From Moniliella sp. 'wahieum' (lineage: Eukaryota): 64,000 nt of DNA. Under the pieces are notes generated by a model. It ran no database searches. It had not been told where the DNA came from and saw only the letters and a list, made by a program, of their open reading frames with translations. This document shows positions 1 to 64,000 of the stretch, in pieces (position 1 is the first letter of the stretch; every line of letters starts with the position of its first letter). The DNA is taken from positions 496,001 to 560,000 of the forward strand of contig RSEE01000019.1 in the NCBI GenBank assembly GCA_003971905.1, written 5' to 3'. The translations under genes were made by a program, and so were the position numbers.

Positions 1-3000
1 GCCCAAATCTGGGACCACTCCATGCGGATACGACCCATGTTGTAGTATGATATCTCCACCAGCTTTTGCAGAGAGAAGAGCCGTGGGGACTGTCATCCCG
101 CTCGATTGGATCTCTTCCCACGATACGGCACACAGGGCCTCGACAAAGTCCACGATCGCTGTGCCGGAAAGCCGGGGCGTTTGACTAAACACCTTGTCGG
201 CTGCCACGGTCACCTCAGTGCTAGCACCGGCCTGACCACATCCACCGCAGGAAGACGGGAAGGTTTGCTGCGCAGGTCCATATTGCTGCTGCTGAAGAGC
301 GCCGCCAGTGCATGAGTATTGCTAAGCGGGTAGTTCTTGGAGGGCGATCGATTATGGGCAAGCGCCGACCCAGGTCGGAAGGTGGCTTTCATTCACTCCA
401 CCACTTATGAGCTGAAAACGTTCCAGTTGTGATACGCCGGTCAGCACTTCTCTCCACGATGACTTGAGATAGTTTCCTTCCGTTAGAGCGATGCCAAGCA
501 GGCATTTGATTGCCTCAATGTGCTTCGGCTGCATCTCGCCAAGTTGTTGAGGAAGGTGAACTTGGCCAGGGTGGTAACAAAGGCGTTGCGTTCGAGCTCC
601 AGATCAAAAGGCAAGATGTGTGATAGCGTCCTTGAAGGCAGTAAGGCAGAGGTGAACAATGACCATCACTTGTTTCCTGCATCGGGCCAGAGAGTCCAGC
701 CAGGATCGGCATCCAAGCCACCTCGAACATGGGCTTAACGTGATCCATGTGCGTTGCGGAGAAGAAGCGCTCCACTGCCGCGCGTTGCTCGGGGCCAACC
801 TGCGCCGGGCCCGTACCATGGAACGAAAGAGTGCCTCGGTCTTGGTGGCCATACCCTCCGATTGAGCTTCGTACGCGCGCGCGGGTCCCGTCCCACCCCC
901 GCGATGAACCCTGCAATGGCTGGTGCAGGGGATGGAGGCGCCACTTCGTCCCGCATCTTGATCTCGTTGGCGACAATGCTCTCGTAGACCTCGCGTGGTA
1001 GTCTTCCGGGAGAGATTGGCCATCATCAATGCCTTTGTTGTTACGGATGAAATCTTGCAGCGACATGCGCTGCTTCACTTGGGGATTGTGGGCATCCGTG
1101 TTGAGGAGGATGATAATAAGCAAAGACATAGGCGGTGTCGGCGGTAGCAAAGACGCCCGGGTTGCCGAGCACATAGCGCTCGGCAAATTTGAGCATGAAC
1201 CGGTCGATCATTTGCGCCTCGCCGGGCAGACGGAATGTTTGGAGGTAGCGGCGCAATGCCGTCAAAAAGTGGAAGTCTTTGAAGTTCATCAGATCTACAA
1301 AAGCATGCATGGTGGCAATGTGACTGGGATCGCCCGAGCCAAGGTATTCGCCAATCCGGGCCTTGTTGAGTCCATCAGCATACAATAGGAACCGGGCGAT
1401 GTCCTTGGGCTCGGCCGAGGGAATAAACCGATTCTGGACCAGGAAAGCGATACCCCGTTTGGGTTTCTCGTTAAACATGCGGATTCCCTCCAGTAGCATT
1501 GTCTTCCGCGCTTTGGCTGACTCGAACCGGGACGGATCATCCTCCTGCTGAAGGGGATCGGGCACGGATAAGTGGAGAGGAAACCGCACTTCCTCTACTG
1601 GGCTTTCCGGCTTTGCATCTGCTGAATCGAGGCTGGCCCTCGGTGAAGAGGCAGACTCCTCCTCAATTGTGCTTCGGCTGGCCCATTGGACCAGGGAGTG
1701 GAGCACAGCAACCAAGCATTCGAGACTTTGACGTTTGAGGTGGGCTTCGATCGGCATACTGACTTCCTCCGCCGTCAGTGTGGTGAGGCTGCAGACCAAG
1801 CGCTGCCAAGCCTGGTTCATTACCCTTTTGGAGCGCCAACAAGGGAAGGGGCTCGGGAGGACCCAGCGACGTTCCTAGCTGGGTCTGACTGATCTTGGAC
1901 ACATGTTGACCAAGCGCTCATACACATTCTCCAATGCGGCTCGGTCACAGTCGTAGTTGATGTACACCTCCACCAATGCCTGGGGATTTTGACACAGGCG
2001 GAGTAACACCGAAAGCAAGATGGATTTTGCGTTGCTGTGGATGTACGCATCTCGAGGATTGGCAGGAAAATTTCGTTGAAAAGGACCTCGAGCTCTTTCT
2101 GGAAGCGATGGAAGTAGGTCAGTCGATGTATAGAGAATATCTAAACCACGCTCGGTGTAGGGAACGTACTTTGACAAAGGGGCGCAGACCTTCAAGTGTC
2201 AACCAAAAGATCTCAACCGCCAGTTGGAAGACTTGATTGACCGAACTAACCGCGTTGCGGCTGAGCGACAAGAAGATGTATTGTTTGACGGCATGGATGA
2301 AAGACAATACTCTTCGTTCGTGTGCGAGCGGATCTTCACACTTGGACTGGCAAAGATCGCCATATGGTGTTTGAGGATGACATAAATCAAATGAAGTGAT
2401 AAGATCTTGCTTCGCACCCCCTGGCTTTTGCTGTCGCGCTCATCATCAGCACTTAAAGACTTCATGGAAAGTTTGCACAGTGTGCGTAACAAGGAAAGCG
2501 TCCTTAATGTAAAGCTCTTGTAGGTCATTCCAGCGCCAACCATGGAGGGCTGGATCTCGCTACCAGCTTGAAAAGACTTGCGCGCCTCGAGAGCTTGAAC
2601 GTCGATGGTTCGTCACCACTATCGGGCGCGAGGGTGGCACGAGATGCAGATGGAGACAAGGAAGTTAAGGTGGGCCGCGGAGACGGAGGGGCTGTGGAGG
2701 TCGATGGCCCGGGAAATGCGGGAGAAGACATGGTGCACCATCTGAGTCAGGCTGGCTTGGGCCACCGCTTGGTTAGCCGTGATACGCGATGAGAGAAAAA
2801 TGTTGTAGACGTGCGAATGGCCTTGAGAAGGCCGCTTTGATGGATATGGCTCGTGCTACTGACCACCATCATGAGAAGGGCCTTGATAATCTGAAGCTCG
2901 GTCTGTGCATCCGACGATTCGGTAAATGCGTCGCACACCGTGTTCGTCACAATGTCCGCCAGGGATATCGGCGTCGACTGGCTCGGCTGAAGCGTGGCGA

Positions 3001-4299
3001 ACGGATCAGGTTCAGCAAAAAAGTCAAAAGAGATGAGCTTGCCAATACAGTCGATGGAAGCCGGGACAAGAACATGGCTGCGAGTCAAACAAGCAAGCCG
3101 AAGAGGCTCTAAAATAACTCGCGCATCAAGCTTCGTATTGGGAAATGCTGAAGCAGGGGAGTCATGATTGGTAGAAGTTGCGGCAGAAGAGCCGGTGGGG
3201 GCAGCCGAATTGGCCTTCTGAGCCATAACCAATGCGTCATCAGAAGCTTTCTTGAGCTCTTCGTTCTTGCGTGCCTCCTTGCTCTTGTTGATTGTCTCCA
3301 GAGCTGTTACGACAAAGACCAATGATCCACGGCTAAGGTTGGCATGCGACGGAGGGGCAGCGATGCTGACGGTAGATGTTGTCGAAACTGACCGAGAAAG
3401 GCCAGGGACACCATTAGAGGGAGGATGGCTTTCCCCTGTGTTTGACCGTTCGCTCCGCTGGCAGTAGGGGGCGGGAGAGTTTGCTTGTCAGCAGCCACAT
3501 CCTTGCTCGCCTCCACTGGAACAACAGGAGCCTTGGCCTCATGCACGACAACCTGTGGAGGAGCACCTGGCGCTTTGTTGGGCACATCGTCTGCCACCTT
3601 TTCTTCGCCAGATTTGGTTTCATTGAGACTGAATCGGGCGCTGGTGGTGCCTCAACAGGAGGTGCCTCGCTTTTCCCCACTTGCGTGTTGACCGCTGGGG
3701 CGGAAGAGGAGGTAGCTTCAACCGAAGGAGATGCGGGGCTTGAAATCAGCACCGTGGGGGTATCCCCTACCGGAGGGATTCCATCTTCATTGCTTGGTTC
3801 GGGCAGTGGAGGAAGGTCATGCTCAGGCTCACTCGAAGGAGGAGGCTCGATGGCAGGGTGTTCCAAGGGGGGGCGGGCCGCGGGGGGGCGGGTTCATCGG
3901 TCAAGTCCAACAGCGAGCCGGTGGTGGGGAGAGAGTCGGGCGCAGGTGTAGGAGCCGAGACGGGCACCAGATCAGGAGTGGTTTCCAGACCAGATGCAGG
4001 CGCCGACGCAGAGGCAGGGGCGGGGACAGTGGGTGAGTCCAGCGCGGGGACGGGGGCCGGAGGCGGCTGGGACGGGGTGGGATCGGCAGCCGGCTTGGCG
4101 GGAAGAAAGGGTGGCGTGGAGACACCGTCGGGACCAGGCGCGGGCGGGGTGGCCGTGCTCGGCGGCAGGCCCGGCGGTGGCGGAGTGCATGCGGGCAGGC
4201 GGGGGGCGCGGGGGCGGAGGTGGTGGTGGCAGCGCGCCGGCAGCTGGCTGGCCCAACCACCGGCCTGTCACCAGCACAGCCGAGCGAGACGTGGAGCAT
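1..4299 (-). CDS. SEC7: Large ARF guanine-nucleotide exchange factor (Sec7/BIG family); runs off the left edge; many indel frameshifts; start uncertain
   Basis: Collinear minus-strand fragments: DCB region ([20 protein letters not shown]), HUS box ([11 protein letters not shown]...NVYERL), Sec7 domain ([48 protein letters not shown]) and HDS region ([27 protein letters not shown]). The N-terminus is Pro/Glu-rich. Confidence 0.95.
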
Positions 4300-4773
4300 G
4301 TCTCATATCACCTCTTTGGACACTCGCCGCCGCTTGGCTCCACGTCACGTGTCCGCTGCCGCTGCTGCCCCTCAAAAGCACCGCCTAACCCTAACGCCCA
4401 CAGCCAGCCTGGCCGCTCACCCGCCCAACCGGAGCGCCACTGCCTCGCCTGCTGCCCCTCGCACGCTGGCCTCGTCACCGCGCCAACCAAGCAACCTACA
4501 GCAAAATGCTTTTCTACTCGACGCCACCTCCCTTCCTTCCTTGGCTCGGCTCAGCCCCGCCAGCTCATCCCCATCAGGGTTCAATGTTCAACGTTCAACT
4601 CGTTCACGCCCAGCAGGCGGATGGATGTTGCCCAGCAACACCAACCCGACTACTGCATAGACAATGCAATCAATACTAGGATGCAAGTGGGGCAAGAGCA
4701 GGCCGGTCGCCAGAAACGAAATCATGATACAACTGGGGCAAGAGAAACAGGGCAGAAGGTGTGGGACGCAGCG

Positions 4774-7700
4774 CTAGTGAAAAAAGCGAAACAGGGGCAA
4801 CAGGGGCAAAGCAAGAACCGAGTCATAGCACGTGTTGGGCAGCAGAACATTATTACTTCTTGTCGGGGAAGAGGAGGTGGATGTTTGTTTCTGTCGACCC
4901 TTGTCGACGGTCGAAGTGCGGTTGCGCTTGCGAATCACGTCCGACTTGAGCGACAGGGGTCGTACGACCCCATGCAATTTGTAGAACAGCCCACAGGCAT
5001 TGCACAGCGGGTGCCCTTCGGGAGCGCGCCGCCACAAGGGCGTCTTGGTCGTATGGCAGTTGGTACACGTCATTTGGTCCGCCCCTTCCTCCACGGCGAC
5101 TTTGCCTTTGCGCTCGGTGCGCGGCTTGGAACCCGAGGGAGCACGGCGGTGCTTGGACACTACCGGCGCTGGCACCGGCGACGGCGTGGTCACCCCCGTG
5201 TTGGGCGTGCCAGGCTGAGACAACCCCCGCGCGGCCGAGTAGGCTGCTGACTCTTTCTCCCTTCCGGCCAGATTCGCAACACTCAGCCTCGGGCTCCCAT
5301 GAATAGAATCCGTCTCGTCGGGTTCAGCAAACAATGTCCTTCCCACGCTTCCCCGGCCAAGAGTAGGAGTGTGTCCTTGGCACTGGGGTGATTGAGAAGG
5401 GAAGGATCGACCGTCCCCATCTCCGACGGATCCGGGAGCGAATTCGACGAGGTTCTCAGCCGAGCCATGCTCGGGCGAAAGGAGAGAAAGCAGTGTCGAA
5501 GAGGAGTTGGCCTGCATTAACATGCTCGTCAAGCTGGCCAGGTCCGGGACTGTGGCGCCCTGTCCCGACGGATCGGCACACCAGAACGGGATCAGGGGTC
5601 CAGACGGCGTTGTCGCAGCCGTGTGGGCATCACTCGCTCCACTGCCACTAGGACTAGCGCGAGTGCTGGCACTGGTGGATTCCGTGCTAAACCGCCGGTA
5701 GACGAGGCAGAAACGGGCATCGGTGGAAGCGGACCCGACCGGGCTGAGGTGGGCACAGCAACCGGCTGACTCACAGCGGTTGCGGAATAAGGGCGGCCAA
5801 AGCGATTGAGACCGGCGGCGATACGCTGGTCAACAGTGGTGGGAAGATGCCGAAGGGGTCGAGCCGCCTTGTCGATGTGCGTTGTGGAGGCACTCAGGTC
5901 CTCGTCCAAATCCATATCGACCGCTCCGCGGGAACGCTTCCTTGTGCCGGACGCACGCGATTCCGAGGAGGGTTCGGCAAGACCAGGGAGGGAAACATAC
6001 TTTCCCATAGCGTAACTCTGGGCACGCGCATGGTGTCCAGTCCCTACAACAGGAGATGTGACGGGACTGTCTTGGCCAGACAGTGGCGTGTGTGCCACAG
6101 AGGTTTGAGTAGGAGACGTGGCGGAGTAAAGACTGTGATCAAAACTAGTCTTTCGTACCAGACGCGGGAGAAAGTCCCAGTCAGGATCACGGTTGACCGG
6201 CGCCTCGGCAAAGTCGTCTGGGTTGGCACCAGGCACACTGGCCAACAGACGGGGGGGAGCACCGTATGCGACGGCTTCTCTTGATGCCGTCGATGAATCG
6301 CGGGGGTGGAACGAGGCAAAAGGCGCCAAGTTCTCAAACATACTTAGGTCCATCATCCCCATCTCTGTTGATGGGGTTTGTGCATTGTCATCCAAATTGA
6401 GGAGATTACCGGAGAGCCCGGCAGTGCCTTGCCATGCACCATCTCCATAAAAGGGGCTCTGTCCACCAGTGGGTGTAGTGGGGATGATAGGAGATGCAGT
6501 CGAGGTCCGGTGGGTTCGGTCCCGGTCAGTGGGAGATCGTATGTCGGCACGATTGACCTCCATCGCATCCGTGACTACAGCTCGACGGAACTCGGCTCGA
6601 ATGCGCTCTTGGCGTTTTCGGCGTTCCCATTCACCGTCAGATGAATCGTCATCGTCATGTTCGTTGTCAAAACTGGACTCGGGCGCCTTAAAGCCTTCGT
6701 CAAAGCCAGGAAATTGACCAAAGGCAAGGGCAGTCGCCGCAGGAAGCGAAGCACTCATCATGTGGAGGTGCTGTGCGGAGTTGTCGGTTTCGTCGTGGTC
6801 CTTGTCGTGTCCAAGAGTGGCGGTGGAGTCCTTGACACCACTATACCAACGGCGACGAGAACGAGATCGTGCAAACCCGTCGACTGTACCGGTACAACGA
6901 GTGGACAGGGGTCCGATTGAGCGCGAACGGGAGCGGGTGGAGGATGCGTTGGCCCGGGGAACAGACCAGTCTGATGATTGGGGCCCAGTGGGTCGGTGGA
7001 TGGGGGAAAGTGGGACGGGGGCGCCGGGCTTGCGGGCTTGTCTGACTCCGCATGCGACGAAGGCGGGGCCGGGGGGAAAGACAGTTCGGGCACGACGGGC
7101 TGAACCGGCGTCATGTGTGATGATGGCGCAAGCACGGGGGGAGTAACGCCCCGTGAGGACGGCGACTACGTCCGCGCGAGGGAGAACGGGACGTGTTGGA
7201 AGCACGCGCGGTTGAAGGAAAGGAAGTCATGTGCGACGTGGCTGGTGCTGACATAGGGGTGGCACCAGGCAGGTTGAAAGTGAATCCCTGCAGCCCAAAG
7301 AGAGACGGTTGTGGCGTATCACGTTTGCGCAAGTTGAGGTTCATCAGCCGCCAGGTTAAATTCTAAAGGCAGCACGCCACCAAATTACAACAGCGAATTC
7401 GTCAGCGCTCCTGTCTATAGCAGCGAAAGAGTAACACAGGGGGGATTTCGCTACACACCTCGATTCGCATGTTGTTGTCCGCCTCCAATGCCTTGGCCTG
7501 GATCATCCGGTAGATTGCCTGGGGAAGGGCTACGTTTCCCGGACCAGTTATCGGAGTTGTCAAACCGGCTGCAGCGACCAGGTCTGCCATTTCGCCTTGC
7601 TCGATGATGGTACGAAACGCAACCCAGTCAGGCTCACCTGTTGTTTGGGTCGCCCCGGCCAACTTGGCAAGGGAAGCGAACCAACCGTACAGGTCGGGGT

Positions 7701-8990
7701 CCTCCACCTCAGGCCTGGTTCCGTTGGGCCAAGTGGGGGTTGGCCAGAAGCCCGCCCAAGCCACCCGGGTAACGAGAGGCTGCTGAGCGGGTTGGTCAAC
7801 GGTGGGGGTGCGGTGGAGGCACTGGCTGAACTTGCACAGCCAGAGAAGGTGGTAACTGGGTCTGTTGCTGCTGAGCCTGCTGCGCCACCTGGGCTTGCTG
7901 TGGCGGCTAGCTAACAAGGCCACCATGGCGGCCATGTATTGCTGTTGCTGTTGCATAGCCGGGGTGAGGGGTACCTGGTTGGGGGCCATGCCCGGCTGCA
8001 AGCCCAAAAATGGGTGAAACCCTGCAACCGCGGAGCGCAGTGGAATTCGGGGGAGGGTGTGGACTGGGATTGACGCTGTTGAACAAGGCAGCAACTGAAC
8101 CCCACACATTGTTGCTAGCCGCCAGGTTGGGCAACGACTGGGGGAAAGGAAACCCCTGGCCTGGGTGCTGCATTGGCGCTGAGGGTTGGCTCAAACTCGG
8201 GCCGATTGGGACAGGCATCGGTGCATGCAGGGGTGTCACGGGCGCAGTATGGGACGACCCCATATGGAACGTGGGAGGCTGGCCTGCCATCAAGGCAGGA
8301 ATGGAACAGATGTGGGTGTGCCTGCTTCGGAAGCCTCAGCAGGAGTCTGTTCCGACGACGGAGGAAGTTGCAGCTCTGCCTGCTCTGGCGTAGAATCGAG
8401 GCCAACGTCAGTGTCGAGCAGGTCGGAAAAGGACATGGTGCCAAACACATCTTCATCCGCCTGCGCATGGGCGGATGGAGGTGAGGCAGACGAGGGCGTC
8501 GCGTCAGAACCGGAAGGGATGGAAGGCGCCGTCGCATGCGCAGCGCGAAGGGCGGCAGCTTGGTGCATGGCACGCTCAGAGCTGACGCTTGGACGCAGTC
8601 GACAGCCGAGAGCGGGAGCGAGGGGGGGGTACCGCTGGAGCGGGGTCCGCGGGCGTGGAAGAGGAGATGCAGAACCGGAACGGGTGCTGCCGCCAAGGCA
8701 GATGGGGACAGAGAGACGGACGCGGAGGCAGAGATGGATGAGTTCTCCAGGCCAGCGCCCATGGCAAAGCGGTGGCAGTAGTGGTGGGGGAGGAGGAGGA
8801 GGAGGAGTCTGTGGTGGTGGGACGGGTGGCTGCCCTCCCAAGCGTACTCTGCGCCGCGCCGGCATGGCGACGACGCAGGGTAGCAGGCGGGCATAATACT
8901 GACTCGGGCATTGCAGCCAAGGCTTGGGGCCTGGCTGCCCCTGTGCGGGGGCGAGCGGCGAGAGACGGACACACTGGCCGGATGGCCCAT
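4774..8990 (-). CDS. areA: AreA/Nit2/Gat1-type nitrogen-regulatory GATA transcription factor; both ends approximate
   Basis: GATA finger [14 protein letters not shown]...[30 protein letters not shown] at about 4920-5070, and motif RLVRKTSFD. The DUF1752-like motif MRIE|NLTWRLM is reconstituted by splicing an intron at 7363-7458 (GT...GCTGAC...AG). Confidence 0.92.
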
Positions 8991-9343
8991 GATGTGTCCG
9001 GTGGTACCCGGGCGGCCGACACTGGTGGGCTGCGGTGTAGAAGCCCTGGCAGTTGGGCCTACAAGTAGCGGCGGGGGTGCAGTCTTCGGCCCTGCCCCTC
9101 GGCCCGGACGGCAGCAGACTGCAGCGGGGTGTGCCCTGGGGTGCTGGTGCGCAGCGCACGGCCCCTGCCAGACCCTGGGTGCAGCACACGGCCAGTGCTG
9201 GAAGCCGCCCTAGGTGGCGAAATGCAGCACCCAGACCCTAGCTGTCGCCATCACATGTGACACATACGTAGAAGTACACAGGGCATGTGCCTGGTGTCTT
9301 TCATCAACTTCAGATGGCACACGCAGTAGGGCAGAGGAAATAA

Positions 9344-9353
9344 TTATCTTATC
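9344..9353 (-). promoter_or_regulatory. Tandem GATAA sites upstream of the GATA factor gene
   Basis: TTATCTTATC on + reads GATAAGATAA on the gene's strand, about 350 bp upstream of the putative start. Confidence 0.35.
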
Positions 9354-10402
9354 ACGTTCTGGGCCACCGTCCAGCGCATCGTCCTCGCAAGTGAAATGGA
9401 AACGCGCCGCCAGAGAAGCGGTGCGATCGCCACCACCCAGGCTGGGACCGCATTGCATATTTATTGGACAGGAGGATGCAGCGAGTGGATCGGACTCTAA
9501 TACCAGCAGCGCTATATCAGCACATCCCCTATCCATGCGAATACAGTAGCATTCGCATCAACACAAGAAAGCGAGAGAGAAGGGTGCAGCTGTGTGTGGT
9601 TGTTCTTTCGCGGTACCCGAGACGCTCTAATAAAAGGCCCAGCTCGTGTGCAAACCCTCTTCCCTTTTTGATGTATCACTTGCTCTTAAGAAATGCTAAG
9701 CGCTAAGCTCGCATAAAGCCCACAGTTGCCGCATGCATTGCACCAAGAGCTGCATCAACATGTAACAAGGGTGCCATAATTATGCTTCGAATCGGCATGA
9801 TTGGAATCATCGGTGACTAGCACCTGTCATCGATCAGCAACTGTGACATGTGACATGTGACGTGTGATCATCGATCAATGATTGATGATCACCTGGATCA
9901 CCGCGTTGTATTCGTGTCTTGCAACAAAGACATGGACTCCTGTCTTTATATATGCTTTCCAGCCACACTCTCGACCCCCTCGCGAAAATCGATTACCACC
10001 TCTCCGGCTTCAAGCTCTTCAAGCTTCAGGTGAAGCTTCAGGGACCACCGATGGCACCAGGCTTGCCCTATTCCGGACACGCAAGGTGTAATCCATATTA
10101 CTCGGCAGCGCTGTGAAGCTTGAAAAAGGAGTATGTGTAGTGAATTGAGAGACGAGTAATAATAAACGGTCGCCGGGAGACACTTGAGAAGCTAGGGCCT
10201 CTGAGGTCTTCGGATGAAGAAGCTGCCAGTTAATAAGATCATTCTGATTCCAGTTGATTGACCTGTTTGGTGCATGCATTGTCCCAGACCGAGTCAAGAA
10301 TATAGCCGGCAGGGATGTCCACACGAGCATTCCGGTGCTGCGGAGAGGCGGAGGCAAGCTGAGAGGTGGAAGCTGACCGACACACATAGTAAACGTTAAA
10401 CG

Positions 10403-12193
10403 TTAAACCTTGGGTTTTTTCGTCTCGGACTCCGCCGCTTCTTCTCCTCCACCCGCCCGCTTCTTCGCCTCCGCGCTCGTCTTAGCCTGCCCAACCAGTG
10501 GCGGCGGCGGTGCCCCGGCTCTCCAGGTCAACTTGCTAGCCCAGTGGTCCTCGCGCAGGCGAGCCTGGCCTACACCATACAAGTGCTCACGACAGTGAGA
10601 CCAACCGTGGTCCCCTCGCCAAATCCAGGCTGGCCCGTGTGCTTGCGTGGAAGCGGCACCCCCGTTGAAGTCGGGTAATCGTCCCAGACGTGGCCCCGAC
10701 GCTGCAATTCGGGAACAAGCTTATCGACAGCGCGACTTGGGTACCAGGTGTCACGGCATAGGCAAAGTTAAACCCATCCACCCCAGCCTCGGTTACCCAG
10801 CGCTCCAGCGTATCCGCCACCTTTGTCACCGACCCACGCACGACCGGACCCAGTCCTCCCACCGTCAGCTGCTCCGCCACCGCCCGCTTGGTCCACCGGC
10901 CCACCTCGGGCGCATTCTTGGCAAAACCCTCGACGGCAGATTGAATTGCGTTGCCCTTGCTGCCTGGTGGCGCCAGCTCCTCCTCATCGTCATAGCCCGA
11001 CAGATCGATCCCCGTCCATCCACCAAACAGGGCCAGGGCGCCCTCCCCGCTGCCTTGCTCAACCCAAGCCTTGTATTGCTCTTCTGCCTCCTCATCCGTC
11101 TCGGCAACAATGACTGTCAGCAACGCCAGCACCTTGATCGAATCCTCGTCCCGTCCTGCATCTTTGGCTGCCTGCCGTGCTGCATCGACCCGTTTCTTGG
11201 CCAGCTCGGGCTTGTGGGCGGCAATAAAGATGGCCTCGGCGTGTTTTCCAGCAAAGGCCAGACCCGGACCAGAGGAACCCGCTGGAAAATGAGCGGAGTA
11301 CGCTGGGCACTGGGATGAACCAAGTGGGGACCGGGAACGTGAGGGTAGTGCTCACCCTAAGTTAAGATACAGAGGCCAACAGGGTCAGCAAAATTGATCT
11401 ACTATATAGGATCAACAGTATAGCAAGCTGAAACGGAAGATCTCCTGAAAGACATACCCTGTGATTGATCTGGCGTACCCGCTCGGGCCGCGTATAAATT
11501 TGTTAGCCACGTCCAACGCCACAGCATCGTCTGCCCAGCTGCCCTCCCACAGCTTAAAGACCACATCGAGGTACTCTGTTTCCGAGAGAAGGTTTTGATG
11601 TGTCATTTGTTAGATCACGGTACAAAAGAAACAAAAGGAAGTGGGCGCATGACCTCTCATCACGTACCGTGAGCAATTTCGTAGCGCTTCGCATGGAGCT
11701 CATTACTTTCGCTCCCAAAGTTGCGAGCAGCCGAGTCCAGGTAACCCGTGACCACGTTCCATCCCACCCGACCATTGGTCAGATGATCCAGTGTGGAAAA
11801 ACGGCGAGCCAGCGCATACGGGTGCTCAAACGAGGTAGTTGCCGTCACGCCAAAAGTAAGGTTGGACGTGACGTGGGCCATGGCACTGACTGCCAACTGA
11901 GGATCGGTAACAGGGAACTGGGCCCCGGAACGAAGCGCAGCATCGAGAGAGCCGCCGTACACGTCGTACCCTCCCCAGACGTCGGCAAGAAAGAGGCCAT
12001 CAAATTTGCCTCGCTCCAAGAGCTGAGCCAAGTCGGTCCAGTAGCCCAATGTGTCAAAGTTGCTGGACTTATCCCCGTTGGCAGTCCACAGCCCAGGCGA
12101 CTGATGGCCAGCGCAGGACATATCGAACGCATAGAGAAGCCAACGCTTCTCCGACTTGGGGGAGGGGGAAGCAATCGTAGCGGAGGGCGCCAT
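10403..12193 (-). CDS. Flavin-dependent luciferase-like monooxygenase, DszA/NtaA/SnaA family
   Basis: Motifs YWTDLAQLLERGKFDGLFLADV, PYALARRFSTLDHLTNGRVGWNVVTGY, EYLDVVFKLWEGSW and GSVTKVADTLERWVTEAGVDGFN. Probable introns near 11575-11665 and 11355-11455. Ends KKPKV* with the stop at 10403-10405. Confidence 0.93.
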
Positions 12194-12832
12194 TTCGTTG
12201 GTCAGAAGCAGCCGTAAAGCGGAGCAGGTGGTGATTTTATACACGAACTTTCCTGCACTTCATGGAGATAACCTGGCGGGGATCGGTATGGTCCGTGCTA
12301 CAAGCTCGTGCTAAGCGAGATGGACGAATAATATAGGAAAGGCAAGGGAATATAAGGAAGTGACTAACCCTAGGGTATATCAGTGTTGGTCAGATGGGTG
12401 CATGACACTGCGCTTGTGCCAGCCACGCATCAAACGGCCTTCACGATTGCGCCATCCCCAAAGATGTTGTGATCCGACAGCTATTATATGATTCTGGTCG
12501 ACACGGTTTTGATGCAGTGAATTACCGGTATGCCCGCATGTTCGGCACTTCAACGTCGGCAACCGTTCCTTACGTGTCTATTGATTCCGATCGATGACGC
12601 GGATGACGAGATAGGCCTCACCTCGCTGGTCTCTACAAGTGTCACTCGCACTTCGCTCACCTGTCACTTCTAGTCGCTCGCATTCCTATCTATATACTAC
12701 CGGGAAACGGCTTGGAGTCCATCAATGTGAAAAAGGTGCATTTTCACATGTACATAGCAGCAACATAACCGGATAATTCTTGTTAGCGGCTCGCAAGAAA
12801 GGATATGGGGCCCCACACTTCGAAGATCCCCC

Positions 12833-14000
12833 TCACAAGTAGGTTTGGGCGAGGCGCTGTTCAAGGTATTTGTCGGCCACAACGGGCCGTACTTCGGCTT
12901 CTCGCCCGGCGCGACACAGGTAGACAAAACTTCGACGCAAGTGTCTGGGTTGGGGTTGGTGAAAAAGGGAATCGAGTAGCGGCGAGGGGTGTGGGTCGCT
13001 GCGGGGTCGTCCAGCGGAGGCGCCGTGACGCGGTGCACGGTCGAGACCAGCACATTGTTGGACCAACGCGAGAGCAGGTCTCCCACGTTGATCACAATCG
13101 TGCCATCAATCGGCGGGGCATTCACCCACTCACCCGTTTTGGGATCCCGCACTTGCAGTCCCGGCCCACCCTGGATGAGGAGCGTGAGCGACCCATAGTC
13201 GGTATGTGCTCCCGCCCGATTCGTTTCACGAGTGTCCGCATCCACCACCTCCACCTCACTCACAGGAGTGGGAGGGTAATGGAGTAGCCGAAGATTGTGC
13301 CACTCCTTGTCGCACTTTTTGTCAAAGAAGGGGGGTCAAGCCCCAAGCCGACAGCGATGGCACGAAGGACTTCGAGATGGAGCACGTCGAGCGCATGGCG
13401 GAGCTCCAGCATGGTGTTTCGGAACTCGGGGAGTTCTTCGTCGGTAGGCCAAAAGTTGGTAAACTCCGGATCGATCTCCCGTCCAATCTCGAGGCTCTCC
13501 TTGACGTCGGGCGCAGCCTGGCGCAACTTGGCAATCTCTGCCTCGTCCGTTACGTTCGTGACACGTTCCCGTCCGGTCGCCACGTACCCACGATTGGCCC
13601 GGGGAGCTTAAGGGCAAAATGGTCAGCACACGGTCATAGGCACCCGAATGAAGGGAGATGAGGGGAAGAGGAGAGAACATACAGCGCCATGCCAGCCGGT
13701 CTTTGATTTGTTGGTCCAACTCAAAGAACTTGGCAGATAGATCGAAGGCCCGATCAATCAGTTTTGGTCGACACCATGATCAGAAAGTAGGCAAAGCCGA
13801 ATGTTTGAAGGCGTCTGTCAAATCTTTGGCCACTTGAGCCTGTTCCGCCGCATCGGTCGCTTTCAAAAAGCGGGCAAAGGGGATAACGGGGATGAGCGGT
13901 TCACTCTTGGTGGACTGTGCCAGGAAGCTCGTTTTCGAGGCAGAGACGACGAGAGGCGAGAAGTGTGGAGTGGCCGTTGCGGGACGAATGCGAGTGGGGC
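12833..14000 (-). CDS. 2-oxoglutarate/Fe(II)-dependent oxygenase (IPNS/DIOX_N-like); start uncertain
   Basis: N-terminal IPVIPF...AKDLTDAFK and PDVKESLEIG. Metal triad RAGAHTDYGSLTLL and STVHRV, plus the 2OG-binding RYSIPFF. Confidence 0.93.
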
Positions 14001-14982
14001 AAGGCGCTGCTGACAGTGAGTAGCTCGGGCGGGGCAAGGCGAACGAAAAGGGGGATCGGGTGGCCAGTGCATGGGCTGGGGAGTAGCGGCCGGGGTGGAG
14101 CGTGCGATCAAGGGAGCCAGCATGGTCACGGCCGTGGAGTTGGAGGTGGGGAAGATGACCGTTCAGAGTGCAGACGAGAAGGACGGATAACTGAGGGGGC
14201 AACTGTACTCGCGCCAAGCCAGCCAAGCAAGCCGCCACGCAGCCCGCTGGAAGCGCCAGGAACATGGGCGCCAGCGCAGGCCAGCCCCGCCTCGATAACG
14301 GCTCCTGGTCTTGGGCACGGCCTGGCACGGCGCCAGTTGTGCATTATCAGTACCGACCGTCCCGGCTGTACCGCCCCTCCCGTCTTGGCTGATATCTGGT
14401 TGAATAATGTTAGCGTGAACAATTCTGCTGCCGTTTCAACTTGCATACTTCCTGTTCGAGCTGCCGAAATTCCCTCAACTTGAACGTGAGAAGCATGTCC
14501 TTCCCTACTTGCACCGATAACGGACAACCCCACTTCTGCATATGGTGCCTGCCATAGCAAGCCACAGCTAACACCTCCAAGGGGGCGTTGAACGAGGTGA
14601 ACGAGGAGGTTGAAGTGCTAGCGTTTCAACCTTCAACGTTCATGAAGAGTGCCTTGGGGAGCTGTCGTCTACACGCCACAGATGCGAGCACTCTAAAGTA
14701 CGAATGTAAATGTATGAGAGTGCACGAAGACAGGTACTCAGGATGCTGGCATCATTCAAATGGTGCGCTTTAAGGCAGGAAAGTGCTCGCTAGACAGTGG
14801 ACAAGAAACTCAAACAGAAAGAAGCGCCATACCATGGGGCAGGACACCATTTTATCGCAAAACGTGTCTATGACCAAAGTCATCTTCCATCAACTTGAAT
14901 GGTGGCTCTAAAGATGGCCAAGCGAAACAATCACTTGGGCAGTGCAACGGTCGAGAGTGCACGACCAAAGGAGGGTGTCCTA

Positions 14983-16035
14983 TCAAAGCAAAAGAGCACC
15001 CAGAATAGCGCCACCAACAATCCCGCCAACGATTGCCCCATTGTTGTTCTTGCGTACCACCATGGGCTGGCCATTGCCAGAGCGGATGCACTTCAAACGG
15101 GGATCCTGAATCAAGTATACGAATTGGTCGGGCGCCCGGCCGGTTGGTGTGTGGGGGCAGTACAACCACATCCTTACCGTCTGCATCGCGTTGTAGAAAG
15201 ATGGGCCGGCCCGTGCGAGTGACCTCAGCGATGCGCGACTCAAACGGGCCCGAGCCTGAGCGAAAGTCTCCGCCTGCTGGGTTGCCCGGCCTTTGCGCTC
15301 TTTGGAATCCAACCTGCGCTTTGGATCGCCGACCTGAGGCACAGACGACTGTTTCCGCGGTGCGTAACGCATCCTGAGCTTTAATCACCTCTGAAGGCGG
15401 CGAAGCCAAGGAAGTGTCAACCCCCTGACTGTGCATCCGCTGTATGGTATTCTCCCACTTGGTCACCTTCCTTTGCTCAGGGCTGAGCGAAGCAAGATAC
15501 TGTGGATCCAAGTAGGGGTCACCCATGTGCTGCGACCCCCCCGTTGTTGGCATGTTGGTCGACATAAAAAGGATGTCCGCGTTGGGTCGAATTGGCGGAT
15601 CCAACCAGGCGGAAGTGGTCGCTGGTCCTCTCCGGAGCAGGGGAGAAAAAAAGGAGCCGAGCTTGGGGCATTTGGGCGGGGGGCAGTAGCGGTGGCGATG
15701 GGGGAAGATGGGCCTACTGTTGGAGGGGACGTGGGAACTGTGGGCAGGATGGAAGTCTGGTAAGGGCGGCGGGTTACCGTGGGCTGTGGGCTGGATGGAA
15801 GCCTGGTAAGGGCGGTGGGACAGTGCCGGCAACAGCGCTCTGCGAGGAGTGGCACCAAGCGCCTCTTCGTACGAGGGAGGGAGGTCACTGGGCGGGGGGG
15901 GACGTGTGGTGGCGGCAGGGCTGGACCGGAGGTGCCCATGGCGGTGGGGATAGGACAGAGGGTTTGAGCGGGGCAGAGGCGGCTGTGCTCTTGACAGCCA
16001 CCCACCCACCACCTCATGCGATCGCCGTCAGACAT
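14983..16035 (-). CDS. Pro-rich WW-domain protein (Wwm1-like architecture)
   Basis: WW signature LPPGWIRQFDP...STW near 15520-15620, an upstream PPSY motif, and C-terminal GAIVGGIVGGAILGALLL. Confidence 0.65.
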
Positions 16036-16542
16036 CAGGCGTCCGATGACCCTCAGAGGCGTTCGGGCTCATGCAGTGTGCGCCCGGCTAAGCTTTCCGC
16101 CGCCGAGACGCTTGCTTGCGAAGAGTGGATGAGCTCTTGAGTTTTTAGCTTGAGGCCTCTGATTGGGCTCTGACGCTCCCGAATGAGTATCATCACGTGA
16201 TGGGGGCATCCTATCAGCTAGCGATTGTCACGGTCCGCTTAGTAATCACATAATCGTCTCGCCCGACCCTTGCAGGCTACAGCTATCGACTATCCCAGAT
16301 CGATAAGTAGATTTGCAATTTGAAAGGGACACATCGGATACCGTGTATCACATGAGACGTGGGTCATCACATGTCCCATGCCATGATCATGTGATCACCG
16401 ATCATCACTCATCGCTCATCGATCACCCTAGCATCCCCTACCCCAGTGGCCCAGGAGGCATGACGCATTACATAAGCACCCATCGCCCGCTCAGCTCCAC
16501 ATGTGCCCCTCCCTAGACGCGCTGCTCATCGCTCCAGCCGCC

Positions 16543-19539
16543 ATGGACGCTGTAGACGAGAGCACGCTGCTGGCCACCTACCAGCTCTCACTCGCCCGAC
16601 CCCATCCGGTGGGGGAGTGGGACGCAGACAACGGCGACGCGGACCAGGCCGCCAGCTGGGACAATGAGACAGATCCGCTGGGCTTGCTGCCCAAGCTGCC
16701 GTCGTCCAAGCAGTTTGACCCAGCCGTCCGCTCCGCGCTCAGCCTCTACTCCAAGAGCTTCGATCCCAAGGCCTTTCTCACCCATGCGTACCCCGACCTG
16801 ACCTTTGGCGACCTTACCCATGGCCTCGCCCATCTGCGCTCCAACATCGAGCAGCGTTCCGAGGCGCTCAAGGTGCTTGTCCAGGACAACTTCGATCGCT
16901 TTGTCGCTGTCAAGGCGACCAACGACGGTGTGTTCCGCGAGATGAGGGAGCATGCCAACGGCCCTCTTCGCCCCGAGGCCGACTATGGAACCCAATCTGA
17001 GCAAGACTCTCATTTCGGCTTATGCCAAGGCCGACCAGGTCTTCACCCCCGTTTGACCAACAACCTCAAGGCAACTAAGCTGCGCTCCACGCTGGGCGTC
17101 TTTGAACGCTCCAAGTTTTTCTTCAATCTTCCCGCTTCCATCAAGGACAGCGTCGACGCAGGAAAGTATGATGTGGCCCTCAAGGACTACCGCAAGGGCA
17201 AGTACCTCATGTCCACCCGCCCGGGAAAACTCTTGGCGCTGCCTTCCTTGTCAGCCAATGCGGATGCGCCTGATGCGCCCACCCAACCCGGATCGCGCCT
17301 GCAAGCCCAACAGAAGCGTGTGTTTGACAATGTTTGGGGAGCAGTCGAGCGGGTGATGTCTGAGATGGAGCAACGCCTCTTTAGCCAACTTAAGGACCCA
17401 CTTCGCAACATGGACGAGCAAATCAAGACGATCGAGTAAGTAGTGTTCCGATGGAAGAGCTGATAATGGCTAACTCAGACTTGCCCTTGCAGGTTCCTCC
17501 TTGAACTGGAAACCGCCCAAGACCCTGTCCTTGTCTTTCTGGAATCGCAGCGGGCCCATGTCCGCACTCACATTACCAAGACCTACGACCACTGCACCTC
17601 CAAGATCGACGCGACTCGGGCTGAAATGGCAGGCGACCGGGTCCGCGGCAACGATGTCAAGACACGGGGCCAAGACCTGGCAGCCTGTCTCCGCGAGCTG
17701 CGGAGCGCAGAGCCGAAGTTTGAACGCCGTCTGGGCGGGGCGGCGTGGGTAGAAATCCAGCACTTTGTACGGGCCATGTGCAATGTTCTGCTCCGCCACC
17801 TGCCTGCGGCGGCACGGGTGCTGAAACAATACACTTCGGGCACCTTTTTCCAACGCGGTTCAACCTCCACAGGTGTCAATGCGCGTGTCGCCGCCCAGGG
17901 GTGGCGTGGCAGAAGGAATCCGTCTCCGAGTTTTGCTCACTGATGTCGCACTTTTTCGTGCTGTCGGATGTTGTTCCTCCCGAAGGTTCTTCTATGGGGC
18001 CGCTGCCCGATTGGGTTCCAGAGGGCGGATCGTGTTTTACTGCTGGGGTTTTTATGCGCTCCACGCTGGATGAGCTGGACGAAACAGTCACGGAATTGGA
18101 AACCATCGTTCCTTCCGAGGGGGGTGGAGAGCAGCTAAGCAACCTGCTGCGTAACATGCGTTTCCGCTTTACGGATGCCATCTGCACGTTGTATCTCAAT
18201 GATGCACGCATTCTCCACCGTATGGAGGATTGGACACCCGATAACCAGCCCACGGCAGCCGAAGCAGGCACCACAATGTACATGCGCGATTTGGCTTCCG
18301 CACATCGCACCGCTGCCCGACTTGCCGTGATGGTAGCCGGCGGGAAGGAGATGGCGAGTGGGGGTTCGAGCAAGTCAGTCACCACGGAGCGCGCGCTGCG
18401 GATTCGGGCTGCGTTTACGGATGCCATGCGTGCCTCCTTGGATGGGATCAAACTCATCACAACAGAGCAGTACGATCCGTCCGATTCGGAGGTCGGAATT
18501 ACCTCTCGTGCCGTGCCTGGGTCGGCGGTGACGATCGATGTGAGCTCGGCGGACACGCGTCTACTATTATCGGTACTGAACGTGCAATACGTCAAGGAGC
18601 GCCTTTTGCCTGCCCTCCTTGCCGAGGTGGGAGCTGCGCTGCCGGTGAGCTTGAGCGAGACGGGGCGAACGCTTCGCTCGCGTGCATCAGCAGTGGACTC
18701 GTTCTTGTTTGAGCAGTACGTAAATAACGTGGGTGCTCCGATTTCACCCTCATGCGCGACGGGATTCTCATTCGGACTTGGACTGGTGTGCGATTCCGCC
18801 ACCCAAGGGAGTGCGTCCCTACATCTACGATGCTTTGCTCGCCATGGTCGAGGTCCACGCCCATGTCCGTACCGTCACTGCCGCCGGTACGCGGTCCGGA
18901 ACAGTGACCGAGCCAGCGCCATCCCAAGGTCTGGTAGAACGCACGTTGGCCGCGTTGACTGACAGCCTGGTCAGCGCCACCTTGGCTGCATTCCAACAGA
19001 TCCCCGCCTTTGGCATGGGGGGCATGTTGCAGGCCACGTTGGAGATCGAGTTTCTGCACCAGACCATGGGTGCGTGCGTGACGGCGACCGCGGAGGCCAA
19101 GCTGAAGCAACTGTATGATATGATCAGCGAGCGGTATCGGCGCAAATCGCCCGACGAACAAGCCAAGCTCCAAACCGAGTTGGCCACCGTTCGACGCACA
19201 CTGGTCGCCTCTCGCAAAACCACCGCGCTCCAGTTCCTCTGTTTCCGTCGCTCCCGTACGAGCGGCGAGAGCAAGAGCAGCAGTGCTCGCCATGCTACCC
19301 GCTCTACCTCGCGCACCGTCTCGGAAACTGGCAAGGTGCGACCGAGAGAATCCGAGCGCGACCGTCCGTCCACCAGCACCAGCCTTTCCTCCCGCCCTTC
19401 CGGGGCTGAGGCAGAGGAGCGCCCCCGTCCTCGCCCGCCCCGCCCCGCCCCCCTGCGCGCAGCCGCTCTCGCACAGACCATCTCGATGTATAGCCAAGCG
19501 GATCCCCCCTCTTGGCTGCCAGTGCTGTCCCTTTTCTGA
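16543..19539 (+). CDS. SEC5: Exocyst complex component Sec5; 3' end approximate
   Basis: Motifs SKSFDPKAFL, RSEALKVLVQDNFDRFVAVK, VFERSKFFFNLP, DYRKGKYL, VRPYIYDALLAMVEVHA and FGMGGMLQATLEIEFLHQT. Intron at about 17436-17492 (GTAAGT...GCTAAC...CAG). Confidence 0.93.
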
Positions 19540-19823
19540 ACTGATTGGACTTGTCGTAATCATACATGTGGGGCTGGAGGCGATAGTCTGGCTGGAGGAC
19601 CTACAGTCGCCTCCCAGATCCTTAGGGGGGTATGGAGGATGGAAAGACTACCGCAGAACACCCGAATCCCTGGTCCCGTCACAGGCCAAGGCCAAATCGT
19701 GTGCATTAGCATGATGCCCGTTTTGGCAAAGGTTTAAAGGAGAAGCGACCAACACGCCTCTCGCTTTTTATGGTGATGACATCTGGAGTCCTGATGGTCC
19801 TCGAGAGTGATGCAATCGAGCTA

Positions 19824-19846
19824 GTGGTGGTGGTGGTGGTGGTGGT
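19824..19846. repeat. (GTG)n microsatellite
   Basis: gtggtggtggtggtggtggtggt read directly. Confidence 0.9.
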
Positions 19847-20401
19847 CTAAGTCAACCAACCACGCATACAAATGCAGGCGGAGCGCTTCTCCACCAGATG
19901 CTCTGCGCCCTAGTGAGAGTTTGGTTTGGACCCGAGAGGGAAAAGGGCTGGAGATCTCGAGAAGGGCGAGATCGATGGAGGGCCGGCGTTAGTCAACAAG
20001 AACAACATTGCTTTTTCAATGTTACAGCGCAACGCCATGTCAGATCGCTCAAATGACGTAGCTGCAGCGTGGAAGTGTCGATTTGGCATCCCAGCCCATT
20101 CGGGTGCTTCGTTGAGAGGGCGAGCGCGGGGGCAGTGTAATGCTGTCCACGCGCAACCACAGCACAGCCGACCAGAGCGCCGCCGTGCTGGGCAAGCGAC
20201 AACCCTAGCGGTGCACGCCGTTGGGTGGGCGCCGCCGCTCCTCCCCGGCGACTCGGGAGCAGCTGAGAGGCCGAGGCCCAGAACAAGGGCCAGTTTGGCG
20301 CAGCGCACTTCCCTTCTCCCTTGCCACCACCACCTCCACCGTTGCTTGGACACTCCCACGTGTGTAGTCTCCCACTGCTCTCCTTGCTGCATCCGAGCTA
20401 A

Positions 20402-20871
<470 letters not shown>

Positions 20872-21123
20872 GCCTTGCTCACCGCACAATTGCATATTCC
20901 CCACATATGAGCCGGACTAGTAACACTGTAGATTCATACCGCAACAACAGGCCTTATCGTTGAGGCCCAGGTGAGCCAAGAGCGGCTCACTCTTTGACCG
21001 TATTGGTCGCTTTTGCTAGGTGATTGCCTCGGTCGATCGGGCTTGCAGTGTAGCACAGAGGTGACCATGTTATACGTAAGCTCCGCGTCACTTGTCGGGA
21101 CGACGCTAGTTGAATCATGAGGC

Positions 21124-22098
21124 ATGGTCGATGACCCTCTATCATTTTATCAGGGCTCGCGCATCTCATCTTCTAACCATATCTTCAGTCCTCATCTATG
21201 CTCATCTTTCTCTCCGCCTTTCCCTACCGCCCATCCCGCTTGCGGCTCTTCGTACGTCTACTCACCGACGTATCCGTTGCTCTCCTATCCGCCCTTAGCG
21301 GTGAGTCTGAAAGATGAAATGAGTGTGGGCGGGGAAAGGCCCAGGGCACCGTTGACTTTGAAGATGAGTTTCGTTTCTCCAACAAAGGAAGAAGAGACGA
21401 GCGGGACGAACTTGGCCTTCAGTAACTTGCTTGTACCTCGTTTCCTCAAACCAGAGGATGCATGTGCCACAAGGCATCACTGTAGTATAGGCACTACTCT
21501 TTGTTTTTCTTCTTGGGCATGGCGAGATTATTGTAATGCACCGCCGTGCGTAACCCTTCTTGGCTCTACTGGCCATAAAAAATGGCAACTCCGACTCTGC
21601 TCCTGGGTCAGACTCATTACGTCTGTACGATGTGCAAATCCATGCCGGTCCTCGACCCTCCTAACCTCCAGAATGCGTAAATGGAATGGAAGCAAATGCC
21701 TCGACTCCAAAAATTCATATTTTTTGCACTCACAACTCACACCTTTCGCCTTGGAATTGTACGGCTTGCGTCTATATCATTTCACCGGGTGTCCATCCCT
21801 CCTCTTTATAGATGCACACATGCGTCTCGAAACTGTTTTTCGAAACCTTGGAACCCTCGCAGCCAGGTCCAATAAAGTATACAAGAAACACTGGCGTGAA
21901 CATAGGAGGATCGCGAGTAGTGCTTTGCTAGTCGTCCGGCAGAGCCAGGTAGCATCTGAGAATGAGGTTGCAGCATGGCTAATCGAAATTTCTTGCGCAC
22001 AATCTTGCACAGCCTTGCCCACCTTGAATTTGTACGTAGTCCTCACATATCTATCCGGAACCTTGTTACCAGCATTTTCGATTAGCTATGAGGTTTAG
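21124..22098 (+). CDS. Hypothetical protein (orphan)
   Basis: 324-codon open frame with a possible intron near 21252-21298 (GTACGT...CTCAC...TAG). No recognisable motif. Confidence 0.35.
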   Translation: MVDDPLSFYQGSRISSSNHIFSPHLCSSFSPPFPTAHPACGSSYVYSPTYPLLSYPPLAVSLKDEMSVGGERPRAPLTLKMSFVSPTKEEETSGTNLAFSNLLVPRFLKPEDACATRHHCSIGTTLCFSSWAWRDYCNAPPCVTLLGSTGHKKWQLRLCSWVRLITSVRCANPCRSSTLLTSRMRKWNGSKCLDSKNSYFLHSQLTPFALELYGLRLYHFTGCPSLLFIDAHMRLETVFRNLGTLAARSNKVYKKHWREHRRIASSALLVVRQSQVASENEVAAWLIEISCAQSCTALPTLNLYVVLTYLSGTLLPAFSISYEV

Positions 22099-22099
22099 A

Positions 22100-24520
22100 G
22101 GGGCCCGACGTAAAAGCGGGGAACTCGGATGGGCGAGAAAGGGTGAGCGAGTTGATTGAAAAGGCGGTTTTTCTAGAGTGGAGTTCCAGGAAGAAGGAGA
22201 AGCAAGAAGATGGTGGGCAGGGATCGTCAGCGGTTACTGTGCCCGTGATCGAGATCATCATCATTTCCTTTATTCAGGATACACCTCGCGCATGAGCCTA
22301 GCAAAAGCTTGTTGCTGAAGGCGATGTGCAGCCTCATGGTTGGAGCTCCACATCTTGTTGGAAAAGATTAGCTTCTCCATGGAATCACGGCCCTGTACTC
22401 TCTGAACCGTGAGATTGACCTCCCTCAGCTCACGGTAAAGGTATTGAACACCCCTGCCTAATAGATACTGTGCATCATTGTAATGAGCTCTCTGGTTAGC
22501 GTCCTCAGTATATGATAGATCCATAATGATGGGCTAGACGTACTCGTTTGATACGAAGCAGGGCGTTAAAGTTCTCAAAGCCCTGCCAATCTCTTGTGGG
22601 TCTGATGGTATTGAAAGCTTCCTCTAGGTGAGCGAGTACAGTATTTGCCTTGATGTATACCCGTTATTGAAGGGAGCCTTGCGTTCCTTCCTGGCCATAT
22701 GAAGCCGTGGATGGGGAGTTTCTTCAGGGGGAACATTGTTGCCACGGTTTGAGGCAATGGATGGGTTGCGAACACGGTGGCCAGACTGCTCCATGGGCAC
22801 CGCATGTGGACGTGTTGGAGGTGTTCTGTGCCCATCTCTGGGACGTAGAGGCAGCATAGAGGGCGCAGGATTGGCAGTATGCCGGTTTCCGACTTGGGGC
22901 CTGGTGCGCTCCCGACTGCCAATTCCACGAGCTTGGGGTTGGATATTGTCGGGATAGCGTCTATCCCGTGCATATGCATAAGGGGAGGTACGGGTGGTAC
23001 CTATATGGTGAGTACGCCGTCCGTTGTCGCGGGTGCGTGTCTGGTTGGTAGGCCGCCCACGTACAGGAACATCCTCACCATGAGGATCATCACTTGAAGG
23101 TAGGTGCCTGTCTTGGCCCTTACGGGGCCCGGAGTATTTAACATTGCACGGCGGTGACGGGGTAGCAGTTGGTCATGAGGTTCTTCTTGGCCCGTACGCC
23201 CATCACGGATAGTCGGTCTACCCTCACTCCTACCCTCATCGTCGGTCTCATGATGGGCTAGAGGACAAAGTGTCAGTCACGATAATGCATCTTATGATTA
23301 AGCAGAAATGATACAAAGTGAATGTTAGCTTACCTTCATGTAATTGTTGACGTGCTGGTCTATCAACGACTGGATCCACGGGCGCCTCCCTCCATGGAAC
23401 AGCAACGACCTCTTCTCTTCTCTTGTCATCCTCCCTCCGTGGAACAGCAACGACCTCTTCTTCTTCGTCATTCGTGTGTCCATCATCTTCATGAACAGGC
23501 ATCCTGGGCCTCCGCTCACGAGTGGAGTACGTGACACCCGACGCTCAAGAAGGAGCTGATGATAATGTTCATTTGGCGCTCCATACCGGCCACGCTCCAG
23601 AACTTGTAGAATTCCAAAAACAGCTTTTTCTTTGCCCCTTCCATGGCAGCTCGCGTGACATCACTCGTGTTGCGAGATTGCACAAAGCGAGGCCCCGCAT
23701 AATTAGTGGTACGGCTCCATTTTCTCTTGCGCGCATGAGATCTTGCCTGAGGCGGTAACGAGCCTCCTCAAAATACGTGTAGTCCATCACGTCAAGGACA
23801 CGGTCGTAAACGTCATTGTCGTTGGTCTCGTCATATTGAATTGGTTCCGGGTCTCCTGGAAGGTGGATGATGAAACCAAATTCCAGCATGATCTGAACGA
23901 AAGCACGAAGCTTGGCCGTTCCGGAAGGCCGGCGACTCTCATCGAGGGAAGTGCGGTTAAGCCCTTTTACTCTTTCTTTCACAACCACGCGATTTTTCAG
24001 CGTTCTGGTCAAGAGGTGCATCAACTTGAATGCTAAGTGCATATGACTACCGGTAGCACGATCCAAGGGTTGAACAGGATTGTTTGCGGTACATTGACGA
24101 GTAATGGCATTGTCTGCAAGAGGTTGGTCATAGATGTAATCATCAAAGGTTTGGGTCCGCTCTAGGGCCTCACGCCCTGTAGGTGGGCGATAGCAGTGTG
24201 TGCAAGTTGTGGCGCTGGTTGGGAAGTTGAGAAGAACGAGCGAGGGCCCTATGTCGGATCAATGTACGCGCGAGACAACATCGCCTTTACAGCGGAACAC
24301 CCACATGGGCGTAGCCTCTGCGGTCAGAGTGGCCCACAGATCCCTCCGGTCGGGTTTTTGGATGTGTAGCGGAACCCCACTTCTAAAATGTTCTCTGGCA
24401 GTTTTCCTTGGTGCAGTGACGGGAGCCTTGGCAGAAGTAACAATCACAAAGCCCAAAGGCGCTGAGCGCTCACTGGATGGACCGGACCTCTGCTCGAGTG
24501 GATAACGGGCCATCGTGTTG
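22100..24520 (-). CDS. Hypothetical spliced protein (orphan); boundaries uncertain
   Basis: Chain of protein-like minus-strand segments (23569-24066, 23248-23502, 22270-22524) with a canonical intron at about 23259-23333 (GTAAGC...CTGAC...TAG). Confidence 0.5.
23385..23461. repeat. About 31-bp direct repeat, two copies, inside the orphan gene
   Basis: cctccctcc(a/g)tggaacagcaacgacctcttct occurs twice and encodes EEVVAVP(R/W)RE on the minus strand. Confidence 0.85.
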
Positions 24521-26487
24521 ATGAGACGACGATATGATCTGGCGGGTCCTGATGCCCCTCCGATGGAATTGCAACAGTGTGGTGTGGTGGTAGCGGGGTT
24601 TAGAGAGAAAGCCAAGTAACAACGCCTATCGTGACATTTCCTTGATCCAGCCACCAGAGAGGTTGCTCCTGCGGATGTGACTGGGTATTATAGAACTTGG
24701 GTGGGCAAAGGCTTCGCCCCTGAGGCCTGACAATTAATAACAGAAGACCTTAGAGCTGGTCCACCTTATACTCGGACCGCCCAGAGTAGCTCAAACGTAG
24801 AAGGTAGGACTCCCACCCCCTGCAGTGGTGGCTGTTGAGCCACTGGGTGGCTCGTGCGTTGGTCAACGTCCCTTCAGTTCCTCCTCAGATCTAGGTGTTT
24901 CCGTTTGTCGTCTCTTCTCGGCTGTTTTTCCTTTTTTCCGCAGCTTTTAGCCCCTGGTGGGCGACTCGCTGCTTGGTGCACGATGTTCCTCTGTAGGTGT
25001 TCTTGTTGGCTTAGACCACCACCTCCACCAGTGATTGCATCGCCCTCGAGGACCATCAGCTCCAGAGGCCTCATTCAGTGGGCGGCGGCGGCAGGGGGGC
25101 TCTGGTTAGATGTGGCTGCGTAAGCACTTCTATGTGCACTAAAACGAAAAGATGAAGTAAGGCATCTTAAGAGAAGCGGAGGAACCCAAGGATTGGGTGT
25201 AGACCTCTGGAATGCAGAGCAATGCATGGCGGTGGTGGTGGTTAAACGTTAAACGTTAAGGGATAAGGTCTAAGCTCTAAGCTTTTATATACCTCACCTA
25301 GAGGAGACAGGGGGTTTGAACAAGCCGGAGTATACAATGAGGCTTCGGAGGTCGAAAATAAGGGGCAAGGATGATAATCGAGATAAGGCGCCTTGGCCTA
25401 TGTACGGGACCGCGGGTCCCAACAGTATCAACACACGGCGCAACCCTCCCTCACACTGACGCGGCCGTGGTGGTCCTCTGGGTGTCCAAGAAGCGATCGG
25501 ACTGTGGGCAACGAAGCCTGTTGGATGCAACATGTTGGGGACTACCCGACTTGTTAATAGCAACAGACTTCATGTTGAGATGTGTGAGAAGCTGTATAGG
25601 GAGATGGGAATGGGACTGGAATGGGCTGGAATGGCACGTTGCCTTTAAGCCAGCCTCCACATAACACCTGCAACCCTTTTAACGAGCGCTCAGATAGATG
25701 GATTGATGGTGATGCGTGTTTTTGTCAGGGGCTGGAGGGATCTCGATCCGGTTGATCAAGCAAGTTGGGGCACGTGCCCTGCATGGCGATATGCGTGCGT
25801 GGCCAGCGACCGGTGACCAGGTGACTAGTGACGCATCGCGAAACTGCCAGCAGCGCAGTGCACCACTCCCACACAGCCACCGCGCGCTGCTTCAGCTTCA
25901 CCCTTCGCCCAGCCAGCTTTTCACCCCCCGCCCAATTGCAACTACTCGCCAGCAGCTTCTTACCACCGTCGATCCATTATCAGCCCGTTGTCAACGCGTC
26001 CGGCCTCAGGCCTCATGCCTGGAACCAGGCCCCAGCCCCATCATTTCGCCATCACAGGCCCCAGCCCTAGGGCCTCACACTGGCTTTCGCGTCGCGCGGC
26101 GCCACAGTTGTTATAATCGTCGGCCCGTCTTTGTTTGGGTCTGCCTTCGTGCCCCATTCCTCCCCCTCTGTCTCCTATCCACAGTTTGCACGACCCCACG
26201 GGTAGTCGACCCTCAGTCCTCATGCCTCTGATCGAACGCAGTACCCCTCTCTGGTCACGATGACCTCGATGACCTTGATGGTGCCACAAGAGAAAGCCGT
26301 CAGATCTCAGATCGCACAGCAGACGCGTCTGTCTCACCCGAGGCGAAGTTTGCTCCAGGAAGCATCGAACGGCTGCAGTATATCATCTATCATCCCCCTC
26401 TCATATTTCCCTGTCCTGCTATCTTTCGACCTTTCTCATTCTCCCTCCTATCCTTTCTCCCGACCTTTTTGCTCCATTCGCGCTGCC

Positions 26488-28280
26488 ATGCTCCCTGCCT
26501 CCCTCCTCCTTGCTGTCGCTGGCATCGCAGGAGCCCATGCCTGGGGGGCAGCCCCAGCACAGCCACTCCAACTTCCCCTGGACCCGCCTCCTCAGTCGCC
26601 CCCATCTCCACCTCCACCTCCCTGGAAACTGACCCGCTTGGCCTTCCCTTTCACATTTTCCATCACGCGGCCCAACAAAGCACGCCCCACCCTGACCCGG
26701 TCCATGACCATGACGGCGTGAGCGATGAACCTTTCCATCTCCGTACCCATCCTCGCGACTTTTCCAGCGGACTACAGCCTGACCTGAACCAGGAGGCACC
26801 ACCTCCTGGTTGCGAGCTGACATTTGTCGACAATGTATGCTCCTTCTTTCCAACTAAATGCATTCTACTGACCGTTCTGCCTTCCTCCTCAGTTTTCGCG
26901 TCATGGGGCGCGCCTACCAAGTAAAAAGGACTACCACGAGATGAAGAAGGTCCTCAAGAAAATCCGCCACGCCCTGGCCGACGTGCCACGAGGCCGCCTA
27001 GCAGATCCCTCACTCGAGTTTCTCCGGACCTATCATGTCCCCAAGGAGCTTGCTTCTCTTGTACCGTACGGGGCGCTCAGGCCTGGCACAAGGGACGGAT
27101 TGACCGGATGGCATATGGCAGTTTGGCTGGGGACAAGGGCGCATTCATCCGTGCTTCCGGTGACTTTGGTGGGGGTGATCGCGTGGTCTGGACGGCGATG
27201 TACTGGCAGCTTGGATTCGAAGGAAAACCATTTCCGTCTGGCACGCTTGTATCGCCCGCAGATGTCGGGAGCAAGAAGGACTGCGCCCCCCTCACGTTCT
27301 CCTTAGCGAGGAGGCTGGTGCCAACACACACTCAGTGTGGGCACCTGTTCCGCTTACTGGTCCTACAAGGGCCCCTTGGAGGATGAGTATCAGACCAACA
27401 CGGTTGAGCCGGTGGTGGCTGCCCACTTTGCCCAGCGCCTTGCGCCAGCCAAGATTCACTTGTCGGGTCGGAAGTGATGGCGTTGATGCATGTGTGCACT
27501 TACTGGACGTTGGGAGCGGCTACTGTGGTGGATGGCCAGGCCAGTCTCTCTGTTCATCCCTTGTGCGAGGCATTCGATGCGGACGACTGGCGTATCTACG
27601 AATATGCCCAGGATCTTGCTTCGTGGGAAACGCAAGGATACGGAAGTCCCTACCATCGCGCTGCCGGCCAGGGGTTCCTACGGGAGCTGTATGCTCGCCT
27701 CAATGGCACTGCCCCGCCACTGGATCGACCTACTTCTCTCAATTCCACGTTGGATAGCGATCGCGCACCTTCCCCCTGCCTTCAAAGAAGGGTTACTCTG
27801 TCTATTGGATGCAGCCCACTCTAGCAGTACGTTCCTTCCATTTTACGCTGTGAAACCCCGCAATACGGTAGAGACTAACCAGTTACTTTTTCCCCAGCCA
27901 TGGTTCCCGTTCTCGCTGCCTTTGGCCTCTACAAGGGACCACCCCCTTCCTCTGCTCCCCATGCCGAGCGATCGAGCAAGGCCGGATTTATCAAAATTCA
28001 CGCTTCATGCCCTTTATGACCCAAGTGCACTTCCAGCGACTGGGCTGCCGTGGCTCGGCGTGGCCAGGCAGTCCCGCCCCCTGGCAAGAGTTTGTTCGGG
28101 TTCGCGTCAACAAACGCACTCACCCTGCCGCTGGGCAACCATGGTGTCCGTTGGACCCCAGTACCCTGTCCTCCCATGACAAGGACCTCTTGCAGCAGGG
28201 CCTTTGTCCTTTGCATGCGTCTTGAGGGGTATGGAATGGGAATGATGAGGATGGCGAGTGGAGCAAGTGTTATGATGCTT
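26488..28280 (+). CDS. Secreted histidine acid phosphatase / phytase-like protein (branch 2)
   Basis: Signal peptide MLPASLLLAVAGIAGAHA; PPPGCELTFV, an intron, then SRHGARLP (RHGxRxP) near 26895-26920; YEYAQDL...GYGSPY...GQGFLRELYARL; MVPVLAAFGL; FVRVRVN. Confidence 0.9.
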
Positions 28281-28673
28281 AGTGCCTTTTATACCTGTCT
28301 TATTTTTAAGCCCCGAGCAACCTCTCTCCTGTGAATGTGCGACGCGGGGTAGAGGGACCTCTACCATATCCCCGCGACGACCGTTCTGTAACGAAATCAT
28401 GATCCACTGTCCATTGAGTAAAGAAGCCATTTACCAAAAATGGTAGCTACTGATGTACATGAGGGGTTTAGTAATGGAGGAAATGTGCAGAACGGATGCT
28501 TCTATAGCGTGATGATGTGTCCTAAAGAGGAAGAATGCATGTGTCCCGAAACGAAAAATATGAACATGGGGATCATGTACATGACAGAGACACGATAGTG
28601 TCACATCCGAATGGTTTGGCCCTTCTCAGGAAGTAACTGCATATCGGATTAAGACAAGTGCACCTCCAAGCAC

Positions 28674-30331
28674 TTAGGTGATAACCGTAGGCTTTTCACG
28701 GCCGGTGAAGTTGAGCTGGGACAAGGACAACGCCACGTCGATCAAAGGTTTGAGACCCTTCTGGGCATCCGCGCCGTATTCAGACGGGTCCGAGGAGTAC
28801 TTCTCCACATAGAGCCGGATTGTGGCGCCTTGTGAGCCGGTACCCGAGAGACGGAAGATGATGCGGGAACCATCCTCAAAGAGAATGTAGAGACCCTGCT
28901 TCTTGCTCACGCTGCCGTCAACGGGGTCGGTGTAGCTAAAGTTGTCGGCCTCCTTGATGTGAACCCGCCATAGGTCGAGCCGACAAACGAGGGTTCGGCA
29001 AACTTGGTTTCCAGCGCGGCCATCAACTTGTTGGCGCCTTCCGAGTCCACCTCCTCGTAATCGTACGCGAAAGAAGTTGCGGCCGTACACTTTGTAGTGG
29101 TCGAGCAAAATGTCAGCGACCGAGGTGCCGGTTTGAGCTCGTTTGCCTTGGCCACAATCGACAGCCAGGCTACAATTGCCCACAACCCGTCCTTTTCCCT
29201 GACGTGGTCCGATCCGGTACCAAACGACTCTTCGCCACAAATGGAGAGCTTGTTGGCATCCATAGGTTGCCAAAGAACTTCCAGCCAGTAGGACCTCATA
29301 GAAGGGCACCCCCAGTTTCTTCGCCACCCGGTCCACCGCACCCGAGGTGGGCATGGAGCGGGCGAGACCCTTGACACCTGTCTTGGCAAAGTATGGGATC
29401 GCCTTGGTCGCCCAGTCGGCAATGATGGCGACACTGTCCGAAGGGTTGACAAACGTACCCGCCGCACCCAGCACCATGTTGCGGTCCCCATCGCCATCGG
29501 ACGCTGCGCCAAACGAGAGGCCCTCAGCAGCCACCGCATCGACAAGCGACTTGGCATACGTCAGGTTTGGGTCCGGGTGGCCACCGCCAAAGTCGGGCAA
29601 CGGCACCTCATTTTGCACCGACGAGCTGGGCAGGCCAAACTCGTCGACAAAGAGCGCTTTGCCATAGGGCCCCGTGACCCGTGCAGCGCGTCAAAGCGCA
29701 CCTTGAACTCAGGCGTGGACTGGAGGAAGTTCTTGATCAAAGAAAAGTCAAAGATTTCAGACAAGAACTGCACGTAGTCCTTTACTGGGTCGATGATCTC
29801 CACTTGCAGCACACCAGCGTACGTGTGGGACCAATCGCAGCGATGTCAACCGGTCAGCCGTGATGGTCTTGTACGAGGAAATGGTCTTGGTGTACTCATA
29901 GATCTTGTCCGTCACACCCTCAGGGGCGGGACCGCCATTCTCCATGTTGTACTTGATCCCAAAGTCGCGTTGGGTCCGCCGGGATTGTGAGAGGCAGTGA
30001 GGAGGATGCCGCCGGTGGCCTTGTACTTGCGGATGATATGCGAAGCGGCCGGGGTGGAGAGGATGCCGTTTTGGCCGATAATCAGCTTCTGCACGCCATT
30101 GCCGGCGGCCAGGGCAATGATCTTGTGCAGCGCATCGGCAAGGAAGTAACGGCCGTCGCCACCGACGACGAGCGTCGAGCCGGCAGCGCCGCCAGGGATG
30201 GCCTCCAACACGGCCTGCACAAAGTTCTCGGTATAGTGGGGCTGACTGAAGATGGCGACGCGCTTGCGCAGGCCGGACGTGCCGGGCTTTTGGCCATCAA
30301 AGGGGGTCGTCGATACGGTCTGGACAGACAT
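28674..30331 (-). CDS. PGM: Phosphoglucomutase
   Basis: [11 protein letters not shown], catalytic TASHNPGG, metal loop [26 protein letters not shown], and C-terminal [10 protein letters not shown]. Confidence 0.98.
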
Positions 30332-32130
30332 GACGAGGGAGAGGGGATGATGGAGGAGAGGAGAGAACGAAGAGGGGGTGAGTTGACGGAGGCCCACAGC
30401 GGGCTGGTCTGAGATCTGACTCGGCGTCCGCTTGGGCGCACCACCGCACGCACCGGCACCTACTGGCGCAATGCCTTGGGACCGTGCGCCGATCATGCGA
30501 TCACTAGTGCTCGCCACTAGTCACTGTGACATGTGACTAGTCCACTGGCGAGGGAACCGCATTGGGCGAGTGGAGCAGCTGGGCTTCTGCGGCGCAATTC
30601 AATCGTAGCGCCCTCCGAATCCTACGCGAGGCGGATTGGATGTTTTTGATGCACCGCAACTGCCCCGTGCCTCGTGTGCGTTGCTCGCTCGTCCGCTTAA
30701 TAAATGTTCAAGCCATCCCCAGTGCTGTGCTTTGGAGCCGCACAGCAGGCCCAGCGCCCAACGGTACGCCAAAATACGCCAAATTCCAAAGGTTCTGCAA
30801 ACCCTGGCAGCTGTAAATACTTAGAGCCACCTGCAACCCAGCACGTGGAGGCGTGGTGGCGTGCCCAATTCATTTCCTAATCGATAATCGATCCTAAATA
30901 ATCAGCAGCTCATCTACAGCGCACATTGGCATTCAATGCATTCAATATTCACCCGAGAGTATGCCCATCGGAGGACAGGATAAAGCATTAGCTGTACCGT
31001 CATGCCATCAGGAATAACAGAACGTGTGGCCGTGGATGTGTGCACCGACGGGTGTGCACATTCTAGAGCAGGGGCTCAGCGGCAACGCTCAATCACTCGG
31101 CCCATCGGGTGAGAGTGTGTATCCAGCTGTGTAACATCTGAGTCCATGTGAGCGCTGAGCCCACACAAAAAGATATATAGATGCTCTCCATGTGTGCTCT
31201 GCGGGAGTGCTTTCCAAGCACAAAGTCCGCAGCAGATAATACAACCTTCCCGGACCAGCCTTTAGGCCTTTAGGCTTGAACGTCTTGAACCTTGAACTTC
31301 AAGCTTCAGCTTCTGTGGGAGATGGCAATTGTGGGGGCACATACCATCACACAGCGGCAGAACATGCATATAATGGGGCGCACCGTCTGGATCTCACACC
31401 ACACGCCAAGACTCTCTCTCCGCACAGACGATTATTGTTTGTCAGTGATGAGGTTGAATTGTCCGAGACCGTGCGGGTGCCGATCCGCGCACTTGTGCGT
31501 CGTTGAGCCTGGCCCGTGCGTTGGGCCAAAATATGCCCCCTCAAGCTTTTCTTACCAGTACTCAGTCATCCAGAGGCCTGGAAGCTCGGTTGTTGTCTCC
31601 CTTCTGTCTGAACAGTTGTGCAACCACAGGGGCGGTGGCAACTTGTTGCCATGGATGTCCCTCTCATCGGTAGATGTGTGGAAGACCAGAGGCAGGCAGT
31701 TGGTGGCGTGTATTATTGCATTGCACACGAGCCGCAGAGAGCTAAGACTATTCCTGCGGTCCAGGAAGGAATATTGAAAGGAATGCATCGGAAGGATCCG
31801 GACTGGGCTACCGGCGCCCACTACACTGCCAGTGTGGCGCCACAGGGTGATGTAGGCTGGACAACCACCACCGAAAGTGCGATTGCATCACCCTCGAGAC
31901 AATCGTGATCCTCAGGGGCCGTGGCCTCTGCTGACGCGCTGACAGTCATCTGGGTGACCATCACTGCGCCCAGTGACGCCTTTGTCAAAAACTCTACCCA
32001 GGAAGTGGCGCATCTGCCCGCGTGTCGCTGACCCATTCATTCTAGACGCGATCCATGCGAGCCCCTTTAGACCAGTGGCCAGTCATTCTCTTGTCGTTAA
32101 TATTATTCAATGACAATCTCGGTCACAAAC

Positions 32131-32230
32131 GGTCGGATGGTCTAGCTGGTCATGACGTACGCTTCACATCCTGGAGCAACAGGTCTCGTTGAGACGCGTA
32201 AGGTCCCCGGTTCGATCCCGGGTTCGATCA
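32131..32230 (+). tRNA. tRNA-Val(CAC) with a 26-nt intron (32169-32194)
   Basis: Acceptor stem GGTCGGA/TTCGATC-A, A-box TGGTCTAGCTGG, anticodon stem TACGC/GCGTA around TT-CAC-A|C, T-arm CCCGG-TTCGATC-CCGGG, followed by a TTTTT Pol III terminator. Confidence 0.93.
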
Positions 32231-32500
32231 CTTTTTGCAATGACACCATTTTTTTTGTGTTCGGCTATCCAGACTCGGCCTCGCCTCGCCTCAGGCCTAA
32301 AAGGAGATGCGTTGCTTAGATAGATAAATCGATCCGATAAAGTGTGGAGATAAACTCAGCCAATTGATATAGCCGTTGACATTACAGAGGGAGGATGATC
32401 GATGACGATCAAACAGAAAGTATGGTGGGATCATCAACGTAAGACGACAAACAGAAAAAACGAGGGGACAAGATAGACACGTATGGAAAAGAGGTGAGGC

Positions 32501-35500
32501 TTAAAGAGGCAAGATCAATGGCTCACCGCCTACGACCCCAAGTGTGCGTTGGGTCAGATCCACCAGTAAATCCAAGTGCCGGGTCACCTCCTTCATTCCC
32601 AAGGCATACGAGTACAAACGAATGGTCCGTTGGGTTGATGCCGAGGACGATCCTGCGCGAGAGGTGAATGGAGGCTGCGCAGATGAGGAAAGTGCCACCG
32701 TCGAACCGGGCTTTGTAGGCCGATATGCCAACAGATTCTGGCGAGCAGATTCGACACGAGGCATATACGGCGGTAGAGGGTCTTGAGCCGGAACGACGCG
32801 GCCAAGAGGTACAGGACCAAGACCGTATGACCCGTGAGCTCCAGTGCGAGAGACTCTTGTGCCGCGTCAGCCGATGCTCCCTGGGATGACGCCGGCTTGG
32901 CGAAGAACGTAGCCGGGCCCGAAGAAGCAGGAGCAGAACCACCTTGCGTCGCGTCCGCTGCTACTTGTGCAGCGGCCGAAAGACCATGCAGGGCATCAAG
33001 CAAGCCTTGGGCTTCGGAGAGAATGCGATGGTACGCATGGCCCGGAAACGGTCCCTTGAGGCGTACCTCTGTAGTCGTGTGGGGCAAGAGACTCTCAAGC
33101 CAAATGACAGCCACTTGAATCGACAAGGTCATGTGCACAATCGTGGCGTTGGTGCTTGTGGGCAAGGGTGGGACAGAGGGAGTCCGACCTGACGGACGGT
33201 GCTGCGCGAGTGACGCCAATTCTCCCTCTGGCGCCAAGTTGTCCTCGCATGGATCCCGAAACTCTTGCCCATGTCCCATCGGGGCAGATACAGCCCGAAC
33301 AGCGATCGCTTGATAAAGCCACGCCAAATTAAAGAGGAGGTCACTGGTGCCTTGAGCCAGCAACCGTCTCGCCTCCATGGGCCAGACAAAGGCAGAGAGA
33401 AAAGCAGCCCAGGCAACACCCACGAGGACAGACAACGTACGAAAGATAGCGATCTCTTCCACTTCTGTACCCGTTTTGCGCAAATTGTAGCTGTACACTG
33501 TTCGAATGGCACCCATGTCAGTACTGCTTGAGTTTCAAATCCCCGTAAGGGAGTCCGACGCAATGTGATACCGTACATACAGGCAGTCAGATTATACGCC
33601 AGTAAAATGAGGCGTCCCGAAGACGCATGGGCCGGAGTAGCGACGATGATGTAGAAGCAAGGAATGACAAAGAGCAGCCCAAACAAGGGAGACAAACATT
33701 GTCATCAGGAAAAATGTTGTAGGCGACACACGCAGCCAGAGCCCCAATGATCGTCCCTACCGTGCGTTGGAGGCCCATGTAAGTGCTTTGCCCCACCGTG
33801 GGGGACATGACGACAAAGAATGAAACAAGGCCCATTGCCCTTGGATCATTTCGAACAAGGGTCGGGTTCGCATGATGAATGCAGGTGAAGCCAAGACAGC
33901 AGCACCACCTCCAGCCTTTATGGCAAACCGTACATTGGCCCGTTGAAAAATGCGACTCAACCTCCACAGGCGATGGGCCCATCGAGAGCGCCATCCTTCA
34001 TCAGAGTGGTGCGAGGGTGTTTGGAGAGTACCAGGGTAGTGTGGCATGTAACCCGGCATTCCAGGTCCACCCCGAGAACTGGGCATCCCCCCAGGGCCAA
34101 GTTGACCAATGGGATTAACACTTTGCCCCACTCGTTGGCACAGTGAATAAAGACTTGCCCAGGCCACTTGGGCAACCGATGTGAGGAATCCAGGAAGAAG
34201 GATGATTGGCCGTAATACAGCAGCAAAGCATTGGCGGGAAAAGTGCAATACCCACCCCCAGAAAGTGTTGGATACAAGATCAGGTTTGGACAGAAGCTGC
34301 GATCGTGCCAAGTCCGCTTCGTGGACACGCACGACTTCCAACAGGGGAATTAGACGGGCCAGCTCCGCGGAAAACTCCGACAGAGTCCAAGCAAAGAATA
34401 CCACCAGGTAAGTGTCCTCTTGAACTGCATCCCTCCAATCAGTCCGACTGGGGTTCGTCGGAATGGCCGTAGATGAGCTTTTTCCTTCTACACCTGATGA
34501 TACGGGAAGTCCAGATTCAGCTCCTTTGTCCACCCATTCCTGGGCCAGCTGGGCATTGAACTGGGATTGCGCAATAGCAAAACGTTGTTGAGCGGCAGAG
34601 AGGTCAGTCGCAAGCCAGGAGAGAGGCATGCCTTGTTTGTACGTTGATGGTGCACTCGCTGTGGCGCCATACACGCCGATGCCAGGCTCTTGTTGACCAA
34701 GGCTTTCATCAGCTTGCTCTAGCACCTCATCTGGGAGAGGGAAAGCGTCCTTGAGGGACAAGAGGGTGCGCGAGCATGTAAACTTAATATGGTGTTAGTC
34801 CAGCGTTCAGCCGCATAAGAAGAGGTGCTTACGGCCAAGCTCCGGGTAGCCGGGCCAAGAGCCGCGACAGCGGAGAGAAAGTGCTGAAAAACTTGACTGG
34901 TAGGGTCTTGGTGATCGTGCTCATACACTGGTGGCAACTTCGCATCGTCCGGGGCGGATGGAGTGTGAGCAGCCGATGGAGCACTGGACATGCCGGAGGA
35001 TGATCCCCCCATCCGGGCAGTTCGCAAAGCAACATGAGCGGGGGCGTTGCATGGTGCTCGTAACGCAGCCAGATGTTGAGCCAAATGAGTGAGAGCCTGA
35101 GCTGCCCACGGTAAGCTTGGCGTACGCTGGCGCTGCCCATACGAGGGTCGATCCATGCCTCTAGGCATGCCTCCTCCGCCTCGGTCTGGGCACGAGTAAA
35201 GGAAGACCATGTCGCCCAATAGCCCCCACCAAGGCTCGTTGGGAGTTGGTGGCGCCCGAGGGGTCTTTACCCAAGAATGGGGGCTCCGTTTCATCCAGGA
35301 GAAGACTGTAGTAATGGCACGCAGTAGACGAGCAAAGGCGTCCAAGTCTTTCGTGACACCCGATTGAAGTCGACCAGTCGCACTTTCAGGCCACAAACCT
35401 AGGCAGACGACCGAACTGATAAATGTACCAAGTATACAGCATGCCGCGACTTGGATCACCTTGTCCCCACTGAAGCGGCCTAAATGGGGGGAGCCTTCCT

Positions 35501-36844
35501 TCACCAACACAACAAAGAGCAAAATCGACCCCATGGTTCCCGTAGTGTTCCATACGCCAGGTTGCAAGTGGGATTGTGTCTTGCTCCAGGAGCCGACTGC
35601 CACACCACGCCGACAAACAAAGCCAGCACAAGAATGTTTGAAAGGCCAGGCCAGCCCAACTCATGGAGCGTCTCGCGATAGCCATGGAAATTGTACACCA
35701 AGCCGTGACGGCCGTCAAGCCAAGAAGCGCATAGCCATTGGCCAAAACCATGCCCCCACGAGTGCGGGCGGCGTGAAAGTAAACGGAAACTGTGGCCACC
35801 ATATGTAAATTGGCGATAGGAGCCCGACTGTCCGAATCACGATGAGGCAATAAGTATGCCATAGCATCGCTTAGAATGGGGCTGAAGGTAAACATGGAAG
35901 CCAAAAAGTAGGCCACCGCACATTTGGCGATTCCCCGAACCAAAGCACTCTGGGGATGCAGGCACCATTCCCAGAAGGACAGAGAAGGAGAAGGAGTGGC
36001 TTCCTTTTCCGCAAGTAGTCGATCAGCATCTTCGTCAGCGTGAGCGAGAAGTAAACGGGAAGCCGCTGCACGAAAGGAGGGATTGGAGGTGGGTGGCGCA
36101 GGAGGTAAATTCGGAGTGGTGGATGTAGCTGAATTAGGTGGTGCCGTGGCTTGGAATGCGACAAACGTAATGGGGTCAACCCCAATGGGGATGGGAGGAA
36201 TCGTAGAGGGCAAAAATAATGACAAAGTAGAGCGACCTCGAGCAGGGTGATGCATTGACAAGTGTTGGCTCTTCCTCCGCCGTCCGAGGAAACTGTGCGC
36301 TGAAGGGCGCGTTCAGGAGAGAGCGACTGTGTTGAATTTCCTGCAGGAGGCGGGCCATTGAACTGAGGGAAGTAGGAAACGCGGCGACGTTCAGGCGATT
36401 GCTCTCTGTCAGTCGATGGAGAGTTCGATGGCGAAAGTGTGGGTATGGGCGTAGGGGCAAGTGTAGTGTGCTCAGCCGTCGATGGGACGGGAGTAGGAGA
36501 CGGGAGAGGAGACACAGCCGCTTGTGTCGGAGGCGAAAGAAGATCAGGTTCAGCAAAAAAACATCCGGGTGGCCAAGTGGTGGCGGAGAAAAAAGGCGAT
36601 CTGGTTGGACCTCTCCCTCCTGGTGTATGGGAGAAGGTGTGGCACTGGATGTGGAAGAGCCGACCAAATACTCCTCCTCTTCATCTTCATCCTCGCTACC
36701 GTCATACAATACCTCAACCGAGGGTCGATTATCGCTGATAACGGCATCTTCACCAGGTGGAGGGGTATCCAGCAAGGCAGAAAGCAATCCCCACTGGTTC
36801 GAAGGGTCGACCAGAGCCAAGCTGTCCCGGGGAGACATGGCCAT
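32501..36844 (-). CDS. Multi-pass membrane protein, aromatic acid exporter / FUSC-like (ArAE) family; start approximate
   Basis: N-terminal TM block (AKCAVAYFLASMFTF, VATVSVYFH, SSVVCLGLWPESA). C-terminal FUSC-like block RFAIKAG...WAL.SFFVVMSPTVGQS..MGLQRTVGTIIGA, FVWPMEARR and EVRLKGPFP. Confidence 0.85.
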
Positions 36845-37720
36845 CTGGCGGCCTGGCGGGCGTGGACGAGGAACAAGGCCGAGGCTCGCCGGGCAGCCCG
36901 AGACAGAACAGAGGCAGAGCAGACGCAGCCGATGAGGCGATGGACAGGTGTGAACGGGAAGGAAGCCTTCCATGTCACGGCCGGCGGGCAGGGGTGCCTG
37001 TGACCATATGCTAGGAGGCGCCGATTCGCGGTGGGAGCGATGGGAGGGGGTGGGAGGAGGTGCGGATGGGGACGGGGACGGCTTGGCGGGGATGAGGTGG
37101 CTCAGACATGATGATCTGGGCGGAGTGCCTGTCGGCGGCAGGCTACAGCAGTGAGTGTAGACGGGCCAAGGCGCGTGATGGTGGTTGGCCGCCTGGAGAT
37201 GGGAGCGATGGGAGGGCCCGAGGTGGTGAAGTGGACGGCTGTGGACGCCGACGCTGTGCCCAGGAGCGCCATCTCTGGACTCGGCACTCGGTACGCACAG
37301 AGATGGGGGTGACCATCATGCATCACATCCCATTGCGCCCCATGAAATCTCAAATCCAACCCACCCATTCTGCCGCAACACAATGGGCCTCTGCCTGCTC
37401 CTGCCGCGTACTGCCTGCGGCTGACCCTACTGGAACGGTTGCCCCGGCCCACGCACGACCTGTTATCCACCCAGTCCCTCCCGATATGCTTACCCTGTCC
37501 AAGCGCCCACACAAAAGACACAGTCACCACGAGAAACGCTAGAGTGGGTCCGCAGTATGTACCACCCCTTCCAGCCCCAGCCCACAGTCACATGCATCAC
37601 ACTACATCCGCCAGCCACAGAACAAACACACATATGCACACCAACAAATGGGCATCAATGAATGGATGGAGCAGGCACAGAGCCCTGGTCGGCCTCAGGG
37701 TTGTTCCTCGGCGTTCAGTT

Positions 37721-38692
37721 TCAACGCTTCCCGCCAGTTTTGATCAGATCCAAGAAAGAGTCCTTCGACTCGAGGCTCTTTTTGGTCCCAGGCACCAGGG
37801 GAGGCTTTCCCATAACACTGCGCACCAGACCAGATGTCTCCTCTTCCTCGGGAGGGGCAGCTGCCTGCCGCTGCGAGTCACGGATCACATTGAACAGCTT
37901 GACCACACCGCGTTGTGCCACCTTGCGCAGACGCTTCTCGTACCCCCCGACCCCCGATCCACCCTGGTCGTCCCAGGCGGCCAGGGCATCGTCATCTAGA
38001 AGGGTGCCCCCCAAGGCTGGAACAAGGGTACCATCATAATTGACAACCTGCCCTGGTGGTCCCCAAGAAGAAATGACGTCTTTCACGTGGTCAACTCAAA
38101 TGCCTTCTTGCGTTCGGCTACGAGTTCCCGCTCTGCCTTCGTTGCAAGTGATGCCTTGGCACCTGCGCGATTAATGTGGGAGCAAGAGCAAGGATTGGCC
38201 CCTGGGTTGAGGTGGACGGCGCAGCGTGGGGGAGAAACGCGAGTACGCTTAGTCGGTTGTTCTTGCTCATCTTGAGCTTCCTCCTCCTTCTCTTCACCCG
38301 AATCGTGATCATCCACCTCACTTTCTTGGTCAGAAGAAGGCTCCGACCCATCCTCACCTTCACGCGCCAGAGCAACAGGTGCTGGTGCGGATGAGCCAAG
38401 GAGATCCTGCAAAGTGGCACCGAAAGCAGTGGGAGAAACAGCGCGACGTTACGTTCTGGGGAGGGAAATGAGGTCAATTGCATGAACATGGCGCTATAAA
38501 AGTAACTTACTTTGAGTTTTCTTGCTCTTTGGGGCGGCGTATGAGGCACGAATTTCGTCATCCGTGTCTGGTTCCGATTCGCTGTCGGACAAGCTAGAAT
38601 CCGAATCATCGTTGTCGCTAGTAGGGTTCGTGGCGGCGGCGGCCGGCGTCCCTTGTGAAGGATGACCCGGATGGCGGTGCACCGGAGCGCAT
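37721..38692 (-). CDS. RRP15: Ribosome biogenesis protein Rrp15
   Basis: EKRLRKVAQRGVVKLFN and SKDSFLDLIKTG motifs with an acidic N-terminus. Intron at about 38410-38510. Confidence 0.85.
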
Positions 38693-39016
38693 GGTAAATT
38701 TAGATTGCGGCTTGGACCTGTCGCCGCCGGGGCGCGAGGTGCTCGGATGGGGCTTGGGCATGATGCAGATGGAGGTGGTGCTGGGTGGTGTGGGTGTGAG
38801 TATTGTTGCGGATCCCGAAAAAAATTGTAATGAGGGGGCAGCGGAATGTCAGGGAGGAATTACGAGGGGGCGCATTTACCATTGCACCGGCAGTCGATTG
38901 TTGCTGGACCCACTATCGCATCCACCTGGCCAGATCGAGGCTGAGCCTGAGTGGCACGCAACTCCAACAACACACGCCCCAACCCCCAGCCCCTGCTCTG
39001 CCACCCCGTGCTCGCC

Positions 39017-40464
<1,448 letters not shown>

Positions 40465-42314
40465 TATATCCTACTGTCACCTGCTACACTCTCCCTCATT
40501 ACGATGATCGATGAACGCCAGCTTAAACCTCCCTTCCTCTTTCCATAGTGTGGCATCTGGAATCTGACACCGGCCCGGGTAATATGGAATGGCAAAAATA
40601 GTGGGTGGCCTTGTGTTGACCAAGGGGGTCTAAGGGCCAGCCACCTCCGAGATCACTCTGACCCTCTCTGACACATCCGGGCACCGCGCGAGGATCCCTA
40701 TCCCCTGGCCTAATGCCACTCTCCTTATCTTCCTCAATCTATGTTCAACGTGTTCAACGTTCAACTGCTGTCTTCTCACCGCATAACTGAGGCAACCGCG
40801 CAGTTAATCACGTGACTATCGTAGGCTCGTGCGCTCACATGCCACGTGTCACGTGTGGCGGTGCATCACACTGATTTCGGTGACCGGTGACCTTGGGGTG
40901 ACCGGTGAGTATTCAAATGAAGCGCTACGCGTCACGAGAGGCTGGCGGCGTGCACACGGCTTTCAATATCGTGCCCCGCACAAGGCGCAGGCACCAGGAC
41001 ACTGTGCCAGGTATATGAAACAGGTCTTGATCGGCTCGATCAGCTTGATTCACTCGCTCCTCAAAACCCGAAGTCATCAAAAGAGGTTCGGGTAACCTAT
41101 ATCAAAGCCAATATCGCGGGGAAGAAGGCTGCGATATAACGAGGCCCTAGTGAGAGACGAGCCATGGCCTGAATGCATATAACAAAGGCCCCTGAGATAT
41201 GAGAGCCAGGGTGCCTGCGCATACATACGCCACACCGCCCCCACCACAACCACACTGCACAGCGGGAGGAGAAGGTCTCTTCTATCATCTACTCAACTAC
41301 TCAGGGGCTGAGTGAAGTGTATATGGGCTCGTTTTTGCTCCAACATTCGTGCAAGTATTAGGATGTCGTTCGCATTAGATAACACAACAGAGACAACGGC
41401 GTACGTTCGTCCAAAAAAGCCCAACGACCAATCTAATTTGATGCGTCGACCTTTTTACGTACAACAACAGGACAAAAGGGCCGAAGAGCAGCTCGCCGAC
41501 GGTGGGGGGGGCATATACATCCAAGGTAGCGCCAACGGGAGTAAAAGCAGGCGCCGATATATATTGCGCCGCTGTCCCGCTGAAAAAACGTCCGTTCTTC
41601 CACGTTCAACGTTCAACGTTCATTAATCAATGTTCCCATGCTCACAACATTTTCCCTACGGTGCTATACACTGTGGTACCTGTAGCCTTATTTCATGAAA
41701 ACGTCATGAACTGATTTGGATATAGTGTTAGCATTGCAATCCACGGAAGATACCACGTAACAACTTACCAGGACGTGTGCACACACATTGGTTTGAAATG
41801 GGAGTAGCCAATCGATGATTTCGATGATCGGTGGAAAAGCAGAGCCAACCTTATATACATTTGCCCGTTTTGTGTATGCCCTTTGACCCGTTGACCCTCG
41901 AAACAGCCTCACGCGACCCGCGCTTCAACGCTCCCAGGGTCTTAGGCTCAGGCGGGAGGGACAGAGCCCCTTTGTACAAGGGTCCCCAACAAGTCCCACC
42001 CACACATCTCTTGGTATCTTCTCCCACTCCCCAATATCTTCATCAAACTCCTTCTCTCGGACCTCGGTGTACATATCCCTGTGCCTCGACCTCAGGGGTC
42101 CTTAATCCTTAGACCTACTGTTGTCACCGCTGATTTCTCCGCCATCGAAAAAAGCTTCAATTAGCACCCCTCTCTCACAGTCAGTTCTCCACCACAGAAA
42201 CCACCACCATTAACTTCCTCAGGCCTCAGGAAACGTTCCGCCATCAAGCTCACCCCCCCACAACCTATTCTACTTCACTCCTCATCAACCACAACCCCTA
42301 TCCCCTCCACCCCC

Positions 42315-44756
42315 ATGCGTCCATACCGCGCTACAAGTGCGCCTGCACGGTCGTTTTGGTTCTCGCCGTCCTCTTCTCTATACTTCCTCTCGTCTCGTCC
42401 GCCTTGGTGCCTGTTCGGACCAACGGGCGACGTAAGATCACCAGCCGGGCTGCTCCCACTGCTCCGAATGGCATCAGCAGTACTGGCAAACCTTTCCATG
42501 GTCAAGCGTTTGACTACGGTCAGTCCCCCCTCTTCCTCTTCCCACGATATCTGTGTCGTTCTAGATGAACAGGACACGGCATTTCCATGTCCATTAATTC
42601 CTCACGTATCTGACAATTTCCCCTCTCAGTCGTGGTCGGCGGCGGCACTGCTGGTTTGACTGTAGCCTCGCGACTGTCCGAGGACAGTTCCGTCACTGTG
42701 GCGGTGATTGAGGCTGGTATTAGCGGTGAGGGCGATACGACGCTCACCACTCCAAATGGCATGGTGCGTGTATGACCCCCGAGATCAACAGCCTTCATGT
42801 TGTCTCTCTTGCGATTCACCGCCGGCATTCTATTGACCTCCCTTATTCTGCCATATGCCTATGGCGTTCCAACAAAAAAGCTCTACAACACGTCGGAACA
42901 CACTATCAAAGACTGGGCGGATAACACCATCAACCAGACCGGGTTGGGCGGCCGTTCAATCTACTACCCTCGCGGAAAAGTGCTTGGTGAGTGTCTTCCA
43001 TTGTGTGCTTTTTTTACTTCATTTTGTGATGCAGTTTTTCGCTTACACTATTCTATCTGATTCGGCAAGGTGGGCAAGCGCTATCAATGGAATGTATATG
43101 GTTCGCCAACCTGCGTTGGAGCAAGCAAGCTGGGCCAATCTGGCAGCCAACATCAGCGCAAACGCCAGCAAGACATGGGGCTGGGACAATATGTTGGCAG
43201 CCATGAAGAAGTCGGAAACCTTCACGCCCCGAGCGACAGTGTGGTAGCGGCTGTCACCTCTGGTGCAGGTAACCAGAATGTTCTCGGCTACAATAACGGT
43301 TCGCACGGTACCTCAGGAAATATCCATGCCAGTTGGCCGGGCGTGTCCTACGAGTCGGTCGGGGGATTTTTGGAGGGAGCTTCCCAAACGCTTAACATTC
43401 CAGTAAACCAAGATCCTGACAATGGGAACAACACGGGGCCATTCCTTAGCACTTCTGCCATCAATCCGTCCAATTGGACCCGTTCCTTTTCTCGTTCAGG
43501 CTATCTTGACCCATTTGTCGCCCGGCCAAATCTGTTTGTCTTGACCGGGCACCAAGCGACCAAGATCATGTTTGACACTTCTACCCCTCCCAGGGCGACA
43601 GGAGTACAGTTTGCAGCATCACGCAACGGCACTGTGCAGACGGTGAATGCGAACAAGGAGGTCATCCTTTCTGCCGGTGTCATCGGCTCCCCTCAACTGC
43701 TACAGTTGTCTGGGATCGGTGATGAGTCTGTCCTATCCCCCGTTGGGATCAAACAGGTGGCAAACGTGCCAGGGCGTCGGGTTCCACATGCAAGACCACT
43801 TAAGTGGTGCCGTCTCCTACACGTCATCCCCTGGAACGGCTATGCCTGTCACTGCCATGACCGGCAACGCCAAGAACGATAGTTTCAGTAACGCTGCTGT
43901 GGCCTACGTGCCCATCGGGACCGTATTGGACAAGAACCAGCTCATTTCCAATCTCACATCATCTCTGGATGAGTTCGTTTCCGCGTACGATGCTCCGGCG
44001 ACTGTCCAAGAAGGCTACCGTGCTTCGCTCAACGAGTTGATTGTCAACATGTACCCTAATGATGCTCCAGCCATTGAAATCCTGTGGTTCATGGCGTTTG
44101 ATTCTATCAGTATTCAATGCGGCCTCCAACACCCTACATCTCAAGGGTCAGTCAAGATCACATCCTCCAACGCCTTTGACTTGCCCGCCATTGATCCCGC
44201 CTACCTGAAGAATGCGATCGATATTGACGTCCTGCGAGGAGGATGTCAACTGGCACGGAAAATCGGCCAGTCAGGGGCTGTGAAACCTTTTGTGTCCACA
44301 GAAACGACACCAGGAGCCAACGTTCAGTCCGATGACCAATGGAACAGCTTTATACAGCAACAGTTCGCTACGGAATACCACCCGAGCAGCTCCTGCGCCA
44401 TGCTTCCCCTTTCTCAAGGTGGTGTGGTTGATGATCACCTTCGGTGTACAACACTCAGGGCTTGCGCGTCGTCGATGCTTCAGTTCCCCCCATTACATTC
44501 TCCCAGCATCTTCTTACCGTCACATACGGAATTGGGGAAATTGGCGCTCAACTTATCGCTCAGGACAATGCCCTCCCACCCCCGGTGCCTCTGGCTCTTC
44601 CTCCAGCTCAAGCCCTCTGGTTCGTCAGCGCGTAATGGAGGGGCGCCGAGTTCTACTTCTTCGCCGAAGACATCTGATTCCATCCCTCAGTACAGCGTCA
44701 AGATGACAGCCATTTCGCTCTTGATTGTTGTGGTAGTGTACATTCAAAACCTATGA
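42315..44756 (+). CDS. Secreted GMC oxidoreductase (CAZy AA3-like) with a hydrophobic C-terminal tail
   Basis: FDY, an intron, then VVGGGTAGLTVASRLSE...VAVIEAG; PRGKVLG...SAINGM; KEVILSAGVIGSPQLLQLSGIG; EYHPSSSCAM; GLRVVDAS...SQHL. The N-terminus is hydrophobic (VLAVLFSILPLVSSA). Confidence 0.95.
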
Positions 44757-47237
44757 GTGTGAATCCTATACCCCAACAAAGAGCTACCACAGTCAACCCC
44801 GTCATCCCCCCTGCCCGTCATCAACGATCGGCCTCGCGTCAATACCGACAAGGGCCATTTCATCTCCTCAGATGTAATACGTTGTTATATCTCAACACCT
44901 TTTTACCTTCTGTACCCTTTCCCATCTGTGGACTTTTACATTTATTCTCGTTTGCTTTCACTCTCCCCTCTCCTTGTTTTCTTTTCGTATCTCGTCTCGC
45001 TCTGACCTGAAGCTTGACAAGCCTCAGCCTGAGGACTTTTGTTCGCTGATTCTACCACCATCTTCAGCAACTCTCACGAAGAGCAACAGAGGCATGGTTA
45101 CCATGCCTTTGTGTCTGTGTTTTGCCCTTAAGCCTCAAGCCAAACCTTGGGGGGAATGTGGGTTGTGTGGCCTTAATTCCTCTCAAGCCTTTTTCGAGAT
45201 CGGACATTTGCTCCAAGGCACTCAACGCTGCCCTCTTGATGATCATTTCCTCACGATGTTTTTCACGTTTTCTTGCCAACGAGATCATGACGATCGATGA
45301 TGATTCGTGATACCAAACCGTATAGAAGGCACCATATACTCACATCAGAGTGTCACCGACAAAAATATACAGTCTCGATAGAAGATCGCATACTAGCCTA
45401 TGTGATGGTCATATCGATGACAGAAGTCCCAGACTGTACGTCCGACCACAAAAGCGAGTTCCACACCCAAATCTCTGCAGGTTGTCCGATTGATTCGATC
45501 ACTTGTGCTATATATACCTGTCATCCAATCTTCCTTTCTCTCCCATTCTGTTCCCGCAAAACACAGAAACTCCACATCTGTACTGCTGTCTGTTTACCCC
45601 TCCCATGCATCCATCATCACACCCTACCCTCCATCATAGCGTTACATAGTAGCCTATACACGTAATAATAGTTCGGACTTTTGGCTTCCCCCCGACGGAG
45701 CAACAGAGGGGGGGTTATAACCATAACCTCAAGAGCCGAGAACTGTCATCGTTGGGAACGACAGCAGTATGATGTGCATGATGCGCTACCCTCACAACAC
45801 GCTTCTGGCCAACTAGTTAATATTAGTCGCGTATACCCTTAGGCTCAGCGCTCATTATTCGCATCCGCATCCTCTCGCGCGCTTAACTTTTTGGTTTGGG
45901 ATGAAGGAATGGCAGGTGCTACAGGGTCCTGTGTTGACATGTGACATGTGACAGGCCGGCAGTAACTTAACTAGCTAGTAACTAACGCCTTTCGCCTTCT
46001 GATGGGGTAGGTGTATAAGCTCTGCGTATCAGCGCGTGAGATCGAAGAGAGCCGACAGCAAACAGTGGATGTGCGAGCCGGTCAGGCAATGGGCCTGTTA
46101 CGCGTCTGATGTATTATGGCCCTGTTCGGTTTGCAAACCCATGGATACGAAGGCAGGGGCGGAGGAACCGCAACGGTAGGCCGCCCACGTGCTACCTGCT
46201 TCCTAATGAAGCTGGTGAGATCGGTGAGATCTGAGATCAAAGTGAGTGCTATGCTTATGCTTATGCGCGTTGCGCGATGCATGATGCACAATGGATGACT
46301 GGTGATTTGTCACCTGGGAGTGTTCCTATTTCCTATTTAGTAGTTAGTAGTTAGTAGGCACTGTAGGGTACTGCCGATCCGTCTCGGGCGATCTGCACGC
46401 TGACTGGTGCTGGGCTAGTCTGGAAGCCCGCTGGAGCTTATCTTGGCGGTGCGCGTGTGTGTGCGCGGGTGCGTGGTGTGCATCGGCGTGGGAGGAGTAT
46501 CAGTGCACCACGGGCATGGGGCCACACTGTCCAACGTCCCTCCCTAAGCCCCTGCCGCACACCTAGGCCGAGTGGAGCCAGTGGCGCCACCAGGCATGGC
46601 ACGGCAGCATGACAGCCCGGGAGCACGGCAGCAGGCGGCACACGGCAGCTCACGGCGGGCTGGCGTGTGCATATGCCCCGGATGCGATGGATGGAACGGG
46701 GCCAGTGTGTTCGATGGTGCCTTGGCATTGAGACCTGAAGCTGGAGGCTTGAAGCTGGCCGGAGGCCGCAGTCAGACGCGCAGCCGATCATCTGCTGGCA
46801 CGTCAGGCCTCAGGCCTCAGGGCACACCCTTCCGTCCTTCCCGTTCAAGGTAGGCTAGGCCCTCGGGCGGAGTCCTGCTACTACATGCACTACAGCAGCC
46901 TACACCAACTCTCTGAATGGCATCCGCGAGATCAATATTCAATGAGATCATCTTAGGCCTAGGCATTCGGCCTCGCAGCCCCTTCAGGCATCATGCATCA
47001 TGCGCACCGGTCACCAGCTCCCCAGCCGCGGACGCTCAGTCTGGCCCAGCCAGCCCTTTGCCCTCTGCGTCGATCGCCGCTTGCTATCATCAACGTCCAA
47101 CCTCCAGCCCGTCCGCCTTGCTGCAATCTCCACCGCTGGCTTCGGTGTTCACTTTTCCCCTCCTCCGCCTTTCCATCTGCCCTCTCCCTGCCCACAACCT
47201 CAGTCTTGCACATCCGCCTACCACACGCTCTTTCCTC

Positions 47238-48610
47238 ATGGCTCGTCTATCGTTCGTTGCGGGTCTACTGGCCCTGATAGCCCCAGCCACTGCTCTCTCC
47301 AACCCTCAAGTCAGGCAGCATCCGCCTCACATGCGCCACCCGGGCCGGTCCCTCTCCACCCATGCTCACGCTCACGCCGCTCCCGCACCTGCTGCCCGTC
47401 ACGCCTACTTGGCCAACCACACGCTCTCGGACCGTAGCCTCGATAAGCGTAGCGGTGAAGCCACTTGGTACCACCCTGTAACCGAAGGAGGTGCCCAGAG
47501 TTCATGCGGGGCTGGCTGTCCGATTCCACCCCTGCTGTGGCGCTTTCTCAAGTCGGCTGGGCGTACTTTGCCAATCAAGGTATCAGCGCATCCGAGTTGT
47601 GCTACAAAGCCATCACCATCACTGCCCCTGATGGTGCGAACCGCCCAGGCGCAGATTATGGACCAATGCCCTCAGACCGGTAACACCTGTGGCAACATTG
47701 CACGTATTCACTCTTTTTTCTTGGACCTAGTTGAACTTGAGCTGACCGGCGATCCCTTTTCTTCAGTGCGATATCGACCTGACTTATGGCTGTTTGGAGA
47801 GCTGGCCGACCACAATGTCGGTATCTTCCCGGTTAAATGGGCATTCAACGATGGCACGTACTCTCCTTGCGGCCCCAACGGCGGTGGGTCAGCTAAGCCC
47901 ACACACGATCCCTCCAACTCTGGTTCGTCCGGTGACAACGAAGCCAAATCCAAGTCCCTGGCTGCTGTCTTCTGCTTCGGCTGCCTTGCTGCTTTGCTGC
48001 ATCCGCTGCTTCTGCTGCCTCTGCCAAAGCGGGCAAAAATCCGAGTCTCTTGCGTCAGTCCATTCGGCTGAAGCCGCTGCCTCTGCTGCTTCTGCGGCAT
48101 CTGCTGCTTCCGCTGCATCGGTTGCATCGGCTTCCGCTGCCAGGGCGGAGCATAAGTCTGGTCGCTTGCTTCGCTCTATTCGAAGGAATCCGCCGCATCC
48201 GTTGCTTCTGTGGCTTCCGCATCATCTGTATCGGCTGCTCAAGCATGGCGCTCTCACACTTCCCTTGTTGCGGCATCTAAATCTTCTGCCGCCGAGGCAG
48301 CTGCTTCGAAAGCATCTGTCGCCTCGCTCGCATCGATCGTATCCGCTCAGAGCCTAGCGTCACATATCCCCTCGCCAGTGTGGCCTCCCAGGCCTCCGTA
48401 CTCAGTGTCTCGTCTCTTGCTTCCGTCTCCTCGGTTTCAAGATCTCTTTCGCTGGTGTCCGCGTCCCAAGCAGCTGCATCTGTTGCTTCCGTTGCGTCGG
48501 TGCAAAGTGTGAGCAGGGAATCGGTCGCAAGTGCGTCCAAATCATCGGCTTTGGCCAGTGCTTCAGCCACATCAATGTCAACCGCGTCAACAACATATAT
48601 GCCGTCTTGA
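47238..48610 (+). CDS. Secreted expansin/loosenin-like DPBB (RlpA-like) protein with a long Ser/Ala-rich tail
   Basis: Signal MARLSFVAGLLALIAPATA; KR-SGEATWY...SCG; VALS; LCYKAITIT; AQIMDQCP, an intron, then DL...LFGELA...GIFPVKW. The tail is SAASAASAA-type low-complexity sequence. Confidence 0.82.
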
Positions 48611-49841
48611 CAAGATGGCCAACTACGCCAAGCCTTCTTCATCTTGATCTAACTGTTCACTTGCGCTACTGCGTCGGTCTCCCTCGTCAGGTGAAATCCG
48701 TTTGTCCTGCTTCCGTTCCTTTGGTCAATTCCACGGCTGGCTTCCGTTGGTGCTATCAACATTCCTTTCTTCTTTTTGTCATTGGGACGCCCCTGTCGGG
48801 TATCCGTGTCGTTTTTATGTTAACACGTAAACCCGCCGGATGCTCCATCTTACCCCCTACCCCCCCATCCACGCCTTTGTCCATTTTACCTGTGCGGTGA
48901 TCATTACCTGTGTTTGCGAGCTACTCTCTTGGTGCCCGCCCCCTGGCGGGATCGCCCCCAGAGCATCGTATCCATCATGATGGTGGCCATACCCTTTTTT
49001 TCTTGATGCGATCCCCATTTTCTCTCAAAACGTGGCGCATACTGCCTATTCATGCGTCCATGTATCTGCATCGTTTCGGGGGGGATATAGCATGTCAGAA
49101 TCACACCGTGCTAGGGGGCCCTTGCCCACTAGGCCCGTATGGGCACTATGGCGTGATTCCTATCAGTTGGGAGATCCTGTGTCCACCCTCGACTGTGCCC
49201 CCTTCCTGAGGAGGTCATATACCTCCTCTGCGTCCATAGATGTATGCAATCCATCTGCTTCCCTTCCCCCATCTCCGCCCTGACATAGCACCTGCACGCA
49301 AGAAAGGCCCTGCTCGCGCCTCATGAGGAGAATTGGGAACCCAGGTTGATACAATTGATGTCCACCAGGAAAGGCACTGATAGGGCCGGCGGATGCAATG
49401 AAAATCACTAACCTAGCACTCACTGCCTGCGGGTGAGTCCGGCAACCACGGAAGACGAAGGACACTGTTGTTCTGCGGGCTCGGAAAGGAACGATTCCAA
49501 CCAGCGCAGCGCAGTGTCATGGACCGAGAGTTATGAGCACAAGACATGTGCTGGCGCTGTGCGAAGACCCGCCACACGTGGGCACCAGAGCCATCGGGTC
49601 GTGCCGTGGCCCGCACACTGCCCCCACGCTGGCGCTTGGGCCTTGCTGTCTTTGCCGGCCGTGCGGCGAGCGGTGGGCGGCAGTAGTAACCGAGTGAGCA
49701 GCAGCAGGGCAGCCTGTAGGAGCTGCGGCTGTGGTACGCCGCTCCAAGCCCCGCCGCCGCAATGGCCGTGGCGAGGGCGGCAGCGCCGTAAATCTCCCTA
49801 GTGGTTTCCCTCCACCACTACCCGCCTCGTTCGTCGCCATC

Positions 49842-51127
49842 ATGCGTGCTGTTGCTACCGCCCCCCTTCCGTGCCGCTGCCCGCGCCGCCGTCTCTTCGC
49901 GCTTTGCTGCTCGTGCCACCCCTGTCGTGGCCCAGCAGGTGCGCAACCTGAGCCTGCATGAGTCCATGGGTGTTCTCAATGAGTACGGCGTGCCCACCCC
50001 CAAGTTCGCTTCTGCCTCCTCGCCTGCTGAGGCCAAGGCGGCCGCCGATAAGTTTCCTCAAGGATCTGTTATCAAGGCCCAGGTGCTAGCCGGTGGGCGT
50101 GGTAAGGGCCACTTTGACAACGGCCTCCAAGGCGGGGTGCATTTGCTCAAGAACCCGGCGGAGGCCGAGACGCTCGCTTCGCAAATGATTGGTGCCAACT
50201 TGATCACCAAGCAGACTGGCAAGGACGGTCGCATCTGCAACAAGGTCGTCATTGCCGAGGCCCGTGCCCCTCACCACGAATACTACGTTCGCTGCTCAAC
50301 GACCGTGCCACTCAGGGCCCTGTCCTCATTGCGTCGAACCAGGGTGGTATGTCGATTGAGGATGTGGCCAGGAGAACCCCGATGCCATCATCACTACCCA
50401 ATTGACTTCAAGGAGGGCCTTACCGAGGCCAAGGCGCTCGAGATTGCCCACAACTTGGCTTCACTGGCCCTGAACAGGAGAAGGAGGCTGCCAAGATCTT
50501 TGTCAACTGTACAAGCTCTTTGAAGAGAAGACGCCACCCAGGTCGAAATCAACCCTCTTGCCGAGACCAAGGATGGCGCTGTGCTCTGCATGGACGCCAA
50601 GCTGGGCTTTGATGACAATGCCGAGTTCCGCCAGCTGATATCTTTGCCCAGCGTGATGTGTCCCAGGAGAACGCGGCCGAGGTGGAGGCAGCCGAGGTGG
50701 GTCTCAACTACATCCAACTTGATGGCAACATTGCTTGCCTCGTCAACGGTGCTGGTCTTGCCATGGCCACCATGGACGTGCTGAGCTGAAGGGTGGCGAC
50801 CCGGCCAACTTCCTTGATGTCGGTGGTGGTGCGACCGCTGAGGCCGTCAAGAAGGCCTTCGAGATCATTCTCCGCTCCGACAAGGTCAAGGCTATCTTTG
50901 TCAACATCTTTGGTGGCATCATGCGTTGCGATGTGATTGCCGAAGGTATCATCCAGGCTACCAAGGAGCTGGATCTTTCGGTTCCCCTTGTCGTGCGTCT
51001 GCAGGGTACCAAGGAGATGGAGGCCAAGGCCATGATCAAGGAGTCGGGCTTGAAGATTTACTCCTTTGATGGCTTGGACGAGGCGCTGCTGCCGCCGTCG
51101 AGGCTGCCGCCAAGGGCAGTCTCTAAA
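49842..51127 (+). CDS. LSC2: Succinyl-CoA ligase beta subunit, mitochondrial
   Basis: Arg/Ala-rich presequence ending [60 protein letters not shown] and [10 protein letters not shown]. Confidence 0.97.
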
Positions 51128-52148
51128 AGGGCTGACTGATATTGAGGTGGACGATGCCGATGGGTTGGACGTTGGTGGGCCAACGCGAGCCTGTGCTTGC
51201 ATTTTTTTTTCTTTACCGCCCGAATCCTTCTCCGAATCTCAACTGAATGCCCTGAGCCATATTCACGCACCACCACCTTCCTTTTAACTCCCACCATCCC
51301 TTTGCCAGATTTCCCTGAGCCGAGATGGTCTCCCGGCCGTTGCAATCGTACGCTGATGACTTGCCCGACTAGCTCAATTCGATGGAAAACCCGCTGTGCC
51401 ACTGAGTACTGAGTGGGCAAAGTGGCCCATATACGATGAGGTACATCTGCAACAGTTGGCTGAGCTGAGAAGCAAGCTGAAATGGGGGTGCCTCGAAGGG
51501 AACGTCTTGTGACGCGTGACGCGTGACGCGTGACGGAAGGAGAGGGTGGAGTACGGAGTGGGAATCGCGCCCAAGGCGGCGGCAGTGGAGTGCCTAAGAG
51601 GGCTCGAGGTGGAAACCGAAAGTGCAGAGTGTGCTTGTGTCACATGACAGCGGCCAGTGCCCGTCGGCTCCAATCTCCCTCGGATGTGAACTGGCGGCAT
51701 CCAGGGCATACATGGCGGTTGAGCGCGGTAAAGCCTCTCGATCTCGATCTCAAATGGTGCATGTGATCACTGATCGATGGTCGATCATCGACTCGTGTCT
51801 CACAGCGTTGCAAGTGGAGGACGTAACCAATTGAGGCTGGAAGAAGTTGTGCGTCACCGGGTCACCTGTGCATGGAACATGGATTGACCTTCACTTCGAG
51901 CTCCACCTACCAACCGTCATCGACGTTGAACGTTCAACTGAACGTTCAACGTCCACGCCCAACATGTGTTGTCAACGTTCACAATGAACTGAACTGAAGG
52001 GGCTGAAGCTGCTGAAGGTGAAGCGCTGCAGCGGGCGTACGCGTAAGATCTAACAGCGTAAGCACTGAGGCTGCCGGCTTACCGCTTAAACGTTTAAACC
52101 CCAGCCCACTACCAAATCTGAATCTGACGTCACTTTAGCCCAGCGGGT

Positions 52149-52178
52149 GGGCACTGGCGGGCACTGGCGGGCACTGCG
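52149..52178. repeat. 10-bp tandem repeat (GGGCACTGGC) x about 3
   Basis: Read directly. Confidence 0.85.
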
Positions 52179-53140
52179 TTGGGCAGCGACGGATACGTGT
52201 TTGTTGGAGTGTGGTGGCATGTGGCACCACTTGGTGTGATGGCTGGATCGGCCATGTCGCTGGCAAGCGGAACTGGCTATAGAGCTCCGCAACTCGCGCG
52301 CTCCGGATTGGTTACCGTCGCGCCCTCGTTCCCCTCCTTCCTCTTCTCCCTGTTGCATTGAAGGTTGGACTAGCGTCAGGAGCTTACAAGAAGCTATCTC
52401 TGAATGTTCCCACCCTGCACAGTGCAATCGTCCTTAGCTTGGTAGCGTAGCTACTTCTCAGTTAACGGACAACCGCGGTTCTGGGCTCTCATTGGTGTGA
52501 CCGATTCATCGCGCTCACCCATTGATCGCCTAGTCTAGTGCTTCGCCCTAGCCCCCAATCTTTCAGTGTTGAATGTTGGTGGGACTCGGTTGTACACCAC
52601 TTGCTCGCCAGGCCAAAGTGGCTCGAGCGGGATGCAAACCAAATTTGCGGACTGCCTGATGATATCTATCACAGGCTCTGCTCCACACACCACCCACAAG
52701 CGCTAGCACCAGGCCCAGCAGGCAGCCGCTACCCAGCACAGTAACCGCACGCACCAGCCCCGTCTTCTTCGCCTCCAGTCGGGAGGTGATCGGCGTCGGT
52801 CGCACTGCATCAGCCCTCTCGATGTCGGTGCCCTTCTCAGCTTAGCCTGAGCGTAGCCGCAGCGCCCGAACGCACCCAACCCATCACAGCGCCCCTACGG
52901 ACTGTTTCTGCGTTGTTCATGTTGTTTGAAGATGATGTCGATGATGGGGCGAGCGCCCCAAGTGGGTACAGCCGCGCTCTCTCAGCCCTGGACCTGAGCC
53001 CGAAGAGGTCTCTCTCAGCACGCCCACAGCTCACTCAGTAGTCACTGGATCCGCATACTGTGGCCGAACATCCCCGTCTCCAAAATCAAACCGTAAACGG
53101 CAAGCCTGGGACCAGCTTGCTGTTGCGTCCGTGCGCCTCG

Positions 53141-53314
53141 CAGCTCTCAGCAGCTCTCAGCACCTCTCAGCTTCGGTCGGTGCTCATCGACATCTCCCAC
53201 CTCCTTGTCTATTTAAACCAGCCTCCTTGCTGCCCATCTCGGTGTTTCTACCAGAGCCTCGTCTCCTAACAACTCTACCCCACCTTCTTCTCCACCCTTT
53301 CCTCACTCCTCACA
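53141..53314 (+). promoter_or_regulatory. GAPDH core promoter: (CAGCTCTCAG)x3, TATA-like TATTTAAA at about 53210, CT-rich leader
   Basis: Elements read directly upstream of the ATG at 53315; their function is inferred from position. Confidence 0.5.
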
Positions 53315-54385
<1,071 letters not shown>

Positions 54386-55594
54386 GTGGTCAGATCACCA
54401 TTGTCTTGCCCGGTATGCCGGGCCTGCACGACAACTTCATTGAGCTGTACGAAATCTTGATTTTCTTTGCATCTTTTACACATGATCATAATCTGTCAGT
54501 AGTTTGGAATGGCGCGTCGAGAAGCCTCTTCGATGGCTGGAGCAAGATAAGTACGGCAAGAGCCTTTCTTCCCCTTGGTCATGATGACGCTATGATACTA
54601 TGCCACCAGAAGCAGGCGAGCAAGACGTTTGGGCACTGGAGAGAATTACCTCTAATGAGAGTCTCAATGAAGTCTACCACACTAAACATTCGTATCCACA
54701 CGCGTTACTTATTGGGTCTGGAAACGAATGGCGGGCGCCAGAGGGCCCGACCTGCTGGCAACTCCACTGGTCTCCTATAATTGGGTTTGGCACTAACTGT
54801 CAACACCACACGCTGAATGTGCAGATTTGTTATAGGCGCGCAACGTTTCTTTGTCGCAGCCTTAAGTTCTGAAAATGATATGAGTGTAACAGTAGCATCT
54901 GATTCTGAAGATGCAGTGTATACTGTTGGCCCCGTCTTCTTCGGATGCACACAACGTCCACAATGATCCGTTACTGTCTTCAGCTGTTCCCTCAGGTTTG
55001 ATTGAGCACTGAGCGCATTACATCAGAGCCCATCCGTTGGTAAATTTACTCCACTGTCCTCACCCTCCGTTTCACTGCTTCTCACAGACTATTGGCGGAA
55101 ACGAGATGTGACATTGTAGGCTTTAAGAGCTACAATTTCTGCAAAAGAGCTTGGTGTTGAGGATTCAGACTGCAACTCCACCGATATACTCCCTGCTTTT
55201 TAGCTTCAGCGACATTTGTGCCCTCCCATTTTCCCGTCTGCTCTCTTTCCTCACCCCGACCCATCTGTCCGACCTCCCTCATTCAATTGCTCGCCTCATT
55301 GGCTTCTTTCCTCAGTTTAATCAGTTCCCCTGTATAGTATGCCAGTACATGCAAAGACGTTCTACCATGCTCCCATTTGGGCGCATCCCGAACGTTCTAA
55401 CTCGCTCTTCAAGCTTGAAATTGCTTTCCAACGTCAAAATGCACCTAGGACCCAGGACCCATGTTCCTCCAACATTCTTGTGGAAGCATGATGAGCGCTC
55501 AGCTGAGCAGTGAGGAGCTACATGAGAGAAAGTGGGATGGCGAAACAGTGGTCCGATGAAGATTGGGCATGAGCGAATCCATTTTGCGCAGAAC

Positions 55595-56187
55595 TCAAGA
55601 AATGGGCTTGGTAAGCTTGACTTGGCCGGCCTCGCCGTTTTCGTGAGTAGAATCAAAGTATTCCCATTGGCCCGGAGGTGGGACAACGTCGAGGGGCTCA
55701 TGCCTTGCGCAAACATCAGTGCCAATTCGACCACAAGCACGAGGGGAAATATCACATACGCCTGCCACTCAATCATCTTGGCGGCCAATACAAGCTCCTT
55801 GTTGGCCTGCTTCAGCACTTGCTCTACCAAGCCGGCACCGAGTTGGGTCTCGAATGCCTTGATCGCTTCTTCCTCTCCTCGGGGTGATTTGACCCCCGGC
55901 ACCCTTGATCGGGAGATTGAGCGCGTTGGCGACCAGCTGTGCACGATGTTCTGTGATGGCGGCAACCGACTGACGGTAGACCGAGGTCGCAGGCAGCTTG
56001 GTAAGCAGGCGGCTGGTCTCGGCATACACCTGCGCCAGCTGCTTCAGCGGCGCCGACTGGACAGCGAGGCCAGTAATGTCGGTGCTGAGGCGCAAACGAC
56101 CGGAGGCGGTTGAGGAATGGTCGGGAAGTTCTGCACGAAACTCCACGGGGAGGTGCGGGCGAAGCGCGCAACTGCTGTCCTGAACAT
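55595..56187 (-). CDS. NDUFA5: Mitochondrial complex I accessory subunit NDUFA5 (B13)
   Basis: TDITGLAV...LAQVY...SVYRQSVAAITEHR, FETQLGAGLVEQVLKQANKELVLAAKMIEW, an intron, then EPL...PPPGQWEYF. Confidence 0.9.
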
Positions 56188-57179
56188 GGCGTCGGCGGCG
56201 AGTCGATGGCAGTGGCCGCTGCGGCCAATGCGGCGGTCAACAAGGCGATCGACCAGGCAAATGAGGATGCGGAATTAGTAATGCGGAACACAAGCGCTGT
56301 GCGGCCGCGGCCGCGGGAGGTGGGGGCGGAAGGGGGGGAACCCAACAATCATTGCTGGGGATGGACCGTAGCGGCCGCACCGCCAACCTGTTGGGCGCGC
56401 CGATGCTGTCGTATCCACCCACTGCTCTTGCCCCTGTTGCCGTCGCCATCCGCGCCCCCGCCGGCGCACGCATACATCCCACCCAACCCCCCCCGTCACC
56501 CTCCTTTCCGCTGCCGGCATGACCTTCCGCCCCTCGCCTCGTAGCCGTATCAGGTGGCATGTGCGCCTTCGACCCTCGCTACGCCCAGCTTGCCTCTAGT
56601 CAATTGCATCTCATTCCGGCCATGCAGCCAGCGCGTTCAGCTTGGTCGACCTGGTAGACTGAGCTGTTCTTTCCTTCAACGACCTTAGCCACGCCGTGAC
56701 GCGGTACCGAACATGGGCACCGTTTTTGTTTCTCCTTTGGCACTGACGCACAGATGTCTCTGTGTAATCCCCGCGGTGATCGAGCAATGATCATCGGCTG
56801 CGCGCCCTTTCTTTGGTCTTTATCAACCTTGCTTGCCTGTGTCGAAAATGCTACTACGGATCCATACAGATCTGGAGGAATCCTCGTGTGGGGTGACGTT
56901 GAGAGGATTGGGAGGATTGGGCAGAACAAACTAATACGATTGAGATTGGAAAAGGTGTTCGTGAAATGGTTATAACATGAGCATGCATGTAGTGCAAAAG
57001 GGTAGAGTGTAGGTACATGGGACACGATCATGACTGGCAGCCTTTCCGACTTGGAGGGGAAATGACATGAAACCCTAGGTGGTGGAGCGTGTAGCGTTTC
57101 AGAGAAGAGTGGCGTAGTATGCAAGCCTGCGACATGAGAAGCCAAAAGGGGAGACGGGAGACAAAAGTAAATAATGAAA

Positions 57180-58855
57180 AGGTTACCGCCGGCCTCGTCC
57201 ACGGAAGCGCGGTCGGAAGACAGGACCTCGAACCTTGGTGTCGGTGGGCAGAGGCGGCTCAGGCGCAGCTCTTGGAAAAGGATGCAAGTTGGCATCCGGA
57301 TCATGAATTCGAATCTCGCGGGTGCCAAAGGGTGTGTTTTGCGGGCGGCCGAGAAGTTGGGCCTGCCCAAAGGGAAGCATGGGGAAGTAACTGTGGTCGA
57401 CTGGATCGGTCTTTCTGCATTTCGCGTAGATCTCATCAAGATCTCGTCAACGTTTTCCACTTCGATCCACAGCGCCATCGGACGGGCCGGGGGGCATCCG
57501 AGGGCGTCGCGCCAGGAGCAACACGTAGGAGCCAAAAGAGGTACGGAGCAAGATCTGAACCCCCTCCTCGCCACCGCGGAGGATGGAGCGACCATTCGGG
57601 GTACGGCAGATCATCGCCATGTGCTTCTCGGTTTGGCGACATTGACGAACCCAAGGATTTCGCGGTAAAAGGGGAGGGCGAGCCCAATGTCGGCCACAAA
57701 CAGACAAGGAATCGAACGAAGCATCTTGCCTTGGCGGGCTTGAGACTGGGTCGTCGGTCGCCCGAGTCGGACTCGACTTCGTCGTTGATCACCAAAGGAG
57801 CGCCATTGATCACGTCTACGAACCTCGTCCTGGATCGTTTTTCAGCTCCTCCAGTGTAGGGATTGGGCGCGGGATACCGCGCCGGCCAGTTGACAGGGGC
57901 AACTTGTTGGCGTCCGATACAGTGCGCTTTTTTGCCTTGCCAATCGAGCGAACAGGTCCGCCTGCTCCTCGCCGACAGGGTCAATACTTGCCGAATTCCG
58001 ACCCTGGGAAATCGATTGTCGCTTTGCCCCGCCATACTTGGCGCGCACTGCCGCTGCTTGGCTCCCCGATCCAGCCGCCAGGGCCTGTAGCACCTCGACC
58101 GATGGGCCGGACAAGGGCCATCAGAGGGGATCACCTCCCGCCCATCCTTAGTCGGGATTAGGTCGGCTCAGAGAGTGCCGGCGTTGCATCGACTGTGCCA
58201 ATGGAAGTCAACAGGGGCTCGGAGGAACGGCACTAGTGCTGGCTTGGGCAGCAGCTCTTGTAGCAGCCGCCGAGGAAAGGGGGGTAGGAGCCGAGGCGGC
58301 TAAGGCTGGGGATAGTGCCCCGGCCACAGGAGGTGAACGCAACAAGTATGGAGATAGCCCAATACGGCCCATAGCAGGGTCGAGTTTGGGCTGAGTCCAG
58401 TGCGGCGAGAGCAATGGGGATGTCCAGAGGCTTGCGCGCTGGCTGAAACGGGGGAAGGCCAGATTAGGCATGTGCGTCAGTGCCGCCGGGTCCAGCGGAG
58501 GGAGGCGGTCCAAGTCATCCATCTCCACGTCGGTGGATGGGTCTTCGGCATCACTGGTGTGGGGATGGACGAGGCGGGCACCCGACCACAGTTGGAGCAG
58601 CGGAGGGGAGGACGCCGGGGACGACGCTGGACGAGGACGCAGCGGGGGGTGGAGGCGAAGTAGAGGCAGAAGGTTTGTTCGAGCTAAGGAGGACAAGGGC
58701 GCCGGCAGGTGTCATGGGCCCCAGGCTATCGGTGGGGAGGGGGCGGATGCGAGGAGGGAGCCATGGCTGCTGGCGGTGGTTTCGCTGGCTTGGGCAAGAC
58801 TCTGCTGACTGAAGGTGGGGGAAGCGGCTGACTAGGACTCGTCGAAGTGGGCCAT
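57180..58855 (-). CDS. Hypothetical Pro/Ser-rich protein; boundaries uncertain
   Basis: ATG at 58855 follows a CT-rich leader. Collinear protein-like segments include DAEDPSTDVEMDDLD, SIDPVGEEQADLFARL and LWIEVENVDEILMRS. Family not recognised. Confidence 0.5.
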
Positions 58856-59020
58856 GGAAGCGGGAGGGGGAGGGGACGAGAGGGGAGAGGATAGAAGGAG
58901 AGAGGAGGGAGGCGTGTGGGGGCTACGCGAGAGAGAAGTGACTGGTGGGGGAGGAATAGAGGGGGAGGGGCGGGGAGATGTGGTGGGCGGAGAGAGATGG
59001 GCTGACATTGGCATTTACAC

Positions 59021-59049
59021 GGGTGAGTACTAAGCTGAAGTACTCACCC
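59021..59049. repeat. Perfect inverted repeat with 11-bp arms and a 7-nt spacer
   Basis: GGGTGAGTACT-AAGCTGA-AGTACTCACCC. Confidence 0.85.
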
Positions 59050-60292
59050 ATTTTGGAGGTTATGCGTACCTGAGCAGTGCTTCCGCACTACTGAGCACGT
59101 CGTACTTAAACAGTACTTGCCGGCCACCAGGCCAGGCACCTCAACGCAGCACACGCCACACTGCTGAGATGCGTCGGCTGCTGCCAGCTGCTGCCGTGCC
59201 CAGCGGTGTTTGCGCCGCTCGACGCAGCCACATTGCCCCCGTGCAGCTGGCACGCCCGGAGATAATGCTAAGGACGCGTACTGATACTGCCGCCCTGCCT
59301 GTACCCACGTGCGCACACCGCCAAATGAGACTGCGCCCACGTGCTGAGCTAGGTGGTTACCGGTGATGTTGCGGTGAGCAGGCACACAACATGTACGTAC
59401 GCAATGCTGACGCGTACACACCCCCGCCCGCCAGTGCTATCCTCATGAGCTTGACTGTCAAGCGTCAGAAGAAAGTTGATCTGACTCAGCCCAGACTCTC
59501 TCGATTGCCCCCTTGTCCTCCACCAATATCATCCCGACAACGCCGACGAAGGGAAAACGAGCAGAGCAAGCATGATGGGCACTCAAGTGCACATCCTTCG
59601 TATCCGCTCGTCTCTACCCGCCCACCACCCGCCACCGCCCGCCCCCACCGCCCAAAGACGATAGAATGTCCGCAGGATTCAAGCCATCCGAGGCGATATT
59701 CCCCCACAATCGTGACTACGTTGTGCGCGAGCCACATGCACCAACGGCTACACTGGATATTCCCCACGCAATCTGTAACCGGCCCAAACATTTCTCTCCC
59801 TTCCGCACTCCACATTCTTCGGATCATCGATTCGATCAGGCAGCAACGAGTGCAAGCCCCATTGTGTGAATTCGGATTGATATTGATGCCATCTGACGAA
59901 TCTGATGGGGCAGAACTACCGTTAAAACAGAGGCTGCAATGAACTAGTTAATAGACAGCGCGCATCCCACACGCGATGAAGCTCGCAACTGTGGCACTCA
60001 CACCTATACCGCCGCGCTGTCCACAATGAGGCTGGGCGTACAAGGCGCAGAAACAGAACGATGTGAAATGGAGATCAGGAAATGGGGTAGGCAGTAGAAG
60101 GGTTAGACCCTCGATATTTTTTTCGTCAGACAGGCATACGATGCCCTCCGTTCAAATAGCGTTCAACCGCAAGGAGCCATAGATGTACGACGTGCCAAAA
60201 ACCTGGCACATGACCAAACCATCAGCTGCAGCGGGGCGCATGCCCCACCGGGAGCATCAGAGTCCCACAAGAAGAGCGGCGGTTGAAACCGC

Positions 60293-61407
60293 TTAGGGAG
60301 CATGAAGGAACTCGAGGAACTTGGGGTTGAGCGCCAACTTGGCCGGCTTGGCAGCCGGCTTGTAGGTTCCAGCGGCCTTGGCAGCGCGGATCTCAGCCTC
60401 AATCTTACGCTGCACCTTAGCGTAGGGGTTGAGGCGGTCCATGACGAACTTGTTGCGCAGCGGGTTCTTCTTCTGGGTAAAGGGACGCTTGGTCGCCTTG
60501 GGGCCAGCGGGACGGAGCACGGCCTGGATCTCCTCCGACGCGAGCAGCGCGACACATCCGTGTTGGTGATCTTAGCGGGGAAGGACGAAGCCCTTCTTCT
60601 GCGCCGAGGCAGCATCGTACGTGCCAAAGATGGAGTCGAGCTGCTTGAAGGCAGCCTCGGTCCAGATCACAAAGCGGCCAAGGTGGCCACCGGGCGCGAG
60701 CTGGAGGAGGTTAAGGCGGTGAACCGACACGAGCTCCACACCGGGCAGGTTGCGGAAGGCGCGGTAAATGCCCTTGTCCTCGTTGTACACAACGAGGGGG
60801 CCGCGGCGCTGCACGTGACGACGGTTGCGCAGCTTGCCCTGGCCAGCGCGGATCTTGCGCGAGTTGGACACCTTGAGACATCGTCGTAGGCGTTGAGCGC
60901 CTTGAGGAGGGCAACCGCCTCCTTGGTCTTCGAGTAGGACTCGACCTCGGTGGGGACAACGAGGGGACCTCGGCAACCTGCTCAACGCGGTGGCCGCGGG
61001 CGAGAACGAGGGACGGGACGGCGGTCGCAGCCAGAGCCGAAGCAGTCGCAACACGCTTCTGGTTCTGGTTGGTCTTCACCCCAGCGGCGCCACACCTTGG
61101 TAGGCGCAAACATGTGACCACCACGGTCATGTTACCAAACGGGCCTGGCCAGCACGGTGCGTGCCCGAGCCACCCACACGGGGAATCCGGGCCAGAGCAC
61201 GACCCGTCCCCACGACTCGGCTGAAGTCTGGTGCCCAGCCTTGGTGGAAACACCGTAAGGCTGGCGCTTGTTCTTGGCCACCTGGGTGTAAGTAATCTGC
61301 ACGACGTCCGAGCGAATCGGAGCGGTGAGGACAGCGGGCAGAGGCAGGCTCGCACCGCTGGCGCTGCCGTCGGCAGCGCGCACACTGACAGTCGCACGCG
61401 AGGCCAT
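60293..61407 (-). CDS. RPL4: 60S ribosomal protein L4 (uL4)
   Basis: [66 protein letters not shown] and KKNPLRN. Confidence 0.99.
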
Positions 61408-64000
61408 TCCTTCGAGTCTTTCTGGGGATGATGGGGAAGCGGAAAGTAAGTACCACTGATTAGGGCAACCACGCGTGCCACGAGTTACTCACCGAGTACC
61501 GACGGTGCTGGGTAGGAAGCCCAAGGCAATGGGTAGGCCAAAGGAGAACCAGGAGTGATGCCACACGGCGCCGTGCAGGACCAGCGTATGCGGACAACAA
61601 CAGACTGGCCGCCTGAGGCTGCGGGTGTTTATTGCGCCTTACAACCCTATCCTGATTAGGTCACGTGATCGGGGAGTGCGTTGTGCCAGTATGTGCTGTC
61701 TAATTTAATTTCACGCACATTGGCCGCGTTCACCGGTCACCGGTCACCCACAGCATACAGCAACACGTCAAAATCACAATCGGCCAGGCGCACGAAAAGA
61801 GCAACTAAAATAGCGAACGCACTGGACACTTGACGTATGGTGGTTATCAACATCATCAGCCTTGCTACTTCAGAATGCTCGCAGAGGCCTCTGGCTCTTG
61901 AGTGTCATTTCGTCTTGGTGATGTGGTGTGATATATAGCCTTGTTTTCATTTTGGAAGGGTTATTATATATGCCCACTTTAAGTATTTTCCCGGTACGCT
62001 CCGCAGTAGCATATTGCAATGCCTCCGCACACGAGAGGAAACAACCTGTACATCAGATTCTGCCTGGCTGTGTCCGACACACACTCTCCGCCGTCCGACG
62101 TTGACAAAAACCGGTATATGTACGTTTTTTGGAAAGAGTTTTAGGGCTCTTCTGATGGAAGGAAAACCCTCCGTCCGGAAAACCAGCTGCACCGTCACTT
62201 CAGGATGGACACCAATCGATGATGGAGGAGCGGTACCAGCCTCCCATTCGATATACGTGAAAAGTTTTGTGGGCCTCTATGCTTGGAAACGCCATCGGAT
62301 GAGTGGCAAGGCAATATGGGGGAAGGGCGCACTGCGACTGACCATGCAGCTTCAATGCGCTTATTCGCATTGTGAGACCATTGCGGTATCTGAAGCTGTC
62401 GCATGTCAAGTGAGATATGAGAGGCCAGCGAGTACACTTGTCCCAAAAGCACCACACATAGGAGACTACTATGCCGGTGAAGAGCTGTTCAATTTTGTGG
62501 AGGGGGTATTGGTCCAACTTCAATAACCTATCATTCAACCTTCGACCTCCTGACAAAAGTGAATGCAAGCAACAGCTATACACCGGCAGCACTTAGTGTG
62601 CAGTGTGTTGTATGTTCATACACCATTTACAGAGAAGGAGCCTAAGCCAAGTTGGAAAAAGAAACGCTGCACTTATGAACTCGGCTCGCTTATCCACCGA
62701 GAAGGTGCTGCTCGCTCGTGTTGACAACTAACAAGTAGGAGACGAGCAGAGTTGTCAGCAAGTCGGAGGGCCCTCTCTGTGGTTCCCGACATTCGCTTCC
62801 GAAGGAATGTGGTGTGAGTGGATACAAATGAGCACAGCAGACACATGTGATGAGGGAATGAATCATTTTGATCCATTTTGAGACTGCTTTCCTCAGAGCA
62901 ACTATAGTAGTAAAGAGTCTCCAGTGCTGTCAACATCTTTTGTTAACCGTCGTCTCGTGGTGGTATAATCCCCCCGCGTGCCAGCATGACCAAGGAGGAA
63001 GGATGGCTCTTGAGTGCGTCCGTTTGGTGCTTGGCGTTCTCCAAGAGCCCATGCAGCTGCTTCTCCTGGCTCTGGCTTCTTGTGTATACCATGTTGCAAG
63101 ATTAATCGTCATAGCTCAGCACATGAAGCACGATAAGCGCTAAGCGTGCTGCACTACGTGTTGCATGATGGTCAAGCAAGCCATTAAGCTTGAAGCTTGA
63201 AGATGCATGTTGCTCGAGCAAAAAGTAGACTCTACTGGTCGTCCTTGGTTGGTGCTGGGTATTGCGACTGATGTGTCTTGCATAGGCCAGTGGCGGGGCG
63301 AGCAGAGCTGCGACCACGCAGGCAGGGTCTTTCAAGTGTCGTTGCCGTATCGCCAGCGCAGCCAGGCCCAGCACTGGCCCAGCCCCCTTGTCCAGCATTG
63401 GCCTTGAAGCTTGACATACGTGACATGTCAAGGTGCTTGCGATGCCTGAAGCTTGAAGAGCGACGAGGTGCCTCCGGACAACATGCAGCTGCCCCATGCG
63501 TCAATTCCCGGTGGCGGCAAGATATGGGATTCCCCACACAGGGGTGGCGCCTGCGGGTAGCCGAAGCAGGCGCGTGGCCAGTGTGTTGCGCTGGTGCCCT
63601 GCGGTGCCCCCTTTGGGCCTGGGATTGGCGTGACGCGTGATGCGTGGCCGCGTGACCGGGTGACCCCACCGAGACTGCATGCCAGATGCGCCGCATTTCC
63701 GCGGCTCGCATGGCAAGCGAAGGCTGCGGAGGTGGGGGCAGCAGCGCCGCATCCCCCCCTGCGCCGCACCCGCCCTGCTCCCTCTGCATCCCCAGCAGCC
63801 CCGCTCGGCCAGCGACCATCGACCATCGCCTGCCCAGCGCCAAGTGCTGCGACTTCCTTCCGCCGACCTATACCCCCCCGTGTCTTGTGTCGGTCATCCC
63901 ATAGCCTCCTCTCGCATGAGCTTGCCGTCTCCTCCGCCAGCGCTCCCGCGCTCCCCCCGCCCCGCACGTACTCACGCCAGGTGTTGCTTGGTGCCGTTCC

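What the first reader, a model, noticed from the sequence alone, without database searches (positions are those of the whole stretch)
4586..63660. Window-wide family of tandemly duplicated TNA-centred palindromic heptamers: symmetry conserved, sequence not
Seen: non-coding DNA repeatedly contains head-to-tail copies of 7-mers of the form abT-N-Ab'a'. Examples are GTTCAAC x2 (4586, 40752, 41604), GCTAAGC x2 (9695), TGTGACA x2 (9842, 45940), GTTAAAC x2 (10395, 25241), GGTGACC x2 (40879), CCTCAGG x2 (42217, 46808), ACTGAGT x2 (51401), CGTGACG x3 (51515), GGTCACC x2 (61735) and CTTGAAG x2 (63189). The junction is always TNA-[4-bp palindrome]-TNA. Twelve of the 16 possible spacers occur (CATG, ACGT, CGCG, CCGG, GGCC, AGCT, GCGC, GTAC, TCGA, CTAG, TGCA, GATC), and I did not notice the four all-A/T ones. 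By eye I count about 60 such 10-mers, almost all outside recognised genes, against a rough chance expectation of about 10 for the whole window; coding DNA was not scanned exhaustively. Inference: a single transcription factor would not normally need a spacer to be self-complementary while ignoring its sequence. This looks more like a generative DNA process or a structure-based code. Candidates are 7-bp target-site-duplication footprints from a transposase or nuclease that prefers symmetric TNA sites, hairpin-assisted slippage, or shape recognition. I know no named feature that matches.
Basis: partly seen in the sequence, partly recalled or inferred. Interest (0 to 1): 0.9.

Follow-up and report, generated by a model that had tools for sequence, protein, structure and literature searches.

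The report
Transposon excision scars littering fungal promoters
The doubled palindromic 7-letter words are real, and they are most likely scars left each time a cut-and-paste jumping gene landed on a TNA-centred 7-base site and later left, with DNA repair creating the mirror symmetry.

Summary
T.A-[4-bp palindrome]-T.A occurs 70 times against 8.4±2.9 in dinucleotide shuffles, and 56 against 2.4 when both N are the same base. No other triplet class or spacer length exceeds 1.8-fold.

The true unit is not a duplicated palindromic heptamer. It is a 12-mer, xyTNA·y'x'·xyTNA, or its mirror form: 35+29 copies against 0.2 expected each. Non-palindromic TNA-centred heptamers also occur, either doubled directly or separated by 1, 2 or 5 nucleotides that are the reverse complement of the adjacent heptamer end.

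This matches excision footprints of a cut-and-paste transposon that makes 7-bp target-site duplications at nnTNAnn and leaves hairpin-capped flanks. Opening each hairpin off-centre gives a palindromic overhang (P nucleotides), and one overhang is kept. The symmetry is therefore created by repair, not selected.

The 55 loci avoid coding DNA and show a steady decay series. The window comes from an Ustilaginomycotina fungus.

The transposon itself was not seen. No genome, reads or close relatives were available. The mechanism is a known kind; the element and the scar density are unusual.

The parts
4586..4599 (.). Footprint, class AB (palindromic heptamer GTTCAAC x2), with degenerate copies on both sides
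9695..9708 (.). Footprint, class AB (GCTAAGC x2)
9827..9836 (.). Bare 10-mer TCA-TCGA-TCA with no flank match (weak; this class is 9 observed vs 2.0 expected)
9842..9860 (.). Array AB+A with three TGA at period 7 (TGTGACA type); right flank is CG, so the inferred target is TGTGACG
9866..9877 (.). Footprint, class A (GATCA-TC-GATCA)
10008..10042 (.). Hot spot with a chain of events: CTTCAAG+CT+CTTCAAG, then CTTCA-AG-CTTCAGG, then CTTCAGG+TGAAG+CTTCAGG (5 templated nt); the non-palindromic target CTTCAGG is kept intact twice
10114..10123 (.). Bare 10-mer TGA-AGCT-TGA (weak)
10390..10408 (.). Array B+AB (GTTAAAC type, three TAA)
12593..12608 (.). Whole non-palindromic heptamer GATGACG + CG (reverse complement of its end) + GATGACG
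14633..14642 (.). Bare 10-mer TCA-ACGT-TCA (weak)
16416..16425 (.). Bare 10-mer TCA-TCGA-TCA, part of a three-TCA period-7 run at 16408-16425 with one mismatch
21728..21741 (.). Plain tandem of the non-palindromic TNA-centred heptamer ACTCACA (class T)
24719..24730 (.). Footprint, class A (CCTGA-GG-CCTGA)
25241..25259 (.). Array AB+A (GTTAAAC type)
25269..25282 (.). Plain tandem of the non-palindromic heptamer TCTAAGC (class T)
25822..25831 (.). Bare 10-mer TGA-CTAG-TGA (weak)
26004..26015 (.). Footprint, class A (CCTCA-GG-CCTCA)
26259..26274 (.). Non-palindromic heptamer GATGACC + TC + GATGACC (2 templated nt)
26300..26311 (.). Footprint, class B (TCAGA-TC-TCAGA)
26381..26394 (.). Plain tandem of the non-palindromic heptamer TATCATC (class T)
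30408..30419 (.). Footprint, class A (TCTGA-GA-TCTGA)
30525..30536 (.). Footprint, class A (TGTGA-CA-TGTGA)
30878..30889 (.). Footprint, class B (TAATC-GA-TAATC)
30940..30951 (.). Footprint, class A (ATTCA-AT-ATTCA)
31149..31160 (.). Footprint, class B (TGAGC-GC-TGAGC)
31260..31308 (.). Hot spot with a chain: CTTTAGG+C+CTTTAGG, then CTTGAAC+GT+CTTGAAC+CTTGAAC, then a class A 12-mer CTTCA-AG-CTTCA
32394..32405 (.). Footprint, class A (GATGA-TC-GATGA)
37314..37325 (.). Footprint, class A (CATCA-TG-CATCA)
40503..40514 (.). Footprint, class A (GATGA-TC-GATGA)
40743..40765 (.). GTTCAAC+GT+GTTCAAC followed by a third GTTCAAC (H+P2+H and AB)
40879..40892 (.). Footprint, class AB (GGTGACC x2)
40897..40908 (.). 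Footprint, class A (GGTGA-CC-GGTGA), 4 nt after the previous one
41604..41629 (.). Array AB+A (GTTCAAC type) followed by TCA-TTAA-TCA
42217..42230 (.). Footprint, class AB (CCTCAGG x2)
45008..45017 (.). Bare 10-mer TGA-AGCT-TGA (weak)
45843..45854 (.). Footprint, class A (GCTCA-GC-GCTCA)
45935..45953 (.). Array B+AB (TGTGACA type)
46214..46236 (.). Non-palindromic GGTGAGA+TC+GGTGAGA, then class B TGAGA-TC-TGAGA
46342..46355 (.). Plain 7-mer tandem (TTAGTAG x3 array at 46337-46357). It is TNA-centred in one register only, so membership is doubtful
46803..46821 (.). Array B+AB (CCTCAGG type)
46932..46943 (.). Footprint, class B (TCAAT-AT-TCAAT)
46989..47002 (.). Footprint, class AB (CATCATG x2)
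51401..51414 (.). Footprint, class AB (ACTGAGT x2)
51510..51535 (.). Array B+AB+AB with four TGA at period 7 (CGTGACG type)
51932..51950 (.). GTTCAAC+TGAAC+GTTCAAC (5 templated nt), within a longer palindromic chain at 51925-51950
51972..51981 (.). Bare 10-mer TCA-ACGT-TCA (weak)
52002..52017 (.). Non-palindromic GCTGAAG+CT+GCTGAAG
52044..52053 (.). Bare 10-mer TAA-GATC-TAA (weak)
52931..52946 (.). Non-palindromic GATGATG+TC+GATGATG
61730..61748 (.). Array B+AB (GGTCACC type)
63134..63145 (.). Footprint, class B (TAAGC-GC-TAAGC)
63189..63202 (.). Footprint, class AB (CTTGAAG x2)
63403..63414 (.). Footprint, class A (CTTGA-AG-CTTGA)
63447..63458 (.). Footprint, class B (TGAAG-CT-TGAAG)
63629..63640 (.). 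Footprint, class A (CGTGA-CG-CGTGA)

Best explanation
These are excision footprints of a cut-and-paste DNA transposon that was not seen in this window. The proposed steps are below.

1. Inferred: the element inserts at a 7-bp site xyTNAzw. T at position 3 and A at position 5 are nearly obligatory, N is mostly C or G, and the flanks are only weakly biased. Insertion duplicates the 7 bp.
2. Inferred from the pattern and from the known chemistry of hAT, MULE, Transib and RAG enzymes: on excision each flank is left as a hairpin whose tip lies exactly at the end of the duplicated heptamer.
3. Inferred: host enzymes nick each hairpin 2 (or 3) nt from the tip. Each end then carries a self-complementary 4-nt overhang: zw·w'z' on the left end and y'x'·xy on the right end.
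4. Shown as a pattern: end joining keeps one overhang and discards the other. This gives xyTNA·y'x'xy·TNAzw (class A) or xyTNA·zww'z'·TNAzw (class B). Both are 14 bp long, both have TNA-[4-bp palindrome]-TNA with the same N, and in each the outer flank matches on one side only.
5. If the target happens to be palindromic, the two overhangs are cohesive and the product is the full doubled palindromic heptamer (class AB).
6. Other opening positions give the rarer products: a plain tandem heptamer (no added nt), and heptamer + 1, 2 or 5 templated nt + heptamer.
7. Repeated visits to the same site, or slippage, build the 3-4-copy arrays and the chains at hot spots.

The scars accumulate in non-coding DNA, mainly in intergenic regions that contain promoters, and then decay by point mutation.
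For: Specificity. Only TNA triplets separated by a 4-bp palindrome are enriched (56 vs 2.6). All other triplet classes and spacer lengths are at most 1.8x where more than one match was expected.

The unit is a 12-mer. xyTNA-y'x'-xyTNA occurs 35 times on one strand and 29 on the other, against 0.2 expected each. Period-7 extension beyond the 10-mer is all-or-none at 2 nt. Left extension: 0 nt in 17 arrays, 1 nt in 3, 2 nt in 19. Right extension: 0 nt in 22, 1 nt in 4, 2 nt in 15. There are 46 arrays in all.

Counts per TNA pair: class A 18, class B 12, class AB 17, plain tandem 6. Each is expected at 0.2 or less. A and B are roughly equal, as a symmetric mechanism predicts.

The target need not be palindromic. 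A whole TNA-centred heptamer, then 2 nt, then the same heptamer occurs 10 times. In 8 of these the 2 nt are the reverse complement of an adjacent heptamer end, against 0.02 expected, and 6 of those 8 heptamers are non-palindromic. There are also 2 cases with 5 templated nt against 0.00 expected, and 1 case with 1 templated nt.

Chains at 10008-10042 and 31260-31308 keep the same non-palindromic target intact through successive events.

Single palindromic TNA heptamers number 258 against 194 expected. The excess of about 64 is roughly what the doubled forms contribute, so there is no pool of palindromic target sites.

Decay series for the 12-mer's 9 constraints: 9 of 9 met, 64 sites (expected 0.3); 8 of 9 met, 61 (expected 10.1); 7 of 9 met, 187 (expected 114.5). 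The single failures are spread over all 9 constraints. This is what a continuing neutral mutational process gives.

Location. 0 of 46 arrays lie in Pfam-matched coding segments (7.4 expected), and 3 of 46 lie in coding-like DNA (20.2 expected).

Literature.
- hAT, MULE, Transib and RAG form flank hairpins that host enzymes open and end joining repairs (PMC5499845, passages read).
- Ac/Ds footprints in yeasts carry P-nucleotide palindromes, and a few products dominate: 35 and 18 of 128 clones (PMC5873905, passages read).
- Basidiomycete transposons with 7-bp duplications exist: hAT7 and Kyakuja (PMC12730594, sections 12 and 19 read).
Against: No transposon was seen. There are 0 pairs of TNA-centred 7-bp repeats enclosing terminal inverted repeats (0 candidates; the 4 candidates are at chance level). 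None of the 211 stop-to-stop ORFs of at least 110 aa has a transposase Pfam domain.

No empty, occupied or one-copy allele could be examined. No genome is held, no sequencing run was listed, and no relative was found in the metagenome contigs.

The density is very high for scars: about 46 strong loci in 64 kb.

About a third of the loci show several events at one site, which requires strong hot spots or slippage.

Full palindromic doublets are 8 of 38 loci, more than the 1 in 16 expected for random flanks. The cohesive-overhang explanation for this excess is an inference.

The same heptamer type recurs within some promoters, for example the CTTGAAG type five times across the 63134-63458 and 10008-10123 regions. 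This also fits binding sites.

The coding/non-coding mask is crude. It is a self-trained codon score built from 3,427 codons.
Confidence: 0.78

Rival explanations
1. A break-and-repair or replication process with no mobile element. For example, a nuclease makes 7-nt staggered cuts centred on TNA, followed by fill-in with turn-around synthesis. Alternatively, hairpin-assisted slippage occurs at short palindromes.
For: No element was found in the window. Several events often occur at one site. A staggered cut followed by fill-in would also duplicate 7 bp.
Against: Fill-in of a staggered cut gives plain tandems, which are the minority: 6 pairs against 47 in classes A, B and AB.

The dominant 14-bp products, in which 2 nt are lost on one side and 2 templated nt are gained on the other, follow directly from two off-centre-opened hairpins. 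They do not follow from fill-in.

Slippage needs an existing repeat and would give whole-unit periodicity. The observed 12-mers have one unmatched flank.

Palindromes of other lengths and other centres are not enriched.

From recall, no endogenous nuclease with a 7-nt stagger is known.
Confidence: 0.1
2. They are cis-regulatory elements: clustered binding sites for dimeric factors in promoters, kept by selection.
For: They lie almost only in non-coding DNA. By my reading of the orientation of Pfam-matched ORFs, most lie in intergenic regions that hold a gene's 5' end. The same word recurs within some promoters. Some coincide with known-looking sites; the resemblance of GAAGCTTC to a heat-shock element is recalled, not tested.
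Against: Seventeen different strand-collapsed 10-mers occur in 46 arrays, with only mild preferences. What is constant is a rule, that the spacer is the reverse complement of the adjacent flank, and no protein reads such a rule. The rule also holds for non-palindromic heptamers with 2 or 5 extra nt. Degenerate copies are about as common as perfect ones, and the failures are spread evenly, so there is no sign of purifying selection.
Confidence: 0.06
3. Assembly or sequencing artefact.
For: None specific. Reads could not be examined (none was listed).
Against: An artefact would not avoid coding DNA (0 of 46 arrays against 7.4 expected). It would not obey the TNA rule and the reverse-complement rule. 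It would not show a mutational decay series.
Confidence: 0.01

Closest known systems
Ac/Ds (hAT) excision footprints with P nucleotides, under the hairpin model of Coen et al. 1986. Data for C. albicans and S. cerevisiae are in PMC5873905 (passages read). Ascot-1 of Ascobolus (Colot et al. 1998) was seen only as a reference-list entry in PMC5499845.
   Same: The duplicated target is kept at the empty site. Short palindromic insertions are templated by the adjacent flank. A few stereotyped products dominate. Repair is by end joining in a fungus.
   Different: Ac/Ds duplicates 8 bp. Its palindromes are centred on the complement of the base next to the element, giving an odd palindrome with a 1-nt offset (PMC5873905). 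Here the duplication is 7 bp and the palindromes are even and centred exactly on the heptamer end. The 1-nt-offset products are 1 against 30 class A and B pairs.
Coding-end hairpins and P nucleotides in V(D)J recombination, and flank hairpins of Transib and the MULE Muta1 (PMC5499845, passages read).
   Same: A hairpin forms on the flanking DNA and is opened off-centre by host enzymes, giving self-complementary overhangs. That the typical overhang is 4 nt, from opening 2 nt off the tip, is recalled from the Artemis literature and does not come from any call.
   Different: RAG and Transib duplicate 5 bp, and MULEs usually 8-10 bp (recalled). Muta1 excision in yeast is mostly precise (PMC5499845). 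None of these is known for a TNA-centred 7-bp target.
hAT7 (Pucciniales) and Kyakuja (KDZ group, Agaricomycotina), which are basidiomycete DNA transposons that make 7-bp duplications (PMC12730594, sections 12 and 19 read; supplement searched).
   Same: 7-bp target-site duplication in Basidiomycota. hAT relatives are known to form flank hairpins.
   Different: Their target sequences could not be read: they are in a figure that is not held, and the supplementary table gives none. Neither family is reported from Ustilaginomycotina in the sections read. No transposase of either kind is in the window. The cleavage chemistry of Kyakuja is unknown to me.
Galileo (P superfamily, Drosophila), with a 7-bp duplication of palindromic consensus GTAGTAC (PMC2775673, passages read).
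   Same: A 7-bp duplication with an odd-palindromic target consensus, as expected for a symmetric transposase dimer.
   Different: The centre is ANT-like (GTA-G-TAC), not TNA. The host is an insect. P elements cut without flank hairpins (recalled), so they would not give these palindromic additions.

Membership tests
Hairpin-type cut-and-paste excision footprints (P-nucleotide footprints) | Both copies of the target-site duplication, or most of each, remain side by side at the empty site | tested here: met
   Exact tandems of TNA-centred heptamers: 23 pairs against 0.17 expected. This includes 6 class T pairs, at least 4 of them clearly non-palindromic loci.
Hairpin-type cut-and-paste excision footprints (P-nucleotide footprints) | Extra nucleotides at the joint are the reverse complement of the immediately adjacent flank | tested here: met
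   8 of 10 two-nucleotide spacers between repeated TNA-centred heptamers obey this rule (0.02 expected). So do 2 five-nucleotide spacers (0.00 expected) and 1 one-nucleotide spacer. Class A and B 12-mers: 35+29 against 0.2 each.
Hairpin-type cut-and-paste excision footprints (P-nucleotide footprints) | A resident element with matching target-site duplications and a transposase exists in the genome | tested here: inconclusive
   None in this 64-kb window. The rest of the genome is not held.
Hairpin-type cut-and-paste excision footprints (P-nucleotide footprints) | Empty, occupied and scarred alleles segregate among strains or sister species | not testable with these tools
   No run was listed. 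No relative was found in metagenome contigs. The nearest named proteins are only 56-58% identical.
Canonical hAT (Ac-like) | 8-bp target-site duplication | tested here: not met
   The period of the TNA repeats is 7: 50 pairs at distance 7 against 7 at distance 8 for nnTNA words.
Canonical hAT (Ac-like) | [quoted passage not shown] | tested here: not met
   One-nucleotide-offset classes: 0 and 1 observed, against 30 class A and B pairs. The feature is as described in PMC5873905.
hAT7 / Kyakuja (7-bp-duplicating basidiomycete transposons) | 7-bp target-site duplication | tested here: met
   The family property is from PMC12730594, sections 12 and 19.
hAT7 / Kyakuja (7-bp-duplicating basidiomycete transposons) | hAT or KDZ transposase, and the characteristic termini (Kyakuja: 5'-CA..TG-3', no inverted repeats) | tested here: inconclusive
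   No such Pfam domain in 211 ORFs of the window. No element ends are available to compare.
Microsatellite / minisatellite slippage | Whole-unit periodicity whatever the unit sequence | tested here: not met
   Most loci are 12-mers with one unmatched flank. Enrichment is confined to TNA-centred units with templated spacers.
Transcription-factor binding-site cluster | A conserved recognition sequence | tested here: not met
   17 different 10-mers occur among 46 arrays, and 14 of the 16 palindromic spacers are used.

The most novel reading that the evidence does not exclude
The scars are not passive. Each class A or B scar creates a perfect palindromic heptamer, which would be the ideal site for a symmetric transposase dimer. 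Promoters would then become self-reinforcing landing pads that grow into arrays, so the element, or a domesticated nuclease derived from it, would continually write new palindromic words into promoters and supply raw material for dimeric transcription-factor sites. Under this reading, the excess of full palindromic doublets (8 of 38 loci against 1 in 16 expected), the multi-event hot spots, and the recurrence of one word within a promoter would all reflect this feedback rather than chance or slippage.
Probability: 0.12. Interest if true: 0.85.

Novelty: new member of a known kind. Interest (0 to 1): 0.6.

Why it matters
If this reading is right, the genome carries a dense and unusually legible record of cut-and-paste transposition. 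There are about 46 strong scars in 64 kb, roughly one per 0.5-0.8 kb of non-coding DNA.

Because the repair is so stereotyped, each scar reveals three things: the original 7-bp target, the hairpin-opening position, and which overhang was kept. From one assembly one could therefore measure target preference, visit rate, local hot spots and the end-joining signature of a wild fungus. One could also ask how much promoter sequence turnover is due to transposon excision; here it may rival all other small insertions.

The result also predicts an as yet unseen element in an Ustilaginomycotina fungus, with a 7-bp nnTNAnn duplication and exact-border flank hairpins.

For the scan itself, it turns an apparent 'structure-based code' into a known mechanism.

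Tried and rejected
- Whole-genome search: no genome is held for this window.
- Sequencing runs for strain polymorphism: none was listed.
- Relatives in metagenome contigs, using the GMC-oxidoreductase ORF as query: 225 pattern matches, none confirmed. I did not use the second scan, because the protein searches showed no relative closer than 64% identity.
- Earlier findings of this scan: nothing for this genome, its look-alikes or the motif. The word searches returned bacterial heptamer hairpin repeats and unrelated excision scars, which do not bear on this window.
- Resident element in the window: 4 chance-level candidates, of which only one is TNA-centred and lies inside the arrays, and 0 candidates. 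The inverted repeat at 19791-19856 / 25005-25059 has no matching duplication at its ends.
- A 3-bp TNA duplication plus two element-end nucleotides on each side: rejected. The spacer varies with the flank and is not constant (14 spacer types), and the outer flank matches it.
- A 5-bp duplication (abTNA) plus 2 P nucleotides: rejected. Whole non-palindromic 7-mers are repeated, and added nucleotides never come unambiguously from the TNA side.
- A 1- or 2-nt offset hairpin, as in Hermes or Ac: rejected on paper, because it does not give palindromic spacers. The offset classes count 0 and 1.
- Palindromic-target preference as the source of the symmetry: rejected by the one-sided flank matches and by the lack of an excess of single palindromic heptamers.
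- Literature: six searches found no paper describing genome-wide TNA-centred 7-bp footprints. This holds only for the library searched.

Full report
THE WINDOW

The window is nuclear DNA of a fungus with 56.7% G+C. No tRNA genes were found. Its genes are interrupted and ordinary: Sec7, a GATA factor, Sec5, phosphoglucomutase, Vps4, a GMC oxidoreductase, succinyl-CoA ligase beta, GAPDH, NDUFA5 and ribosomal protein L4. The nearest named proteins are from Ustilaginomycotina. Sec5 is 58% identical to Tilletiaria anomala and about 52% to other smut-related yeasts. Phosphoglucomutase is 56% identical to Jaminaea and its relatives. No whole genome is held for this window.

All 15 cited positions carry the stated doubled heptamers. 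There are 35 exact tandem 7-mers. Of these, 21 are palindromic in some rotation and 20 of those have TNA at the centre. Tandem 8-mers number 3.

The 10-mer T.A-[4-bp palindrome]-T.A occurs 70 times, against 8.4±2.9 (max 17) in 200 dinucleotide shuffles. The same frame with a non-palindromic spacer is at expectation: 134 against 130.5.

The internal control is sharper. I compared all triplet classes (ANT, CNG, GNC, TNA, other), repeated across palindromic or non-palindromic spacers of 2, 4, 6 or 8 nt. Only 'TNA, 4 nt, palindromic' stands out, at 56 against 2.6. Everything else is at most 1.8-fold where more than one match was expected.

In non-coding-like DNA alone the count is 52 against 1.4, and only 3 lie in the coding-like remainder. 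Fourteen of the 16 palindromic spacers occur, not twelve.

WHAT THE UNIT REALLY IS

I merged the 56 same-N 10-mers into 46 arrays and asked how far the 7-bp periodicity runs beyond each end. The answer is all-or-none at 2 nt. Left extension is 0 nt in 17 arrays, 1 nt in 3 and 2 nt in 19. Right extension is 0 nt in 22, 1 nt in 4 and 2 nt in 15. Most arrays extend on one side only. Point-mutation decay of a 14-mer would not give this pattern.

The recurrent object is therefore a 12-mer, xyTNA·y'x'·xyTNA, or its mirror TNAzw·w'z'·TNAzw. It occurs 35 and 29 times, against 0.2 expected each. Single palindromic TNA heptamers number 258 against 194 expected, an excess no larger than the doubled forms account for. 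So there is no reservoir of palindromic sites waiting to be doubled; the symmetry appears together with the duplication.

THE DECISIVE CLASSES

Identical nnTNA words are also enriched at a distance of 9: 14 and 19 against about 3 expected. Listing them shows whole TNA-centred heptamers repeated around a dinucleotide. Of 10 such cases, 8 have a dinucleotide that is the reverse complement of the adjacent heptamer end, against 0.02 expected. Six of those eight heptamers are not palindromic: GATGACG, GATGACC, CTTGAAC, GGTGAGA, GCTGAAG and GATGATG.

Two further cases carry five templated nucleotides (CTTCAGG+TGAAG+CTTCAGG and GTTCAAC+TGAAC+GTTCAAC; 0.00 expected), and one case carries one. Plain tandems of non-palindromic TNA-centred heptamers also occur: 6 pairs against 0.2 expected.

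These classes show three things. The duplicated unit is a 7-bp word centred on TNA. That word need not be symmetric. The added bases are copied, in reverse complement, from the neighbouring end.

THE MECHANISM THAT FITS

A 7-bp direct duplication that brackets short templated palindromes is the signature of a transposon that has inserted, making the duplication, and then left through hairpin-capped flanks. This chemistry is established for hAT, MULE, Transib and RAG, with host enzymes opening the hairpins and end joining closing the gap (PMC5499845, passages). Ac/Ds footprints in Candida albicans and S. cerevisiae show exactly such P-nucleotide palindromes, with a few dominant products (PMC5873905, passages).

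Suppose each hairpin tip lies at the very end of the heptamer xyTNAzw and is nicked 2 nt away. The left end then carries the overhang zw·w'z' and the right end carries y'x'·xy. Keeping one overhang and losing the other gives xyTNA·y'x'xy·TNAzw or xyTNA·zww'z'·TNAzw.

Both products are 14 bp long and have TNA-[4-bp palindrome]-TNA with the same N. In each, the outer flank matches on one side only. This is what is observed: per TNA pair, class A 18, class B 12, both (AB) 17, plain tandem 6, and 1-nt-offset forms 0 and 1. Per locus the counts are A 18, B 12 and AB 8, out of 38.

Because position 3 is T and position 5 is A, opening at 3 nt gives the same product as opening at 2 nt. Opening at 4 nt or more gives the complementary-N perfect palindromes, which are also in excess: 9 against about 2. 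A palindromic target gives cohesive overhangs and the full doubled palindrome. That is my inference for why class AB exceeds 1 in 16.

The steps from 'hairpin' onward are inferred from the pattern. No enzyme or element was observed.

ALTERNATIVES EXAMINED

- A 3-bp TNA duplication plus element-end nucleotides fails, because the spacer follows the flank rather than being constant.
- A 5-bp duplication fails, because whole non-palindromic 7-mers repeat.
- An Ac-like offset hairpin does not give even palindromes, and its predicted products are absent.
- A preference for palindromic targets fails on the one-sided matches.
- Slippage fails on the same ground.
- A transcription-factor code fails because 17 different 10-mers share only a copying rule.

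BEHAVIOUR AS A MUTATIONAL PROCESS

Sites that meet 9, 8 and 7 of the 12-mer's nine constraints number 64, 61 and 187. The expectations are 0.3, 10.1 and 114.5, so the excesses are about 64, 51 and 72. The single failures are spread over all nine constraints. Roughly equal excesses at each step are what a steady input with neutral decay gives. A recent burst or purifying selection would give a different pattern.

The reconstructed targets show only a mild bias: S at positions 1 and 7, and N mostly C or G, 40 of 46.

LOCATION

None of the 46 arrays lies in a Pfam-matched coding segment (7.4 expected), and 3 lie in coding-like DNA (20.2 expected). The mask is a crude self-trained codon score.

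Judged by the orientation of the Pfam-matched ORFs, the loci cluster in intergenic regions that hold a 5' gene end. Examples are 9.2-10.6 kb, 30.5-31.3 kb, 40.5-42.2 kb, 44.8-46.9 kb and 51.1-52.9 kb. The two clearest 3'-to-3' regions, 28.2-28.7 kb and 54.4-55.8 kb, have none, although 32394 probably lies in such a region. This promoter bias is my reading and not a measured result.

Several loci are chains of events on one target: 10008-10042, 31260-31308, 40743-40908 and 51925-51981.

WHAT IS MISSING

- No element is present in the window.
- No reads, no close relatives and no earlier notes were available. Insertion/excision polymorphism, the direct test, could therefore not be made.

COMPARISON WITH WHAT IS KNOWN

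The kind is known: P-nucleotide excision footprints. The particulars do not match canonical hAT, which has an 8-bp duplication and palindromes centred on the complement of the adjacent base (PMC5873905).

Basidiomycete elements with 7-bp duplications exist: hAT7 in rusts and Kyakuja in mushrooms (PMC12730594, sections 12 and 19). Their target sequences could not be read; they are in a figure that is not held, and the supplement gives none.

Galileo of Drosophila shows that a 7-bp duplication can have an odd-palindromic consensus, GTAGTAC (PMC2775673), but with a different centre and, from recall, a different cleavage chemistry.

Six literature searches found no description of a genome strewn with TNA-centred 7-bp scars.

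VERDICT

The best explanation is hairpin-type excision footprints of an unseen 7-bp-duplicating transposon, with confidence about 0.78. It is a new member of a known kind. It is notable for how dense and how legible the scars are.

Noticed in passing
19763-19870 (+), 25000-25075 (-), 31861-31898 (-): A repeat of about 65-100 nt (CTGATGGTCCTCGAG..GATGCAATC..GGTGGTGG..TCTAAG.CAA) is present three times. Two copies form an inverted pair about 5.1-5.2 kb apart around ORFs with no Pfam match. No target duplication is visible at the ends. It could be a promoter element or a decayed mobile element.
   Followed up: partly
9697, 10390, 25243, 30878, 52044, 63134: All six A/T-centred arrays read TAA on the + strand and none reads TTA, while C and G centres are 20 and 20. 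This is about p=0.03 by a two-sided sign test and is unexplained.
   Followed up: no
47961-48214: A 116-nt unit repeated 2.1 times, with nested GCTGCTTCT 9-mers, lies at the 3' end of the ORF 46917-48068, which has no Pfam match, and runs past its stop.
   Followed up: no
52149-52176 and 53140-53171: Perfect or near-perfect 10-nt tandem repeats (GGGCACTGGC x2.8 and GCAGCTCTCA x3.2) lie upstream of the GAPDH gene. They are unrelated to the TNA rule.
   Followed up: no
whole window: Five-mer + 2 templated nt + five-mer structures with non-TNA words are mildly in excess: together 23 against about 6.5 expected in the 'other' classes, some of which are shifted registers of the arrays. The same process may occasionally use sites without T..A.
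   Followed up: partly
40808-40856: The promoter region upstream of the GMC oxidoreductase holds TCACGTGA and CACGTGTCACGTGT. These are G-box/E-box-like words (resemblance recalled) lying next to the scars. The second is a doubled heptamer centred on GTC, the only palindromic one of 21 that is not TNA-centred.
   Followed up: no
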